Positions 1 to 64,000 of a stretch of 64,000 nucleotides of DNA are shown here, piece by piece; position 1 is the first letter of the stretch; every line of letters starts with the position of its first letter. The position numbers were made by a program, and so were the translations under genes. The notes beneath the pieces were generated by a model. That model searched no databases, was not told the DNA's origin, and worked only from the letters and a program-made list of their open reading frames with translations. Source of the stretch: an uncultured Verrucomicrobiae bacterium (GTDB taxonomy: Bacteria; Verrucomicrobiota; Verrucomicrobiia; Chthoniobacterales; UBA10450). The stretch is from assembly GCA_963815455.1 (NCBI GenBank), contig CAWFGO010000001.1:960001-1024000 (forward strand), written 5' to 3'.

Positions 1-432
1 ATTGTCTCGCAACAATTTCGAAAGCGCGCGCACTTTTCCATCCACGCTCATCTCCTGCAATTGGGTTCGCCGAAAATATTGGAACGAATGTTCGAGCACC
101 CGCGCCATCTCCCAGGCCGTCGCCGGCACGCCGGCAATGGCCATGATAGAATGTCGATCGATCTCGAGAACTTTATCGGCTCGATCGTAAACCACCGTGT
201 TCCCCGACGTGGCCCGCCGGTCTCCGGCGACTAGAACGCCGCCGGAAAACTTGAACGCCAAAATCGTCGTCGCTTCGGTGGGCGCCCAAGGCCGGTGATC
301 GGATGCCGTTCCTCGGGCGGCAGGATCGACAATCGTCGCCTGGCCGAGCAATCCTTTGCGCCGAAGAAGCGCGGGAAACTCCTCGCCCGCGCCAGAAAAA
401 TTCTGGTCCAGTCCCACGGGGCCCGCTTCCAT
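1..432 (-). CDS. prcB: 20S proteasome beta subunit (Ntn threonine protease), 3' end runs off the window
   Basis: Manual translation (not in ORF track): MEAGPVG...WAPTEA-TTILAFKFSGGVLVAGDRRATSGNTVVYDRADKVLEIDRHSIMAIAG; TT..GDRRAT..KV..IAG beta-subunit signature after a 54-aa propeptide; start overlaps the UBact stop (TAATG). Confidence 0.9.
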   Translation of the reverse strand, partial: MEAGPVGLDQNFSGAGEEFPALLRRKGLLGQATIVDPAARGTASDHRPWAPTEATTILAFKFSGGVLVAGDRRATSGNTVVYDRADKVLEIDRHSIMAIAGVPATAWEMARVLEHSFQYFRRTQLQEMSVDGKVRALSKLLRDN

Positions 433-608
433 TATTGCCCCGTGCGCTGCCGGTAGCGCTTGGACTGGTTCGGATCGACCTTGCGCATTTTCTTCAAAAG
501 ATCCTTGGTGTCGGGCCTGGAAATGTCCGGCGAACGCGGCCCGCCGCCATCGCCTTGTTTAGGCCCCCATGGCGCCGGATCCATCGGCTTTTGAATGCGC
601 TCAGGCAT
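432..608 (-). CDS. ubact: Ubiquitin-like protein UBact (58 aa)
   Basis: Manual translation MPERIQKPMDPAPWGPKQGDGGGPRSPDISRPDTKDLLKKMRKVDPNQSKRYRQRTGQ; ends in the R[ST]G[EQ] motif and is coupled to a proteasome beta gene. Confidence 0.9.
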   Translation of the reverse strand: MPERIQKPMDPAPWGPKQGDGGGPRSPDISRPDTKDLLKKMRKVDPNQSKRYRQRTGQ

Positions 609-756
609 GGTAAAAAATTAAAGCCAAATGCTTGAAAGGCAAGCTGGCGAATCGCGGTCCTCTTCGCTTCAGGACGCTCTGGTGTGGCACGCGGTGCCCT
701 CCCAATTGCCGAGGACGCTTGCCAGATAAACACGCCGGTGCCAACATTGTCGAGGA

Positions 757-1242
757 ATGAAGCTGGTCCGTGTATTTGTTGGCATTTTCGCTTTTGGTCT
801 GTCGTTCGTTTCAGCCCAAACCTTTACTCCCACTCCGGCCAGAGACATTCCGGCCAAACCAGCGTCGGCGGAAAGTTTGCAACTCCAGGCTTTGACCAAA
901 AAAATCGCGGAGCAAAACGCGAAGATCGACATCCTTTCCCAGCAAATTCTTAAGCTCGAGCAGCAGCTTACGCACATGCGTCCGGGAGTCATGATCGGTG
1001 AAGCCGAACGATCGGCGGCAACGTCCGCACCGGCGGCAACGCCCATGCCGCGCCTGCCAGGAATAACTACGCATACCGTAGCGCGCGGAGAGACGCTGAC
1101 CTCTATCGCCAAAGTTTATGGCGTTTCAGTGAGCGAACTGCAGCACTTCAATCGCATCGAGGACCCGCTGAAGTTGCGTGCAGGTCAGACGCTCATGATT
1201 CCCCCGCCGGCGACGCCCGTTTCGTCATCGTCAGGCGAGTGA
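757..1242 (+). CDS. Secreted coiled-coil + LysM peptidoglycan-binding protein
   Basis: Signal peptide, coiled coil, then LysM motif HTVARGETLTSIAKVYGVSVSELQHFNRIEDPLKLRAGQTLMIP. Confidence 0.85.
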   Translation: MKLVRVFVGIFAFGLSFVSAQTFTPTPARDIPAKPASAESLQLQALTKKIAEQNAKIDILSQQILKLEQQLTHMRPGVMIGEAERSAATSAPAATPMPRLPGITTHTVARGETLTSIAKVYGVSVSELQHFNRIEDPLKLRAGQTLMIPPPATPVSSSSGE

Positions 1243-1245
1243 TCG

Positions 1246-1815
1246 ATGGAACAGCCGTCGAACCAGCACTGGTTTTTACGCAAACACGGCGACGGCAGCA
1301 TTTTTGGCCCGCTGTCGTTCGAGCAACTCGCCCTCTGGGCATCGACTGCGCAAATCGCGCCGCATGATTCGCTCTCCACCGATCAGCAATCGTGGATCAA
1401 GGCACCCATGTTATCCCATCTCGGGATGGATTGGCTGGTTGAGATTACCAGCGAACATTACTACGGACCGACCACCCTCGGGGCCATCCAGGAATTCATC
1501 CGGCTCGGCGAGATCAACGAAGACACCTTCGTCATCAACACGTGCGATGGAACTCGCCGCCAGATCCAGGAAATGCCTTCGTTACTCGAAATGGCCCGAG
1601 CCGAGGCGGACGCCGACACGATCGAAAATGAATCGTTGCCCGCCAATGAGCCTGCCGCCACCGGCATTTCGATTCGGCTCCAGGAACGTATCCGCGATCT
1701 CGAACAGGCCCTGCGCGAAGAACGCCGCTCACTCATGGAAGCGGAGCAACGGTACCAGGAGCTTGAACAAAAATACCTCGAACTGGCCCAGCAGGTTTCC
1801 GAGCCGGCCGGGTAA
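1246..1815 (+). CDS. Tandem GYF_2 (DUF4339)-like domain protein with C-terminal coiled coil
   Basis: Two W...GP.(S/T)..(L/I)....I repeats; heptad-rich C-terminus. Confidence 0.6.
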   Translation: MEQPSNQHWFLRKHGDGSIFGPLSFEQLALWASTAQIAPHDSLSTDQQSWIKAPMLSHLGMDWLVEITSEHYYGPTTLGAIQEFIRLGEINEDTFVINTCDGTRRQIQEMPSLLEMARAEADADTIENESLPANEPAATGISIRLQERIRDLEQALREERRSLMEAEQRYQELEQKYLELAQQVSEPAG

Positions 1816-1821
1816 ATATTC

Positions 1822-1903
1822 TGCCAGGGAGGGGACTCGAACCCCTAAGGATTGCTCCACCAGATCCTAAGTCTGGCGCGTCTGCCAATTTCGCCACCCT
1901 GGC
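1822..1903 (-). tRNA. tRNA-Leu(TAG), CCA not encoded
   Basis: GCCAGGGTGGCGAAATTGGCAGACGCGCCAGACTTAGGATCTGG...GGTTCGAGTCCCCTCCCTGGCA: acceptor stem, D loop, anticodon TAG, long variable arm, T loop. Confidence 0.97.
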
Positions 1904-1955
1904 GCGAGTGTAAGGAATGTTTATCGGAAGCGACCAATCTGCAAAGGCCCTGCTT

Positions 1956-2279
1956 ATGAAAATCAATAATTCTCGCTTCGATAGTTTGGTCGCTCGATAT
2001 TATCCCGCGGTTTATGGAATGGCCGTCAGGCTGACCGAAGATCCGCGTGAAGCCGTTGCGCTTACTGCCCAGCGTGCGCGGCCCGAAAATCATCGCCGAT
2101 ACCAATGGCCGGTATCGCGACGAACCGGCGCGCTCGAAGGCTCGGCCAAAACCCAGTGTGACGAACACATCGGAACATTTCTGGCCAGCCTCATGCCCGG
2201 CGATCGCAGCCCGAGCCCGGCTTCCGTTGGGCGCGCGCCCGCTCCGGAGGAAGCTGCTTGCCTCGTTGAAGCCGCCTGA
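1956..2279 (+). pseudogene. ORF with an ECF sigma region-2-like N-terminus (FDSLVARYYPAVYGMAVRLTEDPREAVAL) and an unrecognisable remainder
   Basis: The first ~38 codons resemble the start of sigma70 region 2; similarity is lost after about 2070. Confidence 0.35.
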
Positions 2280-2501
2280 TGAATTAGATGTACCTCGACG
2301 CCTCCGACAACTGCAATGGCATCGACAAGCAGATCGAGGCTCGCCCGCCCGCGCAGCAATCGCAAGATCGACAACGTTCTTCGTCGCGCCTACCGAAGAT
2401 TCGACAGAAGCAAGGAAACTGAAAGACTATTGCGACGATATCTCATCGCGTAGCGGCGAACGGCACGACCGGCGCCGGGCTCGACAACCGACGAAACGCA
2501 G

Positions 2502-3140
2502 CTATTCCAGGCCGGTCGAGCCATCTAGGTTCCAGCTTGGTTTGCCGGAGGCAACCGCGCGTGCCGCCATTTCCGCCGGAACCCTGTCATTCAGCGCGCG
2601 ATAGCGAACCCCACCTTCGTAAGCGTAAAGCGGAACGTATTTGTTACGCCTTTCCTTTTGGAGCCTGACCGCATGCCGGCTGAATGTCGGATCGAGAACA
2701 TACCTTCCGTTTGTGGTCTCCCATTCCAACCAGGCATGGGTAAACCAATCACCGGCCCGGCGCCTGCCGATGATCAAACGAAAATCCGTGGCACCGATCT
2801 GACGCATGATTTGGTAAAGAGTCACCGCCTTGCCCTTGCAATCCGCCCTCTTCGTCAGACCAACCTCAGCCGGCGTCTTCCATTCTTTTGAATATCGATA
2901 GGGAATCCGGCGCAGCCGGCTCATCCATTGATTGACAACCGCCAGAGAAACTTCGTCGGCCGGCTCAGCTTCAACCGCGGCCAGGATCGGTTGCACACGC
3001 AGCATCTGACGATCGTAAGGTGTGGAGTCGACCACAAACAATATCGGGCGGGCCAATGCGGTAGATGCCAGGCCGACAACCGCCAGGAGTGATAAATGAA
3101 AGCACTTGAATCGTCGGGATGAGAGCGATTTCCGGACCAT
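2502..3140 (-). CDS. Secreted transglutaminase-like cysteine protease (BTLCP/LapG-like), paralog 1
   Basis: WKTPAEV..ADCKGKA, THAWLEW and YVLDPTF give a Cys-His-Asp triad; signal peptide; start placed at ATG 3140 downstream of a sigma54-like motif. Confidence 0.75.
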   Translation of the reverse strand: MVRKSLSSRRFKCFHLSLLAVVGLASTALARPILFVVDSTPYDRQMLRVQPILAAVEAEPADEVSLAVVNQWMSRLRRIPYRYSKEWKTPAEVGLTKRADCKGKAVTLYQIMRQIGATDFRLIIGRRRAGDWFTHAWLEWETTNGRYVLDPTFSRHAVRLQKERRNKYVPLYAYEGGVRYRALNDRVPAEMAARAVASGKPSWNLDGSTGLE

Positions 3141-3153
3141 GACGCTCTCATAA

Positions 3154-3169
3154 AGCAGTGCCCATGCCG
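3154..3169 (-). promoter_or_regulatory. sigma54-like -24/-12 promoter
   Basis: CGGCATGGGCACTGCT (GG-N10-GC), nearly identical to the motif before the paralog at 20825. Confidence 0.6.
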
Positions 3170-3300
3170 CGCGGATTGGCTGGTCAGGTAGATAAAAAAG
3201 CAGACGGCATTTTGCAGCATCGACAACGGACAGGCTCGAAAACCATTGCGCGATCCCCAGTTGGGCTGGCACTGTATTCTACGTCAACCAAGAGGTAAGG

Positions 3301-5337
3301 ATGACCGCAGAAAGGGTGACTTTTTATTCTCCCACGCTGGTGCCGGCATTGCACCGCATCCAGCGACAGTTCGGCTATCTAAAGCCGGAGGCCCTCGAGG
3401 AGTTTTCCAAAGAAACGGGCGTGCCGCAGTACCGGCTTCAAGCAGTAGCCAGTTTCTTCCCTCATTTTCTGCTCACTCCTCCTAAGAAAGTTGTGTTGCG
3501 GGTCTGTCGCGATTCGTCCTGCCATTTGGCCGGCTCGGGGAGGATGCTGCGAGAACTGGATGCCTTGACGAGCGAACACGTTGCGATTGAGGGAGTGTCG
3601 TGTCTGGGCCGATGCGATCGAGCGCCGGCAGCGTGCGTCGCGATGCAGGGCCGCGAGCACGATAACTATTATCTCGGCCGATCAGTTGATGAATTAAGGA
3701 CGGTCGTTGCCGCGACTCTCGCTGGTGCGCCGCCAGCGCCAGATCGAGATACGGATCACATCTCGGTGAACGACGACGCCGTGATCGACCCCTACAAAGG
3801 AGAGTCACCCGATTATCGCGCGGTGCGCGCGGCGATAGCGGCGCGCGATGCCTCGCTGAACGGAGCCATCGAAATTCTAAAATCGAAGGCGGGATGGACT
3901 CCGGGAATGCTCGACAACTTCCGGGCCGCGGCCATTCGCCAAATGCGCGTTGATTTCGAATTGGCTCCCCCTGTTCGCGAAGCCGTGCGTCATTGGCAGA
4001 CAGAAAATGACTGGGCCAAAGGTCCGGAGTTGGGCGGCTGGTCCGACATCATTCTTGATGAGATCAAGGAGGCCGATCTCCGTGGACTGGGCGGCGCAGG
4101 AATCCCGGCAGTGCAAAAGTGGCGGGATGTACGCGATGCCGTGCGCACGGCCCGGCTGCGGGAGGAAGACGATCGCGCGTTTATTGTGGTCAATGGCGAC
4201 GAGAGCGAGCCGGGCACATTCAAAGATCGCGAGCTTCTGCTTCGCACTCCTCACCTGATCGTGGAAGCGGTGATCCTGGCGGGCATGATGACCGAGGCCA
4301 CTCAAGGTTTCATATATATTCGCCATGAATACACCGAGCAGATCGAGGCCTGTCGGGCCGAGATTCGCCGGGCGGAGCAGCTCGGCTTTTGCGGCGAAAA
4401 CGCGGCCTCGATTGGACGGCCCTTTCTCGTTTCCGTATTCGTTAGCCCGGGCGGTTATATTTGCGGCGAACAGAGCGCGCTCATCGAGGCCATGTCGGAT
4501 CGGCGTGGCGAGCCGCGAAACATGCCGCCGAAATTGGAGACCAACGGCCTGGAGGACCTTCCCACACTGGTGAGCAACGTGGAAACATTTGCCTGGGTTC
4601 CGTTTATCTGTCTCAACAGCGGAAAAGCATACGCGGAACAGGGAGCGAATAGCTGGAAAGGGCGGCGATATTTTTCTGTCTCGGGCGACGTCAAGCGTCC
4701 GGGTGTTTACGAAGTGCCGATGGGGATGACGCTGCGAGAGTTGATTTACGGCGAGAAATATTGTCAGGGCATCGCGGGCGATAAACAGCTCAAGGGGTTC
4801 GCGCCTTCGGGCCCATCCGGCGGATTTCTGCCGGCGAAACTCAAGGCGAACAAGGGTCTGCCTCGCGATCTTGAAAATAATAAGAGCTGGCAGGCGTTGG
4901 CGGGGCGGCGCGGTCTCAATCCGGTCTCGACCGAGCTCGACATTCTCGATCTCGAGCTGGAGCTAAATCTTTTCCGAGCCTTAAGCCCCACTCAGGCATT
5001 GGGCGCCGGGCTGGTCGTCTACTCGGAAGATCGAGATATGGCCGAGCAAGCCGTAAATTCCGTGGAATTTTTTCGCAATGAATCGTGCGGCAAATGTGTG
5101 CCCTGCCGGCTGGGATCGCAGAAGCTGGCGTCTCTCGGATCGCATCTACTCAACGGAAAGATTGCCGAGCAACACTGGAACGACGAAATTTTTCCAATGA
5201 TTAAAGAGATGGGGCGAGCGATCGAACTGGCCTCGATTTGCGGACTGGGGCGATCGGTCCCGGTGCCTCTCACGACAACCGCCGCCTTTTTCGAAGAAGA
5301 CGTGACCAAGCATCTCTCGACAGGATCGGGAGCCTAA
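3301..5337 (+). CDS. nuoEF: Fused NuoE-NuoF NADH dehydrogenase (diaphorase) module
   Basis: N-terminal thioredoxin-like [2Fe-2S] ligands CRDSSC...CLGRC; NuoF motifs RGLGGAG, NGDESEPGTFKDR, GYICGE, ESCGKCVPCR, SICGLG. Confidence 0.9.
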   Translation: MTAERVTFYSPTLVPALHRIQRQFGYLKPEALEEFSKETGVPQYRLQAVASFFPHFLLTPPKKVVLRVCRDSSCHLAGSGRMLRELDALTSEHVAIEGVSCLGRCDRAPAACVAMQGREHDNYYLGRSVDELRTVVAATLAGAPPAPDRDTDHISVNDDAVIDPYKGESPDYRAVRAAIAARDASLNGAIEILKSKAGWTPGMLDNFRAAAIRQMRVDFELAPPVREAVRHWQTENDWAKGPELGGWSDIILDEIKEADLRGLGGAGIPAVQKWRDVRDAVRTARLREEDDRAFIVVNGDESEPGTFKDRELLLRTPHLIVEAVILAGMMTEATQGFIYIRHEYTEQIEACRAEIRRAEQLGFCGENAASIGRPFLVSVFVSPGGYICGEQSALIEAMSDRRGEPRNMPPKLETNGLEDLPTLVSNVETFAWVPFICLNSGKAYAEQGANSWKGRRYFSVSGDVKRPGVYEVPMGMTLRELIYGEKYCQGIAGDKQLKGFAPSGPSGGFLPAKLKANKGLPRDLENNKSWQALAGRRGLNPVSTELDILDLELELNLFRALSPTQALGAGLVVYSEDRDMAEQAVNSVEFFRNESCGKCVPCRLGSQKLASLGSHLLNGKIAEQHWNDEIFPMIKEMGRAIELASICGLGRSVPVPLTTTAAFFEEDVTKHLSTGSGA

Positions 5338-5351
5338 CTAAACCAAACCAA

Positions 5352-7862
5352 ATGGCTGTACAATCCGATTTCGTCGCCGGGATGTTCGTTCGCGACGATG
5401 ACGAAGGATTATTCAGCCGCGACATCAACGGCCAGCTCGTTCGGTTGGATGCGCCTACCGAATCCGATTACGAAAAAAATGTAACCCTCCAGATCGATGG
5501 CGTGCCGGTTACCGTGCCGCTGGCCGAGCCGTTGACCGATGCCAATGGCAACATCGTCCTCGATTTGCAGGGACGCACCACGCCGCGCTACACCACAATT
5601 TACGATGCCGCTCGCAAGCTTTACGTCGAGCAGGTCGGCGACGAAAAGAAAATTCCGATTCCGGTTCTTTGCCATCAACCCCACATGCATCCGGTCGCCG
5701 TCTGCCGGCTTTGCGTGGTGCAAATCTACGGCCAGAAACGAGGCCGTCGGGCGGCCGAACGCAAGTTACTGCCCGCCTGTCAGCACCAGGTCAGGGATGG
5801 GATGGAAGTCTTCACCATGAATGCGCCGGGGCCCGATGGCGATCGGGTCCGGCAAACTGTGAAAGTCGTGACAGAACTCCTGGCCGCCGATCATCTCAAG
5901 CCAGCGAGTCCCCCCGAGTTGGAGAAGGAACTCGCGGAGTTTAACGAGCTTCGGCAAATGACCGAACGCTGCGGCGCGGACCCATCGCGATTCAAACTGG
6001 ACGTCTTGTCGGATCCGCCGCCGCTGGCGCGGCCGCGGGCCGGGCGGCGCGAGCCCGATTCTTCCTCGCCGGTCTTTCTTGTCGATCACACCGCCTGCAT
6101 TTTGTGCGATCGTTGTGTGCGAGCATGCGACGACGTGAGAGAAAACCACGTCATTGGCCGTACCGGAAAGGGAATCACCGCCGGCATCGGGTTCGATCTA
6201 AACGGTCCAATGGGTCAATCGACCTGCGTTCAATGCGGCGAATGTCTGGTCTCCTGTCCTACTAGTGCGATCACATTTAAGTCCGTCGCTCAGGTCAATA
6301 TTCTCACTCATGACCGTTCGTCAGAAGTGTTGACCGCGAGAGAATTGATCTCCGATCCCATCTTCGCCGGAATTTCATCCAAGTTTTTGCTCTGGCAGCG
6401 GGGCCTGGTCATCCGCCGTCGAGTCCGGGCCGGTCAAATCCTGTGCCGCCAGGGAGATCCCGGCAACACTGCGTTCATCATCCGGCGCGGTAAATTCCAA
6501 GTGACCGTGTTCCCGCGGGCACCCAGATCGGGGCGAGCCGTTTCGTGGTTCGATCGCCGGAAGCCGGTCTTCGAAGCGCAAGTGACTCCCGCGGATATGA
6601 TCCTCGGCGAAATGGCGTGTCTGAGTGGATCGCCTCGATCGGCCAATGTCACCGCGCTCGAAGAAGGCGAAGTCTGGGAGATTCGTCGCAATGTCCTCGA
6701 CCGGCTGATGCGACTTCCCAGCCAACGGCAGCGTTTTGAATCTGAATACCGGGAGCGCTCCCTGGATCTCGCTCTGCAGGACACCGATTTGTTCAAGGGA
6801 ATCGAGCCGGGTGAATACGGCCGGATCGTGGATTTTCTTCGACACCGCCTCGTCTTCGTTCGAGTTCACGCCGGGCAAACTCTCTTCGAGTATGGCGACG
6901 TCGCGACTCACATGTATTTCGTTCGGCTGGGGCACGTCCGTATCAGCGTTCCTCAACACGGCCGCGAGGCCAAGGTCATTTCGTCCGGGCCGGGCGCAGT
7001 TCTTGGCGAGATCGGGTTACTCGCCTTAACTCCAGCCGATGAACGAAAAACGGCCGATGAAGTCGATCGCGCGGTGAAAGCAGCGCTCGATCAGGCGGGC
7101 GACGACCTGACCCGGGTTTTTCCGCCAGGCCACCGTTCCGCAACCTGTTCTGCCTTGAATCATCTGGAATTGACTCAGCTTAGCCGCGCAGATTTTCTCG
7201 AGATGTTGCGCAAGTTCGGCGTGCTGCGCCGACGAATCGTCGAACAATCTCTCGCCCGGTTACACAGCTCAACCGTGGGTCATCGCCTCCTCGATGAGTA
7301 CGTCGCCCAGGGTCTTTACGAGGGTCAAAGCGTTCTCGTTCTCGACCTGGATAATTGCACCCGGTGCGACGCCTGCACCCAGGGCTGTGTCGAGCAACAC
7401 GGGACCGCCACCCACGGTATCCCAATCCCGCGCCTTCTCCGGGACGGACGGCGCCTGGATAACTTTCTGGTCGCGACCTCCTGTCGATCCTGCACCGATC
7501 CGCATTGCATGGTCGGATGTCCGGTCGACTCGATTCATCGAGGCAAGCACCTGCAAATCGTCATCGAAGATCATTGCATCGGCTGTGGCTTGTGCGCCGA
7601 AAACTGTCCCTACGGCAGCATCTTCATGATTCCTAACGAGCGACATCGCTTCGCCGTGGCCGATGTGGGACACGCCGGACAAACGCACCTGGTCGGTCAA
7701 CTCAAGGCCGCTAATTGCGATCTCTGCGATGCCAGAGGCGACCTATCCTCGCCCGACCCAGCATGCGTAGCCGCATGTCCACACGATGCCGCCTTCCGTA
7801 TGACCGGCCCCCAACTGCTCGAGCGCGTCATGAAATCGCACGTCCACGAAACGGACTGGTGA
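5352..7862 (+). CDS. NuoG/HydA-N-like Fe-S protein fused to two cNMP-binding domains and a 4x[4Fe-4S] ferredoxin
   Basis: [2Fe-2S] LCH..VCRLC..LPAC; CILCDRCVRAC and CVQCGECLVSCP; two cNMP domains (GEMACL..PRSANV; GEIGLL..RSATC); 16-Cys C-terminal DmsB/NrfC-type domain. Start taken at ATG 5352. Confidence 0.85.
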   Translation: MAVQSDFVAGMFVRDDDEGLFSRDINGQLVRLDAPTESDYEKNVTLQIDGVPVTVPLAEPLTDANGNIVLDLQGRTTPRYTTIYDAARKLYVEQVGDEKKIPIPVLCHQPHMHPVAVCRLCVVQIYGQKRGRRAAERKLLPACQHQVRDGMEVFTMNAPGPDGDRVRQTVKVVTELLAADHLKPASPPELEKELAEFNELRQMTERCGADPSRFKLDVLSDPPPLARPRAGRREPDSSSPVFLVDHTACILCDRCVRACDDVRENHVIGRTGKGITAGIGFDLNGPMGQSTCVQCGECLVSCPTSAITFKSVAQVNILTHDRSSEVLTARELISDPIFAGISSKFLLWQRGLVIRRRVRAGQILCRQGDPGNTAFIIRRGKFQVTVFPRAPRSGRAVSWFDRRKPVFEAQVTPADMILGEMACLSGSPRSANVTALEEGEVWEIRRNVLDRLMRLPSQRQRFESEYRERSLDLALQDTDLFKGIEPGEYGRIVDFLRHRLVFVRVHAGQTLFEYGDVATHMYFVRLGHVRISVPQHGREAKVISSGPGAVLGEIGLLALTPADERKTADEVDRAVKAALDQAGDDLTRVFPPGHRSATCSALNHLELTQLSRADFLEMLRKFGVLRRRIVEQSLARLHSSTVGHRLLDEYVAQGLYEGQSVLVLDLDNCTRCDACTQGCVEQHGTATHGIPIPRLLRDGRRLDNFLVATSCRSCTDPHCMVGCPVDSIHRGKHLQIVIEDHCIGCGLCAENCPYGSIFMIPNERHRFAVADVGHAGQTHLVGQLKAANCDLCDARGDLSSPDPACVAACPHDAAFRMTGPQLLERVMKSHVHETDW

Positions 7863-7890
7863 TTTTCTGGGCGCCGCTAGGGTTGCCCCT

Positions 7891-7939
7891 GGAGGGACAT
7901 GCTTCCGCATGTCCGGGACGCGCCGAAGCGCGTCCCTCC
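7891..7939. repeat. REP-like palindrome between convergent genes
   Basis: GGAGGGAC...GTCCCTCC ends with internal hairpins GGACATGC/GCATGTCC and GGGACGCG/CGCGTCCC. Confidence 0.6.
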
Positions 7940-7969
7940 GCCTGAACAGAACCTCGACGTCGGAAGAGG

Positions 7970-8653
7970 TTAACTTGCGGAAGGTGGCCCGGCTGGCGGC
8001 GATATACCCGGCGCCGATGTTGAGCCTGATGTTGTAGCCGCCTCGCTCTGTCGAGGCGAAGGTGCAGCACTTGGCGTTGTGGCCGCCTTTGCCGCGGCCG
8101 CTTCCGCGGCGGCTTTCTTCTTTGCTTCCGCCGCAGCCGCGGCTTGAGCAAGGTTTGCATCGACATCGGCAGCTTCGATCGGATGAATCTTGTGATAATA
8201 ACCGTTCGATTTCGCGAGATCGTTCTTGCGCATCAGCAACGCATCGAAGCGCTCCCGCGTACTCAATTCGAAATCCTTATCCATCTTGATCGCTTCGAAC
8301 GGGCAAACCTCGACGCAAATCTGGCAGCTCATGCACACCGATATGTCGATGTCGAACACCGCCGGATAAAACTGCGGTTTGCCCAGGTAATCGGGCTTTT
8401 TGTCTTCGCTCTTAATAATATAGATGCACTGCGGCGGGCATTCCTTCTCGCAAATCTTGCACGCCACACAGCGCAAACCCGCCTCCGGGTCGTCGGTGTC
8501 GTAAATCAGAAACGGAAAGTTCCGGTAATTTTCCGGCAACGGGTTCCGCTCTTCCGGATATTGCACCGTGATCAGCCGATCCTTTTCGAAATAACTCCCG
8601 GCGAAGTTACGCAACGTAACCGCCATGCCCTTGAGTATGCCTGTGCCGATCAT
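7970..8653 (-). CDS. nuoI: NADH-quinone oxidoreductase subunit I with an Ala/Pro-rich tail
   Basis: TVQYPEE, CVACKICEKECP, CMSCQICVEVCP. Confidence 0.93.
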   Translation of the reverse strand: MIGTGILKGMAVTLRNFAGSYFEKDRLITVQYPEERNPLPENYRNFPFLIYDTDDPEAGLRCVACKICEKECPPQCIYIIKSEDKKPDYLGKPQFYPAVFDIDISVCMSCQICVEVCPFEAIKMDKDFELSTRERFDALLMRKNDLAKSNGYYHKIHPIEAADVDANLAQAAAAAEAKKKAAAEAAAAKAATTPSAAPSPRQSEAATTSGSTSAPGISPPAGPPSAS

Positions 8654-8660
8654 GCGATTC

Positions 8661-9869
8661 TCATCGATCCACCTCTCCCATGACGATGTCGATGCTGCCG
8701 AGAATGACCATCACATCGGCCACAGTATGGCCAAGGCACAAATCTTCGAGGACGGTCAGATTGATAAAACTTGGCGGACGGACCCGGTAACGATAAGGGT
8801 TCGCGCTGCCGTCGCTGATTAAATAAAAGCCGAGCTCGCCCTTTGGTGCTTCGATCCGCCCATACGCTTCGCCCACCGGCGGTTTGAACGCGCGAATCTT
8901 CACCTTTGGATTCGCGATTGGCCCCGGTTGAATCTGGGAGAACGCCTGCTTTAAAATTTCGATGCTTTCGCGCATCTCCAGCGCGCGCATCATTAAGCGA
9001 TCGTAGGTGTCGCCATGATCTCCCAGCGGGACCCGAAACTTGAATCGGGGATAAATTCCGTAGCCATCGACTTTGCGTACATCGTAATTTACCCCGCAGG
9101 CGCGAAGCATCGGGCCGGTGATGCCAGCGTTGATGGCGAGCTCGGCCGACATTTTTCCCACGTTCTGGGTCCGCGCGATCACGATCTCGTTTTGCAAAAT
9201 CAGTTGTTCGAACTCATCGAGAAACTTCGGGAAAGCATCGACAATCTTCTTCGCGCGGCCAAGCCAGGCATCGTCGGCATCGACTCGGCAGCCGCCGAAC
9301 CGCATGTAATCGCACATCATCCGCGAGCCGGCGAGCGATTCGAACAGATCGAGAATTTTTTCGCGTTCTCGAAAGGCATACATCAGCGGCGTGCCCCACG
9401 CCCCCATGTCGCTCAGCAAGAATCCGAGCAGCGAGGCGTGATTCTGCAGCCGGGTCAGCTCAGCCAGAATGACGCGCAAATATTCGGCGCGTTCGGGAAC
9501 TTCGATCCCGGCCAGTTTCTCTACGCTGAGCGCATAGGCCCAGTTGTTCGTCATCGAACAAAAATAATCGAGCCGGTCGGTGTACGGCATCGAGCCGAGA
9601 TAACTCGTGTTCTCGCCGATCTTTTCGTGATTCCGATGCAGGTAGCCGAAAACCGGCTTGAGCTTGCGCACAATCTCGCCTTCGAGCGCGACGTTCATCC
9701 GAAACACGCCGTGAGTCGATGGATGTTGCGGTCCCATCGACACTTCGAGCAACTCGCCGTCGAGTGAAGACGTCATCCCGAGCGCAGTCGAGGGATCCCG
9801 TTGCGTAACCTTAAAGCTATCGCCGCGGGATCCGTCGACTACGCTTCGCTCTGCTCGGGATGACATCAT
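8661..9869 (-). CDS. nuoD: NADH-quinone oxidoreductase subunit D
   Basis: MGPQHPSTHGVFR, GYLHR, DRLDY, EAPKGELG and C-terminal GEVDR; no NiFe CxxC motifs. Confidence 0.95.
   Translation of the reverse strand: MMSSRAERSVVDGSRGDSFKVTQRDPSTALGMTSSLDGELLEVSMGPQHPSTHGVFRMNVALEGEIVRKLKPVFGYLHRNHEKIGENTSYLGSMPYTDRLDYFCSMTNNWAYALSVEKLAGIEVPERAEYLRVILAELTRLQNHASLLGFLLSDMGAWGTPLMYAFREREKILDLFESLAGSRMMCDYMRFGGCRVDADDAWLGRAKKIVDAFPKFLDEFEQLILQNEIVIARTQNVGKMSAELAINAGITGPMLRACGVNYDVRKVDGYGIYPRFKFRVPLGDHGDTYDRLMMRALEMRESIEILKQAFSQIQPGPIANPKVKIRAFKPPVGEAYGRIEAPKGELGFYLISDGSANPYRYRVRPPSFINLTVLEDLCLGHTVADVMVILGSIDIVMGEVDR
9772..9864. repeat. 93-bp palindromic element in frame in the nuoD 5' end
   Basis: Perfect 12-bp terminal inverted repeats GTCATCCCGAGC/GCTCGGGATGAC; related to the element at 55013-55192. 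Confidence 0.8.
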
Positions 9870-10558
9870 TGGGCCGTAATATTTTCAGCGCCGTCCAGTT
9901 GCGGTCGCTGTGCGTAATGCCCTTTGGCTCGCTCCAATACTTCATCGTGCGGGGTCGGCTCGTATTCGTAATCGTCCGGATCGCGATAATCTTTCCGCAT
10001 CGGGAAGTCCTCGAACTCGTCCCACATCAAGATCCGCCGCAAATCCGGATGACCATCGAAATGAATCCCATAAAGATCGAAAATCTCGCGCTCTTGAAAT
10101 TCGGCGCTACGCCAGATCGGGGTGAGCGACGGAAGTCGCGCGCCCTCCCTGCGATCGGCCGTCCGCAGTCGAATGATGATCGGGCCGTGTCCGCCGCTGG
10201 ACGGATTCGCCGTGGCGAACTTGAGCGTCATCGAAAAGAGGTGATACACCGCCTCGAGATAGCCCGGGATTTTTTCTTCCGTGGTTTGGTCCACTTCCTT
10301 CTCGACGCCCTCAACGATCGTTTTCACTTTGCTTGTCTTCTTCACCGTGCGATCGAGCCAATCGACTCCGGTCACGTTCGAACAATGATCGAGTCGCAAT
10401 TCTGGATCGTCGCGCAGAAACTTTGCGACCGCGCCCGCATGTTCGTTGTCAATCAAGAGCGACGATTGTTGCGCCGGCCCGGGATTAACGACGATGTCGA
10501 TCTTCGCTCCGGGCATCGTTGATTCGGCGCGCGCTTTGATTTGCTCGAGTGTTTCCAT
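9866..10558 (-). CDS. nuoC: NADH-quinone oxidoreductase subunit C
   Basis: VTGVDW, EREIFDLYGIHFDGHPDLRRIL, FPMRKD. Confidence 0.95.
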   Translation of the reverse strand: METLEQIKARAESTMPGAKIDIVVNPGPAQQSSLLIDNEHAGAVAKFLRDDPELRLDHCSNVTGVDWLDRTVKKTSKVKTIVEGVEKEVDQTTEEKIPGYLEAVYHLFSMTLKFATANPSSGGHGPIIIRLRTADRREGARLPSLTPIWRSAEFQEREIFDLYGIHFDGHPDLRRILMWDEFEDFPMRKDYRDPDDYEYEPTPHDEVLERAKGHYAQRPQLDGAENITAQ

Positions 10559-10569
10559 TAGTCAGTGCC

Positions 10570-10661
10570 AAGGTGGATCGGCCTCTCCGAGGACGATGCT
10601 AAAAATAATGCGGCTTCGCCGCCAAATTCCAACATCGCGCTCGGAGATCGCGATCCACCTT
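10570..10661. repeat. REP-like palindrome between nuoB and nuoC
   Basis: AAGGTGGATCG...CGATCCACCTT terminal inverted repeats; a related half-copy lies at about 59885-59914. Confidence 0.7.
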
Positions 10662-11282
10662 TCATCGCTCAATTTTCATCGGACGAAACACATCCGGGTT
10701 CGCCGGCGGTTCCAAATCGTGTTTGCCAAACGCCGGCACCGGAAATTCGCTCGGCTGAGTTCGATCCAGATGCGGGGCCTTTTTGTCGCCGGTCAATTTT
10801 TGTTCGTCGATCTTGCGCTGCAATTCCATGAACGCGTGGAGCAACGCTTCCGGCCGCGGCGGGCACCCGGGAATGTAAACATCGACAGGAATGTAACGAT
10901 CGATCCCTTTGAGCACGTTGTAACCCTGCTTGAACGGTCCGCCGGAAATCGCGCAGGCGCCCATCGAGATCACATATTTCGGATCGGGCATTTGGTTGTA
11001 AAGCCGGACAATTTGCGGCGCCATTTTTTTGGTCACAGTCCCGGCCACGATCATGAGATCGGCCTGACGCGGCGATGGGCGAAACACTTCGCCGCCGAAT
11101 CGGGCGATATCGTAACGCGATGCCGCGGTCGCGATCATTTCAATCGCGCAACAGGCCAGGCCAAACTGCAACGGCCAGATCGAATTCTTCCGGCCCCAGT
11201 TGTAAAGCTCCTGCACCGACGTCACCCAGATTCCTTGCCTTTGAAGCTCGCTGCGCAGCCCCTCGTCAATTTGGTTATTCAT
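10662..11282 (-). CDS. nuoB: NADH-quinone oxidoreductase subunit B
   Basis: [30 protein letters not shown]. Confidence 0.96.
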
Positions 11283-11292
11283 CCGATTTCAC

Positions 11293-11342
11293 TGTAGGGC
11301 GTCTCTGTGAACCCCGAAAGCGTTCGGGGCTGACGCCCTACA
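11293..11342. repeat. GTAG-type REP palindrome between nuoA and nuoB
   Basis: TGTAGGGCGTC...GACGCCCTACA with an inner CCCCGAA/TTCGGGG hairpin. Confidence 0.75.
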
Positions 11343-11351
11343 ACCTCCGAT

Positions 11352-11726
11352 TCATCTGCCCCACTGTAAACAACCTTTGCCCCAGGCCCAAACCAGACCT
11401 TCGATCAATAGCAGTAAAAAAACGAGAAGGGCGATGAACGCGCCGATCGGCAACCCGGTGAACGCCACGGCAAACGGCACCAGAAAAATCGCTTCCACGT
11501 CAAAGATCAGAAAGATGATCGCGTAGAGATAATACTTCGATTGAAACTGCACGTGCGCTTCGCCAATCGATTCCACGCCGCATTCGTAGGTCGCGTTCTT
11601 CTCCAAGCCCGGCTTCGGCGGCTGAAAAAAACGTCGCCACAGCCAGGCCAGCGCCAACGGGGCCAGCGGAAAAGCCAGCGCCACGCCAACAAAAATGACG
11701 ATAAAAAGGTAAGGATTGGGACTCAT
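11352..11726 (-). CDS. nuoA: NADH-quinone oxidoreductase subunit A
   Basis: YECG, FLIFDVE, three TM helices, KG.L.W end. Confidence 0.95.
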   Translation of the reverse strand: MSPNPYLFIVIFVGVALAFPLAPLALAWLWRRFFQPPKPGLEKNATYECGVESIGEAHVQFQSKYYLYAIIFLIFDVEAIFLVPFAVAFTGLPIGAFIALLVFLLLLIEGLVWAWGKGCLQWGR

Positions 11727-11781
11727 CGAATCTCGATCAAATTCGCTCGGAAAGATGTGCTGCCAAGTCTATAATTGGGTT

Positions 11782-11958
11782 GTGGACAAGACGGTAAAAA
11801 AATTCCGGAGTTTTGACGAGGCCGAAAAGGCCGATCGCGCTTTTTACAAGAAGCTCACCGGCAACCAACGACTGCAGATTCTGCTCGAACTTCTAGACCA
11901 TGCGCCTGACCAACGACTCGAGAGAGTTTCTCGAATTACTAAACTCCCGCGGCGTTGA
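11782..11958 (+). CDS. Small protein upstream of a nucleotidyltransferase (antitoxin-like partner)
   Basis: GTG start 6 nt after TATAAT; MDKTVKKFRSFDEAEKADRAFYKKLTGNQRLQILLEL; overlaps the next gene. Confidence 0.55.
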   Translation: MDKTVKKFRSFDEAEKADRAFYKKLTGNQRLQILLELLDHAPDQRLERVSRITKLPRR

Positions 11959-12343
11959 TTATATCATCGTCGGCGCGCACAGCCTGGCGTTCCACGGACG
12001 TCCACGCTATACCGGCGATCTCGATATTCTCGTGCGGGCCACATCGGAAAACGCCGGCAAACTCGTCCAGATCTTGAATCAATTTGGGTTCGAGCGGTCT
12101 GGCTTCAAGGAATCTGACTTCACCGAGCCGGAGCAGATGATCCAGCTTGGTCGTGTCCCCAGCCGGATCGATCTACTCACCACTATCAGCGGCGTCACGA
12201 ATGACGAAGCTTTTGCTACAAGGATTTCGGCCGACATCGATGGCATTTCCGTTTTCGTTCTAAGCAAGGATCTACTAATTCGCAATAAACGCGCCGTCGC
12301 TCGACCACAGGACTTGGCTGATCTCGATGCGCTGGAGCATTGA
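11900..12343 (+). CDS. Minimal nucleotidyltransferase (pol-beta superfamily)
   Basis: IVGAHSL..HG.PRYTGDLD and C-terminal NK.A..RPQDLADL. Confidence 0.8.
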   Translation: MRLTNDSREFLELLNSRGVDYIIVGAHSLAFHGRPRYTGDLDILVRATSENAGKLVQILNQFGFERSGFKESDFTEPEQMIQLGRVPSRIDLLTTISGVTNDEAFATRISADIDGISVFVLSKDLLIRNKRAVARPQDLADLDALEH

Positions 12344-12388
12344 GTTTTGCTTGATTGCGCGTGAGGCAATCGCTTTCCTTCATCGAAG

Positions 12389-13576
12389 ATGAGCGATGCT
12401 GTCGATCAGATCTTCGTCCGAGCGAAAGAATGGTTACTCTCGTTTCTCGCCGGCGCGCCTGACTGGATCGTCCAGATCGCCTCGGCCTTGATCAACATTT
12501 TCACGCTCCTCGGAGTGTTCCTGACGCTCTTCGCGCTGATGTCGGTGCTGGAGAGAAAAATTCTGGGGCGGATGCAAAATCGCTACGGACCGAATCGAGT
12601 TGGGCCGTTCGGACTTTTCCAGCCGGTCGCTGACGGCATTAAGATGCTGATCAAGGAAGACATCGTGCCCGCGCGGGCGGACAAGATCGTGCATTTCCTG
12701 GCGCCGATCCTGATCGCGGCGGCGGCGATTCTCGCTCTCGGCGTAATTCCCTATGGCCGAAACATGACGCCGTTTAGCATCGATGGCGGCATTTTGTTTT
12801 TCTTCGCCGTTGGATCGACCACCGAACTCGCGGTTTTCATGGCCGGTTGGGGCAGCAACAATAAGTTTTCGATGCTCGGCGCAATGCGGGCGATCGCGCA
12901 GATGATCAGTTATGAATTGCCGTTGATTATCACGGTGATTCCGGTCGTGATGGTTGTCGGTTCGCTCACGCCCGACGCGATTGTCTCGGCGCAAGGCGGC
13001 TACACATTTGGAATTGTGCCGCGCTGGTTCGTGTTCACCCCGTGGGGCGCGGCCGCGTTTATTTTGTTCTTTGTTTCAGGCCTGGTCGAATCGAACCGTA
13101 CCCCGTTCGATGTGCCAGAAGGGGAATCGGAAATTGTCGCCGGTCACATGACCGAGTATTCCGGCTTCAAATACGCCACGTTTTTTCTGGCCGAATACCT
13201 TGGCATGTTCGCGGTCAGCGGGCTCGCCATCACATTGTTTCTCGGCGGCTGGCACCCGCCGCTCCGCGTCCTCGAATTTGTTCCCTCCTACGTTTGGTTT
13301 TTCGCGAAGTTGTCGATCCTGCTTTTTGTTTATGTCTGGCTCCGTGGAACTCTGCCGCGCACCCGAGTCGATCAGATGATGAATTTTGCCTGGAAATTCA
13401 TGCTGCCGATGGCATTCACCTGCATGATCGCCGCCGCCGTGTGGCATTATGCCGGACGCGGCTTGCGCGGCTGGCTTTGGTCGCTTGTCGTGGTCGCGAT
13501 TGTTTATGTAATCTTGTCGATCCTGCTCGACACGCGGCGAAAATTTGCGCCGCGCACATATCGTTTTGCCGAATGA
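12389..13576 (+). CDS. nuoH: NADH-quinone oxidoreductase subunit H
   Basis: ERK..GRMQNRYGPNRVGP.G..QP.AD.IK..KE, QMISYE, NRTPFD.PEGESE. Confidence 0.96.
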   Translation: MSDAVDQIFVRAKEWLLSFLAGAPDWIVQIASALINIFTLLGVFLTLFALMSVLERKILGRMQNRYGPNRVGPFGLFQPVADGIKMLIKEDIVPARADKIVHFLAPILIAAAAILALGVIPYGRNMTPFSIDGGILFFFAVGSTTELAVFMAGWGSNNKFSMLGAMRAIAQMISYELPLIITVIPVVMVVGSLTPDAIVSAQGGYTFGIVPRWFVFTPWGAAAFILFFVSGLVESNRTPFDVPEGESEIVAGHMTEYSGFKYATFFLAEYLGMFAVSGLAITLFLGGWHPPLRVLEFVPSYVWFFAKLSILLFVYVWLRGTLPRTRVDQMMNFAWKFMLPMAFTCMIAAAVWHYAGRGLRGWLWSLVVVAIVYVILSILLDTRRKFAPRTYRFAE

Positions 13577-14055
13577 ACAGCGTCGCCTTCGTCTTCATCG
13601 CGATTTTCATTCTGGCCGCGGCGCTCGCCGCCGCCACGCTAAAGAAGTTGATGCACGCAGCGCTCAGTTTCGCGCTCGCGCTCGTCGGCCTGGCTGCGTT
13701 TTTCTTTCTCCTCGGTGCTGAGTTCGTGGGCCTGGTGCAAATCTTCGTTTACATCGGCGCGGTCGCGGTCCTGATCGTGTTCACAATCCTGCTCACGCGA
13801 CGCGAAGCGGAAAAGGACCATGGATTCAACTGGGGCGGCGCTGTTATCGCTGTCGCCGTTTTCGGAGGATTGATTTGGGCGATCTCCCGAACGCAATTGC
13901 TCGCAGTGGGCGCGCCACAAATGGAAGCGCTCACCGTGAAGGGAATTGGCGAAACATTGATGACGAGTTATGTATGGCCGCTGCTTTGTGTCGGCCTCCT
14001 GCTTACCGCCGCGCTGATTGGCGCACTCATTCTGGTGATGGAGGACAAGCGGTGA
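13573..14055 (+). CDS. nuoJ: NADH-quinone oxidoreductase subunit J
   Basis: AEFVGLVQIFVYIGAVAVL; ATG overlaps the nuoH stop (ATGA). Confidence 0.92.
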   Translation: MNSVAFVFIAIFILAAALAAATLKKLMHAALSFALALVGLAAFFFLLGAEFVGLVQIFVYIGAVAVLIVFTILLTRREAEKDHGFNWGGAVIAVAVFGGLIWAISRTQLLAVGAPQMEALTVKGIGETLMTSYVWPLLCVGLLLTAALIGALILVMEDKR

Positions 14056-14070
14056 GAGCAAATTTCTTCG

Positions 14071-14215
14071 TCTGGGGAGCACAGGCTGCCAGCCTGTTGC
14101 ATTCGGCGGCCTCGCCGAATGCCTCGTTGCCCACGATGCAAGGTTCTAACAACGCGCCAGAGCGGTTCGCGGCAAGCTGCCGCGAACTACAGGCTCGCAG
14201 CCTGTGCTCCCCGGA
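14071..14215. repeat. GGAGCAC-family palindromic element between nuoJ and nuoK
   Basis: 16-bp inverted repeat GGGGAGCACAGGCTGC/GCAGCCTGTGCTCCCC; relatives at 18113 and 55584. Confidence 0.8.
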
Positions 14216-14232
14216 ATCGGAGTGACCCCGCG

Positions 14233-14543
14233 ATGAATCCCACCTTGCAAACCTTCCTCATCGTTTCAGCGGCGTTGTTCTCCATCGGCTTGCTTGCCGT
14301 CCTGAGCCGGCGTCATGCAATCTTCATTTTGATCGGCATCGAAATGATGCTGGCGGCGGCGAATCTAAATTTCATCGCCTTCTGGCGGTTCGGCCCCGAA
14401 CCGCACCCGCCGACCGGCGTGATCGTCTCAATTTTTTCAATCGCCATCGCCGCCGCCGAGGCCGCCGTGGGACTCGCACTCGTGATCGCCGTTTATCGTC
14501 ACTACCGCACGACCAACGTCGATCAACTCGATCGACTCAAAGG

Positions 14544-14547
<4 letters not shown>
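14233..14547 (+). CDS. nuoK: NADH-quinone oxidoreductase subunit K
   Basis: IEMML.A.NLN, IAAAEAAVGLA. Confidence 0.95.
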
Positions 14548-16516
<1,969 letters not shown>

Positions 16517-16529
<13 letters not shown>

Positions 16530-17989
16530 TCACAGCGCTCATCGTTATTCCGATCGCTGGCGCGCTCGGCCTTTACATCGGCCGCCCGCGAAATCCGCGC
16601 GTGATCGCGCTGCTCTTCAACGCACTCGCGGCGTTTTACGCGTTCATGCTGTGGCAAAAATTCGATACCCACGCCGCAGGCCTGCAAATCGTCGAGCGCC
16701 ACGAATGGATTCCAACCATCGGCGCCGAATATCTCGTCGGTGTCGATGGGCTGAGCCTGCTGCTCGTTCTGCTGACCACGCTCATCATTCCATTCGGGCT
16801 GCTGGCCCAGCGATTGGAGCGCGGAGCGTGCGCGCTGATGTTGATCACGCAATCGGCCCTCTATGGCACGTTCACCGCCCAGAATTTTGTCCTTTGGTTC
16901 TTGTTTTACGAGATGAGCCTGATCCCGGCGTTCCTGCTCATTAAGATCTGGGGCGGAGAAAACCGGGACCGAGCCGCGACGAAATTCTTTCTTTATACAT
17001 TCCTCGGCAGCATCGCCATGCTGCTGAGCTTTCTCGGCATTTACTTCGCGAAAGGAACATTTGATTTCGCGACTCTGGCCGATCTCGGAAAAGGTGGCCT
17101 GCTCACCGGCAAGTTCGCCTGGCTCGCCTTTGCCGGAATTTTTCTCGGACTCGCGGTCAAGGTTCCACTGTTTCCATTTCATACCTGGCTGCCCGACGCC
17201 TACGAAACCGCGCCTACCGGCGTGTCGATGGTCCTGACCGGCCTGCTTTCAAAAATGGGCGTTTACGGTTTCGTGCGCCTTTTGCTTCCGCTTTTTCCTA
17301 ACGAAATCAAAATCCTCGGCCCATGGCTGCTGGCGCTGGCGGTCTGTTCGATCGTGTTCGCCCCGCTGGCCGCGTGGGCCCAGCGGGATTTGAAACGCAT
17401 GGTCGCCTACCTGTCGATCAACCATCTCGGTTATTGCATGCTTGGCTTGTTCGCCATCACCGCAGGATCGACATCCTCGTCGATCGATACGCACGCCGCA
17501 TTGAGTGGCGTGTTCCTGCAAATTTTCAATCACGGCATCACCGCCGCCGCTTTGTTTTACTTCGTCGGCTTGCTCGAACAACGCCGCGGCCTGCGCGGTA
17601 TCGACGATTTCGGCGGGCTGATGCAGCGAACGCCGTTGCTCTGCGGCTGGATGAGCGTGGCCATGTTTTCGTCGCTCGGTCTGCCGGGCTTGAACGGATT
17701 CATTGGCGAATTTCTCATTTTCAAAGCCTCGTTCGCCATGGTCGCTTCGTTCACGGCGGTGGCCGTGCTCGGGCTGCTGGTCACGGCAATTGTTTTTATG
17801 CGAATGATGCAATCGCTCTTCAGCGGACCGCTCAGCGAGAACTGCAGCGGATTCCCCGATCTTCTTCAGAGTGAAAAAATTATCATCGTGCCGGTCACGC
17901 TGCTCATGTTCGCCATCGGCATCGCGCCGCAGTTCATGTTCAGCATCTTCAACACAACGGTCGCCCAAATGGCGCGACTATTTGCCTGA
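16517..17989 (+). CDS. nuoM: NADH-quinone oxidoreductase subunit M (copy 1)
   Basis: VKVPLFPFHTWLPDAY, LSKMGVYG, NHG, GLPGLNGFIGEF. Confidence 0.93.
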
Positions 17990-18000
17990 GGTTTGATGGA

Positions 18001-18110
18001 ATGAGTAAGGCAATCATCCCGATTGAGCGCATCGCTCAGCGAATTCTTGTCTTGCGCGGTGAGAAAGTACAAGGGACCGCCATGTTGTCGAGTGTATTCA
18101 ATTGCAATCG
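18001..18110 (+). pseudogene. ORF6N-domain gene remnant with an internal deletion
   Basis: IPIERIAQRILVLRGEKV is joined directly to QGTAMLSSV.N; these motifs are normally far apart in ORF6N proteins. Confidence 0.6.
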
Positions 18111-18112
18111 GA

Positions 18113-18263
18113 TTGGGAAGCGCACGCGCCTCCCGTGCTGGCGATGGCGCCCTCGCCATCGCGAACTTTTTCTCAGCATTTCACCGTTGGGTTCCGACAA
18201 TTCGTCAAAGACTTTTCGGCGAGGGCGCCGAAAAGAACACGCGAGGCGCGTGTGCTCCCCAGA
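18113..18263. repeat. GGAGCAC-family palindromic element directly before the second nuoM ATG
   Basis: GGGAAGCGCACGCGCCTCCCGTG...CACGCGAGGCGCGTGTGCTCCCCAGA, with inner GGCGCCCTCGCC/GGCGAGGGCGCC. Confidence 0.75.
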
Positions 18264-19748
18264 ATGATCGCCTGGACCATTTACATCACCTTTGGCGGCG
18301 CAATCGCGCTGCTGTTCCTGCCGCGTGCGATGTCGCGTTGGAACGCGCTTGCCACCGCGGCGGCCGGACTGGCTGTCAGTCTGGCTACATTCTTCCAAAC
18401 GCCGATTGTCGATCTTGCGCAGTTCCAAACAGTCGTGAACGTGCCGTGGGTGCCGATTCTGGGGATGAATTATCATCTCGCGGTCGATGGCATCAGCCTG
18501 ACCCTCGTTTTGGTCACGGGCATCACCGCCGTGAGCGCCGTGCTCTTTTCGTGGGATGTCGATCATCGCCAGAATGAATTCTTTTTCTGGCTTTTGCTCG
18601 TGGTCGGCGGCTCCTACGGCGTCTTTCTCAGCGCCGATCTCTTTTTGCTCTTCGTGTTCTACGAACTGGTGATCGTGCCGAAGTATTTTCTCATCGCGAT
18701 CTTTGGCTCGACGAACAAGGAGTATGGCGCAATGAAGCTGACTCTTTATTCGTTCTTCGGCGGCGCGCTCGTTTTTATCGGGATCGTCCTCGCTTATGCG
18801 ACGTCCGGCTCGCTCGACATTGTCGGCTTGTCCCGTTTTCAATTTGAGCCCGAAATCCAAGAGTGGGCGTTTCCCGTTTTGTTTATCGGATTCGCTGTTC
18901 TGGCCGGCATTTGGCCATTGCATACTTGGGCGCCGACCGGCCACGTGGCCGCGCCGACTGCAGGATCGATGTTGCTTGCCGGGATCGTCATGAAGCTCGG
19001 CGGCTACGGCGCGCTGAGGGTCGCCATGAATATTTTCCCGGACGGTTTCCACATGTGGAGCAAATGGATCGCCGTCTTCGCCGTGATCGGGATCGTTTAT
19101 GCCGCCGGCGTAGCGCTCCGGCAACGCGATCTGAAATTCGTCATCGGGTATTCGAGCGTCAGCCATATGGGTTTTGTGTTGCTCGGCCTGGCTACGGCGA
19201 ACGCTCTTGGCGTCTCGGGCTCGGTGCTGCAGATGTTTTCCCACGGCGTGATCGGCGCTCTGCTCTTCGCCGTAGCTGGACGGATGATTTATAGCCGCAC
19301 CCACACGCGCAATCTCGATGAATTGTCGATGTTGCAACTGAATCGCGCTTTGCCGTTTGCCGCGTTTACGTTTGTGATTGCATCTGCCGCGTCGATGGGA
19401 ATTCCCGGGTTCAGCGGGTTCGCGGCTGAAATCACCATCCTTATCGGCACGTGGAAAACCTACCCGGCGGCGGTATTTATCGTCGGCGCAGGCATGGTGC
19501 TGGTGGGTGCGTTCACGCTGCGCGCGTTGAAGAGAGCTTTTTTCGATAGCGCCGTTTCGGCAGATGGAGGAACGCGCCCAATATGGTCCGACAAATCTGC
19601 ACAAAATTTGCCGCCGATCACCCTGGTCGAGAAACTGGGAGCCGGCCTGCTCATGTTCGCGACCCTCGCCGTTGGACTTTATCCGAAACTATTGCTCGAT
19701 CGCATAATGCCCGCGATTGAGACAATGCGTTTTCTTAATCCCCATTAA
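18264..19748 (+). CDS. nuoM: NADH-quinone oxidoreductase subunit M (copy 2, divergent)
   Basis: DGISL.L, FYE, WPLHTWAP.GHVAAP, MKLGGYG, YSSVSHMG, SHG, GIPGFSGF.AE; start ATG 18264. Confidence 0.9.
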   Translation: MIAWTIYITFGGAIALLFLPRAMSRWNALATAAAGLAVSLATFFQTPIVDLAQFQTVVNVPWVPILGMNYHLAVDGISLTLVLVTGITAVSAVLFSWDVDHRQNEFFFWLLLVVGGSYGVFLSADLFLLFVFYELVIVPKYFLIAIFGSTNKEYGAMKLTLYSFFGGALVFIGIVLAYATSGSLDIVGLSRFQFEPEIQEWAFPVLFIGFAVLAGIWPLHTWAPTGHVAAPTAGSMLLAGIVMKLGGYGALRVAMNIFPDGFHMWSKWIAVFAVIGIVYAAGVALRQRDLKFVIGYSSVSHMGFVLLGLATANALGVSGSVLQMFSHGVIGALLFAVAGRMIYSRTHTRNLDELSMLQLNRALPFAAFTFVIASAASMGIPGFSGFAAEITILIGTWKTYPAAVFIVGAGMVLVGAFTLRALKRAFFDSAVSADGGTRPIWSDKSAQNLPPITLVEKLGAGLLMFATLAVGLYPKLLLDRIMPAIETMRFLNPH

Positions 19749-20115
19749 CGCGCACGTACTTGCGCACGCTGCCGTCGGCGGCCTCGATGACGAAATGATC
19801 GTGAGTAATGCTGCGAAGCTTATCGCGATCTCTTGTTCCCGGAGGGATATGCCCCATTTTATCGCCGGTGTATTCGTAAACAATCGCTCCCTCACTCAGT
19901 CGCCATTTGCCTGTGAATTTCGAGAGAAGCGCGTCGTCCCCTGTGACATAGCCGGAGAAGTTTCCGTTCCTGAGAAAAACGTATTCAGCAGTATGCCGGC
20001 TGTCGATCCATCGCCATCTGCCCACCAATTTGCTTTCGGCTTTTTCCCCGATGGTCGAACACGACGCAGCAAAAAATGCGGCCAGCAGAAGAACCATTTT
20101 AACCATCGTGGACAA
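19735..20115 (-). CDS. Putative lipoprotein
   Basis: Hydrophobic signal ending FAASC (lipobox), then LVGRW...GKWRL beta-rich body. Confidence 0.6.
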   Translation of the reverse strand: MSTMVKMVLLLAAFFAASCSTIGEKAESKLVGRWRWIDSRHTAEYVFLRNGNFSGYVTGDDALLSKFTGKWRLSEGAIVYEYTGDKMGHIPPGTRDRDKLRSITHDHFVIEAADGSVRKYVRVNGD

Positions 20116-20238
20116 GAGGCGACAGAATCACACGCGGCCAACGCAAGCGCAATCACCTCTCGACGGATCTGCGCAGGGAACGAAAAGGCCGGCTCTTGGA
20201 GCCGGCCTTCAGGAGGAAACAGTAATTCTATATCGGCC

Positions 20239-20805
20239 CTAGTTCTGAGCGATTAAGGTCGTGGAAGCGCGGAATTTCTTGCTCCCGGCGTAGGCGTAAA
20301 GTGGGACATAGCAGTTGCGGCGAATTTTCTCGGAGCGAGTCGCGGTATGATTGAACGTGGGATCCAGGACGTAGCTACCACTGTCGGTCTGCCATTCGAG
20401 CCAGGCGTGGGTCCGGCGGCTCGTCGGAGCGCGTTTCCCAATGACCAAACGAAGATGGGTCGCACCCTGGCTTTTCATTCTTTTATAAAGGGCGACCGCT
20501 TTGCCTTTGCAGTCGGCCGGTCGCCGTGACTCCACCTCAGCTGGCGTTCTCCAGACCTTTTGGAAACCGTAGGGAATATCACGCAGATCGCTCATCCAGA
20601 TGTTTACCAAGGCAAGTGAGGTATGATCTGTTGAGGAGCCGGCTGTGGTCAGGACCTCGCGAATAGGGGTCATTTGGCGATCATAGGGGGTGCCTTTGAC
20701 GGTCAGCATCAAAGCGTCGGCAAAAGTGTTTGCGGCAGGCAGGCCGACGAGTATAAAGGCTACAAGGAGAGCTGGTTGGATCTTGGAGAGGCTTATATGT
20801 TTCAT
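20239..20805 (-). CDS. Secreted transglutaminase-like cysteine protease, paralog 2
   Basis: TPYDRQM, WRTPAEV..ADCKGKAVALY, THAWLEW and YVLDPTF are shared with 2502-3140. Confidence 0.75.
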   Translation of the reverse strand: MKHISLSKIQPALLVAFILVGLPAANTFADALMLTVKGTPYDRQMTPIREVLTTAGSSTDHTSLALVNIWMSDLRDIPYGFQKVWRTPAEVESRRPADCKGKAVALYKRMKSQGATHLRLVIGKRAPTSRRTHAWLEWQTDSGSYVLDPTFNHTATRSEKIRRNCYVPLYAYAGSKKFRASTTLIAQN

Positions 20806-20824
20806 ACTAATTATAATTACCATA

Positions 20825-20840
20825 AGCATTGCCCATGCCA
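20825..20840 (-). promoter_or_regulatory. sigma54-like -24/-12 promoter
   Basis: TGGCATGGGCAATGCT. Confidence 0.7.
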
Positions 20841-21011
20841 GATCCCAGGGGAGAAGTTCTACTGGATTGCGAGCCCGGATCGTGACGGCGTTAGGCCCGA
20901 AGTGGAGGCCCGACGCGACCAGCGCTGGCAATCCGTTTTGTCAGAGCGACGCGCATCGCCCTGAAGACGTAGTTAATTCGATTCTCGCTTTTTCAGGACG
21001 TAATCCGTTCA

Positions 21012-22487
21012 ATGAAGCCAATGTATCTCGATCTTTTCAAGCTCGCGTCGCCTGAAGCGGTCGTCGCTCTGTTGGCGCTCGTTACGCTCGCGATCGGGCT
21101 CGCAAGTGCCCGCGCATCGGCGCTCTGTTCATTCGTTGCCGCGGTCGGACTCATTATCGCGATCGCCGCCGTGCTCATGCTCCCACAACACGCCACGCTG
21201 TTCGGCGGAATGCTCGTAATTTCCCCGCTGACCTCGCTTTTCAAAATCATCTGCCTCGTACTGGCCTTTTTCACGGTGATTCTGGCGAACAGCGACCGCA
21301 CCTCGCGCAACCATGGCGAATATCTCTCGCTCCTCCTGCTCGCGACAATCGGGCTGATGCTCCTGGTAGGGAGCGAAGAGCTGTTAATGATCTTCATCGG
21401 GCTCGAACTCACCGGCCTCTCGCTTTACGTCATGGCCGCTTTCGACAAGACCGACATCCGTTCAGCCGAAGCCGGCCTGAAATACTTTTTGTTCGGCAGC
21501 ACCGCCAGCGCCTTCACGCTTTTTGGAATCAGCCTGGTTTACGGCCTGACCGGCAGCACCGGGCTCGGAGCGATTGGCCACAGCCTTGCCGCCGGCTCGC
21601 TCCAGCCGCTGCTCGCCGCCGGCATTATCATGACCCTCGTTGGATTTGCCTTCAAGATCGCTGCCGCGCCCTTCCATCTCTGGGCGCCTGACGCATATCA
21701 GGGCGCGCCCATCCCGAGCGCGGCATTTATCGCGTCCGGATCGAAAGTCGCGTCGTTTGTCGTGCTCGGAAAAATTACTCTCCTGGGTTTTGGCCCCGCG
21801 CATGGCAGCGCCGACTGGCACGAAATGGTTGCCGGATGGGCGCCGGTACTCGGCGCTCTAGCCGCATTGTCGATCCTGTTAGGCAATCTTGTTGCGCTGG
21901 CCCAGTCCAATGTCCGTCGCTTGCTGGCCTATTCGGCCGTCGCCCATGCCGGGTACACTTTGCTCGGCCTGGTCGCCGGCACTCACAACGGATTTTCCGC
22001 GACGTTATTTTACACCACCACCTACGCAATCACGCTCGTCGGCGCATTTGGTGTTGTCGGCCTGGTTCGGCGCGAAACCGGCGGCGACGATTTGCAGAAT
22101 TTCGCCGGGTTGTCGTCGCGCTCGCCGCTGCTGGCGGGTTGCATGTCGATCTTCATGCTCTCGCTGGCGGGCCTGCCACCTCTGGCCGGATTTTTCGGGA
22201 AATTCTATTTGTTCAGCGCAGCGCTGCAGGCCGGCGCAAATCGCGGCCTGCTTTGGCTCGTGGCGCTCGCCCTCCTCGGCAGCATCATGTCCCTCTATTA
22301 TTATTTGATCGTGCTAAAAGTGATCTTCACCAGCACCGATCCGCGCTCAGCCACGCAATCCCTCAACCACTCACACTCCTCTGCCTGGTTGCAACAAATC
22401 GCGACAACCGCGCTTGCCGCCGCTGTTTTGCTGCTCGGAATAATGCCGTCTGCGCTGGTCGCCCGCATCGCAATAGCACTCCCCTAG
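21012..22487 (+). CDS. nuoN: NADH-quinone oxidoreductase subunit N
   Basis: SAEAGLKYF, FKIAAAPFHLWAPDAYQGAP, LLAYSAVAHAGY, SLAGLPPLAGFFGK. Confidence 0.95.
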   Translation: MKPMYLDLFKLASPEAVVALLALVTLAIGLASARASALCSFVAAVGLIIAIAAVLMLPQHATLFGGMLVISPLTSLFKIICLVLAFFTVILANSDRTSRNHGEYLSLLLLATIGLMLLVGSEELLMIFIGLELTGLSLYVMAAFDKTDIRSAEAGLKYFLFGSTASAFTLFGISLVYGLTGSTGLGAIGHSLAAGSLQPLLAAGIIMTLVGFAFKIAAAPFHLWAPDAYQGAPIPSAAFIASGSKVASFVVLGKITLLGFGPAHGSADWHEMVAGWAPVLGALAALSILLGNLVALAQSNVRRLLAYSAVAHAGYTLLGLVAGTHNGFSATLFYTTTYAITLVGAFGVVGLVRRETGGDDLQNFAGLSSRSPLLAGCMSIFMLSLAGLPPLAGFFGKFYLFSAALQAGANRGLLWLVALALLGSIMSLYYYLIVLKVIFTSTDPRSATQSLNHSHSSAWLQQIATTALAAAVLLLGIMPSALVARIAIALP

Positions 22488-24232
22488 CCGGGCCCCGTTT
22501 CACGCTCTGCCACCGCGAGCTGCGCTCGCAAAAGATCGTGGAGCGTGACAATCCCGAGAAGGTTGGTTCCGCTGTCGTCCGTAACCATCAGAGTCCCGGT
22601 AGTCGATTGGATCACTCTTTTTTGCGATTCGCGAATCGATTCTCCCGGTCGACAGGTCATGGCGGGTTGCAGCTTGGGCGCTCGATTCTCTGCCACAGCA
22701 GCGGCGATTTCCGTTCGCGGCGCAACGCCTTTCAATTCGCCATCTTCCACCACCGGAAAATGCCGATATGGATATTGATCGATCAACCGGGACAGGGCCG
22801 CTTCGGACAGATCGCTGACCGCCACCGGTTTGAAATTCGCCAGTGCGGAGATGGGGAGATTCTGCCATTCGCGCAAGTCGCGGGGCGGAATGACATGGTC
22901 TAGATCGTGTCCATCCTGGGAAAGCACCTGTTCGTAAAAATTGATGTGATTAATCGAGCGTGCGATGACCTGGCTGATCAAGCCCGCCAGCATCAATCCC
23001 GGCACCAGGGCGAACTGGTGGGTCATTTCGAAAATGATCAGAATGGCGGTAACCGGGGCGAGGACAACCGCGCCAAGACAGGCGCTCATTCCGCCCACTG
23101 CCAGAAGGAGAGTATCGCTTTGGTTAAGCTGCAAAAAATGCCCGCCGAGACCGGCCACGACCGCGCCGCACATGCCACCGAAAAACAGATTGGGCGAAAA
23201 AATTCCGCCGCAGCCGCCAAATCCGTAGCAGGCGATGGTGACAATCAATTTGCCGGCGAGCATCACCGCCGCCAGTTGCCAGGCAAAGCCATGGTTCAGT
23301 GCGTCGGACAAATCCTCGTAACCAAGCGCGAATACTCCGAGACGCGCAGTCGTTAGGAAAACGGTGGCGCCGATAATCCATGTAATCAGTCCGCCAGCCA
23401 GCGGGTGCAGCCAGCGCGGAACGGCGCGCACTTTCTTCATCGCCGCTCGCAAACCCAAGGATGCACGTTGAAACAAGATTCCTACCAATGCGGCGAGTCC
23501 GGCTGCAATCGGCATTAACAAATATGAGCGCCAGGTCGGTTCGCCAATCTGGGGCAAAACAAACGCCGGCTGCGGTCCGATCAGCGCATGAACAATGAAT
23601 GCGCCGATAACCGCGGCGAGAAGGACGGGCCCAAGTGATCGGCTGTTCAGATCGCCGATTATCTCCTCCAGCACGAAAGCGACCGAAGCCAGCGGCGCAT
23701 TGAACGCCGCAGCCAAACCAGCGGCGGCTCCAGCCGCGCTGGCCGCGCGCCGGTTCTGTTTCGAGACACCGAGCCATCCCGCTATCGTCGAAGAAAAATT
23801 TGCGCCGATTTGCACGGTCGGGCCCTCCCGCCCGAGACTTTGGCCACCGCCGATACAAAGGACCCCGGCGATAAACTTAACAAACGCGATCCGCCGCGGC
23901 GAGTGCCCGAACTCCTTCCAGAAATTTAATTTCACCTGCGGCACGCCGCTACCGGCAGCATCGGGAGCAAACGAATTCAAGAGCCATCCTACAATCAGGG
24001 ACGAAACCACGATGGTGCCCAGACTGATCGAGAGAAAATTGCGCCCGGTAGCTGCCGGCATCCTGAAGGCGTGGGAGTAAAGCCAGTTGATTGCCAGTTG
24101 AAATCCAACCGCGGCGATGCTCGCGGCCAGGCCGTAAACACACGTTCCCAAAATGGGACGCGCCTTGTCATGCAGCCGATGAAATTCCGCCGCCAACGAC
24201 TTCACACGCGACCATAGCGCAACCTCGCCCAA
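22484..24232 (-). CDS. ClC chloride channel/antiporter with CBS domains
   Basis: GSGVP, GREGP, AFNAP, GGIFSP, C-terminal CBS (GIVTLHDLL). Confidence 0.92.
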   Translation of the reverse strand: MGEVALWSRVKSLAAEFHRLHDKARPILGTCVYGLAASIAAVGFQLAINWLYSHAFRMPAATGRNFLSISLGTIVVSSLIVGWLLNSFAPDAAGSGVPQVKLNFWKEFGHSPRRIAFVKFIAGVLCIGGGQSLGREGPTVQIGANFSSTIAGWLGVSKQNRRAASAAGAAAGLAAAFNAPLASVAFVLEEIIGDLNSRSLGPVLLAAVIGAFIVHALIGPQPAFVLPQIGEPTWRSYLLMPIAAGLAALVGILFQRASLGLRAAMKKVRAVPRWLHPLAGGLITWIIGATVFLTTARLGVFALGYEDLSDALNHGFAWQLAAVMLAGKLIVTIACYGFGGCGGIFSPNLFFGGMCGAVVAGLGGHFLQLNQSDTLLLAVGGMSACLGAVVLAPVTAILIIFEMTHQFALVPGLMLAGLISQVIARSINHINFYEQVLSQDGHDLDHVIPPRDLREWQNLPISALANFKPVAVSDLSEAALSRLIDQYPYRHFPVVEDGELKGVAPRTEIAAAVAENRAPKLQPAMTCRPGESIRESQKRVIQSTTGTLMVTDDSGTNLLGIVTLHDLLRAQLAVAERETGPG

Positions 24233-24259
24233 CTCGAAACTTGAGGGGGAAAAAAACGC

Positions 24260-25312
24260 GTGCTCAACAGCGAGCCATTAAGCTATAACTTTTTTGCATC
24301 GACACCGAACGAGACAGATAGCAAAAGTGATCGCGTGAAGACCGGCAGCATTAGCCAGTTCATTGATCGCCATTATCGGCACTTCAATGCCGCCGTTCTG
24401 AAAGACGCCGCCGACGCCTACATCGCCTACCTCGATGGCGGAGGAAAAATGATGGTTACACTCGCCGGCGCCATGAGCACGGCCGAGCTGGGAATCTCCC
24501 TCGCGGAAATGATTCGCCAGGACAAGGTCCACGCCATCACCTGCACCGGCGCCAATCTGGAGGAGGACCTCTTTAATCTGGTGGCCCGCACCAAATACGA
24601 GCGCATTCCAAATTATCGCGAATTGACCTCGCTCCAGGAGGAGGAGTTGCTCGCTCGCCATCTAAACCGGGTGACGGACACCTGTATTCCCGAAGAGGAA
24701 GCCATTCGCCGGATCGAGAAGGTCGTGATCGAAGAGTGGATTGCCGCCGCGAAAAATAACGAGCAATTTTTCCCGCACCAATTTCTCTTCAAGATCCTAA
24801 GAGAATGTCGACTAAAGAAATTTTACGAGATCGACCCGGCCGACAGTTGGATGATGGCAGCGGCCCAGAAAGATCTTCCGATGTTCGTTCCTGGCTGGGA
24901 GGACTCAACGCTCGGAAACATTTATGCGGCCCGTTGCATTACAGGCGACATTGCCGCCGTCCACACCGTCCGCTCGGGAATCGAATATATGATCGCACTG
25001 GCGGATTGGTATCGTCGGATCACGGCCGATTCGTCGATCGGCTTTTTCCAGATCGGCGGCGGAATCGCGGGCGATTTTCCGATCTGCGTGGTGCCCATGC
25101 TCAATCAGGACGTCGTTCGCACCCTGGTTCCGGAATGGGGTTATTTTTGCCAGATCAGCGATTCGACAACCAGCTTCGGATCCTATTCCGGAGCCGTGCC
25201 TAACGAAAAAATCACGTGGGGCAAACTCCGCGCCGAAACCCCGAAATATATTATCGAGTCCGACGCCACCATCGTCGCCCCGTTGATCTTCGCAAAGGTT
25301 CTCGGCTGGTAG
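24260..25312 (+). CDS. Deoxyhypusine synthase-family protein
   Basis: GAMSTAELG, TGANLEED, IGGG, GSYSGA.PNEKITWGK, SDATIVAP. Confidence 0.9.
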   Translation: MLNSEPLSYNFFASTPNETDSKSDRVKTGSISQFIDRHYRHFNAAVLKDAADAYIAYLDGGGKMMVTLAGAMSTAELGISLAEMIRQDKVHAITCTGANLEEDLFNLVARTKYERIPNYRELTSLQEEELLARHLNRVTDTCIPEEEAIRRIEKVVIEEWIAAAKNNEQFFPHQFLFKILRECRLKKFYEIDPADSWMMAAAQKDLPMFVPGWEDSTLGNIYAARCITGDIAAVHTVRSGIEYMIALADWYRRITADSSIGFFQIGGGIAGDFPICVVPMLNQDVVRTLVPEWGYFCQISDSTTSFGSYSGAVPNEKITWGKLRAETPKYIIESDATIVAPLIFAKVLGW

Positions 25313-25377
25313 CTTCAGCAGCGCCGTTCCGTCTGGATCTGCTTGACCCACTGACGGTTCCTGAGAGAATGGCTCGC

Positions 25378-26058
25378 ATGAAAACTTCTCTGTTCTTAGC
25401 TATTGTTTTTGCGGCGGCGTTGCTGGCGTCGCCCTCATTCGCGCAAGAAAACGCTTCGTCCTCTTCGAGCCCAGCCCCGGCAACGGCGAGCACGGGTCAA
25501 CCGGTGGCGGGGGCCCCGAACGAAGCTGAGATGATGAAGCAGATGATGGAATTGGCCAAGCTGAATGAAAACCACAAGCTTCTCGCCGACATGGCCGGTA
25601 CCTGGAACTACACAGTCAAAATGTGGATGAATCCGGCCGATGCCAGCGCCAAACCGGAGACTTACAAAGGCACGGCGGTGCGAAAACCGATCATGGAGGG
25701 CCGCTATTATACCCTCGACGTGAGCGGCAAAATGGAGATGCCCGGAGCCGATGGAAAAAAGAAGGAGATGATGTTCAAGGGAATGTCCATTGAAGGCTAC
25801 GATAACGTGAAGAAGAAATTCATCGGCACCTGGATCGACAATATGGGCACCGGCATGATGTTCTCGGAAGGCACGTACGATCCGGCCACCAAAACGTTCA
25901 CGTATACCGGCGAATTCGAAGCGGTTCCGGGAATGAAACAACAAATCCGTGAAACGCTAAAGTTGGTCGATAAAAACCATCACGTCATGGAATGGTACGA
26001 AAACCGCGGTGGCCAGGAAATGAAGACAATGGAGATCGATTACACGCGCAAGAAATGA
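25378..26058 (+). CDS. Secreted DUF1579-like protein
   Basis: Signal peptide; H..L....G.W, GYDN.KKKF.GTWIDNMGTG, MEIDYTRK. Confidence 0.75.
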   Translation: MKTSLFLAIVFAAALLASPSFAQENASSSSSPAPATASTGQPVAGAPNEAEMMKQMMELAKLNENHKLLADMAGTWNYTVKMWMNPADASAKPETYKGTAVRKPIMEGRYYTLDVSGKMEMPGADGKKKEMMFKGMSIEGYDNVKKKFIGTWIDNMGTGMMFSEGTYDPATKTFTYTGEFEAVPGMKQQIRETLKLVDKNHHVMEWYENRGGQEMKTMEIDYTRKK

Positions 26059-26089
26059 TGCGGGCGGTTTAACCAGCGGCAAAAGCAGC

Positions 26090-26118
26090 GCGGCGGCGAC
26101 CAGGACGATCGCCGCCGC
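26090..26118. terminator. GC-rich hairpin between convergent genes
   Basis: GCGGCGGCGA-N9-TCGCCGCCGC. Confidence 0.45.
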
Positions 26119-26145
26119 TTCGATGTGCCGAAGTAAAAGCCGCTG

Positions 26146-26538
26146 TTATTCCTTTGCCGCGTCGTGAAGCTTTTTCCGGGCGTTCCGCATTTCTTCCCGC
26201 GCTTTCTGCATTTCGTCGAATTTCTTCTGCTGCTCAGGTGTAAGCAGCGGACGAATCTGTGTCGCGGCGTTGTCCATCACCGCTTTGGCTTTCTGCATCG
26301 CCTCCTGGTGGATCGCCATGATCTGCGGTTTCGCCTGATCGACGATCGGTTGAACCTTGGCCTGTTGATCCGCCGTCAGGTTCAGCCCCTGGGTTAAATG
26401 TTCCATGGCGAATCCATGGCCGCGATGTCCACGGCCGTGCCAGCAACTGCCGCTCTGGCCCGATTCCGCCCGCGCCAGGACGAATCCGCTTAACACGATG
26501 GCGCTGATCCCTGCGATTGTTAGTAAGTTTCGTTTCAT
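26146..26538 (-). CDS. Spy/CpxP-family periplasmic protein
   Basis: Signal peptide; LNLTADQQ and LTPEQQ (LTXXQ) motifs. Confidence 0.8.
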   Translation of the reverse strand: MKRNLLTIAGISAIVLSGFVLARAESGQSGSCWHGRGHRGHGFAMEHLTQGLNLTADQQAKVQPIVDQAKPQIMAIHQEAMQKAKAVMDNAATQIRPLLTPEQQKKFDEMQKAREEMRNARKKLHDAAKE

Positions 26539-26605
26539 AATCTTGATTTTGATCTTGTTTGGTTGTTTAGCCCGGAACGTTTCCGAGCCGTTGGTTTCAT
26601 ACGTG

Positions 26606-26634
26606 ATGACCGGTCGTCCCCGACACGGGTTACA
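26606..26634 (-). promoter_or_regulatory. Putative ECF sigma promoter TGTAAC-N17-GGTCAT
   Basis: Matches the divergent promoter at 26679 in motif and spacing. Confidence 0.6.
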
Positions 26635-26678
26635 ATTTTTTTGCAGAAACGGACGCAACGAACTTTTTTTAAGAAATT

Positions 26679-26707
26679 TGTAACTATGGCCCGTCTAAGG
26701 AGGTCTT
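26679..26707 (+). promoter_or_regulatory. Putative ECF sigma promoter TGTAAC-N17-GGTCTT
   Basis: Upstream of the ECF sigma gene; AAC-containing -35 typical of ECF promoters. Confidence 0.6.
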
Positions 26708-26737
26708 GGCTAGTAGTGTGGACGCGTTCTCGACTAC

Positions 26738-27319
26738 ATGGAATATCCTGATGCAAGCGCGCTGGTGGAAGCCGCGCTCCGGCACGACGATGAAGCAGCT
26801 CGCGAATTGGTTCGCCGTCTTTATCCCTTTGTGGCAAAAATCGTTTGCTCGCATCGGGCCCAGCGCACTCCAGAGGAGGACCTTTGTCAGATGATTTTTA
26901 TCAGGATGTTTCAAAAATTGAATCAGTTTTCCGGCAAAGTGCCGCTCGAGCACTGGGTCTCGAGAATCGCGGTCAACACTTGTCTCAACCAGATTGCCGC
27001 CGAGAAAATCCGTCCCGAATTGCGCCACGCCGACCTGAGCGAAGAGGAACAAGCCGTCGTGGAAAACCTGGCATCGTCGCCGGATGAGCTCGCTCCCGAC
27101 CAGCGCTTTGCCGCGCGCCAGCTGGTCGAACATTTGCTCGATCTGCTAAAGCCAGCCGAGCGCCTGGTGATTGATCTGCTTTATTTACAGGGGCGGTCCG
27201 TCGAAGAAATACGAAAAATTACTGGATGGAGCGCTCCACTGGTCAAAGTGCGTGCTTTTCGTGCCCGGCAAAAAATGAAAACGCAACTCGCCAGGATTTC
27301 GGCAAAGGAGAGTTCATGA
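26738..27319 (+). CDS. ECF RNA polymerase sigma factor
   Basis: EDLCQ.IF, W..RIAVN.C (region 2); S.EEI....G.....VKVR.FRAR (region 4). Confidence 0.93.
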   Translation: MEYPDASALVEAALRHDDEAARELVRRLYPFVAKIVCSHRAQRTPEEDLCQMIFIRMFQKLNQFSGKVPLEHWVSRIAVNTCLNQIAAEKIRPELRHADLSEEEQAVVENLASSPDELAPDQRFAARQLVEHLLDLLKPAERLVIDLLYLQGRSVEEIRKITGWSAPLVKVRAFRARQKMKTQLARISAKESS

Positions 27320-27624
27320 ACGATGTCGATCCAAACGTAGACCGGTTACTGCGAGCGGCCGCGCTGTCACAACAGGAAGCGTCGGTCGAAGCGCCGTTCG
27401 GATTCGACACGCGCGTGGTTGCGCTCTGGCGCGGGCTTGAGAAAACCGAGTTCGTTGGCCTGGCCCGGTTGTTGCGGCGAGTCGCCCTCGTCGCCGCCGT
27501 CATCACCATCATCACCGCCGCGGGCGTTTACTGGGAAGCGAATGAGAGCCGGGAAAGCAGCGAGCCGTTCGCGAACGAATTCATGATCGCGGACTCGACA
27601 ATTCAATCGGAATTTTCGCCATGA
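27316..27624 (+). CDS. Putative single-TM anti-sigma factor
   Basis: Coupled to the sigma gene; APFGFDTRVVA then one TM helix. Confidence 0.65.
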   Translation: MNDVDPNVDRLLRAAALSQQEASVEAPFGFDTRVVALWRGLEKTEFVGLARLLRRVALVAAVITIITAAGVYWEANESRESSEPFANEFMIADSTIQSEFSP

Positions 27625-28055
27625 ACCGCGCGTTACAATGGAAACTGATCGCGGGATTTCTCCTGGTCTTTATCGCGGGAGGGACCACCGGCGCCTTCTT
27701 TGGCGCGGCGCACGCCCGCCATCAGTTTCTTGAATCGCCGCACCGTGGAATGATGAGCGCGCGGATTCGGGATCGGCTGCGATCCCAACTCGATTTGACG
27801 CCGGAACAACTGGCCAAGATATCGCCCATCATCGACAAGACGGCAGCCCAGCTCGAACAAATCCGGCGCGAAACGGGCCGGCGGGTGCACGACCTGATGC
27901 AGAATGCCCACAAAGAAATGACCGCCAATCTTACCGACGATCAGCGCGCCAGATTACAAAAGATCGAAGAACGGCATCGCCACTGGCGTCATCATTCGCC
28001 TGAGTTTCACCGGCACCAGCCGCCGTCACCCTCCGGACACGAACCGGAGCCATAG
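27621..28055 (+). CDS. Membrane-anchored Spy/CpxP-like periplasmic sensor with His-rich tail
   Basis: N-terminal TM, LDLTPEQ and LTDDQ motifs, His-rich C-terminus. Confidence 0.7.
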   Translation: MNRALQWKLIAGFLLVFIAGGTTGAFFGAAHARHQFLESPHRGMMSARIRDRLRSQLDLTPEQLAKISPIIDKTAAQLEQIRRETGRRVHDLMQNAHKEMTANLTDDQRARLQKIEERHRHWRHHSPEFHRHQPPSPSGHEPEP

Positions 28056-28107
28056 AGTGTAGAGGCGGCCGTATCGGCCGCGTATGACGGGGGAACCAAC
28101 CTTCAGG

Positions 28108-28281
28108 TTACGTCACCTTTTTCCCGACCCACGCGCCGGCAATGATGAAGATCAAGAACAGCACCAGGAATAGGAAAAACAGGAATTTTGCTATGCCAGC
28201 CGCCGCCGCGGCGATGCCGGTGAATCCCAGGAGCGCTGCGATCAGCGCGATGACCAAAAATACTGCAGCCCAATATAACAT
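28108..28281 (-). CDS. DUF1328 (YtjA-like) small membrane protein
   Basis: [35 protein letters not shown]. Confidence 0.88.
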
Positions 28282-28374
28282 CTTAATTACCTCCGCTGTT
28301 GATTCGTATCTGGCGGCGCGGTTGCGCGGGTGTCCAGTCACTTTCAGCCAGGTTGGCGCCTGGCACAGAACGCC

Positions 28375-29385
28375 CTACAAATTTTCCGCAATCTCGCGCA
28401 GCAGTCCCGGTCCCCGATAAATAAAACCGGTATAAACCTGAAGAAGCTGCGCGCCGGCGGCGAATTTTTCCCGGGCTGATTCGGCATCGAAAATTCCGCC
28501 GGAGGCGATGATCGGAATTGTCGATCTTGTCGCAATCGCGCGCACCAACGCGGTCGATTTTTCGCGCAACGGTGCTCCGCTCAAACCACCTGGCCTGTCG
28601 AGAGCGGCCGGAATCGTAGAATGATCCAGTGTCGTGTTCGTGGCGACGATCCCGGCAACTCCGTTTTCTTCGCACGTCGCGATGATCTCTTCGAGATCGG
28701 GCGGCGAAAGATCGGGGGCAATTTTTACCAGGACCGGTTTCCGAGTGCCTCGATTTTCTTCGGCTATCGCGCTCAGCAATTGCGAAAGCGCCGCTCGCCC
28801 CTGCAAATCGCGCAAACCCGGCGTGTTGGGCGAACTGACATTGAGCACGATGTAATCGGCAAGCTCGCGAAGCTGGCGAAAAGAATGGAGATAGTCATCC
28901 GTCGCTTCTTCCAACGGGGTCGTTTTCGATTTGCCAATATTGATCCCGATCGGGACCGCCGGCCATCGATCTGTCTCGCGCAATTTACAGAGCCGCGCGG
29001 CGATCGCTTGGGCGCCGTCATTGTTGAATCCGAGACTATTAATAAGCGCCCGCTGCTCGGGGACACGAAAAATACGCGGCCTCGGATTTCCCAGCTGCGC
29101 CTTCGCGGTCACCGTGCCGATCTCGACGAACCCGAACCCGAGAGCAGCCAGCGCGGGAAGAGCAACGCCGTTCTTGTCGAAGCCCGCGGCCAGACCGATC
29201 GAATTCGGGAATGTAATCCCGAAAAGCGTTTTCGGTTTTGGAGCCGGCTGAAACGAGTCGAAAAGTTTCAGAACAGGATCGACATGCGACGCGACGCGCA
29301 ACAGCGAGATCGCAAAATGATGCGCCGTCTCGGCATCGAGGGAAAACAAGAGCGGCCGGACGAATCGCTCGTAGGCATTTTTCAT
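28375..29385 (-). CDS. pyrD: Quinone-dependent dihydroorotate dehydrogenase
   Basis: GLAAGFDKN, GTVT, NVSSPNTPGLR, KIAPD, TNTT, GGLSG. Confidence 0.95.
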   Translation of the reverse strand: MKNAYERFVRPLLFSLDAETAHHFAISLLRVASHVDPVLKLFDSFQPAPKPKTLFGITFPNSIGLAAGFDKNGVALPALAALGFGFVEIGTVTAKAQLGNPRPRIFRVPEQRALINSLGFNNDGAQAIAARLCKLRETDRWPAVPIGINIGKSKTTPLEEATDDYLHSFRQLRELADYIVLNVSSPNTPGLRDLQGRAALSQLLSAIAEENRGTRKPVLVKIAPDLSPPDLEEIIATCEENGVAGIVATNTTLDHSTIPAALDRPGGLSGAPLREKSTALVRAIATRSTIPIIASGGIFDAESAREKFAAGAQLLQVYTGFIYRGPGLLREIAENL

Positions 29386-30789
29386 TTGCCGATGCAGAAC
29401 TGACCGAAGACGGAGTCGAGAATTTGCTCCACGTCTACCGAGCCTATCACTTCGCCGACTGCACGGAGCGCTTCGTTAAGATCGACAACGGCATACTCCG
29501 ATGATGCGCCGCCGACCAGGGTTGAACGAGCCCGGTCGCACGATTCCAAAGCACGGCGGAGACAATCGCGATGTCTCGTATTGATCGCGACCGCGCTTTC
29601 CGCCCCCAAGTTTTCTCTGCAAACGCGAGCCAGTATTTCCTTCTCCAATTGCGGCAGACCTTCACCAGTCACGCATGAAATCCGCAGGGCAACGAAATTT
29701 TTCCAGTCATTGTGTTCGGGTAGATCGTGCTTATTCAAAATTACGACCTCATTTGCGCTGCCGGCGCGTTCGTCGAAATGCGGCGGTTTGGGCGCGCTAC
29801 GATCGGCGATGTGCAGCAACAGGTCAGCCGTTTGCAGCGATTTTTCCGTGCGAGCGATTCCTTCCCGTTCGATGTCGCCCGCTGATGTTCGCAATCCGGC
29901 GGTGTCGAGCAGTCGAACCGGGACGCCGTGCAAATTGATCGTTTCCTCGATGGTATCCCGGGTTGTGCCGGGCATTTCGCTCACAATGACGCGATCGTAG
30001 CCAAGCAGACGATTGAGCAGACTCGATTTGCCGGCATTAGTCGCGCCGTAAATCACAGCGCGGATGCCTTCGCGCAAGATTCGGCCGCGATCCGCGGTCG
30101 CGAGCAACATCGACATCTTGTTCCGGACCGAATCAAGCCGCGTCTGCAGCGACTCGCCCTGGTCGGGGTCGATTCCCTCCTCCGAGAAATCGATCGACGC
30201 TTCGATATGCGCGATCGAGCGAAATCAGCTCGTCGCGAATCTCCTTAATTTTCTGGCCGAGACTGCCTTCGAGTTGTTCGGTGGCGGAACGAAGCGCCAG
30301 ATCGGTCCTGGCCCGAATCAAATCGATAACCGCCTCGGCCTGGGTGAGATCCATTTTGCCGTTGAGAAATGCCCGCTCGGTGAATTCGCCCGGCCGCGCC
30401 GCGCGCGCCCTGGCGCGCAAACAAACCTCAAGAATTTTCGCGGTCACCAGCGTTCCACCGTGGCAACTGATCTCGACCAGATCTTCACCGGTATAGCTGG
30501 CCGGCTGGCGATGGACCGAAATCATCACCTGATCGACCATGCCACCCTTTTCATCGACGATTTCGCCAAAATGCTGAACATGTGACTCAAAACGGGACGG
30601 CGTTTCTTTCCCGCGAAAAATCCTGTCCGCCAGCTCAATTGCGTCCGCGCCCGAAATCCGGACCAGCGCAATCGCGCCCTCCCCCGCGGGCGTCGAGATG
30701 GCGGCAATCGTTTCGCCGGCGAGGATCGACCGATCCTGCGCCTCACCTAGCGGGTTGGCGAGAGCACTTCTTTCAGCGCTTCGATGCAT
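29382..30789 (-). CDS. mnmE: tRNA modification GTPase, split by a +1 frameshift near 30216 (start codon uncertain)
   Basis: TIAAISTP, SYTGED, GEFTERAFLNGKMDL, then GATNAGKSSL, GTTRD, DTAG and C-terminal FCIGK. Removing one base restores SLIAHIEASIDF. Confidence 0.92.
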
Positions 30790-31850
30790 TTCTTATTTTG
30801 CTCCATTGTTCCCACGGAAACGCGGACCCATTCCAGCAAGCCGTAGCCTTTTAGCGGGCGCACGATGATTTTTTTGGCGAGCAGTTTCTTGAACACACCC
30901 GGCCCATCGCCCACGTTCACCATCACGAAGTTGGCCGCGCCAGGAACGAAGCGCAGATTCATTTCGGCGAATTGCGCTTCCAGATAAGCGCGGCCTTCAT
31001 CGACAACCTCCTTCGTCTTGCGCTGATGCGCGGCGTCGTCAAGCGCCGCCAGCGCGCCAACCTGTCCAATACCGTTGATGTTGAATGGCTGTCTCGTTTT
31101 TTGGAGAACATCGATCAAGTCGCTCGACGCGATTCCGTAGCCCACGCGCAAACTGGCCAGGCCATGAATTTTCGAAAACGTGCGGAGCAGTATGATGTTC
31201 GGGCGAGAGCGCACGTATTGAAGCACGTCAGGCGGATCGTTGATGAACTCGAAATAGGCTTCGTCGAAAACAGCGACAACGTCCTCCGGCAGCCGCGCAA
31301 TGAGATTGTCGATCTTCCGCTGCGAAATTAGCGCGCCAGTCGGATTGTTCGGATTCGCGATGAAAATGATTTTGGTTTTGGGCGTAATCGCATCGAGCAT
31401 CGCTTCCAGATCGGGCTGAAAATTCGGGGCCGCCGTCTCGATCGTGCGAGCATCGAAAAGCGTTGCGACCAATTTGTAGGCAATAAACGCGTGCTGAGTC
31501 GTGATCACTTCGTCGCCCGGCCTGAGAAAAGCGTGGCCGAGAAATTCAATGATCTCGTTCGAGCCGTTGCCGAGGATGATGTTCTCTCGCGCGCACCCAA
31601 GTTTTTCCGCGAGCGCGTTCCGTAAATAAAAACCGCCGCCGTCCGGGTAAAGCTGCGCGCTTTCCACCGCGGCGCGCATCGCGGCCAAAGCCTTGGGCGA
31701 CGGTCCAAGCGGGTTTTCATTTGAGGCGAGCTTAATGATCGCGGCCGGATCGACATTCAATTCGCGCGCGGTTTCCTCGATCGGTTTGCCCGGCTCGTAA
31801 ACGACGAGGCTACGCAATTGCGGGCTGGCCTGGTCCCAGATCGAAGTCAT
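30747..31850 (-). CDS. hisC: Histidinol-phosphate aminotransferase
   Basis: KLASNENP, NPNNPTG, DEAY, RTFSKIHGLASLRVGY. Confidence 0.95.
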   Translation of the reverse strand: MTSIWDQASPQLRSLVVYEPGKPIEETARELNVDPAAIIKLASNENPLGPSPKALAAMRAAVESAQLYPDGGGFYLRNALAEKLGCARENIILGNGSNEIIEFLGHAFLRPGDEVITTQHAFIAYKLVATLFDARTIETAAPNFQPDLEAMLDAITPKTKIIFIANPNNPTGALISQRKIDNLIARLPEDVVAVFDEAYFEFINDPPDVLQYVRSRPNIILLRTFSKIHGLASLRVGYGIASSDLIDVLQKTRQPFNINGIGQVGALAALDDAAHQRKTKEVVDEGRAYLEAQFAEMNLRFVPGAANFVMVNVGDGPGVFKKLLAKKIIVRPLKGYGLLEWVRVSVGTMEQNKKCIEALKEVLSPTR

Positions 31851-31948
31851 GGGCGCAATCTAGACAGAATTAACGAAATGAACAAAACGCGGGAACTCAC
31901 GCAGGCAAAAGATTGCAGCCGACGCGGCTGGCTCTACAATGGAGCGTG

Positions 31949-33130
31949 ATGGCCGAAGAGAAGATTATCTATCTTGATAATAACGCCACGACCCGGCTCG
32001 ATCCGGCGGTGGTGGAAGAGATGATGCCGTTTTTGACCGACCATTACGGGAACCCTTCGAGTGGGCATCAGCTCGGCGCTCGTGCGCGGAAAGCCATCGA
32101 TCTCGCTCGCGGGCAAGTAGCCGCGATGCTCGGCTGCGAGCCCTCCGAGATCGCCTTCACGAGCTGTGGAACGGAGTCGAACAATGCCGCGATCAACGCC
32201 GCCGTTCAATTCGAGCCGCGCGGGAAGCATGTTATAACGAGCGCAGTCGAACACAGCGCCGTGTTGCGGCATTGCGAAGATCTGGCCAAACGCGGAGCGG
32301 AGGTGACATTTCTCGGTGTTGATCGAGATGGAAATGTCGATCTGGCCGAGCTGGAACAAGCCATCCGGACCCAGACGGCGATTGTTTCGCTGATGTGGGC
32401 AAACAATGAAACAGGCGTTTTATTTCCAGTCGATAAAATTGCCGAGGTTTGCCGGAAAAAAGGCGTTTTCTTTCATACGGATGCTGTCCAGGCCGCTGGA
32501 AAAATTCCGATTCGGCTCCGCGATACCGCAATCAATTTCCTCTCGATTTCGGCCCACAAATTTCACGGACCGAAAGGCGTCGGCGCACTTTACCTGAATC
32601 GGCGGGCGCGGTTTCGTCCAACGATTATTGGAGGCAGCCAGGAAAACGGACGCCGCGCGGGAACCGAGAACGTGGCGTCGATAGTCGGGATGGGCAAAGC
32701 CGCTGAACTGGCGGTGAAATGTTTGCCAGAGGAAGAGACGCGGGTTCGGGCGATGCGCGATCGTTTTGAAAAGGCGCTGTTGAAAACCGTGAGCGGCAGC
32801 TCAATCAACGGCACGGGAGCTTCGCGTTTGCCGAACACATCGAGTTGCTCATTCGAGGGAATCGAATCGCAGGGCGCCCTCATTTTGTTGGATCGACATC
32901 GGATTTGCTGCTCGGCCGGCTCGGCCTGCAAGACCGGGTCTGGTGACGCTTCGCATGTTTTGCGGGCCATGCATGCGGAAGATCGGGCGCAACGCAGTCT
33001 GCGTTTTTCGTTTGGACGTTTTAATGCCGACTCCGATACCGATCACGGAGTAAAAGCGGTTCGTGAAGTAGTGACGAAATTGCGGGGGTTGGCCTCTGCG
33101 ACGGTGGGTGAACCGGTACTAAATCGGTAG
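31949..33130 (+). CDS. nifS: Cysteine desulfurase (NifS/IscS group I)
   Basis: YLDNNATT, GNPSS, NNETG, HTDAVQ, SAHKFHGPKG, SAGSAC. Confidence 0.9.
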   Translation: MAEEKIIYLDNNATTRLDPAVVEEMMPFLTDHYGNPSSGHQLGARARKAIDLARGQVAAMLGCEPSEIAFTSCGTESNNAAINAAVQFEPRGKHVITSAVEHSAVLRHCEDLAKRGAEVTFLGVDRDGNVDLAELEQAIRTQTAIVSLMWANNETGVLFPVDKIAEVCRKKGVFFHTDAVQAAGKIPIRLRDTAINFLSISAHKFHGPKGVGALYLNRRARFRPTIIGGSQENGRRAGTENVASIVGMGKAAELAVKCLPEEETRVRAMRDRFEKALLKTVSGSSINGTGASRLPNTSSCSFEGIESQGALILLDRHRICCSAGSACKTGSGDASHVLRAMHAEDRAQRSLRFSFGRFNADSDTDHGVKAVREVVTKLRGLASATVGEPVLNR

Positions 33131-33194
33131 AGCGCTGATTGCTTCCACTTTTGTCTTGTTTCCTGCCAACGCTATACGGTAAAAACGCTTAACT

Positions 33195-33980
33195 ATGACT
33201 CCACACGTTCGACTCCCCCGGGGGTTTGTTGCGGCGATGGGATTCGGCCTGCTTTGTTTCGTGTCGTCACTTCAAGCCGTCACACTCCAAGGCAATCCGT
33301 TTACTCCGCCCGACGCCAACTATCAGATCTATGCGCTGCAGGGAGTCGACTCGTCGCACCCACTCGGGCTCACTGGTTTTTCGCCCCAGGTGAACACCGA
33401 CTTCGAGTTCACCCCTTCGATCGGCGTTTCCTACGATAAAGGCGGCGGCCAGCTGAAAGATTTCGGGCTCGGGTTGTTCAAAGGCAGCGATAACGCCGTA
33501 TTTTCGACGGGGTTGAACATCTTGTACAACAACCCGGTGGACGCTTATAGCGTGAGCCTGACGGTCCAAGACTTCGACATCAAGCCGGGCCAATACTTCA
33601 AGCCCAACAAAGTCTCACCGGCAATGCTGATCCTTGGCGCTAACAACGCTGTGATCGCGAACCTGACACCGGCTCAGATTTATCCCTATCTCGTCGCACA
33701 TACTACCGACCCGAAGGACGATATTTGGGACATCAACTTCTCGCAGCTGCTCGGCGGGAACAGTATCGCCAACGGCGCGATCTCGGGCTTTGTCCTCTAT
33801 GCAAACAAAACCAATGGCGAGAAGGCCAGCAGCGATCCCTACCTTCTTCTAACCGTTGGCAACGGCAATGGCATCCCGGAAATCCCGGAGCCGGGCAATT
33901 TTGTTGCCGGTCTCGCGGCGATTGTATTCGCCGTGATCTTTCAGCTGAGGAAACGCGCAAGCCGCAAAGTTAACGCCTGA
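33195..33980 (+). CDS. Secreted PEP-CTERM-like surface protein
   Basis: Signal peptide; C-terminal IPEP + hydrophobic helix + RKRASRK. Confidence 0.8.
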   Translation: MTPHVRLPRGFVAAMGFGLLCFVSSLQAVTLQGNPFTPPDANYQIYALQGVDSSHPLGLTGFSPQVNTDFEFTPSIGVSYDKGGGQLKDFGLGLFKGSDNAVFSTGLNILYNNPVDAYSVSLTVQDFDIKPGQYFKPNKVSPAMLILGANNAVIANLTPAQIYPYLVAHTTDPKDDIWDINFSQLLGGNSIANGAISGFVLYANKTNGEKASSDPYLLLTVGNGNGIPEIPEPGNFVAGLAAIVFAVIFQLRKRASRKVNA

Positions 33981-33988
33981 CCGTTGCG

Positions 33989-35698
33989 CTAACGGCGGTT
34001 GGTGCCTGTTTTGTTGCGAGCCTCCTGGAGGAGAGCTTTCTCTTCAGGAAGGAGCGGGGCCTGGATGCCCTTCTCGATGAAATCGGCTGCTTTGGTTTTT
34101 TCTCCCGCCGCCGCGAGGACGAGTCCGTAATAGGCCGCCGTGCCCGGCTCTTGAAGGTCCGCGGCGTCTAATTGATTCATCGCCTTGACGGCCAGCGCGT
34201 GTTGACCTCTCCGATAGAGAGAGAAAGCGTACGTTGTCACAAACAACCGGTTTCGGGGATCCTTCCGATACAATCGATCCGCGATTTCGCAGGCCGCTCG
34301 CACATTCAGATTCAGAAGCAGCGAAAGCTGAGCCAGATTGTTCTGCGCTTTATCATCATCGGCATTCCTTTCGGAAAAGCGCGCTACGACCCGGTAAAGA
34401 TTCCTCGTATCGCCCTTCTTTGCGTAATAATCATAGAGTGCGCTGAGGGACTGCGCCTGTCTCCGCGGATCCTTGGCCATCATCCACAGGACGTTTTCGG
34501 CTTCGTGCTCCCAACCCCACTTGACGCAGACTTGTTCAATCGTGTGGAGTCGCTCGGGGTCTCCTCCTGCCAGTTCCAGAGCTTTCTTCCAGTGGGCGTC
34601 GAAGCCCTGGCTATCCCCCCGTTTGCGCAGAGCCCACGACAAATAAGTCTCGCGGGCGAATTCGAGATCGCCCCAGGGCGATTGGTTGCATAATTGTTCC
34701 ATTTCATCAGGATCGTTGACGGCGACATAACAATCCGCGACGGCAACTGGTACCGGTCGTTTGTTCAAAATCTCAGGCGGAAGGTCTTTAATCCAGTGAA
34801 GCGCAACCAGTGCCAGGCCGTCCGCGCTCATCCATGACAGCAATTCCGCCATCTTTTCCGGCTCAGTAGCCGCTTCGGTCTGCAATTGGCTCAGGGTCGT
34901 GGCGAACCCCGCTTGATCCAAAGCATGCAGGATTTTCGCGTGGGCCAACCGGTCGCTGAACGCCGCCTCCTCGTAGCCGGCCAACAGCGCGCTGGCCTCC
35001 AGCAGAGCAGGCGCGCTGTGCCGGCGCGCGGCATCGTCCCGGAGCGCGCGCGCGGCGGAAGTCCTGAGCTCGCGATCTTCGAGAAACTGTTCCAGTGAGT
35101 TGCGTCCAGCCGTTCGCGCTCCAGACGAGGTCGCCTGCAATTGCGCGATGGCACGATCGAAACGGTAATGTTTATTCCCAGGATCGAGATCGGCCGCTTT
35201 GGCGAGGTAGGGTTGAGCGGCATCGGCGACTCCACGGGCCAGGGCCAATTTTCCGCGCACTTCGTAGTACGCCGCGGATTCTCCGGCCTTCGCCTCCATC
35301 TTTTGGAGGGCTTTTTCACCTGCGTCGAGCTGGTTGAATCGAAGAGCCGATCGGCCGAGTGCGACGGCATCATCGAGCGAATCCGGAGCATTCTTCAAGA
35401 CCCGCTTCCACCATTCAACCGCAGCCGGGTCGCCAGTGCGTTCAGCCGTTTGAGCCATGATCCGACAGGCGCGCGTGTTCGATGAATCGAGGTCTAACAA
35501 GTGCCGCGCGAGGATCGATGCGGATTTGAGATTGCCTTCGTTCAAGTAAGACTCCGCATGGCGGGTGAGGCGTTCGGTTTGCCAGCTTCGGTAAAAACGG
35601 TGCCCGCCGGTGACGAGCGCCGCTAACAGGATGAGAACGGCAATTCCGCCAAATAATAATTTGAGGTAAACACGTTCTATCCGGCGGGCGCGAATCAT
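33989..35698 (-). CDS. Membrane-anchored TPR protein (paralog 1)
   Basis: N-terminal TM after ERVYLKL; TPR-like helices; NNLAQL.LLL, TYAFSLY and LLPEE shared with the other two paralogs. Confidence 0.8.
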   Translation of the reverse strand: MIRARRIERVYLKLLFGGIAVLILLAALVTGGHRFYRSWQTERLTRHAESYLNEGNLKSASILARHLLDLDSSNTRACRIMAQTAERTGDPAAVEWWKRVLKNAPDSLDDAVALGRSALRFNQLDAGEKALQKMEAKAGESAAYYEVRGKLALARGVADAAQPYLAKAADLDPGNKHYRFDRAIAQLQATSSGARTAGRNSLEQFLEDRELRTSAARALRDDAARRHSAPALLEASALLAGYEEAAFSDRLAHAKILHALDQAGFATTLSQLQTEAATEPEKMAELLSWMSADGLALVALHWIKDLPPEILNKRPVPVAVADCYVAVNDPDEMEQLCNQSPWGDLEFARETYLSWALRKRGDSQGFDAHWKKALELAGGDPERLHTIEQVCVKWGWEHEAENVLWMMAKDPRRQAQSLSALYDYYAKKGDTRNLYRVVARFSERNADDDKAQNNLAQLSLLLNLNVRAACEIADRLYRKDPRNRLFVTTYAFSLYRRGQHALAVKAMNQLDAADLQEPGTAAYYGLVLAAAGEKTKAADFIEKGIQAPLLPEEKALLQEARNKTGTNRR

Positions 35699-35985
35699 GA
35701 GCCCTATTTAAACGCACACCGCGGTGGTGCGGTCAAAAATCGATTAGGAAAAGTGTTTTCTCAGGCGCCGCCACCCTGCAGCCGGGGATGACTCGTCAAA
35801 TAGCCCTGTCCTCCGGGCCGTGGGTTAGCCCCCAGGAAGGAGAAAGGCTTTGGATTGTCCTTGGCTCGGGGTCGGGGGCCTCTGCAGACAAACCAAAGTT
35901 CGGCCTTGGCACAAAAATTGTTATTGACGCTGCGACTCAAATATGACAATTATGGGAAATAACGGAAATTAACACTACACACCTT

Positions 35986-36915
35986 ATGAAACATACCAAT
36001 CGCTTTCATCCCTTCTTGGCTGGCTCAGCTGCTTTAGCGGTCGCCGCCCTTGTCGCCCTTTCTGGCACCGCCGAAGCCTCTGTTGTCGATCTTGGGGACG
36101 CCGCGGGTTTCTCCGTCCTGACCTATAACAGCAACAATACATCCAACTCCGCCTTTCAGGGCGGGCCGATTGGCGTGGTTAATGGTAACTGGACGCAAAG
36201 CGGCGGTGGGCAGACGAATAATCAGCAGCCGACGCAAGTGATCCTTAGCCCCGGCCATACCAACAACGGCCCTCCTGTTTTGACCACGGTTTATAACGCT
36301 GCGCTACTGAACTCGGCCTGGACGGACGCAACGAATGCATCCGCCATGCTGGCTTCGCTTACGCCCACTCAGGTTCTTGGGGCGATTACCTCGGGCATGA
36401 CCATTTCGGAGTCGGCCGTTGGTCATTACGTCCTCAGCATTACCAACATCAACCTGAATCAATCGGCGCTCATTCTGAACGCTCCGGCAGGTTCCACATT
36501 TGTGTTGAATATCTCCGGCAACATCACACTGAACGGCGGCAGCCAGGGCAACGGACTGCTGCTGGCCGGCGGTCTGACGCCCAATGATGTGGTCTATAAC
36601 CTTACTGGCGCGAACAGCAATCTGACCACTAGCGGCGGTGGCAATGCGCAGCAAATTAACGGCATTGTGCTGGCCACCGGTGCAAACGCTTCGGTCAATC
36701 TCCACCCGGGACAAATCAACGGGGAAGTCATTGCCAGAACGTTTACCACTTCCTCCGGCGCCCTCGTAAATGCTCCTCCTGTTCCCGTTCCGGAAGTGGC
36801 GCCCAGCTCGGTCATCTTCGGTTTCCTTGGCTTGGTTGTGGCGTTCAGTTCGCGGCGGGCGTTGATGGCCCGAGTTCGCGCAATCTCCATGGAACGGAAG
36901 GGACGCCTCGGTTAA
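35986..36915 (+). CDS. PEP-CTERM-like protein with an ice-binding (DUF3494)/choice-of-anchor beta-solenoid domain
   Basis: VDLGDAAGFSVL start motif, Thr/Asn/Gly-rich repeats, tail VPEVAPSSVIFGFLGLVVAFSSRR. Confidence 0.75.
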   Translation: MKHTNRFHPFLAGSAALAVAALVALSGTAEASVVDLGDAAGFSVLTYNSNNTSNSAFQGGPIGVVNGNWTQSGGGQTNNQQPTQVILSPGHTNNGPPVLTTVYNAALLNSAWTDATNASAMLASLTPTQVLGAITSGMTISESAVGHYVLSITNINLNQSALILNAPAGSTFVLNISGNITLNGGSQGNGLLLAGGLTPNDVVYNLTGANSNLTTSGGGNAQQINGIVLATGANASVNLHPGQINGEVIARTFTTSSGALVNAPPVPVPEVAPSSVIFGFLGLVVAFSSRRALMARVRAISMERKGRLG

Positions 36916-36940
36916 GTTCCTTGTTTGGTTTGTTTGTGCC

Positions 36941-36977
36941 AAAAACGGCGCTCGTCTTGAGCGCCGTTTTTGTTTTT
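36941..36977 (+). terminator. Rho-independent terminator
   Basis: AAAAACGGCGCTC-loop-GAGCGCCGTTTTT followed by a T tract. Confidence 0.85.
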
Positions 36978-37127
36978 GCAGAGGCCGTTTATCGGCAGCA
37001 GCAAGTGCAATCACCGATTCGGCGAGGGCGGCAGAGACTATTGCCGATTGCCGAGTTTTTTTTTCTTGCCAAACAGGCGACAAGTTTGGTAAACGGGGAG
37101 AGTAGAAAATTTTCTAACGCTACCCGC

Positions 37128-38072
37128 ATGAAACAACTAATGCATGTCACCTCGTATCGGATCCTTCTCACCGCCGCCGTGGCCGCCTTGTGCGCCGTCA
37201 CGACGACCAGGGCGTCGATGATCGGCCCGGTCAATCTCGGCACGGCCGGTGATTATGCTTTGCTCGCGCTCTCGGGCGACATCCAGGATTCCGGGCCGAC
37301 CGGGCCGGATGCGAACCCCTACAGCGTGAACGGCCCCATTGGCGTCGTTTCGTCTAGTGGGCAGTTCCAGACGTCCGGAAGCCGCACTTACAACGGTCCG
37401 ATTTATCTCCACACCGGCGCGACCTATCACAGCTCGGCCCAGGGGGCGCCTCCTCCGATGTCGGGCCCGGCCATCGACGCCATGCTGGCCCAGGCCAGTG
37501 CCGATGCCTTTGCCGCTTCTGCTTTTGCTTTGACTCTTCCGGTCACGGCCAGCTACGGCACGATTAACAATAATCTGACCATTTCCGAGGGCGACGCAGG
37601 CAACTACGTTTTCAATATCGGGAACATCAGCTTTTCCGGCGGCAAGACGCTGACTCTGAGTGCTCCGGCAGGCAGCAACTTCATTTTGAATATTTCATCG
37701 GGTCTGACCTTGACCGGGGGAAGCATCGTTTTGGCCGGCGGTCTCACCCCGGATAACGTGTTGATCAACTATACAGGCACTTCCAACATCCGGTTTAGCG
37801 GCGGTGGAAACTCCTCCAGGGTTTACGGGACAATCCTGGCCCCCAACGCTCATGTTCAGATTACGCCTGGTTTTGTGGCCGGTTCCATCATCGCCGCGAG
37901 CATCCAGATGTCCTCGGGCGCGAACGTCGGCGGCCCGGTTCCAATTCCCGAAGTCACGCCCAGTTCTGTAATTTTCGGTTTCCTTGGTTTGGTCGTGGCG
38001 TTCAGTTCGCGCCGGGCGTTGATGGCCCGGGTTCGCATCGGGTCCGCCCAGCGAAAAAACCGTCTTACTTAG
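37128..38072 (+). CDS. PEP-CTERM-like protein with an ice-binding-like beta-solenoid domain (paralog of 35986)
   Basis: VNLGTAGDYALLAL, GTILAPNAHV, tail IPEVTPSSVIFGFLGLVVAFSSRR; start ATG 37128. Confidence 0.75.
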   Translation: MKQLMHVTSYRILLTAAVAALCAVTTTRASMIGPVNLGTAGDYALLALSGDIQDSGPTGPDANPYSVNGPIGVVSSSGQFQTSGSRTYNGPIYLHTGATYHSSAQGAPPPMSGPAIDAMLAQASADAFAASAFALTLPVTASYGTINNNLTISEGDAGNYVFNIGNISFSGGKTLTLSAPAGSNFILNISSGLTLTGGSIVLAGGLTPDNVLINYTGTSNIRFSGGGNSSRVYGTILAPNAHVQITPGFVAGSIIAASIQMSSGANVGGPVPIPEVTPSSVIFGFLGLVVAFSSRRALMARVRIGSAQRKNRLT

Positions 38073-38096
38073 AATTACTTGTTTGGTTTGTTGCGC

Positions 38097-38134
38097 AAAA
38101 CGGCGCTCATTAACGAGCGCCGTTTTGTTTTTTT
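38097..38134 (+). terminator. Rho-independent terminator (second copy)
   Basis: AAAACGGCGCTC-loop-GAGCGCCGTTTT followed by a T tract. Confidence 0.85.
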
Positions 38135-38137
38135 GTT

Positions 38138-38234
38138 TGTAGGAGCGGTCTGTCCTCAGCCGCAATGTCTTTCGGGCTTGCGCGTGGGGACCAGCCTTCT
38201 GAGAGCCACGGCTCGGCCAGCACGCGCCCCTATA
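38138..38234. repeat. GTAG-type REP-like element
   Basis: TGTAGGAGCG...CGCCCCTATA; shares CAGCCGCAATG with the element at 40147. Confidence 0.6.
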
Positions 38235-38375
38235 GTCGAAGCGCAGGCTTAGTAGGTAATGGCGCGGGTCGGATCCAAATTGTCTTCGAACCAACCGGCA
38301 TAGGCGAAATTCGGAACGTTAGGCGGAGGGTTGGCCTTGCAAAATGGCGTACTTGATTCCATATTGAGACTCATA

Positions 38376-39533
38376 ATGGAATTGGTTCCCCGGTTCTTTC
38401 GGCCGCCTGTCGGCAGCTACTTCTTGTTCGGTCCTCGAGGCACCGGAAAGTCACTCTGGACGCAAACCTATTATCCCGGTGCGCTTCGGCTCGATCTTCT
38501 CGATCCAGCAGTCTTCCGAACCTACAGTGCGCACCCGGAGCGGTTGCGCGAGGTAGTCGAAGCAACCCCGGGGACGCGCGACGTGATCATTGATGAAGTG
38601 CAGAAGGTTCCGGAGTTGCTCTCGCTCGTTCACGCTTTAATCGAGAAAAAACAAAAACGGCAATTTATTCTTACTGGCTCCAGCGCGCGCAAATTCAAGC
38701 GTTCCGGCGTAGACCTGATGGCAGGCCGCGCAGTGTTGCGGACGCTGCACCCCTACATGGCCGCAGAGCTAGGCCGGCGATTTGATCTATCGCGCTGCCT
38801 GCAGATTGGCATGGTTCCGCTCGTGTTCGAGGCCGCAGCTCCGCAGGATGTGCTGGCCTCGTATTCGGCTCTGTATCTCCGTGAAGAGGTTCAAATGGAA
38901 GGTTTGGTAAGGAACATTGGAGCCTTCTCCCGATTTCTCGAGGCGGTTAGCTTTTCCCACGGCTCGGTGCTCAATCTCAGCAACATAGCGCGCGATTGCC
39001 AGGTGGAGCGCCGAACGGTTGAAGGTTACGTCGAAGTCCTTGAAGACCTTCTCCTCGCCTATCGAGTCCCGATGTTTACACGCCGGGCCAAACGCGAACT
39101 GGCTGTGCATCCCAAGTTCTATTTCTTTGATGTTGGCGTTTTCCGTTCATTGCGTCCGCATGGGCCGCTCGATCGTCCTGAACAGATCGATGGCGCCGCA
39201 CTGGAGGGACTTGTGGCCCAGCATCTTCGCGCTTGGATCGCTTACCGGGCTAAAGACGAGCAGTTCTTTTTTTGGCGGACCCGCTCCGGGGCCGAGGTGG
39301 ACTTCGTGATTTACGGCGCCTCCGGCCTCACTGCGATCGAAGTTAAGAACAGTGCTCAAATCCGATCGGAGGACCTGCGCGCCCTCAGAAGTATTCGGGA
39401 CGATTATCGAGGAAGTCAGTGTCTGTTTCTCTATCGCGGAAACGAGCGCCGGAAGATCGACGACATTCTGTGCATTCCCTGCGTGGAGTTTCTGAAAAAA
39501 CTGCGCCCGGATCAGCCCCTCTGGGTTGAATAG
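38376..39533 (+). CDS. AAA+ ATPase with DUF4143 / PD-(D/E)xK-like C-terminus
   Basis: GPRGTGKS, IIDEVQK, LTGSS, KFYFFDVG, FWRT..GAEVDF..AIEVK. Confidence 0.9.
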   Translation: MELVPRFFRPPVGSYFLFGPRGTGKSLWTQTYYPGALRLDLLDPAVFRTYSAHPERLREVVEATPGTRDVIIDEVQKVPELLSLVHALIEKKQKRQFILTGSSARKFKRSGVDLMAGRAVLRTLHPYMAAELGRRFDLSRCLQIGMVPLVFEAAAPQDVLASYSALYLREEVQMEGLVRNIGAFSRFLEAVSFSHGSVLNLSNIARDCQVERRTVEGYVEVLEDLLLAYRVPMFTRRAKRELAVHPKFYFFDVGVFRSLRPHGPLDRPEQIDGAALEGLVAQHLRAWIAYRAKDEQFFFWRTRSGAEVDFVIYGASGLTAIEVKNSAQIRSEDLRALRSIRDDYRGSQCLFLYRGNERRKIDDILCIPCVEFLKKLRPDQPLWVE

Positions 39534-39954
39534 CCTCTGCAGGAGCCCGAACCGCGGATTACCCAGCGCGGCTCCGCCCCAACCAAAACGCGATGAATTT
39601 GCCTATAGCAGTGCTGATGACGCGGATGGTTCATGAAGAAATGTTGCCCACGGAATACACGAAGCACACCAATGAAGCGGAATCTGCCTGATCAAGCTTT
39701 CGTGGCTTTTGTGTGTTTAGTGGGCAAACTCCTGTTACCGAACCTGTGCCCATCGTGGTGGGAATCGCCGCCCCTAAAATCTTCGCAGGACGAGATGAAT
39801 TTGGCCTATAGCAGTACGGATGGCTTCTAACTTTTCAACGCCAGCTTCATCCGTTTAATCCGCGTTACTTGTTACGCCGTCTTGTCGAGTCGTAGCCTTG
39901 CGCGAAGGCTGAAGCCTCGGCGGACGCAAATCCGCGGGTTTCAGTTATCCGTTC

Positions 39955-40083
39955 GTCCCCGAAGTGGCGCCCAGCTCGGTTATTTTCGCTTTCCTCGGTT
40001 TAATTGTGGCCTTCAGTTCGCGCCGGGCGTTGATGGCCCGGATCCGCACCGTGTCCGCCCAGCGAAAAGGGCGTCTTGCCTGA
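39955..40083 (+). pseudogene. Orphan PEP-CTERM-like sorting tail with no upstream gene body
   Basis: VPEVAPSSVIFAFLGLIVAFSSRRALMARIRTVSAQRKGRLA*; in-frame stop at 39910-39912 and no start codon between it and the tail. Confidence 0.85.
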
Positions 40084-40108
40084 TTCCTTTGCTTGGTTTG
40101 TTTGTGCC

Positions 40109-40144
40109 AAGAACGGCGCTCTTTACGAGCGCCGTTTTTGTTTT
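40109..40144 (+). terminator. Rho-independent terminator (third copy)
   Basis: AACGGCGCTC-loop-GAGCGCCGTT followed by a T tract. Confidence 0.8.
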
Positions 40145-40146
40145 GG

Positions 40147-40226
40147 TGTAGAGGCGGCTGTCACCAGCCGCAATGCTTTTTCGGCATGACACGCCGGGCT
40201 CGCGCGCGGCGACACGCGCCTCTACA
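40147..40226. repeat. GTAG-type REP-like element
   Basis: TGTAGAGGCG...CGCCTCTACA; a related half-copy lies at about 28058. Confidence 0.7.
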
Positions 40227-41759
40227 TCAGTATGTAATCCCGCGGGCTGGATCGGAGTTATCCTCGAACCAGCTGGCATAAGAGTAGTTGGCCACGCCGT
40301 TGGTTCCACGCAGGCTTGTATCGAAAGAGAACGTGGCGCTTCCCGACAAGGTTAGATTGTCCGCCAGGACAGCGCCGGTAAAATTTCCGCTGCCCGAGAT
40401 TGTCACCTGGGCCCCAGGTGCATTGACCGTGCCCGCAAAATCGGAGCTGCTTGATATCGTGACTTTGTTGTTGCCGACGCCGATTATTTCGAAGTTGTTA
40501 GCCGTGGAGCTCTGATTATTGTATGAGCCCCCACTGATGGTCACGTCCTTGTCCACGATCCAGGTTACGGCAACATTACTATTTTGATTAATCGAGCTGC
40601 CCCCGGAGAGGGTGAGTTTGCCCGTGACCCAGATAATGACGTATTTGGTAGCGCCGCTCGCGTTTGCGACCAGGTTGAAAAGGCCGCCGCCCGAAACCGT
40701 GAAGTCGCCGCTGACTTTGATCAACGTCGGATTGGCCGACGGACCGCTGGCGGTGAAAGTGCTGACCGTCTGGTTCAACGAATTCTTGGGAAGCCCACCG
40801 CCGCCCGTGTAGTTGGTATAGTTACCAACCGCATAAACAGGCAAATTTACCTGCTCGGAGCTCGTATACTGCTGCAAGTTATTTTTCGATCCCCAGCCGC
40901 TCACGGTGGGATCGACTGTCGCGACGAAGCCAGGGTTAAACGGCGATTCGATGTTACCTTGAACGTTGGTGGTGCCCTTTATCACAGGGCCGCTGTACTG
41001 GATGCCGCCGTAAACGTACATACCCCTAAGATCAGAGCTGGCGCTGTCCGCCAGGCCAATGTCGCTATAGACAGTCGCGCTGCCACTCATCGAGATCCAG
41101 TTGGCCAGGGTGATTCCGCGGGGCCAGTTGTTGTTATTCAGCACCGGTTTTGCCACTAACTCGATCCGGCGCACCGCCTGCGGCTGTGTCACGCTTCCGC
41201 TACCGAGGCGGTCGTAGCGCAGACTAATCTTGCGCAAATCGTTATCCAGCTTGTTCGCAGATACCCGGGCTGGTCCCGGTGCCGGCACATACCCGGCCGA
41301 GCGGATACGATAGGCCTGACCGCCATTGCTGAGATTCGACGACACCGGGGAGATCGACCCGTTATCTACGGTGACTCGCGTGGTGACCGAATTGCCCGCC
41401 TCGCCCTCGAGAGCTAAGCTGGAAGAGTAATAGTAATATTGGTTGGCCCCCGGCTTGACTGAATAACCGCTCGGGAATGGAGTGGCGGTGGGGTTCGGCT
41501 GGCCGCCGGGTAACGACGACGAAGAAACAGGATACCATCCGGTCCAGTCTCCCTTGTTAAGTGCATTCATGGCCAGATCGACGCCAGCTTCCGCGCCGCA
41601 CATGGCTTGCTGCCAGCTCGTGGTTTGCGTCGTCGCGTTCGCATTCTGCGACGTGACATACAAACTGGTCGCACAGATCAGCGTCAGGATGGTGATCGTT
41701 ATCATCGCCATCATCAGGATGCTGCCGTTTTCTCTTTGGTTAGATTCTGTTTTCATCAT
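40227..41759 (-). CDS. PilX/GspK-like minor pseudopilin with a beta-helical C-terminal domain
   Basis: ENG|SILMMAMITITIL leader, A..GAEAGV..A PilX motif, repeated (V/I)T(I/L)SG(G/S) strands. Confidence 0.7.
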   Translation of the reverse strand: MMKTESNQRENGSILMMAMITITILTLICATSLYVTSQNANATTQTTSWQQAMCGAEAGVDLAMNALNKGDWTGWYPVSSSSLPGGQPNPTATPFPSGYSVKPGANQYYYYSSSLALEGEAGNSVTTRVTVDNGSISPVSSNLSNGGQAYRIRSAGYVPAPGPARVSANKLDNDLRKISLRYDRLGSGSVTQPQAVRRIELVAKPVLNNNNWPRGITLANWISMSGSATVYSDIGLADSASSDLRGMYVYGGIQYSGPVIKGTTNVQGNIESPFNPGFVATVDPTVSGWGSKNNLQQYTSSEQVNLPVYAVGNYTNYTGGGGLPKNSLNQTVSTFTASGPSANPTLIKVSGDFTVSGGGLFNLVANASGATKYVIIWVTGKLTLSGGSSINQNSNVAVTWIVDKDVTISGGSYNNQSSTANNFEIIGVGNNKVTISSSSDFAGTVNAPGAQVTISGSGNFTGAVLADNLTLSGSATFSFDTSLRGTNGVANYSYASWFEDNSDPARGITY

Positions 41760-41762
41760 TTT

Positions 41763-42377
41763 TTATTGGCGGGCTTTTCCATTTCTCAAAAAAGTTTCGG
41801 CATACACCGTCGTGCCGGCGATGACCGGATTCACGGTCTTGAACCTCGGTGAAAAAGTTACGCTGCATTTGACCGTGCTGGCGCCGGATCCGGCGGTCAC
41901 GCTGGCATTGAAGCTCGAGACGTCGGTCGCGATCGCCTTGGCGCAGTTGCTCCAGGCGGCCCCGGCACCGCATTTGGTTGCGCTGCCGCCTACCTGGCGC
42001 ATGAACTCGTTGCCGGTCGCGCTTTTGTAATAAGAAATGTCTGTCGTGCCCGAACCGTACTGAAGGGAGGAACCGTTGTAGGTTGGGGCCACAGGATTGC
42101 CGTTTGAATCGTAATAGTTCGGCACTGAGACAGTGAGGGTCTGCGTACCGCTGTTCCACGAAACGCTGGTGGCGCGGCGGCAGTCCATGGCGATGTAATC
42201 CTGGACGCGGAGCTGATCGCCGGTGGCGATCGAGTATCCTTCCACGGCGGCGAAGCTGCGCTGCAAAGCGGTACTGGCTGCCAGCAATGCGGCCAGAACC
42301 ATCGATCCGCAGCCCATTGCCATCATCATTTCAACGAGGGTAAACCCGAAACGGGTGTGTTTTTGAGATCTCTTCAT
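41763..42377 (-). CDS. PilW/GspJ-like prepilin
   Basis: Class III leader G|FTLVEMM; ends in FLRN. Confidence 0.8.
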   Translation of the reverse strand: MKRSQKHTRFGFTLVEMMMAMGCGSMVLAALLAASTALQRSFAAVEGYSIATGDQLRVQDYIAMDCRRATSVSWNSGTQTLTVSVPNYYDSNGNPVAPTYNGSSLQYGSGTTDISYYKSATGNEFMRQVGGSATKCGAGAAWSNCAKAIATDVSSFNASVTAGSGASTVKCSVTFSPRFKTVNPVIAGTTVYAETFLRNGKARQ

Positions 42378-42958
42378 TGGCCAATGTTTCCAACAGTGAA
42401 AATCGAGGAGAGTTGGCGCTTACGCTCGCGGCCGTTTGCGCTGGTCCACGTCTCAAGAATGTCCACCTTTAACATGCTCACCGTTCCGGCGGCTACCTGG
42501 TTATCGAGATCATGATTCTCCGAGATTGTCTGCCCCCCATTATGCTGTTTGTCCCAGGACAGGACGGTCGGCGTGGGTGAGGGACTGGGGACCGGATACT
42601 GATTGACTGTGAGTTGCTCGGTGACCGAACCCAGGGCCGCGAACGGATCGATCGTCGCTCCGCTTCCATCCGTGGCGGTACACACCTTCAAGATGTGGTC
42701 CTTAACGTAATCCTTATGGGCGATATCCGAGAAAGCCGTGGCCCGGAAGACTTCCATCCGCCATTGCATAGCCATGGTCGCGGCGGTGGTTTCCTTTTGC
42801 GCTTTAAGGGCGATAAGCAGGTGCTGGTTAGTGGCAAAAGCCGCCAAGCCAAACAAGGCGGTCACGCCCATGGCAATGGCCACCTCGGCTATGGTGAACC
42901 CGTGAGAGGCTCGGGAACCCCTGGCCAACCTGGCAGGTTGCATTGGCTTAGTCATCAT
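42374..42958 (-). CDS. PilV/GspI-like prepilin
   Basis: Class III leader G|FTIAEVAIAM. Confidence 0.75.
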   Translation of the reverse strand: MMTKPMQPARLARGSRASHGFTIAEVAIAMGVTALFGLAAFATNQHLLIALKAQKETTAATMAMQWRMEVFRATAFSDIAHKDYVKDHILKVCTATDGSGATIDPFAALGSVTEQLTVNQYPVPSPSPTPTVLSWDKQHNGGQTISENHDLDNQVAAGTVSMLKVDILETWTSANGRERKRQLSSIFTVGNIGQ

Positions 42959-42973
42959 TTGTCAGCCTATAAA

Positions 42974-42989
42974 AGCAATAAATATGCCC
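42974..42989 (-). promoter_or_regulatory. sigma54-like promoter of the prepilin trio
   Basis: GGGCATATTTATTGCT (GG-N10-GC). Confidence 0.65.
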
Positions 42990-43058
42990 AACAACCGTAA
43001 TTCAACGGTTCGGCCGATTCTACGGCGCCTGGGATTGCCTTACGCGACTGACCGGCCC

Positions 43059-43760
43059 CTATCGAACAGTTGAGCCCGGCTTTCGGCCCCGACGGCGTTG
43101 CGCCCGCGTCAATTCAAAGAACACGCAAACGAACACTGGGATCAGCGGCCAAAGGCTGGAGGCTTCGGGCACGGAGGAGAGCACCCCATAGGTAGCGACG
43201 TTGTCCAAATAGAACTGCCCCCCGGGCCCGCCGGCATTCCAGCCATAAAAGAGGAAAGTCGCCGAGGTTACATTATCTGCATCGGTCAACGGAGTGAAGT
43301 TGAAGGCAAACGCGGTAAAACTGCTGCTGTCTGGCGGCGCAAAATCAAATGTGGCGTAAGCCGTTGCCGATCCATTCAGGAACAAGGCAACCTCGGCGTT
43401 GGCTGGACCGGTACTGGAAATTCGGCCTTCGAACGTAAGGCTGGTGAGATTCAAGACCAAACCCACGTTAGCCGTAATGGTAAAGCCTTCATATTGGGCT
43501 GGATTGATCACTCCCGTCTGGTTCCAATTATTGGTGCCAAAGGTGTTGTTGCCGCCGGCGCTGGACACAACGCCCAGATCGGCCGTGCGGGTAAAGTCGC
43601 CAAAGGTCGCACCGGTTGGCTGGGGAAAGGATTGATTGGCGGCGAGACCCGAGCCCGGCGAGCCTGGAAAATCGTAGAGGAACAACAGGCTGGCCCGCAG
43701 TGTCGAACAGGAAAGCGCAGTTGCGAGGGAGAAAAGAAGGAGAAGCTTTGAGGAGCGCAT
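43059..43760 (-). CDS. Secreted PEP-CTERM-like surface protein
   Basis: Signal peptide; C-terminal VPEASSLW + TM + RRRGRK. Confidence 0.75.
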   Translation of the reverse strand: MRSSKLLLLFSLATALSCSTLRASLLFLYDFPGSPGSGLAANQSFPQPTGATFGDFTRTADLGVVSSAGGNNTFGTNNWNQTGVINPAQYEGFTITANVGLVLNLTSLTFEGRISSTGPANAEVALFLNGSATAYATFDFAPPDSSSFTAFAFNFTPLTDADNVTSATFLFYGWNAGGPGGQFYLDNVATYGVLSSVPEASSLWPLIPVFVCVFFELTRAQRRRGRKPGSTVR

Positions 43761-43784
43761 AATCACAAAATCACGATTCGGTTG

Positions 43785-43800
43785 AGCAAATGGCAGGCCA
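43785..43800 (-). promoter_or_regulatory. sigma54-like promoter
   Basis: TGGCCTGCCATTTGCT. Confidence 0.65.
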
Positions 43801-43812
43801 GAAACCTTTCGT

Positions 43813-44472
43813 TCAAAGCGGACTCACAACGGCGACCGGCGGCAGCCCGGGGACATCGCCTGCAGTTCCAAATGGAAATGCCGAATAGCCAAGCTCGGCC
43901 GGAACAAAACTGAACGCGCTGACCTGAGCCACATCAAACGGGCGCCGGGTCTTGAGCCGAGTCCATCTCAACGCCACATAGCGGGCGTTAGTCGGCTCAA
44001 AATCCACGGTGGCGTTGCCGGGGTCCGGAGGATCGACAATGGACGCAAACGGCTTCACGTATTCAAGGCCGGCCGGATCCTTTGGTCGCTCGTTCAACAG
44101 ATAAATATCGAGGCGCACAACTTCCGCGGTAAATACCGCGCTGACCCGGTGCAGCCGCTGGCTTTCGGCCAACTCGACGATAACTATTGGAGACGTGTCG
44201 TTACCGGCAAAGCGAAAAGCGGTCCCGAGGTCGTCATCGATCATGCGAACGGCCAGGAGCTTCGGGCCAGAGCTGACGTAGGCGATTCGAGCACGGGCGT
44301 GCAACTTGGCCCAATTATACTGGGGCGTATCCGCCCGAACCAGGACGCTGGGAACAACGGCTGGGTCGGCTTCAACAGCCTTGACAGGGGAAACGCAAAG
44401 AGTTCCGGCGGAGATTCCGGCAAGACTGCCTACGACGAGAGCCCGGCGGAGAGAGCAAAGGAGAAATCGCAT
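43813..44472 (-). CDS. Secreted discoidin/F5-8-like beta-sandwich protein
   Basis: Signal peptide; MIDDD..T.F, FEPTNARYVALRW, V.QVSAF; start ATG 44472. Confidence 0.55.
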   Translation of the reverse strand: MRFLLCSLRRALVVGSLAGISAGTLCVSPVKAVEADPAVVPSVLVRADTPQYNWAKLHARARIAYVSSGPKLLAVRMIDDDLGTAFRFAGNDTSPIVIVELAESQRLHRVSAVFTAEVVRLDIYLLNERPKDPAGLEYVKPFASIVDPPDPGNATVDFEPTNARYVALRWTRLKTRRPFDVAQVSAFSFVPAELGYSAFPFGTAGDVPGLPPVAVVSPL

Positions 44473-44487
44473 AACGATCCCTCCCAA

Positions 44488-44503
44488 AGCTTAGATTGGG
44501 CCA
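44488..44503 (-). promoter_or_regulatory. sigma54-like promoter
   Basis: TGGCCCAATCTAAGCT (GG-N10-GC), 15 nt upstream of the ATG. Confidence 0.5.
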
Positions 44504-44520
44504 ACCGCAGTGATCGGACG

Positions 44521-46281
44521 TCAGTTGCCGGCGGCTATTTCTTTTTGGGCTTTTTCCACGAGCGCTTGTTCTTCCGGCAGCAAATTCGCCTTCGCGCCAA
44601 GATCGAGATATTTTTTTGCCTCCGCTTTTTCGCCCACGCCGACGAGGAACACGCCGTAGTATGCTGCTACGGACGGATCATGCAGTTGCTCGTCCGTTAA
44701 TCCAGCCATGACCCTGGCTGCTCCCGTGGCGTCGCCTTTTTCGTAGAGGGAGTAAGCGTAAGTTGCGGCAAAGGAAGCATTGTTCGCCTCCTTGCGATAA
44801 AGGTCCGCGGCAAGTTTTCGGGCCCGATCCACGTCGGCATCGAGCAGGAGCGCAATCTGCGCGAGATTATTTTGCACCTTAAGATCGGCCGGGTTCATCT
44901 CGAAAAGGCGAAGCAAGACGCGATAGAGTCCCTGCGTATCTTTTGCCTGGGCGTAGTGCAGATACAGGCCCTGCAGAGCTTCGGATTGCGCGTCGGCATT
45001 TTTCGAAATCTGCCAGAGCAAATCCAGCGCTTCTTTTTTCCATTTCCATTCCGCCGCGGTCCGAGCCAGCGACAGCAGATATTCGCTCTGGCTTCCGGCG
45101 GCTTTGATGGCAGTCGACCACTCGCGCTCCGCTGCCACCGTTTTATCTTGTTCTCGCAACGATCGCGCCAGATACGCATGTCGAAGGTAATCGGCTTCCC
45201 GCCAATTCGCCGATTTCGTTGCCTCTTCGAGATTCCGCCATTCGCCGAGCCGCGTGTAAATGTCGGCCACGGCCAGCGGCACGGGCCATTTTTCCATGGT
45301 CTCGGCGGGCACGCTTTTCACGAAATCGAGGGCCAGGAGATTCAGGTTACTTTGACTCATCCAAGCCAAAAGGCCGGCCAGATCGGTAGGTTTTTCCGCG
45401 GCGCTCTTTTCGAAATCGGTCAAATATTTCGTGAACTCCGGATTCTGAAGTTGGCGCAAGAAGCCCAGGAAAAGAAGCCGATCGCTTAAGGTCGCATCCG
45501 GGTAAGCCTGGAGCTCGCGCGCGAGTTCGAGCAAGTGCTGCGCGTCTTCTTGGCGCGCGATTCCGTCGTTGATCAGCGCCCGGGTGGCGGCGCCGCGATG
45601 TTGTTGATCGTCGCGCAGGGCCGTCAAGATCGCCTTGCCCGATGCATGTCGATCCTCATTCGTCGCGGGCAATCGCAGGATACCGAGTTGAAGTTGATAA
45701 CTTTTTTCGCCCGGCATCAGCTCCAACGCCTTGGTCCATTCGCTGTCCGCTTGTTCCTCCTGGCCGTGAGCCTGGGCCAAAAGCGCGCCCACGGCGTGGT
45801 AACCGGCACTGTGCCGGCCGGCTTCATCGATCGAGGACAGGACGCGTTCGGCCGTCGCGGGATCGTTGAACTGAAGAGAGCATCGGGCCCAGGCCAGCTT
45901 GTCCTCTACCGAATCGGGCTGCAAATCCGCCACCCTGTGACGCCAGTCCAGTGCGACCCGATTTCCAGTTTTCTCCGCCAATTCGGCCATGACCCGGGCA
46001 GCCGGCACACTGCCCGGTTTGAGTTCCAGGACGTTGCGCGCGGCCAGGCTTGCCGTGCGTTGGTCGCCGTGTTCCAGCGCCACCAGAGCCCGCCGAGTCA
46101 ACCGCGTTTCCTGCCACCGAACATAGAGATTGTGGCCGCCCCAAATCAGCGCGATCAACAAGATGAGCCCGGCCAGGCTGCCGAGCGAAAGTTTCAGATA
46201 AAAGCGCTCCGTGCGTGCGTGCGAAACTTCCGCCCGGCCGGCCCGCGTTTTGGAAATTGGAACCTGCAATTTGGGATTCAT
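44521..46281 (-). CDS. Membrane-anchored TPR protein (paralog 2)
   Basis: ERFYLKL + TM, then WPVPL, VQNNLAQ, TYAYSLY, LLPEE. Confidence 0.8.
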   Translation of the reverse strand: MNPKLQVPISKTRAGRAEVSHARTERFYLKLSLGSLAGLILLIALIWGGHNLYVRWQETRLTRRALVALEHGDQRTASLAARNVLELKPGSVPAARVMAELAEKTGNRVALDWRHRVADLQPDSVEDKLAWARCSLQFNDPATAERVLSSIDEAGRHSAGYHAVGALLAQAHGQEEQADSEWTKALELMPGEKSYQLQLGILRLPATNEDRHASGKAILTALRDDQQHRGAATRALINDGIARQEDAQHLLELARELQAYPDATLSDRLLFLGFLRQLQNPEFTKYLTDFEKSAAEKPTDLAGLLAWMSQSNLNLLALDFVKSVPAETMEKWPVPLAVADIYTRLGEWRNLEEATKSANWREADYLRHAYLARSLREQDKTVAAEREWSTAIKAAGSQSEYLLSLARTAAEWKWKKEALDLLWQISKNADAQSEALQGLYLHYAQAKDTQGLYRVLLRLFEMNPADLKVQNNLAQIALLLDADVDRARKLAADLYRKEANNASFAATYAYSLYEKGDATGAARVMAGLTDEQLHDPSVAAYYGVFLVGVGEKAEAKKYLDLGAKANLLPEEQALVEKAQKEIAAGN

Positions 46282-46476
46282 CAGAACAAAAAACGCCGCA
46301 CCCGACCTAAGCATCTGCTATTCCGCCAACCGTATCAAACCGGGCGAGGCCCTCGGGATCGCCTCGGAAACGCCCTCCCTGTGGGGCCAAAAACGGGACC
46401 ATTTTTCCCAAGAAAAATAGTATTGACGTGATCGGGCAAAATCCCTAAAACCGAGCCTGAATATAGGGAATTCATC

Positions 46477-47169
46477 ATGAACATACTCCACTCGAATCGT
46501 CTTTTGAGAAATTCACTCAGGGTTTTGGCCGTTGTCGTTTGCCTGGCGGGGTCTTCCGCCTGGGCGGCATTCACAACTTGGGATTTGAATCCGGACAACC
46601 TCAACGCGTCGGTCAACTCGCCCAGCCACCCTTTTACTGTCGATGGACACACCATCACAGCCTACGGCTACGATAACCAGAACGGCGTCGGGAATGCGCA
46701 TGTGCTCTACTTCAAAAGTGATCCGAGTGAGCTCGACGAACGCGGCCTTGGACTGATCGGCACTCCGCATAACGAATTACAGGCGGGCCCGAACGGACCG
46801 CTTCATTTCATTCAGCTGGATCTAAGTTCAATCATCGCGGCCGGCTTTATTAACGGCAGAATCTCGGTCGGCAGCGTTCAGCCCGGAGAATTATTCCAGA
46901 TTTACGGGTCCAACCAGCTCGGCATGCTTGGTACCGCGTTGTTCGCCAACCCGCTCGGAAGCGATTCTGATACTGAATTTGTGGCCATCCCCGATTTTGG
47001 GACCTATCACTACATCTCGATCGCTGCTCTGGCGCTCGATGTGCTCCCGGTCGCATTTCAGGCTGAGCTCGTCCCGATCCCCGAAGCCGCCAGCTTTGTT
47101 CCGGTCGCTCTGTTGGCCATCGGCATAGTCCTGGTCGAGGTTCGCCGTCGGCGTCGCGCCACTGCGTAG
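46477..47169 (+). CDS. Secreted PEP-CTERM-like surface protein
   Basis: Signal peptide; C-terminal IPEAASF + TM + RRRRR. Confidence 0.8.
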   Translation: MNILHSNRLLRNSLRVLAVVVCLAGSSAWAAFTTWDLNPDNLNASVNSPSHPFTVDGHTITAYGYDNQNGVGNAHVLYFKSDPSELDERGLGLIGTPHNELQAGPNGPLHFIQLDLSSIIAAGFINGRISVGSVQPGELFQIYGSNQLGMLGTALFANPLGSDSDTEFVAIPDFGTYHYISIAALALDVLPVAFQAELVPIPEAASFVPVALLAIGIVLVEVRRRRRATA

Positions 47170-47193
47170 GCCAGCCATTGTCGATCTTGCTGC

Positions 47194-47219
47194 CGGGGAC
47201 GACCTCTAGGTCGTCCCCG
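47194..47219. terminator. Hairpin between convergent genes
   Basis: CGGGGACGACC-TCTA-GGTCGTCCCCG. Confidence 0.6.
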
Positions 47220-47256
47220 CTCAGTTTCATCGGCCCTCGGTCACACGTAGTGCGGC

Positions 47257-48960
47257 CTACTTAAGAGAGTCTTGCGCTTTCGCGACCAGTTCTCTTTCTT
47301 CCGGCAGAAGTTTGGCCGAATCAACCAGGCTCAGGTACTCGCGCGCTTTCTCGGTTTCCCCCACCGCGGCCAGAAGCACACCGTAGTAGGTAGCCAGAGC
47401 CGGTTTGCGCAGTTCCTCCTCGCTCAGATGACTCATGACATTCAGGGCCTCGCTCGCATCGCCTTTAATGTACAATGCGAAGGCGTAAGTGGACGCATAT
47501 TCCGGGTTCGACGGTTCTTGCGCATAAATTTCAGCGGCAACCCGGCTGGCCCGCTCGACATCTGCATTCAAGAGCAGGCGAAGTTGGGCGAGATTGTTTT
47601 GGACCCGTCGATCTCCAGGCATCAGCTCGGCCAGTCGCGTCAGAACTCGATATAGACCCGGGGTGTCGCCCGTTCTGATATACTCTCGATAAAGGCCATC
47701 GAGCGCTTCCAATTGAGCCTCGGGATGCTTCGATAACATCCAAAGCAAATCCAGACTTTCTTTTTTCCAGCCCCATCGCAACACCGTTTGCGAAAGCACC
47801 GATAGCAACTGCGTTTGGTTACCAGCCAGTTTTTGAGCAGCGGTCCATTCCCGATCCGCGTCTGTAACTCTGCCTTCCTCTCGAAAAGCGCGGGACAGAT
47901 ACGCGTGGCGAAGGAAATCGAACGGTCCCCAGTCCTTGCCCTTTAGGAAATCCTCCAGTTTGTCCCAGTCGGCCAATCGATCGTAAGATCCCGCGATTGT
48001 TAATGGCACCGGCCATTTCGTCACCACATCGGTTGGCAAACTGCGCACAAAATCGAGTGCCACCAGACCCATCCCATTTGCGTTCATCCAGGAAAGAACA
48101 GCGGCCAGATCCGCCGGTTTGGATGCCGACTCGTTTTCGGTTTCGGTAAGATACCGAGTGAACTCCGGATCGCGCAGTTGTCGCAGAAAATCCAGATATA
48201 GAAGACGATCGCTCAACGTCGCCTCCGGATAACTTTGAAGCTCGCGCGCCAGACCCGCCAATTCCAGGCCCGCCGCGCGATGCGCTACGCCATCGAGAAT
48301 CAGCGCTCGAGTCGCAGCGGCCCGCTGACTCTTATCGCCGCGCAATTTCTCCAGCATGGCCAACCCAGCTTTGCGTTTGGCTCCATTGTCGATCTTCAAC
48401 AGAACCAGCCCGAGCTTCAGTTGATAAAATGTGTTCTCCGGCGCCAGCTTCACGGCCTGGGCCCAATGGTTTTCCGCCTCGGCCATCTCTTTTTTTGCCT
48501 CCGCCAACCGTCCAGCCGAAGCGTGGAATTCAGCCGTCTGACGCGCTTTCTCGTCGAGTCGGCCGAGGGTTTTTTCGGCAGCGGCGACATCGTTGAATTG
48601 CAATAGGCAATTCACCAAAGCGAGGGTGTCTGCAGTTGAATCCGGTTCGCGCTCGCTCGCTTGCCGCCGCCAGGCCAGGGCGCTTCGGTCATTCGCGCGT
48701 TCGGCCACGTCAGCTACTACCCGAATGGCGGCAATGCAGGATGGATCCAATTGCAAGGCCCGGCGCGCGGAGAGCGCCGATTGCCGCAAGTCGCCGCCGC
48801 TCAGGTAGGCCGCAGCCCGCCGGGCCAGGTGTCGCGACTCAAAAACACAGTAGAGACGATATCCGCCCCAGCAGACAAAGATAAAGAGGACAAAGCCTAT
48901 GAGGCCCCCAAGCGCCAGTTTGATAAACGTGCGCTGTTTGCGTTCTTCCGGCCGTCCCAC
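47257..48960 (-). CDS. Membrane-anchored TPR protein (paralog 3)
   Basis: QRTFIKL + TM, YPEATLSDRL, WPVPL, VQNNLAQL, LLPEE. Confidence 0.8.
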   Translation of the reverse strand: MGRPEERKQRTFIKLALGGLIGFVLFIFVCWGGYRLYCVFESRHLARRAAAYLSGGDLRQSALSARRALQLDPSCIAAIRVVADVAERANDRSALAWRRQASEREPDSTADTLALVNCLLQFNDVAAAEKTLGRLDEKARQTAEFHASAGRLAEAKKEMAEAENHWAQAVKLAPENTFYQLKLGLVLLKIDNGAKRKAGLAMLEKLRGDKSQRAAATRALILDGVAHRAAGLELAGLARELQSYPEATLSDRLLYLDFLRQLRDPEFTRYLTETENESASKPADLAAVLSWMNANGMGLVALDFVRSLPTDVVTKWPVPLTIAGSYDRLADWDKLEDFLKGKDWGPFDFLRHAYLSRAFREEGRVTDADREWTAAQKLAGNQTQLLSVLSQTVLRWGWKKESLDLLWMLSKHPEAQLEALDGLYREYIRTGDTPGLYRVLTRLAELMPGDRRVQNNLAQLRLLLNADVERASRVAAEIYAQEPSNPEYASTYAFALYIKGDASEALNVMSHLSEEELRKPALATYYGVLLAAVGETEKAREYLSLVDSAKLLPEERELVAKAQDSLK

Positions 48961-49025
48961 AGAGCGCCACAGTAATGTGTCGCGTTCGGCAAAGTCAATT
49001 TACTCCGCGGCTGCGGAGTGGAATC

Positions 49026-49041
49026 GGGCGTGCAAGCTGCT
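49026..49041 (+). promoter_or_regulatory. Possible sigma54-like promoter of the exosortase
   Basis: GGGCGTGCAAGCTGCT (GG-N10-GC) ending 11 nt before ATG 49053. Confidence 0.4.
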
Positions 49042-49052
49042 ATGGGTTGCGC

Positions 49053-50625
49053 ATGTCCGAATTAGCCGCCGCTCCCGCACTCGCCGGGTCCGCCTCGGTC
49101 GAAAGAACAAACCGGTGGCGGATCGGATTGCTCGCGGCGGTTTTTCTTTTTCTGTGGATTGAGGTCGTAAGACATCTGAGCGGGGAATGGTCGCTCAACC
49201 CCCAATACGGGTATGGCTGGGTGGTCCCTTTTCTTGCCCTTTTCCTTCTGTGGCAACGCTGGCCCGGTCGTCCCGCGCCCCAGTCTCCGGAAATGCGCGC
49301 CCTGCCCATCGCGCTCGTATTTGTTTGTGCTTTTCTTTTTCTTCCAATCCGATTTGTGGCCGAAGCAAATCCGGACTGGCGTCTGCTCAGTTGGGCGCTT
49401 GCCCTGGTTGCGGTGACGATGTCGATCCTGCTCGTCTATCTGGGCGGCGGAGGAAGCTGGGCACGATACTTCGCGTTTCCATTTTTCTTTTTTCTCGTCG
49501 CTGTCCCGTGGCCGGCTCGGTTTCGAGGAAATTGTGATCCAGGGCCTCATGCGCGCGGTCACGGCCATCAACGTGGTAGCTCTGAACATCGTCGGAGTGC
49601 CCGCGCTCCAGCACGGCAACGTGATCGAAGTCAGCTCGGGCCTCATCGGGATTGAGGAGGCCTGCAGCGGCGTCCGCTCCCTCCAGGCGACACTGATGAT
49701 CTCGCTCTTCCTGGGCGAACTCTACTCATTCACCGTCGGACGACGCTTCTTCTTGATTGTTGCGGGGGTGACGCTGGCGTTTGTCACCAATGTCATCCGG
49801 ACAGCCATTCTCGTTTGGATAGGCGCCAATCAGGGGATCCACGGCATCGAAGGCTGGCATGATCCGGCCGGCCTAACCATTCTGTTGGTATGCCTGTTTG
49901 GCCTCTGGGCAGTGAGTTTGTTCTTGCGACGACGGTCTCCCGCGCACTCGATGCCGCCTCAACACCAGATGACAACACCGCATTTTTCAGCGCCGCTCCT
50001 GGCGACTCTGGCCGTCTGGCTGGTCCTCGCTGAAGCCGGAGTCCAAGTTTGGTACGGACTTCACGCCCCGTCGGCAAGTTCGCGCTGGGTCGTCTCCTGG
50101 CCAGCCTCAGAATCTGAATACAAGACTGTCCCGATCGCCCCGGAAGCAGCGAGACTTCTTCGTTACAACGAAGGCGGCGGTGCACGCTGGAGCGGACCGA
50201 ATGGCCATCAATGGATGATGTACTTCTTTCGCTGGCTTCCCGGCCAGACCGCCGCCCGCTTCGTCAAAGTTCACCGGCCCGACATTTGTTTGCCCGCCAG
50301 CGGCCTCACCATGGTCCGCGACAATGGCATCCGGGTAATCACGGTGAATGACGTGAACCTGCCTCTTCGCTCCTATCTTTTCGATGACAGCGGCACGCCC
50401 CTTCACGTCTTCTACTGTTACTGGGACGCTCGATCCTCCTACGAAAATGCCGCTGCTGCGCAGGAAGAAGATTGGACGCCGCGCGGCCGGGTGCGTTCCG
50501 CGCTGCGCGGCCGGCGCGAAGCCGGTGCGCAAATGCTCGAAATCGTGGTGTGGGGTTACGAAAATGATATCGACGCGGAAGCCAGCGTGCGTCGGCAACT
50601 GGAACAAATGATTCGTTCGAGCTAA
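49053..50625 (+). CDS. Exosortase fused to an EpsI-like domain, split by a +1 frameshift at 49521-49523
   Basis: W..NPQYGYGW, VPWP, catalytic EACSGVRSL, N.IR, WHD; C-terminal H.PDICLP..G. Removing one T restores VPWPARFEEIVIQGL. Confidence 0.9.
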
Positions 50626-50637
50626 ACCCGAGCGACC

Positions 50638-50856
50638 TTACCCCTCAGCCGACTCCGGCACGGCTTTCTCGGCCGCCTGAAATCCGATCTTCGAGTGCGT
50701 TCCGTCGCAAAACGGTTTTTCCGTGGACGCCCCGCAACGGCAAAGCGCCATCCGCGGCTCGACCGGATATTTGTTTCCATCAGCGTCTTTGATTTCGACC
50801 GGCCCGGTCACGATGTAAGGCCCGTTTTTCCGCACCTCAATAGTTACTTCAGCCAT
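50638..50856 (-). CDS. CDGSH iron-sulfur domain protein
   Basis: NGPYIV..LCRCGASTEKPFCDGTH. Confidence 0.92.
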   Translation of the reverse strand: MAEVTIEVRKNGPYIVTGPVEIKDADGNKYPVEPRMALCRCGASTEKPFCDGTHSKIGFQAAEKAVPESAEG

Positions 50857-50900
50857 AATTGATTACCTCTCACGATCTCGACTCGCTGACAAGATTGAGC

Positions 50901-52265
50901 CTACTCTGGGCCGATGGCGTCTCGCAGCCAGCCTTCGATCTGCCGAAACAGAATCCCCAGCGCCGCGCCGGGTGTTTCTTTGATCGCTTCCACGATGCGC
51001 GGACTCAAATCCTGCTCCGGGTTATCGATTGTTCCGGAAAAATGCACTGTGGTCCACAAATAGCCGTCGTGTTCGCGCGGGAAAACTTCTTCCCAATTCG
51101 GCAGCCAGTCGAGAAGGCGACGCGCCACGCCTAATTCGATTGCGCCGCCTAACGCTTTATTGTCGATCTTGATTATTCCCTCCGCCCGAAACTTTCCTTT
51201 GTCTTCGATTGCGATGTTCTTGAACTCTGCCCGCGGATAATCCCAGTCCAGCCCGAACGAACAATCATTTAGTGTCAGTCGCTCCAGCGCTTTCTCATTC
51301 GTTAACGTTGCCAGCTTCTTCAGAAACGGCAGGTTGCTGACACGCGCCTGATCCACCCTCAATTCTGCTTCAATGCGCGACGCCTCCAGCTTCGGATTCC
51401 TGCCTTTCCAATGGACCCTGCCCGTTGCCGCACCGGTAACATGTTCGCGCCAGCCGCCCGGCAGCCAGTCGTCGATCGGCATTTGGCGGATGTCGATCCT
51501 GCAATCGACACTCTTGTCTGCGCCGGTTCCGGCTCGACCTTCCATGTGAATGCTCCCGGTCTCGCCCGTTTGTGGTTTCACATCGAGTTGGTAAAGCGTC
51601 AGCCATTTTTTCGTGATCAACATCCGCGTTTGCTCCAAGCGCAGATCGGGGATCAATGCGCTCTTCATCGTTCCGCCTGTCGCTTGATAATCAAAATCGC
51701 GCCCATGCGGCGTGATGAGCAATCGCGTCCCGAAAAATCCGCCCTGTTTGCTGCGAAACATCCAGGTCACATCCGCCGGCCCCGATTCCACTCTCTTCAA
51801 ATAAACGCGGGCGGGCAGAAGAATGTGATACCACGGCTTCGCCGGCGTCGGTTCCGGCTTCGGCTCGTAAACCTGGATCCCAACTTCGCCGCCCTCGATA
51901 TGAACCTGGTCGAGCTGCCAGCGCCGCAGAAAAATCCCCCACGGATTAAACTTGGCCCTGATCCCGCGCGCATCCATCGACCGCAACGCTTTCCATCCGT
52001 CGTGCGCTTCAAACCCCGCGCTCTCCGCCGTCCACATCCCGGTCTGCCGGATCGCCTCGTAATGCCCGTTGGGGAAATGCAAGCCTTTGGCCGTTTCCCG
52101 TTCCAGCATCGCGCGAAACTTGTCGCTCTCGACGTAGCGATCGATCCTCGAACCAAAGACTGCCGTTGCCGCAAAAGGCAATCCGACAACAATCAACAAC
52201 AACCCAGCGATCGCGATGGCACTGATTCGCCAGAGTTTGTGTTGCCGAAAAAATCGTAGCATCAC
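50901..52265 (-). CDS. Membrane-anchored beta-rich hypothetical protein (AsmA-like)
   Basis: N-terminal TM; amphipathic strands; C-terminal V.FSGT.DNP..DL. Confidence 0.5.
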   Translation of the reverse strand: MMLRFFRQHKLWRISAIAIAGLLLIVVGLPFAATAVFGSRIDRYVESDKFRAMLERETAKGLHFPNGHYEAIRQTGMWTAESAGFEAHDGWKALRSMDARGIRAKFNPWGIFLRRWQLDQVHIEGGEVGIQVYEPKPEPTPAKPWYHILLPARVYLKRVESGPADVTWMFRSKQGGFFGTRLLITPHGRDFDYQATGGTMKSALIPDLRLEQTRMLITKKWLTLYQLDVKPQTGETGSIHMEGRAGTGADKSVDCRIDIRQMPIDDWLPGGWREHVTGAATGRVHWKGRNPKLEASRIEAELRVDQARVSNLPFLKKLATLTNEKALERLTLNDCSFGLDWDYPRAEFKNIAIEDKGKFRAEGIIKIDNKALGGAIELGVARRLLDWLPNWEEVFPREHDGYLWTTVHFSGTIDNPEQDLSPRIVEAIKETPGAALGILFRQIEGWLRDAIGPE

Positions 52266-52304
52266 ATACCAATCGTGCCAGCGATCCGATAAGCCGGAAA
52301 TAGA

Positions 52305-53714
52305 TCAGGGCAAAATCGAACCCGCCGGATAGAGCACGCCATTTTTCATCACGCTGTCGATGTCCGACGCGTGGGCGATGTCGTCGAGCGGATTGGAATT
52401 CAGGATGACCAGATCGGCGAAATTGCCTTTGTCGATCCTGCCGATATGCGCGCCGGTTTCGCCACCGAAAAATTTCGCGGCATTCACCGTGGTGCATTGA
52501 AGAATTTGCATCGGAGTGAGCCCGGCTTCCTTCATCAGCTGAAACTCGCGGAACAACGCCGGGCCATGAATCGTGCCGATGTTCCCGGCATCGGTGCCGG
52601 CTGCAATCGTCACGCCGGCGTCCTCAAGGGTTTTCAGATTCTTCAAAGCGACATCGTAGGTTTTCTTTATGCGATCCAGCGCCGCGTCGGGATCTGCCAG
52701 CGCGGTCTTAATGCGGTCAGGCAATTGATCCTTGGGAATCTTTGTCACGTCTAACGTGGCGATCACTTCCGGGTTGCCCCACGCTTTTTCTTCCGGCGTC
52801 AAATTCAACTTGTTGGCGAAGGTGCGTCCGTAACGCTCGAACACCACCAGCGTCGGCGTAAGAATCACATGTCGATCCTTCAACAGCTTCACGAATGCGT
52901 CATCGACCGGTTTATCGATCACGCTGTGGACGAGCACATCGGCGCCTTCTTCGACTGCGGCGCGGGCCGTTTCCAGTTCGGTCGCATGCACCGCCACCCG
53001 AATCTTGTGGCCATGGCTTTCCTCGATCGTCGCCCGCACAATCGGCCGGAAACTGTCGACCGGATGATCCTTGTCGACGATGTACCAGATTTTCACGAGG
53101 TCCGGATTTTGCGGGACCAGTTTGCGCACGAACTCGCGGGCCTGCTCCGGGCTGTCGATCTTCACAATCGGCGGATCGCCCAGGTCGAGCTGCGGTCGCG
53201 ACACGCTCGAGATCAACGGCCCGGCCACGGCCACGCGGGGAGCTTTCGCGGTCGCGTTGGCAATCTTGCGCACCTCGAAATTCCAAAACGGCCCGCCGAC
53301 ATCGACGACGCTGGTGATCCCGCTGCGCAGATAGCGCGAGAATGTGTCGGCCAAATGCGATTTGATCCACGCCACTTCGTCCTGGTACGAACGCACCTTG
53401 GTCAGATCGACAACGTCAGGCCGGGTAAAAAGATCGCCCGACTGAAAGAAATGCACATGGGTGTCGATGTAGCCGGGCAAAATGAACTTGCCGGCGCAAT
53501 TGATCTGTTTCCCGAGCGCAGCCGCATCCTGTTTGCCGGCAGAGACGCGTTCAATCTTGTCTCCGTTGATCACGATCGTGGCGTTCTCCATTTTCTTCCC
53601 GCCCCCAGGATTGATGACCGTGCCGCCAATTAACGAAATCCGCTCGGCCCGCGCCGCCACACTCGCTAACGCGATCGCGGCGATCGTTATCAAATATAAT
53701 TTGCAATGTTTCAT
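52305..53714 (-). CDS. Secreted amidohydrolase-family protein
   Basis: PGYIDTHVH, VKI, AVHA, GTDAG, GRI..G.FADLVIL..NPL.DI. Confidence 0.9.
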   Translation of the reverse strand: MKHCKLYLITIAAIALASVAARAERISLIGGTVINPGGGKKMENATIVINGDKIERVSAGKQDAAALGKQINCAGKFILPGYIDTHVHFFQSGDLFTRPDVVDLTKVRSYQDEVAWIKSHLADTFSRYLRSGITSVVDVGGPFWNFEVRKIANATAKAPRVAVAGPLISSVSRPQLDLGDPPIVKIDSPEQAREFVRKLVPQNPDLVKIWYIVDKDHPVDSFRPIVRATIEESHGHKIRVAVHATELETARAAVEEGADVLVHSVIDKPVDDAFVKLLKDRHVILTPTLVVFERYGRTFANKLNLTPEEKAWGNPEVIATLDVTKIPKDQLPDRIKTALADPDAALDRIKKTYDVALKNLKTLEDAGVTIAAGTDAGNIGTIHGPALFREFQLMKEAGLTPMQILQCTTVNAAKFFGGETGAHIGRIDKGNFADLVILNSNPLDDIAHASDIDSVMKNGVLYPAGSILP

Positions 53715-54736
53715 TGGATTTTCGCCTCCTCGGCAATTTTCAGAACGATCTTGCCACGGGTGTGATGGGTCGCGGCCTGCTCATCGGCCTTGGCGGCATC
53801 TGCTAATGGCAATACCTGCGTGACGATCGGTTTCAGTTTTTTGTCGTCGATCAGTTTCGTGATCTCGGCCAGTTCTTTCGCATCCGGATGCGAACCGAGC
53901 GATTCCCCGCGAATCTCATGCTTCTTCAACTCGGCTGGATCACAGCGCGCAACCAGCGTGACAATCATTCCGCCTTTCTTCACCACCGCGTAAGAGCGGG
54001 CCAGGGTATCGTGGCCGACCGGATCGATCACCACATCGACATTGTTGGCCACCTCCTCGAACTTCGTTTTGGTGTAATCTATCGCTACGTCGGCGCCGAG
54101 CTGTTTCAGCAAATCCTGGTTTGCTGTCGAAGCGGTGGCGATCACTCTCGCACCGCGCGCCTTGGCGATTTGAATGGCGAAGCTACCGACGCCGCCGGAG
54201 CCGCCATGAATCAGCACCGTCTGGCCCTTGTCGATCTTTGCCACGTCAATCAACGCCTGCCATGCGGTCAGCGCAGCGAGTGGAACAGACGACGCGTCGA
54301 CCAGACTGAGCAACTTGGGTGTAATCGCAGCTTCACCTTCATTGGTCACGCAATACTCGGCCCAGCCGCCGCCCCAAAGCAGGTAAGCATAAACCGGATC
54401 GCCAATTTTCAGTTTCGCAACTTTCGCGCCGGCCTTTACCACGATGCCCGCCATGTCGTAACCAAGAATCAGTGGTAAATGCGTCCCGAACTCTTTCGCA
54501 TACTTGCCGCCAAGAATCAGAGGATCGGCTGGGTTCACTCCGCTGGCAATCACTCGGACCAGCACTTCGTTTTCCTTCGGCTCGGGCAAAGGAATTTCTT
54601 CCAGCTTCAGGACTGCAGGTCCGCCGTATTCGTGCGCTACGACGGCTTTCATTACCTTCGGGAGCGGTTGCGTAAAGGCCATTCCAGGTACTGCACAAAC
54701 CAACAGCGAGATAGCCACACGCGATCGGAAACTCAT
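53711..54736 (-). CDS. NADP-dependent MDR/quinone oxidoreductase
   Basis: GVNPAD, PLAALTAWQAL, HGGSGGVG, GKIVL. Confidence 0.9.
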   Translation of the reverse strand: MSFRSRVAISLLVCAVPGMAFTQPLPKVMKAVVAHEYGGPAVLKLEEIPLPEPKENEVLVRVIASGVNPADPLILGGKYAKEFGTHLPLILGYDMAGIVVKAGAKVAKLKIGDPVYAYLLWGGGWAEYCVTNEGEAAITPKLLSLVDASSVPLAALTAWQALIDVAKIDKGQTVLIHGGSGGVGSFAIQIAKARGARVIATASTANQDLLKQLGADVAIDYTKTKFEEVANNVDVVIDPVGHDTLARSYAVVKKGGMIVTLVARCDPAELKKHEIRGESLGSHPDAKELAEITKLIDDKKLKPIVTQVLPLADAAKADEQAATHHTRGKIVLKIAEEAKIQ

Positions 54737-54773
54737 ATTATCCGAACCTTCCGCGACGCGACCATTAACACAA

Positions 54774-54825
54774 GGTAGGGACGTTTCTCCGAAACGTCCG
54801 TCGAAATTTATCGGACGGCCTCGGA
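54774..54825. repeat. GTAG-type REP (partial doublet)
   Basis: GGTAGGGACGTTTC-TCC-GAAACGTCC hairpin followed by a truncated inverted copy. Confidence 0.65.
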
Positions 54826-54865
54826 TATTGCCGCTGACAGCCCTGCGCCCTAGCGGCTAAGCTCT

Positions 54866-55006
54866 TTCACCACGCTCCAACGGCTCAAGGTCCCGTCGAA
54901 GATGCTCTATTTCCCCGACGAAGGCCATTGGGTGCTCAAGCCGCAAAACAGCCGGCTCTGGTATAAAACGGTGAACGATTGGGTAGATCAGTGGTGCAAG
55001 CGGTGA
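54866..55006 (+). pseudogene. C-terminal remnant of an S9 prolyl oligopeptidase-family peptidase
   Basis: FTTLQRLKVPSKMLYFPDEGHWVLKPQNSRLWYKTVNDWVDQWCKR*, containing the catalytic-His motif FPDEGH. Confidence 0.8.
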
Positions 55007-55012
55007 GCGCCC

Positions 55013-55192
55013 TGTCATCCTGAGCGAAGCGAAGGACCTCGCGAGAGGTAACTGGCAAGCCGAACTATCGTTGGCGCAGCCATCAGGAAGGCAAACGAGC
55101 GGGACTTCTGCAGGGAGCGTCTGCGCACCCTTACTCGTGGGTTGTGGGGAAGTTCGAGAGGTCCCTCGCCGTCTTCGCGGCTCGGGATGACA
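55013..55192. repeat. GTCATCC-family palindromic element
   Basis: TGTCATCCTGAGC...GCTCGGGATGACA; same family as 9772-9864. Confidence 0.8.
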
Positions 55193-55203
55193 AGGCGGCG
55201 AAG

Positions 55204-55231
55204 TTGACATGCAACTAATTGGTTGCATAAT
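55204..55231 (+). promoter_or_regulatory. sigma70 promoter overlapped by a palindromic operator
   Basis: TTGACA-N16-CATAAT containing ATGCAAC-N6-GTTGCAT. Confidence 0.7.
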
Positions 55232-55242
55232 TCACGCGTTCG

Positions 55243-55560
55243 ATGGAAACCGTCTTTAAAGCCCTGGCCAGCCCCGGCCGGCGAGCCTTGCTCGACCAGT
55301 TGCACGACCATAATGGCCAGACCTTGGGCGAGCTTTGCCAGCACCTCGAAATGACCCGACAAGGGGTGACCAAGCACCTCGCCCTGCTCGTAAAGGCCAA
55401 CCTGGTCGTCCCCCTTTGGCGGGGCCGGGAGAAACTCCATTACCTCAACCCCGCTCCGATCCTTCAGATCTCTGAGCGCTGGATCGACAAATACCCGGGC
55501 CGAATTCCGGTCGCCTTGCGCGAACTGGAGCAGGGGCTCGATGCGATCGGTTCGGGGTAA
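55243..55560 (+). CDS. ArsR/SmtB-family transcriptional regulator
   Basis: FKALASPGRR.LL, MTRQGVTKHL.LL, GREKLHYLN. Confidence 0.9.
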   Translation: METVFKALASPGRRALLDQLHDHNGQTLGELCQHLEMTRQGVTKHLALLVKANLVVPLWRGREKLHYLNPAPILQISERWIDKYPGRIPVALRELEQGLDAIGSG

Positions 55561-55583
55561 GCCTCGTACATGTCGATTCCCTT

Positions 55584-55725
55584 TCTGGGGAGCAGTCGCC
55601 GCGGCGACCCAGCCTGTCATTGCCGGCAGCTTGCCGGCAACATTCCGCGACCGCGTTCGCGCGAAATCCGGAGACATCCCGGCAAGCTGCCGAGATGGAC
55701 AGGCTAACAGCCTGTGCTCCCCAGA
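55584..55725. repeat. GGAGCAC-family palindromic element
   Basis: TCTGGGGAGCA...CAGCCTGTGCTCCCCAGA; inner CGGCAAGCTGCCG shared with 14071. Confidence 0.75.
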
Positions 55726-55775
55726 GTCGAAGACTTGCGCTAATCGAAGGTGAACGTGAATCTCTTAGTTCTCCG

Positions 55776-56768
55776 GTGGAACAACTCACACAAGCATTCG
55801 TATTAGGCGCCGGACTCGGGACCCGTTTGCGCCCGCTTACGGACGACATACCGAAACCGTTGGTACCGATTTTTCAAAAGCCGTTGATCACTTTCGCTTT
55901 CGATCATTTGATTGGCCTCGGAATTTCGAAGTTCTTCGTGAACACCCATCACCGGCCGGAGCGGTTTTCGGAATTATTTGGGGGGCAATTCGACGGACGG
56001 CCCGGAGATCGGTCCCTACCTGGATATTGCAATCGCCCAATCGATTTTTTTCACGAGCCGGTGTTGCTCGAAACTGCCGGCGGCATCGCGAACATCGCCG
56101 ATTCGCTAAGCGCCGAGCCGCTCCTGGTTTACAATGGCGACATTCTAACCGATCTGCCGCTGGCTCCGTTGATCGAGAATCACTTCCGGTCCGGCAATTT
56201 GGTTACGCTCGCGCTGCGATCCGAGCGCGGACCGCAACACATTTCACTCGATTCGAATACTGGCCGGATCATCGACATCCACAATCAGCTCGGCACCGGA
56301 TCTCCCGAGGAATTCGTTTTTACCGGCATCTACATTGTGAATCGGAAATTTGTCGATGTTCTCGAGCGCGGCGTGACACGCTCCGTCATTCCGCATTTCA
56401 TCGAGCTGATTCGACGCCGGGAAAAGATCGGCGGCGTTGTCATCGACGAAGGGCATTGGTGGGATGTGGGTAATCGGGAAGCATATCTGCAGCTGCATCG
56501 CGAGTTGCCGGCCCTGAGTTTCCCAGCTTATCCGGTGCACGATCCGGATTGGCGGGAATCAGTTCACCCGACGGCGATTGTCGATCCTACCGCGCGGGTG
56601 CGCGGTTGTTCGGTCATCGGAAAAGATTGCCGCGTGGAAGCGGACGCGATTCTCGATGACACGATTCTGTGGCCCGGTGCACAAATTGCTTCCCGAAGCG
56701 AGTTGGTTGGTTGTATTGTCCGCTCCGACAAAAAAGTCAGCGGCGTCCATCGCAACATCGACATCTGA
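55776..56768 (+). CDS. Sugar-phosphate nucleotidyltransferase (MurU-like) with a short hexapeptide tail
   Basis: LGAGLGTRLRPLT..PKPL, LETAGGI, NGD, W.DVG; GTG start; upstream of an AmgK-like kinase. Confidence 0.8.
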   Translation: MEQLTQAFVLGAGLGTRLRPLTDDIPKPLVPIFQKPLITFAFDHLIGLGISKFFVNTHHRPERFSELFGGQFDGRPGDRSLPGYCNRPIDFFHEPVLLETAGGIANIADSLSAEPLLVYNGDILTDLPLAPLIENHFRSGNLVTLALRSERGPQHISLDSNTGRIIDIHNQLGTGSPEEFVFTGIYIVNRKFVDVLERGVTRSVIPHFIELIRRREKIGGVVIDEGHWWDVGNREAYLQLHRELPALSFPAYPVHDPDWRESVHPTAIVDPTARVRGCSVIGKDCRVEADAILDDTILWPGAQIASRSELVGCIVRSDKKVSGVHRNIDI

Positions 56769-56772
56769 TCCC

Positions 56773-57764
56773 ATGCGCACCGAACTCCTTCTTCGGCAAA
56801 CCCGGATCCATTTCCCGCGGTTCGACGTGGACAAGGTCGAGATCACGCCGATCGAGAAAGGCGGCTCGGACCGCAAATTTTACCGGGTCCGTTCCTCGCC
56901 GGATCAAACGATCATTCTTGTTAAGTACAGTCTGGAACGCGAAGAGAACCGGCATTACGTCCGGATCGCGGAGTTTCTCGACCGAACATGGGATTCGTGT
57001 GCCGAAGATTTATTTCCACGACCCGGCCGAAGGTCTGATCTGGATCGAGGACCTGGGCGAGCGCGATCTTTTCGGTTATCGCGACGAAAGCTGGCTGGTG
57101 CGCCGCGCTTTCTACGAATCGGCTCTGGACGAAATCGCGAAGCTGCACCGTTTACCTGGCGAGCTCGGTCAGAGCATCAAGGAAAGTTTGCCTGCTGAAT
57201 TCAACGCCGCGCTGTATCGCTGGGAACAGAATTACTTTTTCGAGAACTGCCTGGGCGGTTACTTCAAGATCGACAGTGGAAAGCTCGGCGCGCTCACCGC
57301 GTTGCCGGCGCTAAATGAAATTGCCGAGCAGCTCGGTCGGCTGCCGCGGGTTCTTGATTCATCGCGATTTTCAGTCGCAAAATATTATTATTCGCAACGG
57401 GCAGGCTTGCCTCATCGATTTCCAAGGGATGCGGCCCGGTCTTGGCCAATACGATCTCGCTTCGTTGCTCTACGATCCCTATGTCGATCTTACCGATGCG
57501 GAGCGGGCTGAACTGACCGCTTATTATCGCGACGTGCAGACCGAGAACGGAGTTGCGGTGGACGGCGAGTTCGATTTCACATTGCGACTTTGCGCAATGC
57601 AACGCCTGATGCAGGCACTGGGCGCTTATGGATTTCTCGGGCTCGTTAAAGGGCACAAGAGTTTTCTCCAGCATATTCCGAAAGCGCTGAACTCGTTGCG
57701 CGGCGTGATCAGTAGAATTGGCGGCTTGAGCGATCTGGAAAAAGCGCTCGCACCGCTAAAGTGA
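56773..57764 (+). CDS. AmgK-like aminoglycoside-phosphotransferase-family sugar kinase, with two +1 frameshifts (near 56980 and 57355)
   Basis: GGSDRKFYR, IEDLG, HRDFQSQN, IDFQG, YDLASLL.D, QALGAYGFL spread over three frames. Confidence 0.85.
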
Positions 57765-59422
57765 CGCAGCAGACGAGCGCGGCAGCCGGGCCGGGCGCAA
57801 CAGAAGTGCTCATTGTCGGAGCTGGCCCAACCGGCCTCTCGCTCGGCCTGGAATTGCACCGATTCGGCGTTCGCTTCCGGATAATCGATAAGAACATCGC
57901 GCGCTCGACCACTTCGAAGGCGATCGGATTGCAGCCGCGACTTTCCGAGATTTTCGCGGTGCTCGGCGTGGCGGAAAAATTATTCGCCAGCGGATTCAGC
58001 GACATCCGGGGCGTCAACTTCTGCGCCGGGGCGAGAAAGGTTCTGTCGTTCAAGCTGGAGAACCCGCCCGATCAAGCCGGGCGCGAAGCGTTCCAGCCAC
58101 GGATGATCATTATTCCGCAAAGCGAAACGGAACGGATTCTCGAGGAAACGCTGCACGAACGCGGCATTCGCGTGGAGCGCGGGGTTGAGTTTTTGGAGTT
58201 CCAGCAAACTGCGGATGCAGTGATCTCGCGTGCTCGTCACGCCGACGGAACTGAAGAATCGATACCCTCGCAATTTCTGATCAGCTGCGAAGGCGCGCAC
58301 AGCGTGATCCGGAAGCAGGCCGGTCTCGGCTTCGTGGGGAAAGCTTATCCGCTCCGTTTCGTGATGGCCGATGTAGCCATCGATTGGGATCTGCCAGCCG
58401 ATCAGGTCCACATTTGGTTTCACTCTCAGGGATCGCTCGGTGCGTTGCCGTTCGGGGCCGGCCGTTGGCGTGTGATCGTCGAGTGCGCGCAAGCGGACGA
58501 ACCCGAGGCCGAGGTCACGCTCGATCTGATCCAAAATTTTCTGGCAGAGCGTACCGCAAACGCCGCGATTCGAGCCAGAGATCCGGTTTGGCTGACCGAC
58601 TTCCGCATTAATTGCCGGATGGTCGATCGATTCCGAGCCGGACGCATTTTCGTCGCGGGGGATGCGGCGCACATTCACAGCCCAACTGGCGGCCAGGGAA
58701 TCGCTACCGGAGTGCAGGACGCAACCAATCTGGCTTGGAAAATTGCGGCTGTGCTCAACCAAAACGCACCGGACGCGTTGCTCGACACCTTCAGCGAAGA
58801 ACGGTTGCCCATCGCCCGCGAAGTCCTCGAACGCACGGATGCGATGTCGAAGATATTTTTCGCCACCAATCCGCTGGCCCGATTTTTTCGTGAACGACTG
58901 TTGCTCCCGCTGTTGCGCATTCCTTTCGCCCAACGGCGCATGTTTGGGAAATTTTCGCAGCTGCAAATGAATTACCGCCAATCGTCGCTCTGTCTTCATC
59001 AGGATCGACAATGGTTCGGGTCGCGCATTCGCGTCCGGGCCGGCGATCGCGCGCCCGATGTCGTGTTCGAAAGCACGGGCAATCGAGTCACGCTCTTTGA
59101 ATTACTGACGCCGGGAAAGCCGGTCGTTCTCATGAATAATGTGCCTAACCCAAACGCCGTTGCCAACGCGCTGGAACGGGCAAAGATCTCTGCGTTCGAA
59201 ATCGTTTCGCGGACATCGGTTGACGCGCCATCTGGTCGATTACGCGACATGCACGGCGATTTCTTCCGATTGTACGGAGCGGAGGGAGAATTCATCTACT
59301 TGATCCGTCCGGACGGCTATGTCGACTTCTTTCAACGGCCGGCCAACGTTCGCCGCCTGGTCAATTATCTGGAGAAGATCCGCGACCCGAAGGAGATCGA
59401 GCGGATTTTCGAACTCCAGTAA
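57761..59422 (+). CDS. FAD-dependent monooxygenase (PheA/TfdB-like)
   Basis: VGAGPTGL, CEGAHS, GDAAHIHSP.GGQG..TG.QDA.NL.WK, IRPDGYV. Confidence 0.92.
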   Translation: MTQQTSAAAGPGATEVLIVGAGPTGLSLGLELHRFGVRFRIIDKNIARSTTSKAIGLQPRLSEIFAVLGVAEKLFASGFSDIRGVNFCAGARKVLSFKLENPPDQAGREAFQPRMIIIPQSETERILEETLHERGIRVERGVEFLEFQQTADAVISRARHADGTEESIPSQFLISCEGAHSVIRKQAGLGFVGKAYPLRFVMADVAIDWDLPADQVHIWFHSQGSLGALPFGAGRWRVIVECAQADEPEAEVTLDLIQNFLAERTANAAIRARDPVWLTDFRINCRMVDRFRAGRIFVAGDAAHIHSPTGGQGIATGVQDATNLAWKIAAVLNQNAPDALLDTFSEERLPIAREVLERTDAMSKIFFATNPLARFFRERLLLPLLRIPFAQRRMFGKFSQLQMNYRQSSLCLHQDRQWFGSRIRVRAGDRAPDVVFESTGNRVTLFELLTPGKPVVLMNNVPNPNAVANALERAKISAFEIVSRTSVDAPSGRLRDMHGDFFRLYGAEGEFIYLIRPDGYVDFFQRPANVRRLVNYLEKIRDPKEIERIFELQ

Positions 59423-59488
59423 TTCTGCATTAGCTTTTTGAATGCGGCCCGGCCATCTTCGTCGAAGTCTACCAACAAGGAGTTCGAT

Positions 59489-59872
59489 ATGAGGAATTTT
59501 TTCTTAACGATGGTGATCGGCTGCGGCCTGGTTGTTGCAGGGGTTTCAGCCTCAGCGAGCGATACTGACCAAACTAATTACCGACTCGGGCTGACCTGGC
59601 CGTGGTCGCACGGGCTCCAGGAAGAAATCAATCATCTCAATCGCATGCGCGGGCATGTTCGCTGGCAACTCCGCAATTACAAAGGGAATCGAGAAGTCCG
59701 TCGCGATTTTTTTCGCGTTTCCCACGACATCGACCAGATCAACGCTCGCTTCCGGTCGAGTGACCGCAATCGGCGCCGTCTTCGGCACGACGTTGAACGC
59801 GCCCATGTCGAGCTGCATCGGATCGAGATCGCTTTGCACGTTAAAGCGCGTGATTTGTATCCCTGGCGGTAA
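59489..59872 (+). CDS. Secreted Arg/His-rich helical hypothetical protein
   Basis: AAGGAG RBS, ATG 59489, signal peptide. Confidence 0.6.
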   Translation: MRNFFLTMVIGCGLVVAGVSASASDTDQTNYRLGLTWPWSHGLQEEINHLNRMRGHVRWQLRNYKGNREVRRDFFRVSHDIDQINARFRSSDRNRRRLRHDVERAHVELHRIEIALHVKARDLYPWR

Positions 59873-59915
59873 CGATCTTCAAAGCATCGAGCGACGGAGC
59901 GCTCGATCCACCTTC

Positions 59916-60530
59916 TCAACTTAAGAACGGATTACTCCGTCGTTCCGCGCCAATCGTTGTCGACGGCCCGTGACCGCACAGCACGGTTACATTATCGCCC
60001 AGCGGAAATATCTTTTTCCTGATCCCGTCGATGAGAAGATCGACATCGCCGCCGGGCAAATCGCCGCGCCCGATGCTGCCGGCAAAAAGAACATCGCCAC
60101 CGATGAGCAGTTCGTCGTTTCGCGAGAAAAAGCAGAGGCTGCCGGGACAATGCCCGGGCACTTCGAGCACTTGCATTTCCAAGCCGAGAAATTGTCGGGC
60201 CGGCGTTTCTTCAATGAAAAAATCGGGCTGTGCCGGCTCAATCTCCAGTTCAAAGCCGAAGCCGCGGAAAAAATCGGGTTCGGAAATCATCGGCGCGGTG
60301 ACGGGATGACAGCCGATCTGGCATTTGAAGCGGCGTTTGATTTTGGCGACATCGGGAACGTGATCGAAATGCCCGTGGGTGAGGAGTAAGAGCTTGGGGT
60401 CGATATTGAGCGACTCGACCCAGGCGCAGGCGCCATCGGGCGCATCGAACAAAATCCAGCCCTCGGGCGCCTCGATGAGGTAGCAATTGGTCTCGAAGAT
60501 GCCGCCGCAGAAGCTCTTGTAAGTGATCAC
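59916..60530 (-). CDS. MBL-fold metallo-hydrolase (glyoxalase II-like)
   Basis: THGHFDH, PGHCPG, GDVLF.GSIGR.DLPGG, GHGP.TTIG.E...NPF. Confidence 0.92.
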   Translation of the reverse strand: MITYKSFCGGIFETNCYLIEAPEGWILFDAPDGACAWVESLNIDPKLLLLTHGHFDHVPDVAKIKRRFKCQIGCHPVTAPMISEPDFFRGFGFELEIEPAQPDFFIEETPARQFLGLEMQVLEVPGHCPGSLCFFSRNDELLIGGDVLFAGSIGRGDLPGGDVDLLIDGIRKKIFPLGDNVTVLCGHGPSTTIGAERRSNPFLS

Positions 60531-60773
60531 GCGTCCAGTGTAATCGCAGACGCGGATTCCGGCCAGAGCTGCCAAAAGTAACCAATTCTCCTATTAAAAG
60601 AGGCGAGAGGGCCCGATCCTAGCTAGCAATACGATACATCTGCGCACGGGACTTCTTACGATCTTTGAATGTTCCCGCCTGCCAATTGTCTCAACTCCTA
60701 CCATGTCGATCTTGCCTGTCCTATTGCGTTCCGGGCCGAACTCTGCCATGATTGCACTCCTCGTTCCAAGTCG

Positions 60774-62999
60774 ATGAAACAACTTCGTGCATTGCTGGCG
60801 GCTTCGGCCGTCGTTTTTGTCTTCGGGCTTAATCCTCAACTCGCCCTGGCCAAGTCGGATTCGGAGCAAATTGCCGTCTCCGTTGGCCGGCTCCTCGAGG
60901 AGGGCCATTACACCCACCAGCCGCTCAACGCCGAGGTCTCGAAGAAGTTTCTCCAGACCTATCTGGAAATGCTCGACTACAGCCACCTCTTTTTCACCCA
61001 AAAAGATGTCGATGCTCTGACCGCGAAATACGGCACTTCGCTGGGAGATGACGTTTTGCTGGGCAACCTGAAACCGGCCTACGAAATTTACGATCTTTAC
61101 ACCAAGCGCCTGGACGGCCGCGTGGCCAAGGTGAAGGAGCTGCTCAAACAGCCGTGGGATTTTAAGTCCACGGCGACGATTGAAGTGAGCCGCCAAAAAG
61201 CGCCCTGGCCGAAAAACGAAGCCGAGGCGGACGAACTCTGGCGCGGCCGGATCGAGAACGAGCTATTGCAGGAGAAGTTGAGCGAGCACCCGATCGAGCC
61301 GGGCCCGCAATTGGTCGCGCGCCGCTACGATCGAGTCGCCCGAAACGTTCACGACCAGGACAAGAACGAGCAATTGAAAATCTTCCTCGACGCGCTGGCC
61401 CAGACTTACGACCCGCACTCGGAATATCTGAGCAAGTCCGATCTGAAAAATTTCAGTATCAACATGGGGCTATCACTGGTCGGGATCGGCGCGATGCTGC
61501 GGACTGAAGACGGCTACGCCAAGATCGAGAGCCTCGTGCCCGGCGGTCCCGCCCAAAAAGACGGCAACTTGAAAGTCGGCGACCGGATCACGGCGGTCGC
61601 CCAAGGCTCGGCCGATTTTGTCGATGTTCGCGAGATGCGTCTGGACAAGGTCGTGGAAATGATTCGCGGCAAGAAAGGCACCCGGGTGCGCTTGCTGGTA
61701 ATTCCGGCGGACGCGGCCGATCCGTCCAAGCGCAAGAACATCGAGATCGTGCGCGATGAAATTAAGTTGAAGGATCAGGAAGCGCGCGCGGACATCATCA
61801 TCAGGAAAGACGACAACGGCAACCCGGTAAAGCTCGGCTGGCTCACTCTGCCGTCGTTCTACGCCGATATGGAGCGGCACCAGAAAAGCACAACCAAGGA
61901 TGTGCTCGCTTTGCTGAAGCGATTGAAAAAGGAAAATATCGCAGGCCTGGTTGTCGATCTTCGCCGCAACGGCGGCGGCTCGCTCGAGGAAGCGATCTCG
62001 TTGACCGGGCTGTTCTTGAAATCGGGTCCAATCGTGCAGACGAAAAATCCGAACGGCAACACTGTCGTATCAACCGATCCCGATCCGGGCATTGCCTACG
62101 CCGGACCGATGGTGGTCCTGACCAGCCGGCAGAGCGCCTCCGCCAGCGAAATTTTTGCGGCCGCTCTCCAGGATTACGGGCGCGCGGTGATCGTGGGCGA
62201 TGGCAGCACATTTGGCAAAGGCACCGTGCAGACGATCCTCGAGATTGGGCGATTCACTTCACTGCTCGGCAGCCGTTCCCAGGAAGACGGCGCGCTCAAA
62301 CTGACCATCCAGAAATTTTACCGTGTCGCCGGCGGCTCGACTCAGCTTCACGGGGTGACCTCCGATATCGTTTTGCCGAGCCTGACCGACCTGCCCGAAG
62401 TCGTGGGCGAAGGCGCGCTGAAGAATTGCCTCCCTTACGACGAAGTGCCCAAGGCCAGGTACACCAAATGGTCGGATAGCCACTCGCTTTTCATCGACCA
62501 ATTGAAACGGCGCTCGGCCGAACGAACGCAAGCCAGTCCGGAATTTCACTACGTGATGGAAGATCTGGAGCGTTTGCGCCAAAAGCTCGCCGATAATCGG
62601 ATATCGCTGAACGAAGATGTGCGGCGCAAAGAGCTGCAGGATGAAAAGACCCGCAAAGAATCGCGCTCCAAAGAGCGCCTCGCCCGCCACGAAGAAGAAC
62701 CGCGCATCTACCGCGTAACCCTCGACACCGTGGACAAGCCGAACCTGCAATTGGTCATGTATCCCGGTAAGCTGGCCGCGGCGAAGAAGAATGGCGTGGC
62801 CCAAAAAGTTTCGCCCGAAGCGGCGGACGATGCCGATCCGGACGCGATCGGCGGGGCCGATGACAACACCAAGGAACCGGCCGTCGATCCCGAGCGCGAC
62901 GAAGCGCTCAATATTCTGGCTGACCTTGTCGATCTTACCAAGGGCCCGAAGACCGCGAGCACGAACGTCGTCGAAAAAGCGCCAGTCCAGCGGCCGTAA
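60774..62999 (+). CDS. prc: Carboxy-terminal processing (tail-specific) protease, S41 family
   Basis: DPHSEY, GIGA (PDZ), DLRRNGGGSL, SASASEI, FGKGTVQ, STQ..GV.SDI. Confidence 0.93.
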   Translation: MKQLRALLAASAVVFVFGLNPQLALAKSDSEQIAVSVGRLLEEGHYTHQPLNAEVSKKFLQTYLEMLDYSHLFFTQKDVDALTAKYGTSLGDDVLLGNLKPAYEIYDLYTKRLDGRVAKVKELLKQPWDFKSTATIEVSRQKAPWPKNEAEADELWRGRIENELLQEKLSEHPIEPGPQLVARRYDRVARNVHDQDKNEQLKIFLDALAQTYDPHSEYLSKSDLKNFSINMGLSLVGIGAMLRTEDGYAKIESLVPGGPAQKDGNLKVGDRITAVAQGSADFVDVREMRLDKVVEMIRGKKGTRVRLLVIPADAADPSKRKNIEIVRDEIKLKDQEARADIIIRKDDNGNPVKLGWLTLPSFYADMERHQKSTTKDVLALLKRLKKENIAGLVVDLRRNGGGSLEEAISLTGLFLKSGPIVQTKNPNGNTVVSTDPDPGIAYAGPMVVLTSRQSASASEIFAAALQDYGRAVIVGDGSTFGKGTVQTILEIGRFTSLLGSRSQEDGALKLTIQKFYRVAGGSTQLHGVTSDIVLPSLTDLPEVVGEGALKNCLPYDEVPKARYTKWSDSHSLFIDQLKRRSAERTQASPEFHYVMEDLERLRQKLADNRISLNEDVRRKELQDEKTRKESRSKERLARHEEEPRIYRVTLDTVDKPNLQLVMYPGKLAAAKKNGVAQKVSPEAADDADPDAIGGADDNTKEPAVDPERDEALNILADLVDLTKGPKTASTNVVEKAPVQRP

Positions 63000-63073
63000 A
63001 GCTGATCGCACCGCGATCTTTCTCTCCACACGGTTCGCTTTCCAAGTCGGACGCGGCTGTTTAATGTTTGCCC

Positions 63074-64000
63074 ATGCGGTCTCGCCTCAGCCGAAGTGTC
63101 CTTTTGAATCGGGCTGTGGCCTTTGCCGTTTTCGCGGTCGCAGTGACCGCGCTAGCGCAGCAAAATCCGCCGGCCGCAGGAACCGGAGCTGATTTTGCGA
63201 GCCTTTATTCCAAGGCGATGGCGGAATTTCAGGCCGGCGATTACGCCAAAGCCGCAGCCGATCTTGATGCGCTGCTGACCAAGGCGGAGTTTAATCCGCA
63301 GCTCGAGCCGGCCTTTTTTACTCTCGGCTCCGCCTGGTTCAACGCCGGCGATTACAAGAAAGCGATCGTCGCATTCAAAAATTATCAGGCAAAATTTCCG
63401 AGCGGACCGCACTCCGGCGACGCAGCCTACGGCATCGCCCAATCGAATTTGCTGAGCAAGAATTACGCGGAAGCGGCTGCTCAGTTTACGGCACTCGAGA
63501 AAGATCCGCATTACCGCGACCAGGCATTGTTCTTCGCCGCCACTACCAGCAAGGAAGCCGGCAAGATCGATCAAGCGATCGCGACCCTGGAAAAACTGGT
63601 CGGCGCGGAATTGAAAACGCCCGTGGGCGTTCGCGGGGCGATCCTTCTGGCCCAACTGTACGTCCAAAAAGGCGATGCCGACAAAACGATCGCTCTGATC
63701 AAGAAAATCCACGAACGGATCGGGCTGGTAGAAAACCTGGTCGAGCTGAACGGGCTCACGGTTCAATTAGGCGACAAGCTCTTCGAAAAGAAGCTCTACG
63801 ACGGCGCGCTCGAATGTTACCGCGCCGCTTATCCGCGGGAGCAACTCATCCGGGCCCAGAACGATCGCCTCACCCGGATGCAGCAGCGGATCGACGACGA
63901 TCTGGCTGCGGCCCGGCGCGATCCGTCGCAGTTCGGACAAATCGCCACCGCCATCAATCAGCTCAAGATCGACATGGCGCGCACCCGTAAGTTACTGGAA
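63074..64000 (+). CDS. Secreted TPR protein, 3' end runs off the window
   Basis: Manual translation (not in ORF track): signal peptide, then LYSKAMAEFQAGDYAKAA and FTLGSAWFNAGDYKKAIVAFKNYQAKFPSG; frame open to the window end. Confidence 0.85.
   Translation, partial: MRSRLSRSVLLNRAVAFAVFAVAVTALAQQNPPAAGTGADFASLYSKAMAEFQAGDYAKAAADLDALLTKAEFNPQLEPAFFTLGSAWFNAGDYKKAIVAFKNYQAKFPSGPHSGDAAYGIAQSNLLSKNYAEAAAQFTALEKDPHYRDQALFFAATTSKEAGKIDQAIATLEKLVGAELKTPVGVRGAILLAQLYVQKGDADKTIALIKKIHERIGLVENLVELNGLTVQLGDKLFEKKLYDGALECYRAAYPREQLIRAQNDRLTRMQQRIDDDLAAARRDPSQFGQIATAINQLKIDMARTRKLLE

Follow-up and report, generated by a model that had tools for sequence, protein, structure and literature searches.

The Cassette and the Adjoining Complex I Genes

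The window analyzed in this study, a 64,000-nucleotide stretch of DNA from an uncultured Verrucomicrobiae bacterium, contains a two-gene cassette next to a complex I locus with two nuoM genes (2M). The cassette encodes a fused NuoE-NuoF-like flavoprotein (NuoEF) and a protein that combines iron-sulfur (Fe-S) and cyclic nucleotide (cNMP) domains (Table 1).

Table 1. Positions of the cassette, its left border and the 2M complex I genes in the window.
Feature	Position	Strand	Basis or remark
Transglutaminase-like gene, left border of the putative insertion	2502..3272	-	
Two-gene cassette, 4.6 kb	3266..7876		blastn against L004 and G270
Fused NuoE-NuoF-like flavoprotein, 678 aa	3301..5337	+	Pfam PF01257, PF01512, PF10531, PF10589
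Fe-S/cNMP protein P0001, 836 aa	5352..7862	+	Pfam, motifs, fold matches
nuoI of 2M complex I, converging on the cassette	7970..8653	-	
nuoD	8661..9869	-	
nuoC	9866..10558	-	
nuoB	10662..11282	-	
nuoA	11352..11726	-	
nuoH	12389..13576	+	
nuoJ	13573..14055	+	
nuoK	14233..14547	+	
nuoL with 26-residue insertion, C-terminal amphipathic helix	14544..16529	+	Alignment to the genome's canonical NuoL
nuoM1	16517..17989	+	TIGR01972, 457 bits (cut-off 264)
nuoM2	18264..19748	+	TIGR01972, 419 bits (cut-off 264), scored on the longer ORF 18102-19748; start inferred
nuoN	21012..22487	+	Two minus-strand ORFs between nuoM2 and nuoN

The core subunits A, B, C, D, H, I, J, K, L, M and N are all present at the 2M locus, and the 11 membrane and quinone-module subunits and second NuoM listed in an earlier note on this DNA were each found in place. 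The gene order L-M1-M2-N was kept in 19 of 20 relatives' loci. Aligned with the canonical NuoL of the same genome, the NuoL of this locus opens a 26-column gap, and the same insertion was found in all three relatives aligned; an amphipathic-helix insertion of about 26 residues is described as a 2M hallmark in the relevant part of PMC9040806. The nuo genes at 7970-22487 are an ordinary, already known 2M (four-pump) complex I. With the 2M form of Chadwick et al. (2018), as it is described in sections of PMC6606698, PMC7117926 and PMC9040806, the locus shares the second nuoM, the NuoL helix lengthened by 26 residues, the placement of nuoBCDI apart from the membrane genes and an operon without nuoEF. 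Judged by the same sections, it differs from the Nitrospira clade 3 form in retaining nuoH and from the Chloroflexi form in having separate nuoC and nuoD genes.

The two cassette genes form one unit, as the earlier note had held: homologues of the pair were adjacent in 62 of 66 related loci, and the other four loci were cut by contig ends. In one homologue, P0143, both proteins are fused in a single chain of 1483 aa. The cassette meets nuoI convergently across a 107-bp gap, which agrees with the orientation noted earlier. By blastn, it is 80% identical to a block adjoining nuoI in the related locus L004, and it is missing between the same flanking genes in the same-genus genome G270, which retains the 2M nuoI and nuoD genes. 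The transglutaminase-like gene directly adjoins nuoI in G270 and in L084. The best reading of these alignments is that the cassette arrived beside nuoI by insertion in the source lineage. Base composition does not show a foreign origin, because the GC (0.58-0.59 vs 0.56-0.60) and GC3 (0.65-0.66 vs 0.65-0.73) of the cassette are near those of the nuo genes. A promoter and terminator scan of positions 2300-12600 gave nothing above shuffled sequences (2 vs 4.2; 14 vs 12.5).

The Flavoprotein and the Fe-S/cNMP Protein

NuoEF has the FMN-site motif of the complex I N-module and the ligands of clusters N1a (C69, C74, C101 and C105) and N3 (C596, C599, C602 and C647). Its dinucleotide pocket is altered, with Gln391 in place of the NADH-selecting Glu and Lys411 in place of a conserved aromatic residue. 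All 50 NuoEF homologues have the sequence YICGEQSAL, with Gln instead of the Glu of the YICGEE loop, and in NfnB the corresponding Glu selects for NADH (PMC12018979). The HydB subunit of T. kivui has Ser at this Glu position and Arg where the NuoEF family mostly has Lys, and its enzyme is reported to reduce NADP+ and not NAD+ in the portion of PMC8578170 that concerns it. Because Gln occupies the NADH-selecting position in 50 of 50 homologues, NADP(H) use is suggested, and the pocket probably prefers NADP(H). Electron bifurcation of the Bfu/HydABC type is characterized by an AFM motif, a Phe in the FMN loop and additional Fe-S domains at the C-terminus of the B subunit (PMC12018979). It was ruled out for NuoEF by the non-bifurcating motif TFK, a Tyr where bifurcating enzymes have the FMN-loop Phe, and a flavoprotein without Fer4 domains.

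In the 836-aa protein, Pfam identified Fer2_4 at 42-156, Fer4 at 248-307, two cNMP_binding stretches (E 3.9e-31) and a C-terminal Fer4 domain; the cyclic nucleotide-binding (CNB) domains lie at about residues 337-470 and 480-640. The ligands of the [2Fe-2S] cluster (C107, C118, C121 and C143), of two [4Fe-4S] clusters (eight Cys, C249-C302) and of four C-terminal [4Fe-4S] clusters (16 Cys, C669-C809) are invariant in 126 aligned homologues. The domains and cysteines bear out the order [2Fe-2S]-2x[4Fe-4S]-cNMP-cNMP-4x[4Fe-4S] proposed from the first reading, and the profile search agrees that molybdopterin and H-cluster domains are absent, with no Pfam match to these families (PF00384 and PF04879 absent). 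The head is NuoG/HoxU-like, with a fold match to mycobacterial NuoG at Z 13.5, and it keeps the N1b and N4 ligands of the complex I N-module; the C-terminal domain is of the DmsB/HydN type. Against TIGR01973 the protein scores 46.5 bits, below the cut-off of 470. The stretch of the head aligned with the His/Cys3 site of N5 lacks all three cysteines, the N5 motif occurs in 0 of 59 divergent homologues, and PF10588 is absent from the 836-aa protein and present in the genome's canonical NuoG. Within the Fe-S regions of the AlphaFold model, pLDDT is under 50 at 257-297 and 710-756.

The best PDB matches of the pair were HydB, NuoF and the N-termini of HydA and FdsA. The pair shares FMN, N3, N1a, N1b and ferredoxin-type cluster motifs with the NuoEFG, HoxEFU and HydABC modules. 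It differs from them in two ways. First, it lacks N5, a catalytic or molybdopterin-like domain and the AFM motif. Secondly, it has the altered nucleotide pocket, the tandem cNMP domains and a DmsB-like 4x[4Fe-4S] tail.

Bacterial cyclic nucleotides are known to act via transcription factors, channels and modifying enzymes. The CNB domains of the 836-aa protein share their fold and phosphate-binding cassette with PKA R subunits, CNG, HCN and SthK channels and the Rv0998 acetyltransferase; among the fold matches were SpIH and SthK at Z 18 and PKA R subunits. Tandem CNB regulators act on a kinase, channel, transferase or DNA-binding domain, whereas here the target would be an iron-sulfur chain. 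Among 96 sequences, G419, E420 and R429 of pocket 1 are invariant, as is G552 of pocket 2, while E553 and R595 are conserved in at least 90%. Domain 2 contains a 33-residue insertion within its phosphate-binding cassette. This insertion, and the presence of ligand-free and nucleoside-binding CNB-fold proteins among the fold matches, would be consistent with folds that act as structural spacers or bind another small ligand and exert no second-messenger control. That explanation is unlikely given that both pockets have retained their Gly-Glu and Arg across the range from Verrucomicrobia to Planctomycetes, as well as in short forms of the protein, which lack the NuoG-like head and whose pocket 2 has no insertion. 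Thus, cNMP binding by the putative pockets is likely. Ligand gating of electron flow stays plausible because the cyclic nucleotide pockets are intact, and we put it a little short of an even chance. A class III cyclase gene was found in the flanks of 12 of 32 loci with full flanks, and this proximity is weak evidence because these genomes are rich in cyclases (12 matches in the source genome).

Relation of the Cassette to Complex I

The earlier note had proposed the pair as a candidate cNMP-gated electron-input module (N-module) for the neighboring 2M complex I. In keeping with that model, the cassette adjoins nuo genes here and in L004/G281, nuoEFG genes are absent from the 2M operon in all 20 of the relatives' loci, and the head of the 836-aa protein resembles NuoG. 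However, the wider genomic comparison opposes it. Nuo genes lie beside Fe-S/cNMP homologues in only one of 66 related loci, and the homologues instead pair with multiheme cytochrome genes, an outcome that the note itself had named as refuting its model. In the 41 family genomes counted for the long protein, a set that excludes G388, nuoI was found in 33 and lay within 10 kb in one. The 2M NuoM2 occurs in 30 of 31 family genomes and the NuoEF and Fe-S/cNMP unit in two of the 31; likewise, the long protein occurs in only 3 of 49 genomes with 2M NuoM2, and 2M NuoM2 in only 3 of 17 genomes with the long protein. In addition, the cassette and nuoI are convergent, G270 has kept its 2M nuoI and nuoD at the same spot without the cassette, and N5, which hands electrons on to N6a (PMC8577454) and is needed to reach NuoI, is missing. 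Lastly, each of five 2M relatives that lack the cassette has a single NuoF, the canonical one. Gene linkage, co-occurrence, the N5 motifs and a synteny comparison with the sister genome all led us to reject a partnership with complex I; the N-module model is largely refuted by the genomics and is now very improbable.

The lack of canonical nuoEFG genes that the note reported holds at the 2M locus and does not extend to the whole genome. A complete set was found elsewhere in the same genome, with nuoD-EF-G-H-I-J-K-L-M-N at C1:125809-139741, nuoB and nuoC on C3 and nuoA on C2. The 2M complex I at this locus, like that of most of the family, has no dedicated N-module, and a false lead about its electron input is removed.

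Membrane and Cytochrome Partners and the Ptd/PCC4 Clusters

The genes that accompany the Fe-S/cNMP protein in other genomes encode a membrane protein and multiheme cytochromes. The membrane protein contains the motif WxxxH-x13-H twice (W93/H97/H111 and W320/H324/H338; invariant in 25 sequences) and an SGxxG motif; it gave no match to a Pfam family and only unnamed clusters in Atlas. Its gene was present in 39 of the 41 family genomes with the long protein and within 10 kb of it in 32. Among 32 GTDB loci with full flanks, 20 contained the membrane protein, 20 a decaheme cytochrome and one nuo genes; no cytochrome-cluster gene was nearby in 10. The genes for NuoEF, the Fe-S/cNMP protein, the membrane protein and the decaheme cytochrome form one co-directional run in L006, L008 and the Acidobacterium locus L107. 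Instead of a recognized porin and a pentaheme cytochrome, the relatives' clusters carry a 10-heme LVIVD protein and an unclassified protein of 600-700 aa. Ser/Thr kinase genes flank the clusters in planctomycetes.

Among 251 genomes of the order, the C-terminal module (E<1e-40) was found in 42, the membrane protein in 42 and both in 41, counts that overstate the association because kin are not independent. These genomes have one copy each of the C-terminal module, either as the long form (17 genomes) or as the form without the NuoG head. The short form directly precedes the membrane-protein gene in 13 of 14 loci inspected, and it does so in G270. Short forms lack any flavin input, and a sensing role or another donor would fit them equally. 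Of the 17 order genomes that have the long form, 16 also have the membrane protein, which turned up as well in 18 of 19 genomes chosen because it was missing from their locus. A physical partnership of the Fe-S/cNMP protein with the membrane protein and cytochromes can be expected with some confidence from these patterns.

In the source genome, the partner genes (C1:1245978-1248522 and C1:1500203-1501363) are unlinked to the cassette, at 280 kb and 530 kb from it. The membrane protein of the source genome is sister (99/100) to that of G270, which is encoded behind a short form; the case for its working with the long form here is therefore made by exclusion and by the pattern in the family. Partners of long and short forms are not cleanly separated in the tree of the membrane protein. 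The sharp borders of the cassette, the scattered partner genes, the descent of the membrane protein from a short-form operon and the genome G217, which has the module and no membrane protein detected, would also fit a cassette cut off from every cytochrome chain in this genome, one that is a recently moved orphan or that encodes a soluble diaphorase, regulated by cNMP and acting between NAD(P)H and ferredoxin or flavodoxin. We consider this quite unlikely: the G217 bin is spread over 680 contigs and has 8% contamination, the two membrane-protein tallies just given (16 of 17 and 18 of 19) speak against it, and both cassette ORFs are intact with all ligands kept.

The cassette is a NuoEF-fed variant of the uncharacterized Ptd/PCC4 clusters, and its 836-aa protein is an N-terminally extended relative of PtdE. 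The ptdABCDEFG cluster, whose function is stated as unknown in the portion of bioRxiv 10.1101/2023.11.21.568154 that describes it, likewise has a cNMP-binding Fe-S protein with a C-terminal 4Fe-4S domain (PtdE), and PtdE, PtdF and PtdG likewise include a ferric-reductase-like membrane protein and a decaheme cytochrome. Residues 417-754 match the source genome's own PtdE-like gene (29%), and a separate canonical ptd cluster lies at C1:446470-457570. Compared with Ptd as described there, the window protein adds the NuoG/HoxU-like head, a dedicated NuoEF (62 of 66 loci) replaces the FAD/NAD oxidoreductase PtdC (an FNR-like gene was nearby in only 9 of 66 loci), and the pentaheme PtdA and the PtdB porin are not linked to the window protein. 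PCC4 subgroup II (He et al. 2017, PMC5566968), in the passages compared, has an Fe-S gene upstream of a gene for an inner-membrane protein that bears two WxxxH-x13-H motifs and SGxxG, described as heme-b motifs, and it has 4- and 10-heme cytochromes. It differs in that the word "cyclic" occurs 0 times in the main text and those passages contain no NuoEF-type input; the roles they propose for PCC4 are quinone exchange and Fe(II) oxidation. In the openly available literature searched, the ptd and PCC4 papers were the only ones relevant to this architecture, and no characterized member of the 836-aa family was found.

The explanation we favor on balance is that a 2M complex I lies beside something unrelated to it, the cytoplasmic half of a redox chain that crosses the membrane and resembles Ptd/PCC4. 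The best reading of the cassette itself is a putative cNMP-regulated NAD(P)H-to-cytochrome conduit with its partner genes elsewhere in the source genome. Architecture, motifs, gene linkage and co-occurrence were observed directly, and with cofactors inferred, electrons would pass from NAD(P)H, most likely NADPH, to the FMN of NuoEF and N3, through the [2Fe-2S], the two [4Fe-4S] and the four C-terminal [4Fe-4S] clusters, to two b hemes held by the two His pairs of the membrane protein, and on to periplasmic deca- and tri/tetraheme cytochromes c; the path is drawn without a fixed direction. The two cNMP domains lie between the halves of this wire, and cAMP or cGMP might shift the halves into or out of tunneling distance or, alternatively, control docking on the membrane protein.

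A redox sensor in place of a bulk conduit is fairly unlikely. In that case the Fe-S wire would monitor either the NADP(H) pool or redox conditions in the periplasm, and the cNMP domains would integrate this reading with second-messenger signals. The flavin-free short forms, as common as the long form (25 vs 17 of 251), the cyclase and planctomycete kinase genes near the clusters, and a Cys conserved in the first phosphate-binding cassette (GEMxC) are consistent with sensing, but the 836-aa protein has no output domain (DNA-binding, kinase or cyclase), and the cost of seven clusters together with a membrane cytochrome and 10-heme chains is high, as is usual for conduits.

For the favored conduit, it is a tentative possibility that the chain is switched directly by cyclic nucleotide, with an NADPH-specific NuoF-type input and exchangeable heads (NuoEFG-like, full fusion or none). 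These heads would plug into a single sensor-wire core shared by Verrucomicrobia, Acidobacteria and Planctomycetes that are abundant in soil. If true, a second messenger could act on redox flow without an intermediate, through a sensor built into the wire. The family also offers the uncharacterized Ptd/PCC4 clusters a concrete donor on the cytoplasmic side, and with it a simple assay. The 836-aa family comprised 1003 proteins at E<=1e-20 among 8000 candidates and was present in 43 of 301 family genomes.

Genes and domains of the cassette

The genes that the earlier note described at 3301..22487 were present as stated. The cassette (window 3266-7876) comprises a fused NuoEF gene and the gene for an 836-aa Fe-S/cNMP protein (the long form), both convergent with nuoI. 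The ligand Cys of the 836-aa protein predict the order one [2Fe-2S], two [4Fe-4S], two cNMP domains and four [4Fe-4S], and all 28 are invariant in an alignment of 126 homologues. Its C-terminal domain is similar to subunits of the HydN/DmsB/FdnH type, known for docking on membrane cytochrome subunits. The named relatives are chiefly from Chthoniobacterales MAGs, with more distant ones in Acidobacteria and Planctomycetes.

The NuoEF gene is immediately upstream of the Fe-S/cNMP gene in 62 of 66 loci; the remaining four are truncated by contig ends. The homologue P0143 is one 1483-aa chain of NuoE, NuoF, NuoG head, two cNMP domains and Fer4 tail, and this fusion retains the GEQ motif. In two 895-aa variants without the NuoG-like head (L112:7160-9847 and L113:7722-10406), the cNMP domains are separated by Trp/Pro-rich repeats and the Fer4 tail carries an insertion; neither gene is linked to the membrane protein treated below. 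An Acidobacterium locus (L052:19201-22440) carries a broken second copy of the gene pair 7 kb from the intact one.

Features of the window and of the source genome G000 (contigs C1, C2 and C3)
Feature	Location	Strand	Remark
NuoE-NuoF fusion, 678 aa	window 3301-5337	+	
Fe-S/cNMP protein, 836 aa	window 5352-7862	+	
nuoI-D-C-B-A	window	-	
nuoH-J-K-L-M1-M2 and nuoN	window	+	
Membrane protein and decaheme cytochrome	C1:1245978-1248522		no cNMP/Fe-S gene ahead
Triheme cytochrome	C1:1500203		
10-heme LVIVD block	C1:558-564 kb		
Canonical ptd/PCC4 cluster (L090)	C1:446470-457570		complete; separate from cassette
Canonical complex I	C1:125809-139741		nuoB/C on C3; nuoA on C2

Complex I and the position beside nuoI

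The window nuo genes are assigned by sequence to a two-NuoM (2M) complex I, an already known kind of complex. Both NuoM are above the family cut-off, and NuoL differs from the other NuoL of G000 by 26 extra residues within its C-terminal helix, an insertion given as a hallmark of 2M complexes in section 10 of PMC9040806 and in PMC6606698. Searches for the 2M NuoM2 gave hits in 49 of 251 genomes of the order and in 30 of 31 of the family.

The earlier note proposed the cassette as a candidate input module of this complex and reported canonical nuoEFG as missing from the locus. The absence holds at the window locus but not genome-wide, as G000 also encodes a full canonical complex I that includes NuoEF and NuoG of its own. 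The partnership itself is not supported on several grounds. First, the cassette is linked to nuo genes in one of 66 loci, that of G281 (L004), which is also the only nuo-linked case among the 33 family genomes in which nuoI and the long protein were both found. Secondly, just 3 of 17 long-protein genomes in the order sample have the 2M NuoM2. No cassette genes occur in the 2M loci of 20 relatives (at most 20 kb per locus, with nuoI in view in 14), and five 2M relatives lacking the cassette have a single NuoF, the canonical one. Third, the 836-aa protein has no Cys in the stretch matching the His/Cys3 N5 site of the canonical NuoG of G000, and this motif was found in 0 of 59 divergent full-length homologues. 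From N5, electrons pass to N6a of the NuoI homologue (PMC8577454), and the absence of its ligands disfavours the partnership. Lastly, the position next to nuoI is an insertion. In G270, the sole other genome of the genus, which lacks the long protein, the genes left of the cassette (window 2532-3171 and 2-1909) come right after nuoD-nuoI. Block 3266-7876 shares 80% identity with the block adjoining nuoI in G281. The cassette may have been gained once and then lost in G270, or it may have moved horizontally.

Several minor features of the 2M genes were observed. NuoM2 (18264-19748) lacks the Lys preceding the PxHTW motif (0/21), where NuoM1 usually has VKVP; instead, a Lys lies close to the TM5 Glu (PKYFL in 21/21); the canonical NuoM of G000 likewise lacks the Lys before PxHTW. 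Between nuoA and nuoH (11900-12343) is a nucleotidyltransferase-like ORF with a weak DUF2204 match, and a similar ORF is at that place in locus L083. Transglutaminase-like cysteine peptidase paralogues are beside and inside the nuo region (2502-3272 and 20239-20931), and relatives also carry such a gene adjoining nuoI or nuoN. At its start (about 9770-9869), the nuoD ORF has 33 codons that match an unrelated site (C1:1476022-1476120) at 64%, which suggests a small dispersed repeat within or ahead of the gene. The 2M genes are split further in two family genomes, with nuoM2-nuoN on their own (L074) or nuoH-N separate from nuoABCDI (L080).

Probable cytochrome partners and relation to PtdE

Among 32 loci with full flanks, the cassette is accompanied by genes for a 300-350-aa membrane protein (20), a decaheme cytochrome (20), a c554-like tri/tetraheme protein (21), a large 10-heme LVIVD protein (16) and a class III cyclase (12); at ten loci no cytochrome-cluster gene is present. 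Of the 41 family genomes that encode the long protein, 39 gave a match to the membrane protein as well, and in 32 the two genes lie within 10 kb of each other. In the 251 order genomes the C-terminal module and the membrane protein were each found in 42, and both in 41. The module was counted at E<1e-40, which excluded five weaker matches; two of these were inspected and are canonical ptdE. There is one copy per genome in this sample: 17 genomes have the long form and 25 a form lacking the NuoG head. The headless form is directly upstream of the membrane-protein gene in 13 of 14 inspected loci, the exception being G171, where it is on a different contig. Since the genomes are kin and not independent, these counts are a pattern and not a p-value.

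Two WxxxH-x13-H motifs, both invariant, and SGxxG are present in the membrane protein; on this motif set He et al. (PMC5566968) based two proposed b hemes in PCC4. In the ptdABCDEFG cluster, whose function is unknown, PtdE is described as the cNMP/Fe-S subunit (bioRxiv 10.1101/2023.11.21.568154). Judged by partner linkage, co-occurrence and the membrane-protein motifs, the 836-aa protein is an extended PtdE. Compared with ptd/PCC4 clusters, themselves uncharacterised, the cassette is a NuoEF-fed variant, and it merits biochemical testing. A literature search that covered text of the ptd preprint and of He et al. yielded no account of a NuoEF-fed form.

In G000 the partner genes are scattered, away from the cassette. 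In a tree of 41 membrane proteins, that of G000 is sister (99/100) to that of G270, which follows a short form; because of this, the long form seems to have taken over from the short form in G000. By exclusion and from the family pattern, the cassette would partner this membrane protein. The separate canonical cluster encodes FNR-Fer2, an unclassified porin-like ORF, pentaheme, tetraheme, PtdE, PtdF and decaheme; its PtdE is frameshifted near the 3' end, possibly an assembly error. Another locus (L089, C1:553114-568405) encodes an HbpS-like protein, an unclassified 600-700-aa protein, a frameshifted 10-heme LVIVD protein, an FNR/CysJ-like flavoprotein and a HAMP class III cyclase. Genes of this type flank the cassette in many relatives.

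Proposed electron path and its possible control

The likeliest path would link, in one direction or the other, NAD(P)H, FMN, N3, [2Fe-2S], 2x[4Fe-4S], 4x[4Fe-4S], the membrane b hemes and periplasmic multiheme cytochromes. NuoEF retains every N1a and N3 ligand and has a TFK motif of the non-bifurcating type. Its dinucleotide pocket is unlike that of NuoF, with YICGEQSAL in 50/50 sequences and Lys in place of a conserved aromatic in 43/50. A Glu at the replaced position, matched to NuoEF by motif, selects NADH over NADPH in NfnB (PMC12018979 section 7). T. kivui HydB aligns with Ser and Arg at the two altered positions, and its enzyme is reported to reduce NADP+ and not NAD+ (PMC8578170). By this parallel, NuoEF may use NADP(H).

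The tandem cNMP domains could control contact between the two halves of the wire, or with the membrane protein. Pocket 1 is GEMACLSGSPRSA; across 96 sequences its G419, E420 and R429 do not vary. In pocket 2, the retained G552, E553 and R595 flank a 33-residue insertion, which planctomycete and short forms lack. Both domains are predicted to bind cyclic nucleotides. A structure model of the 836-aa protein (mean pLDDT 71.7) matched CNB domains with Z up to 18.
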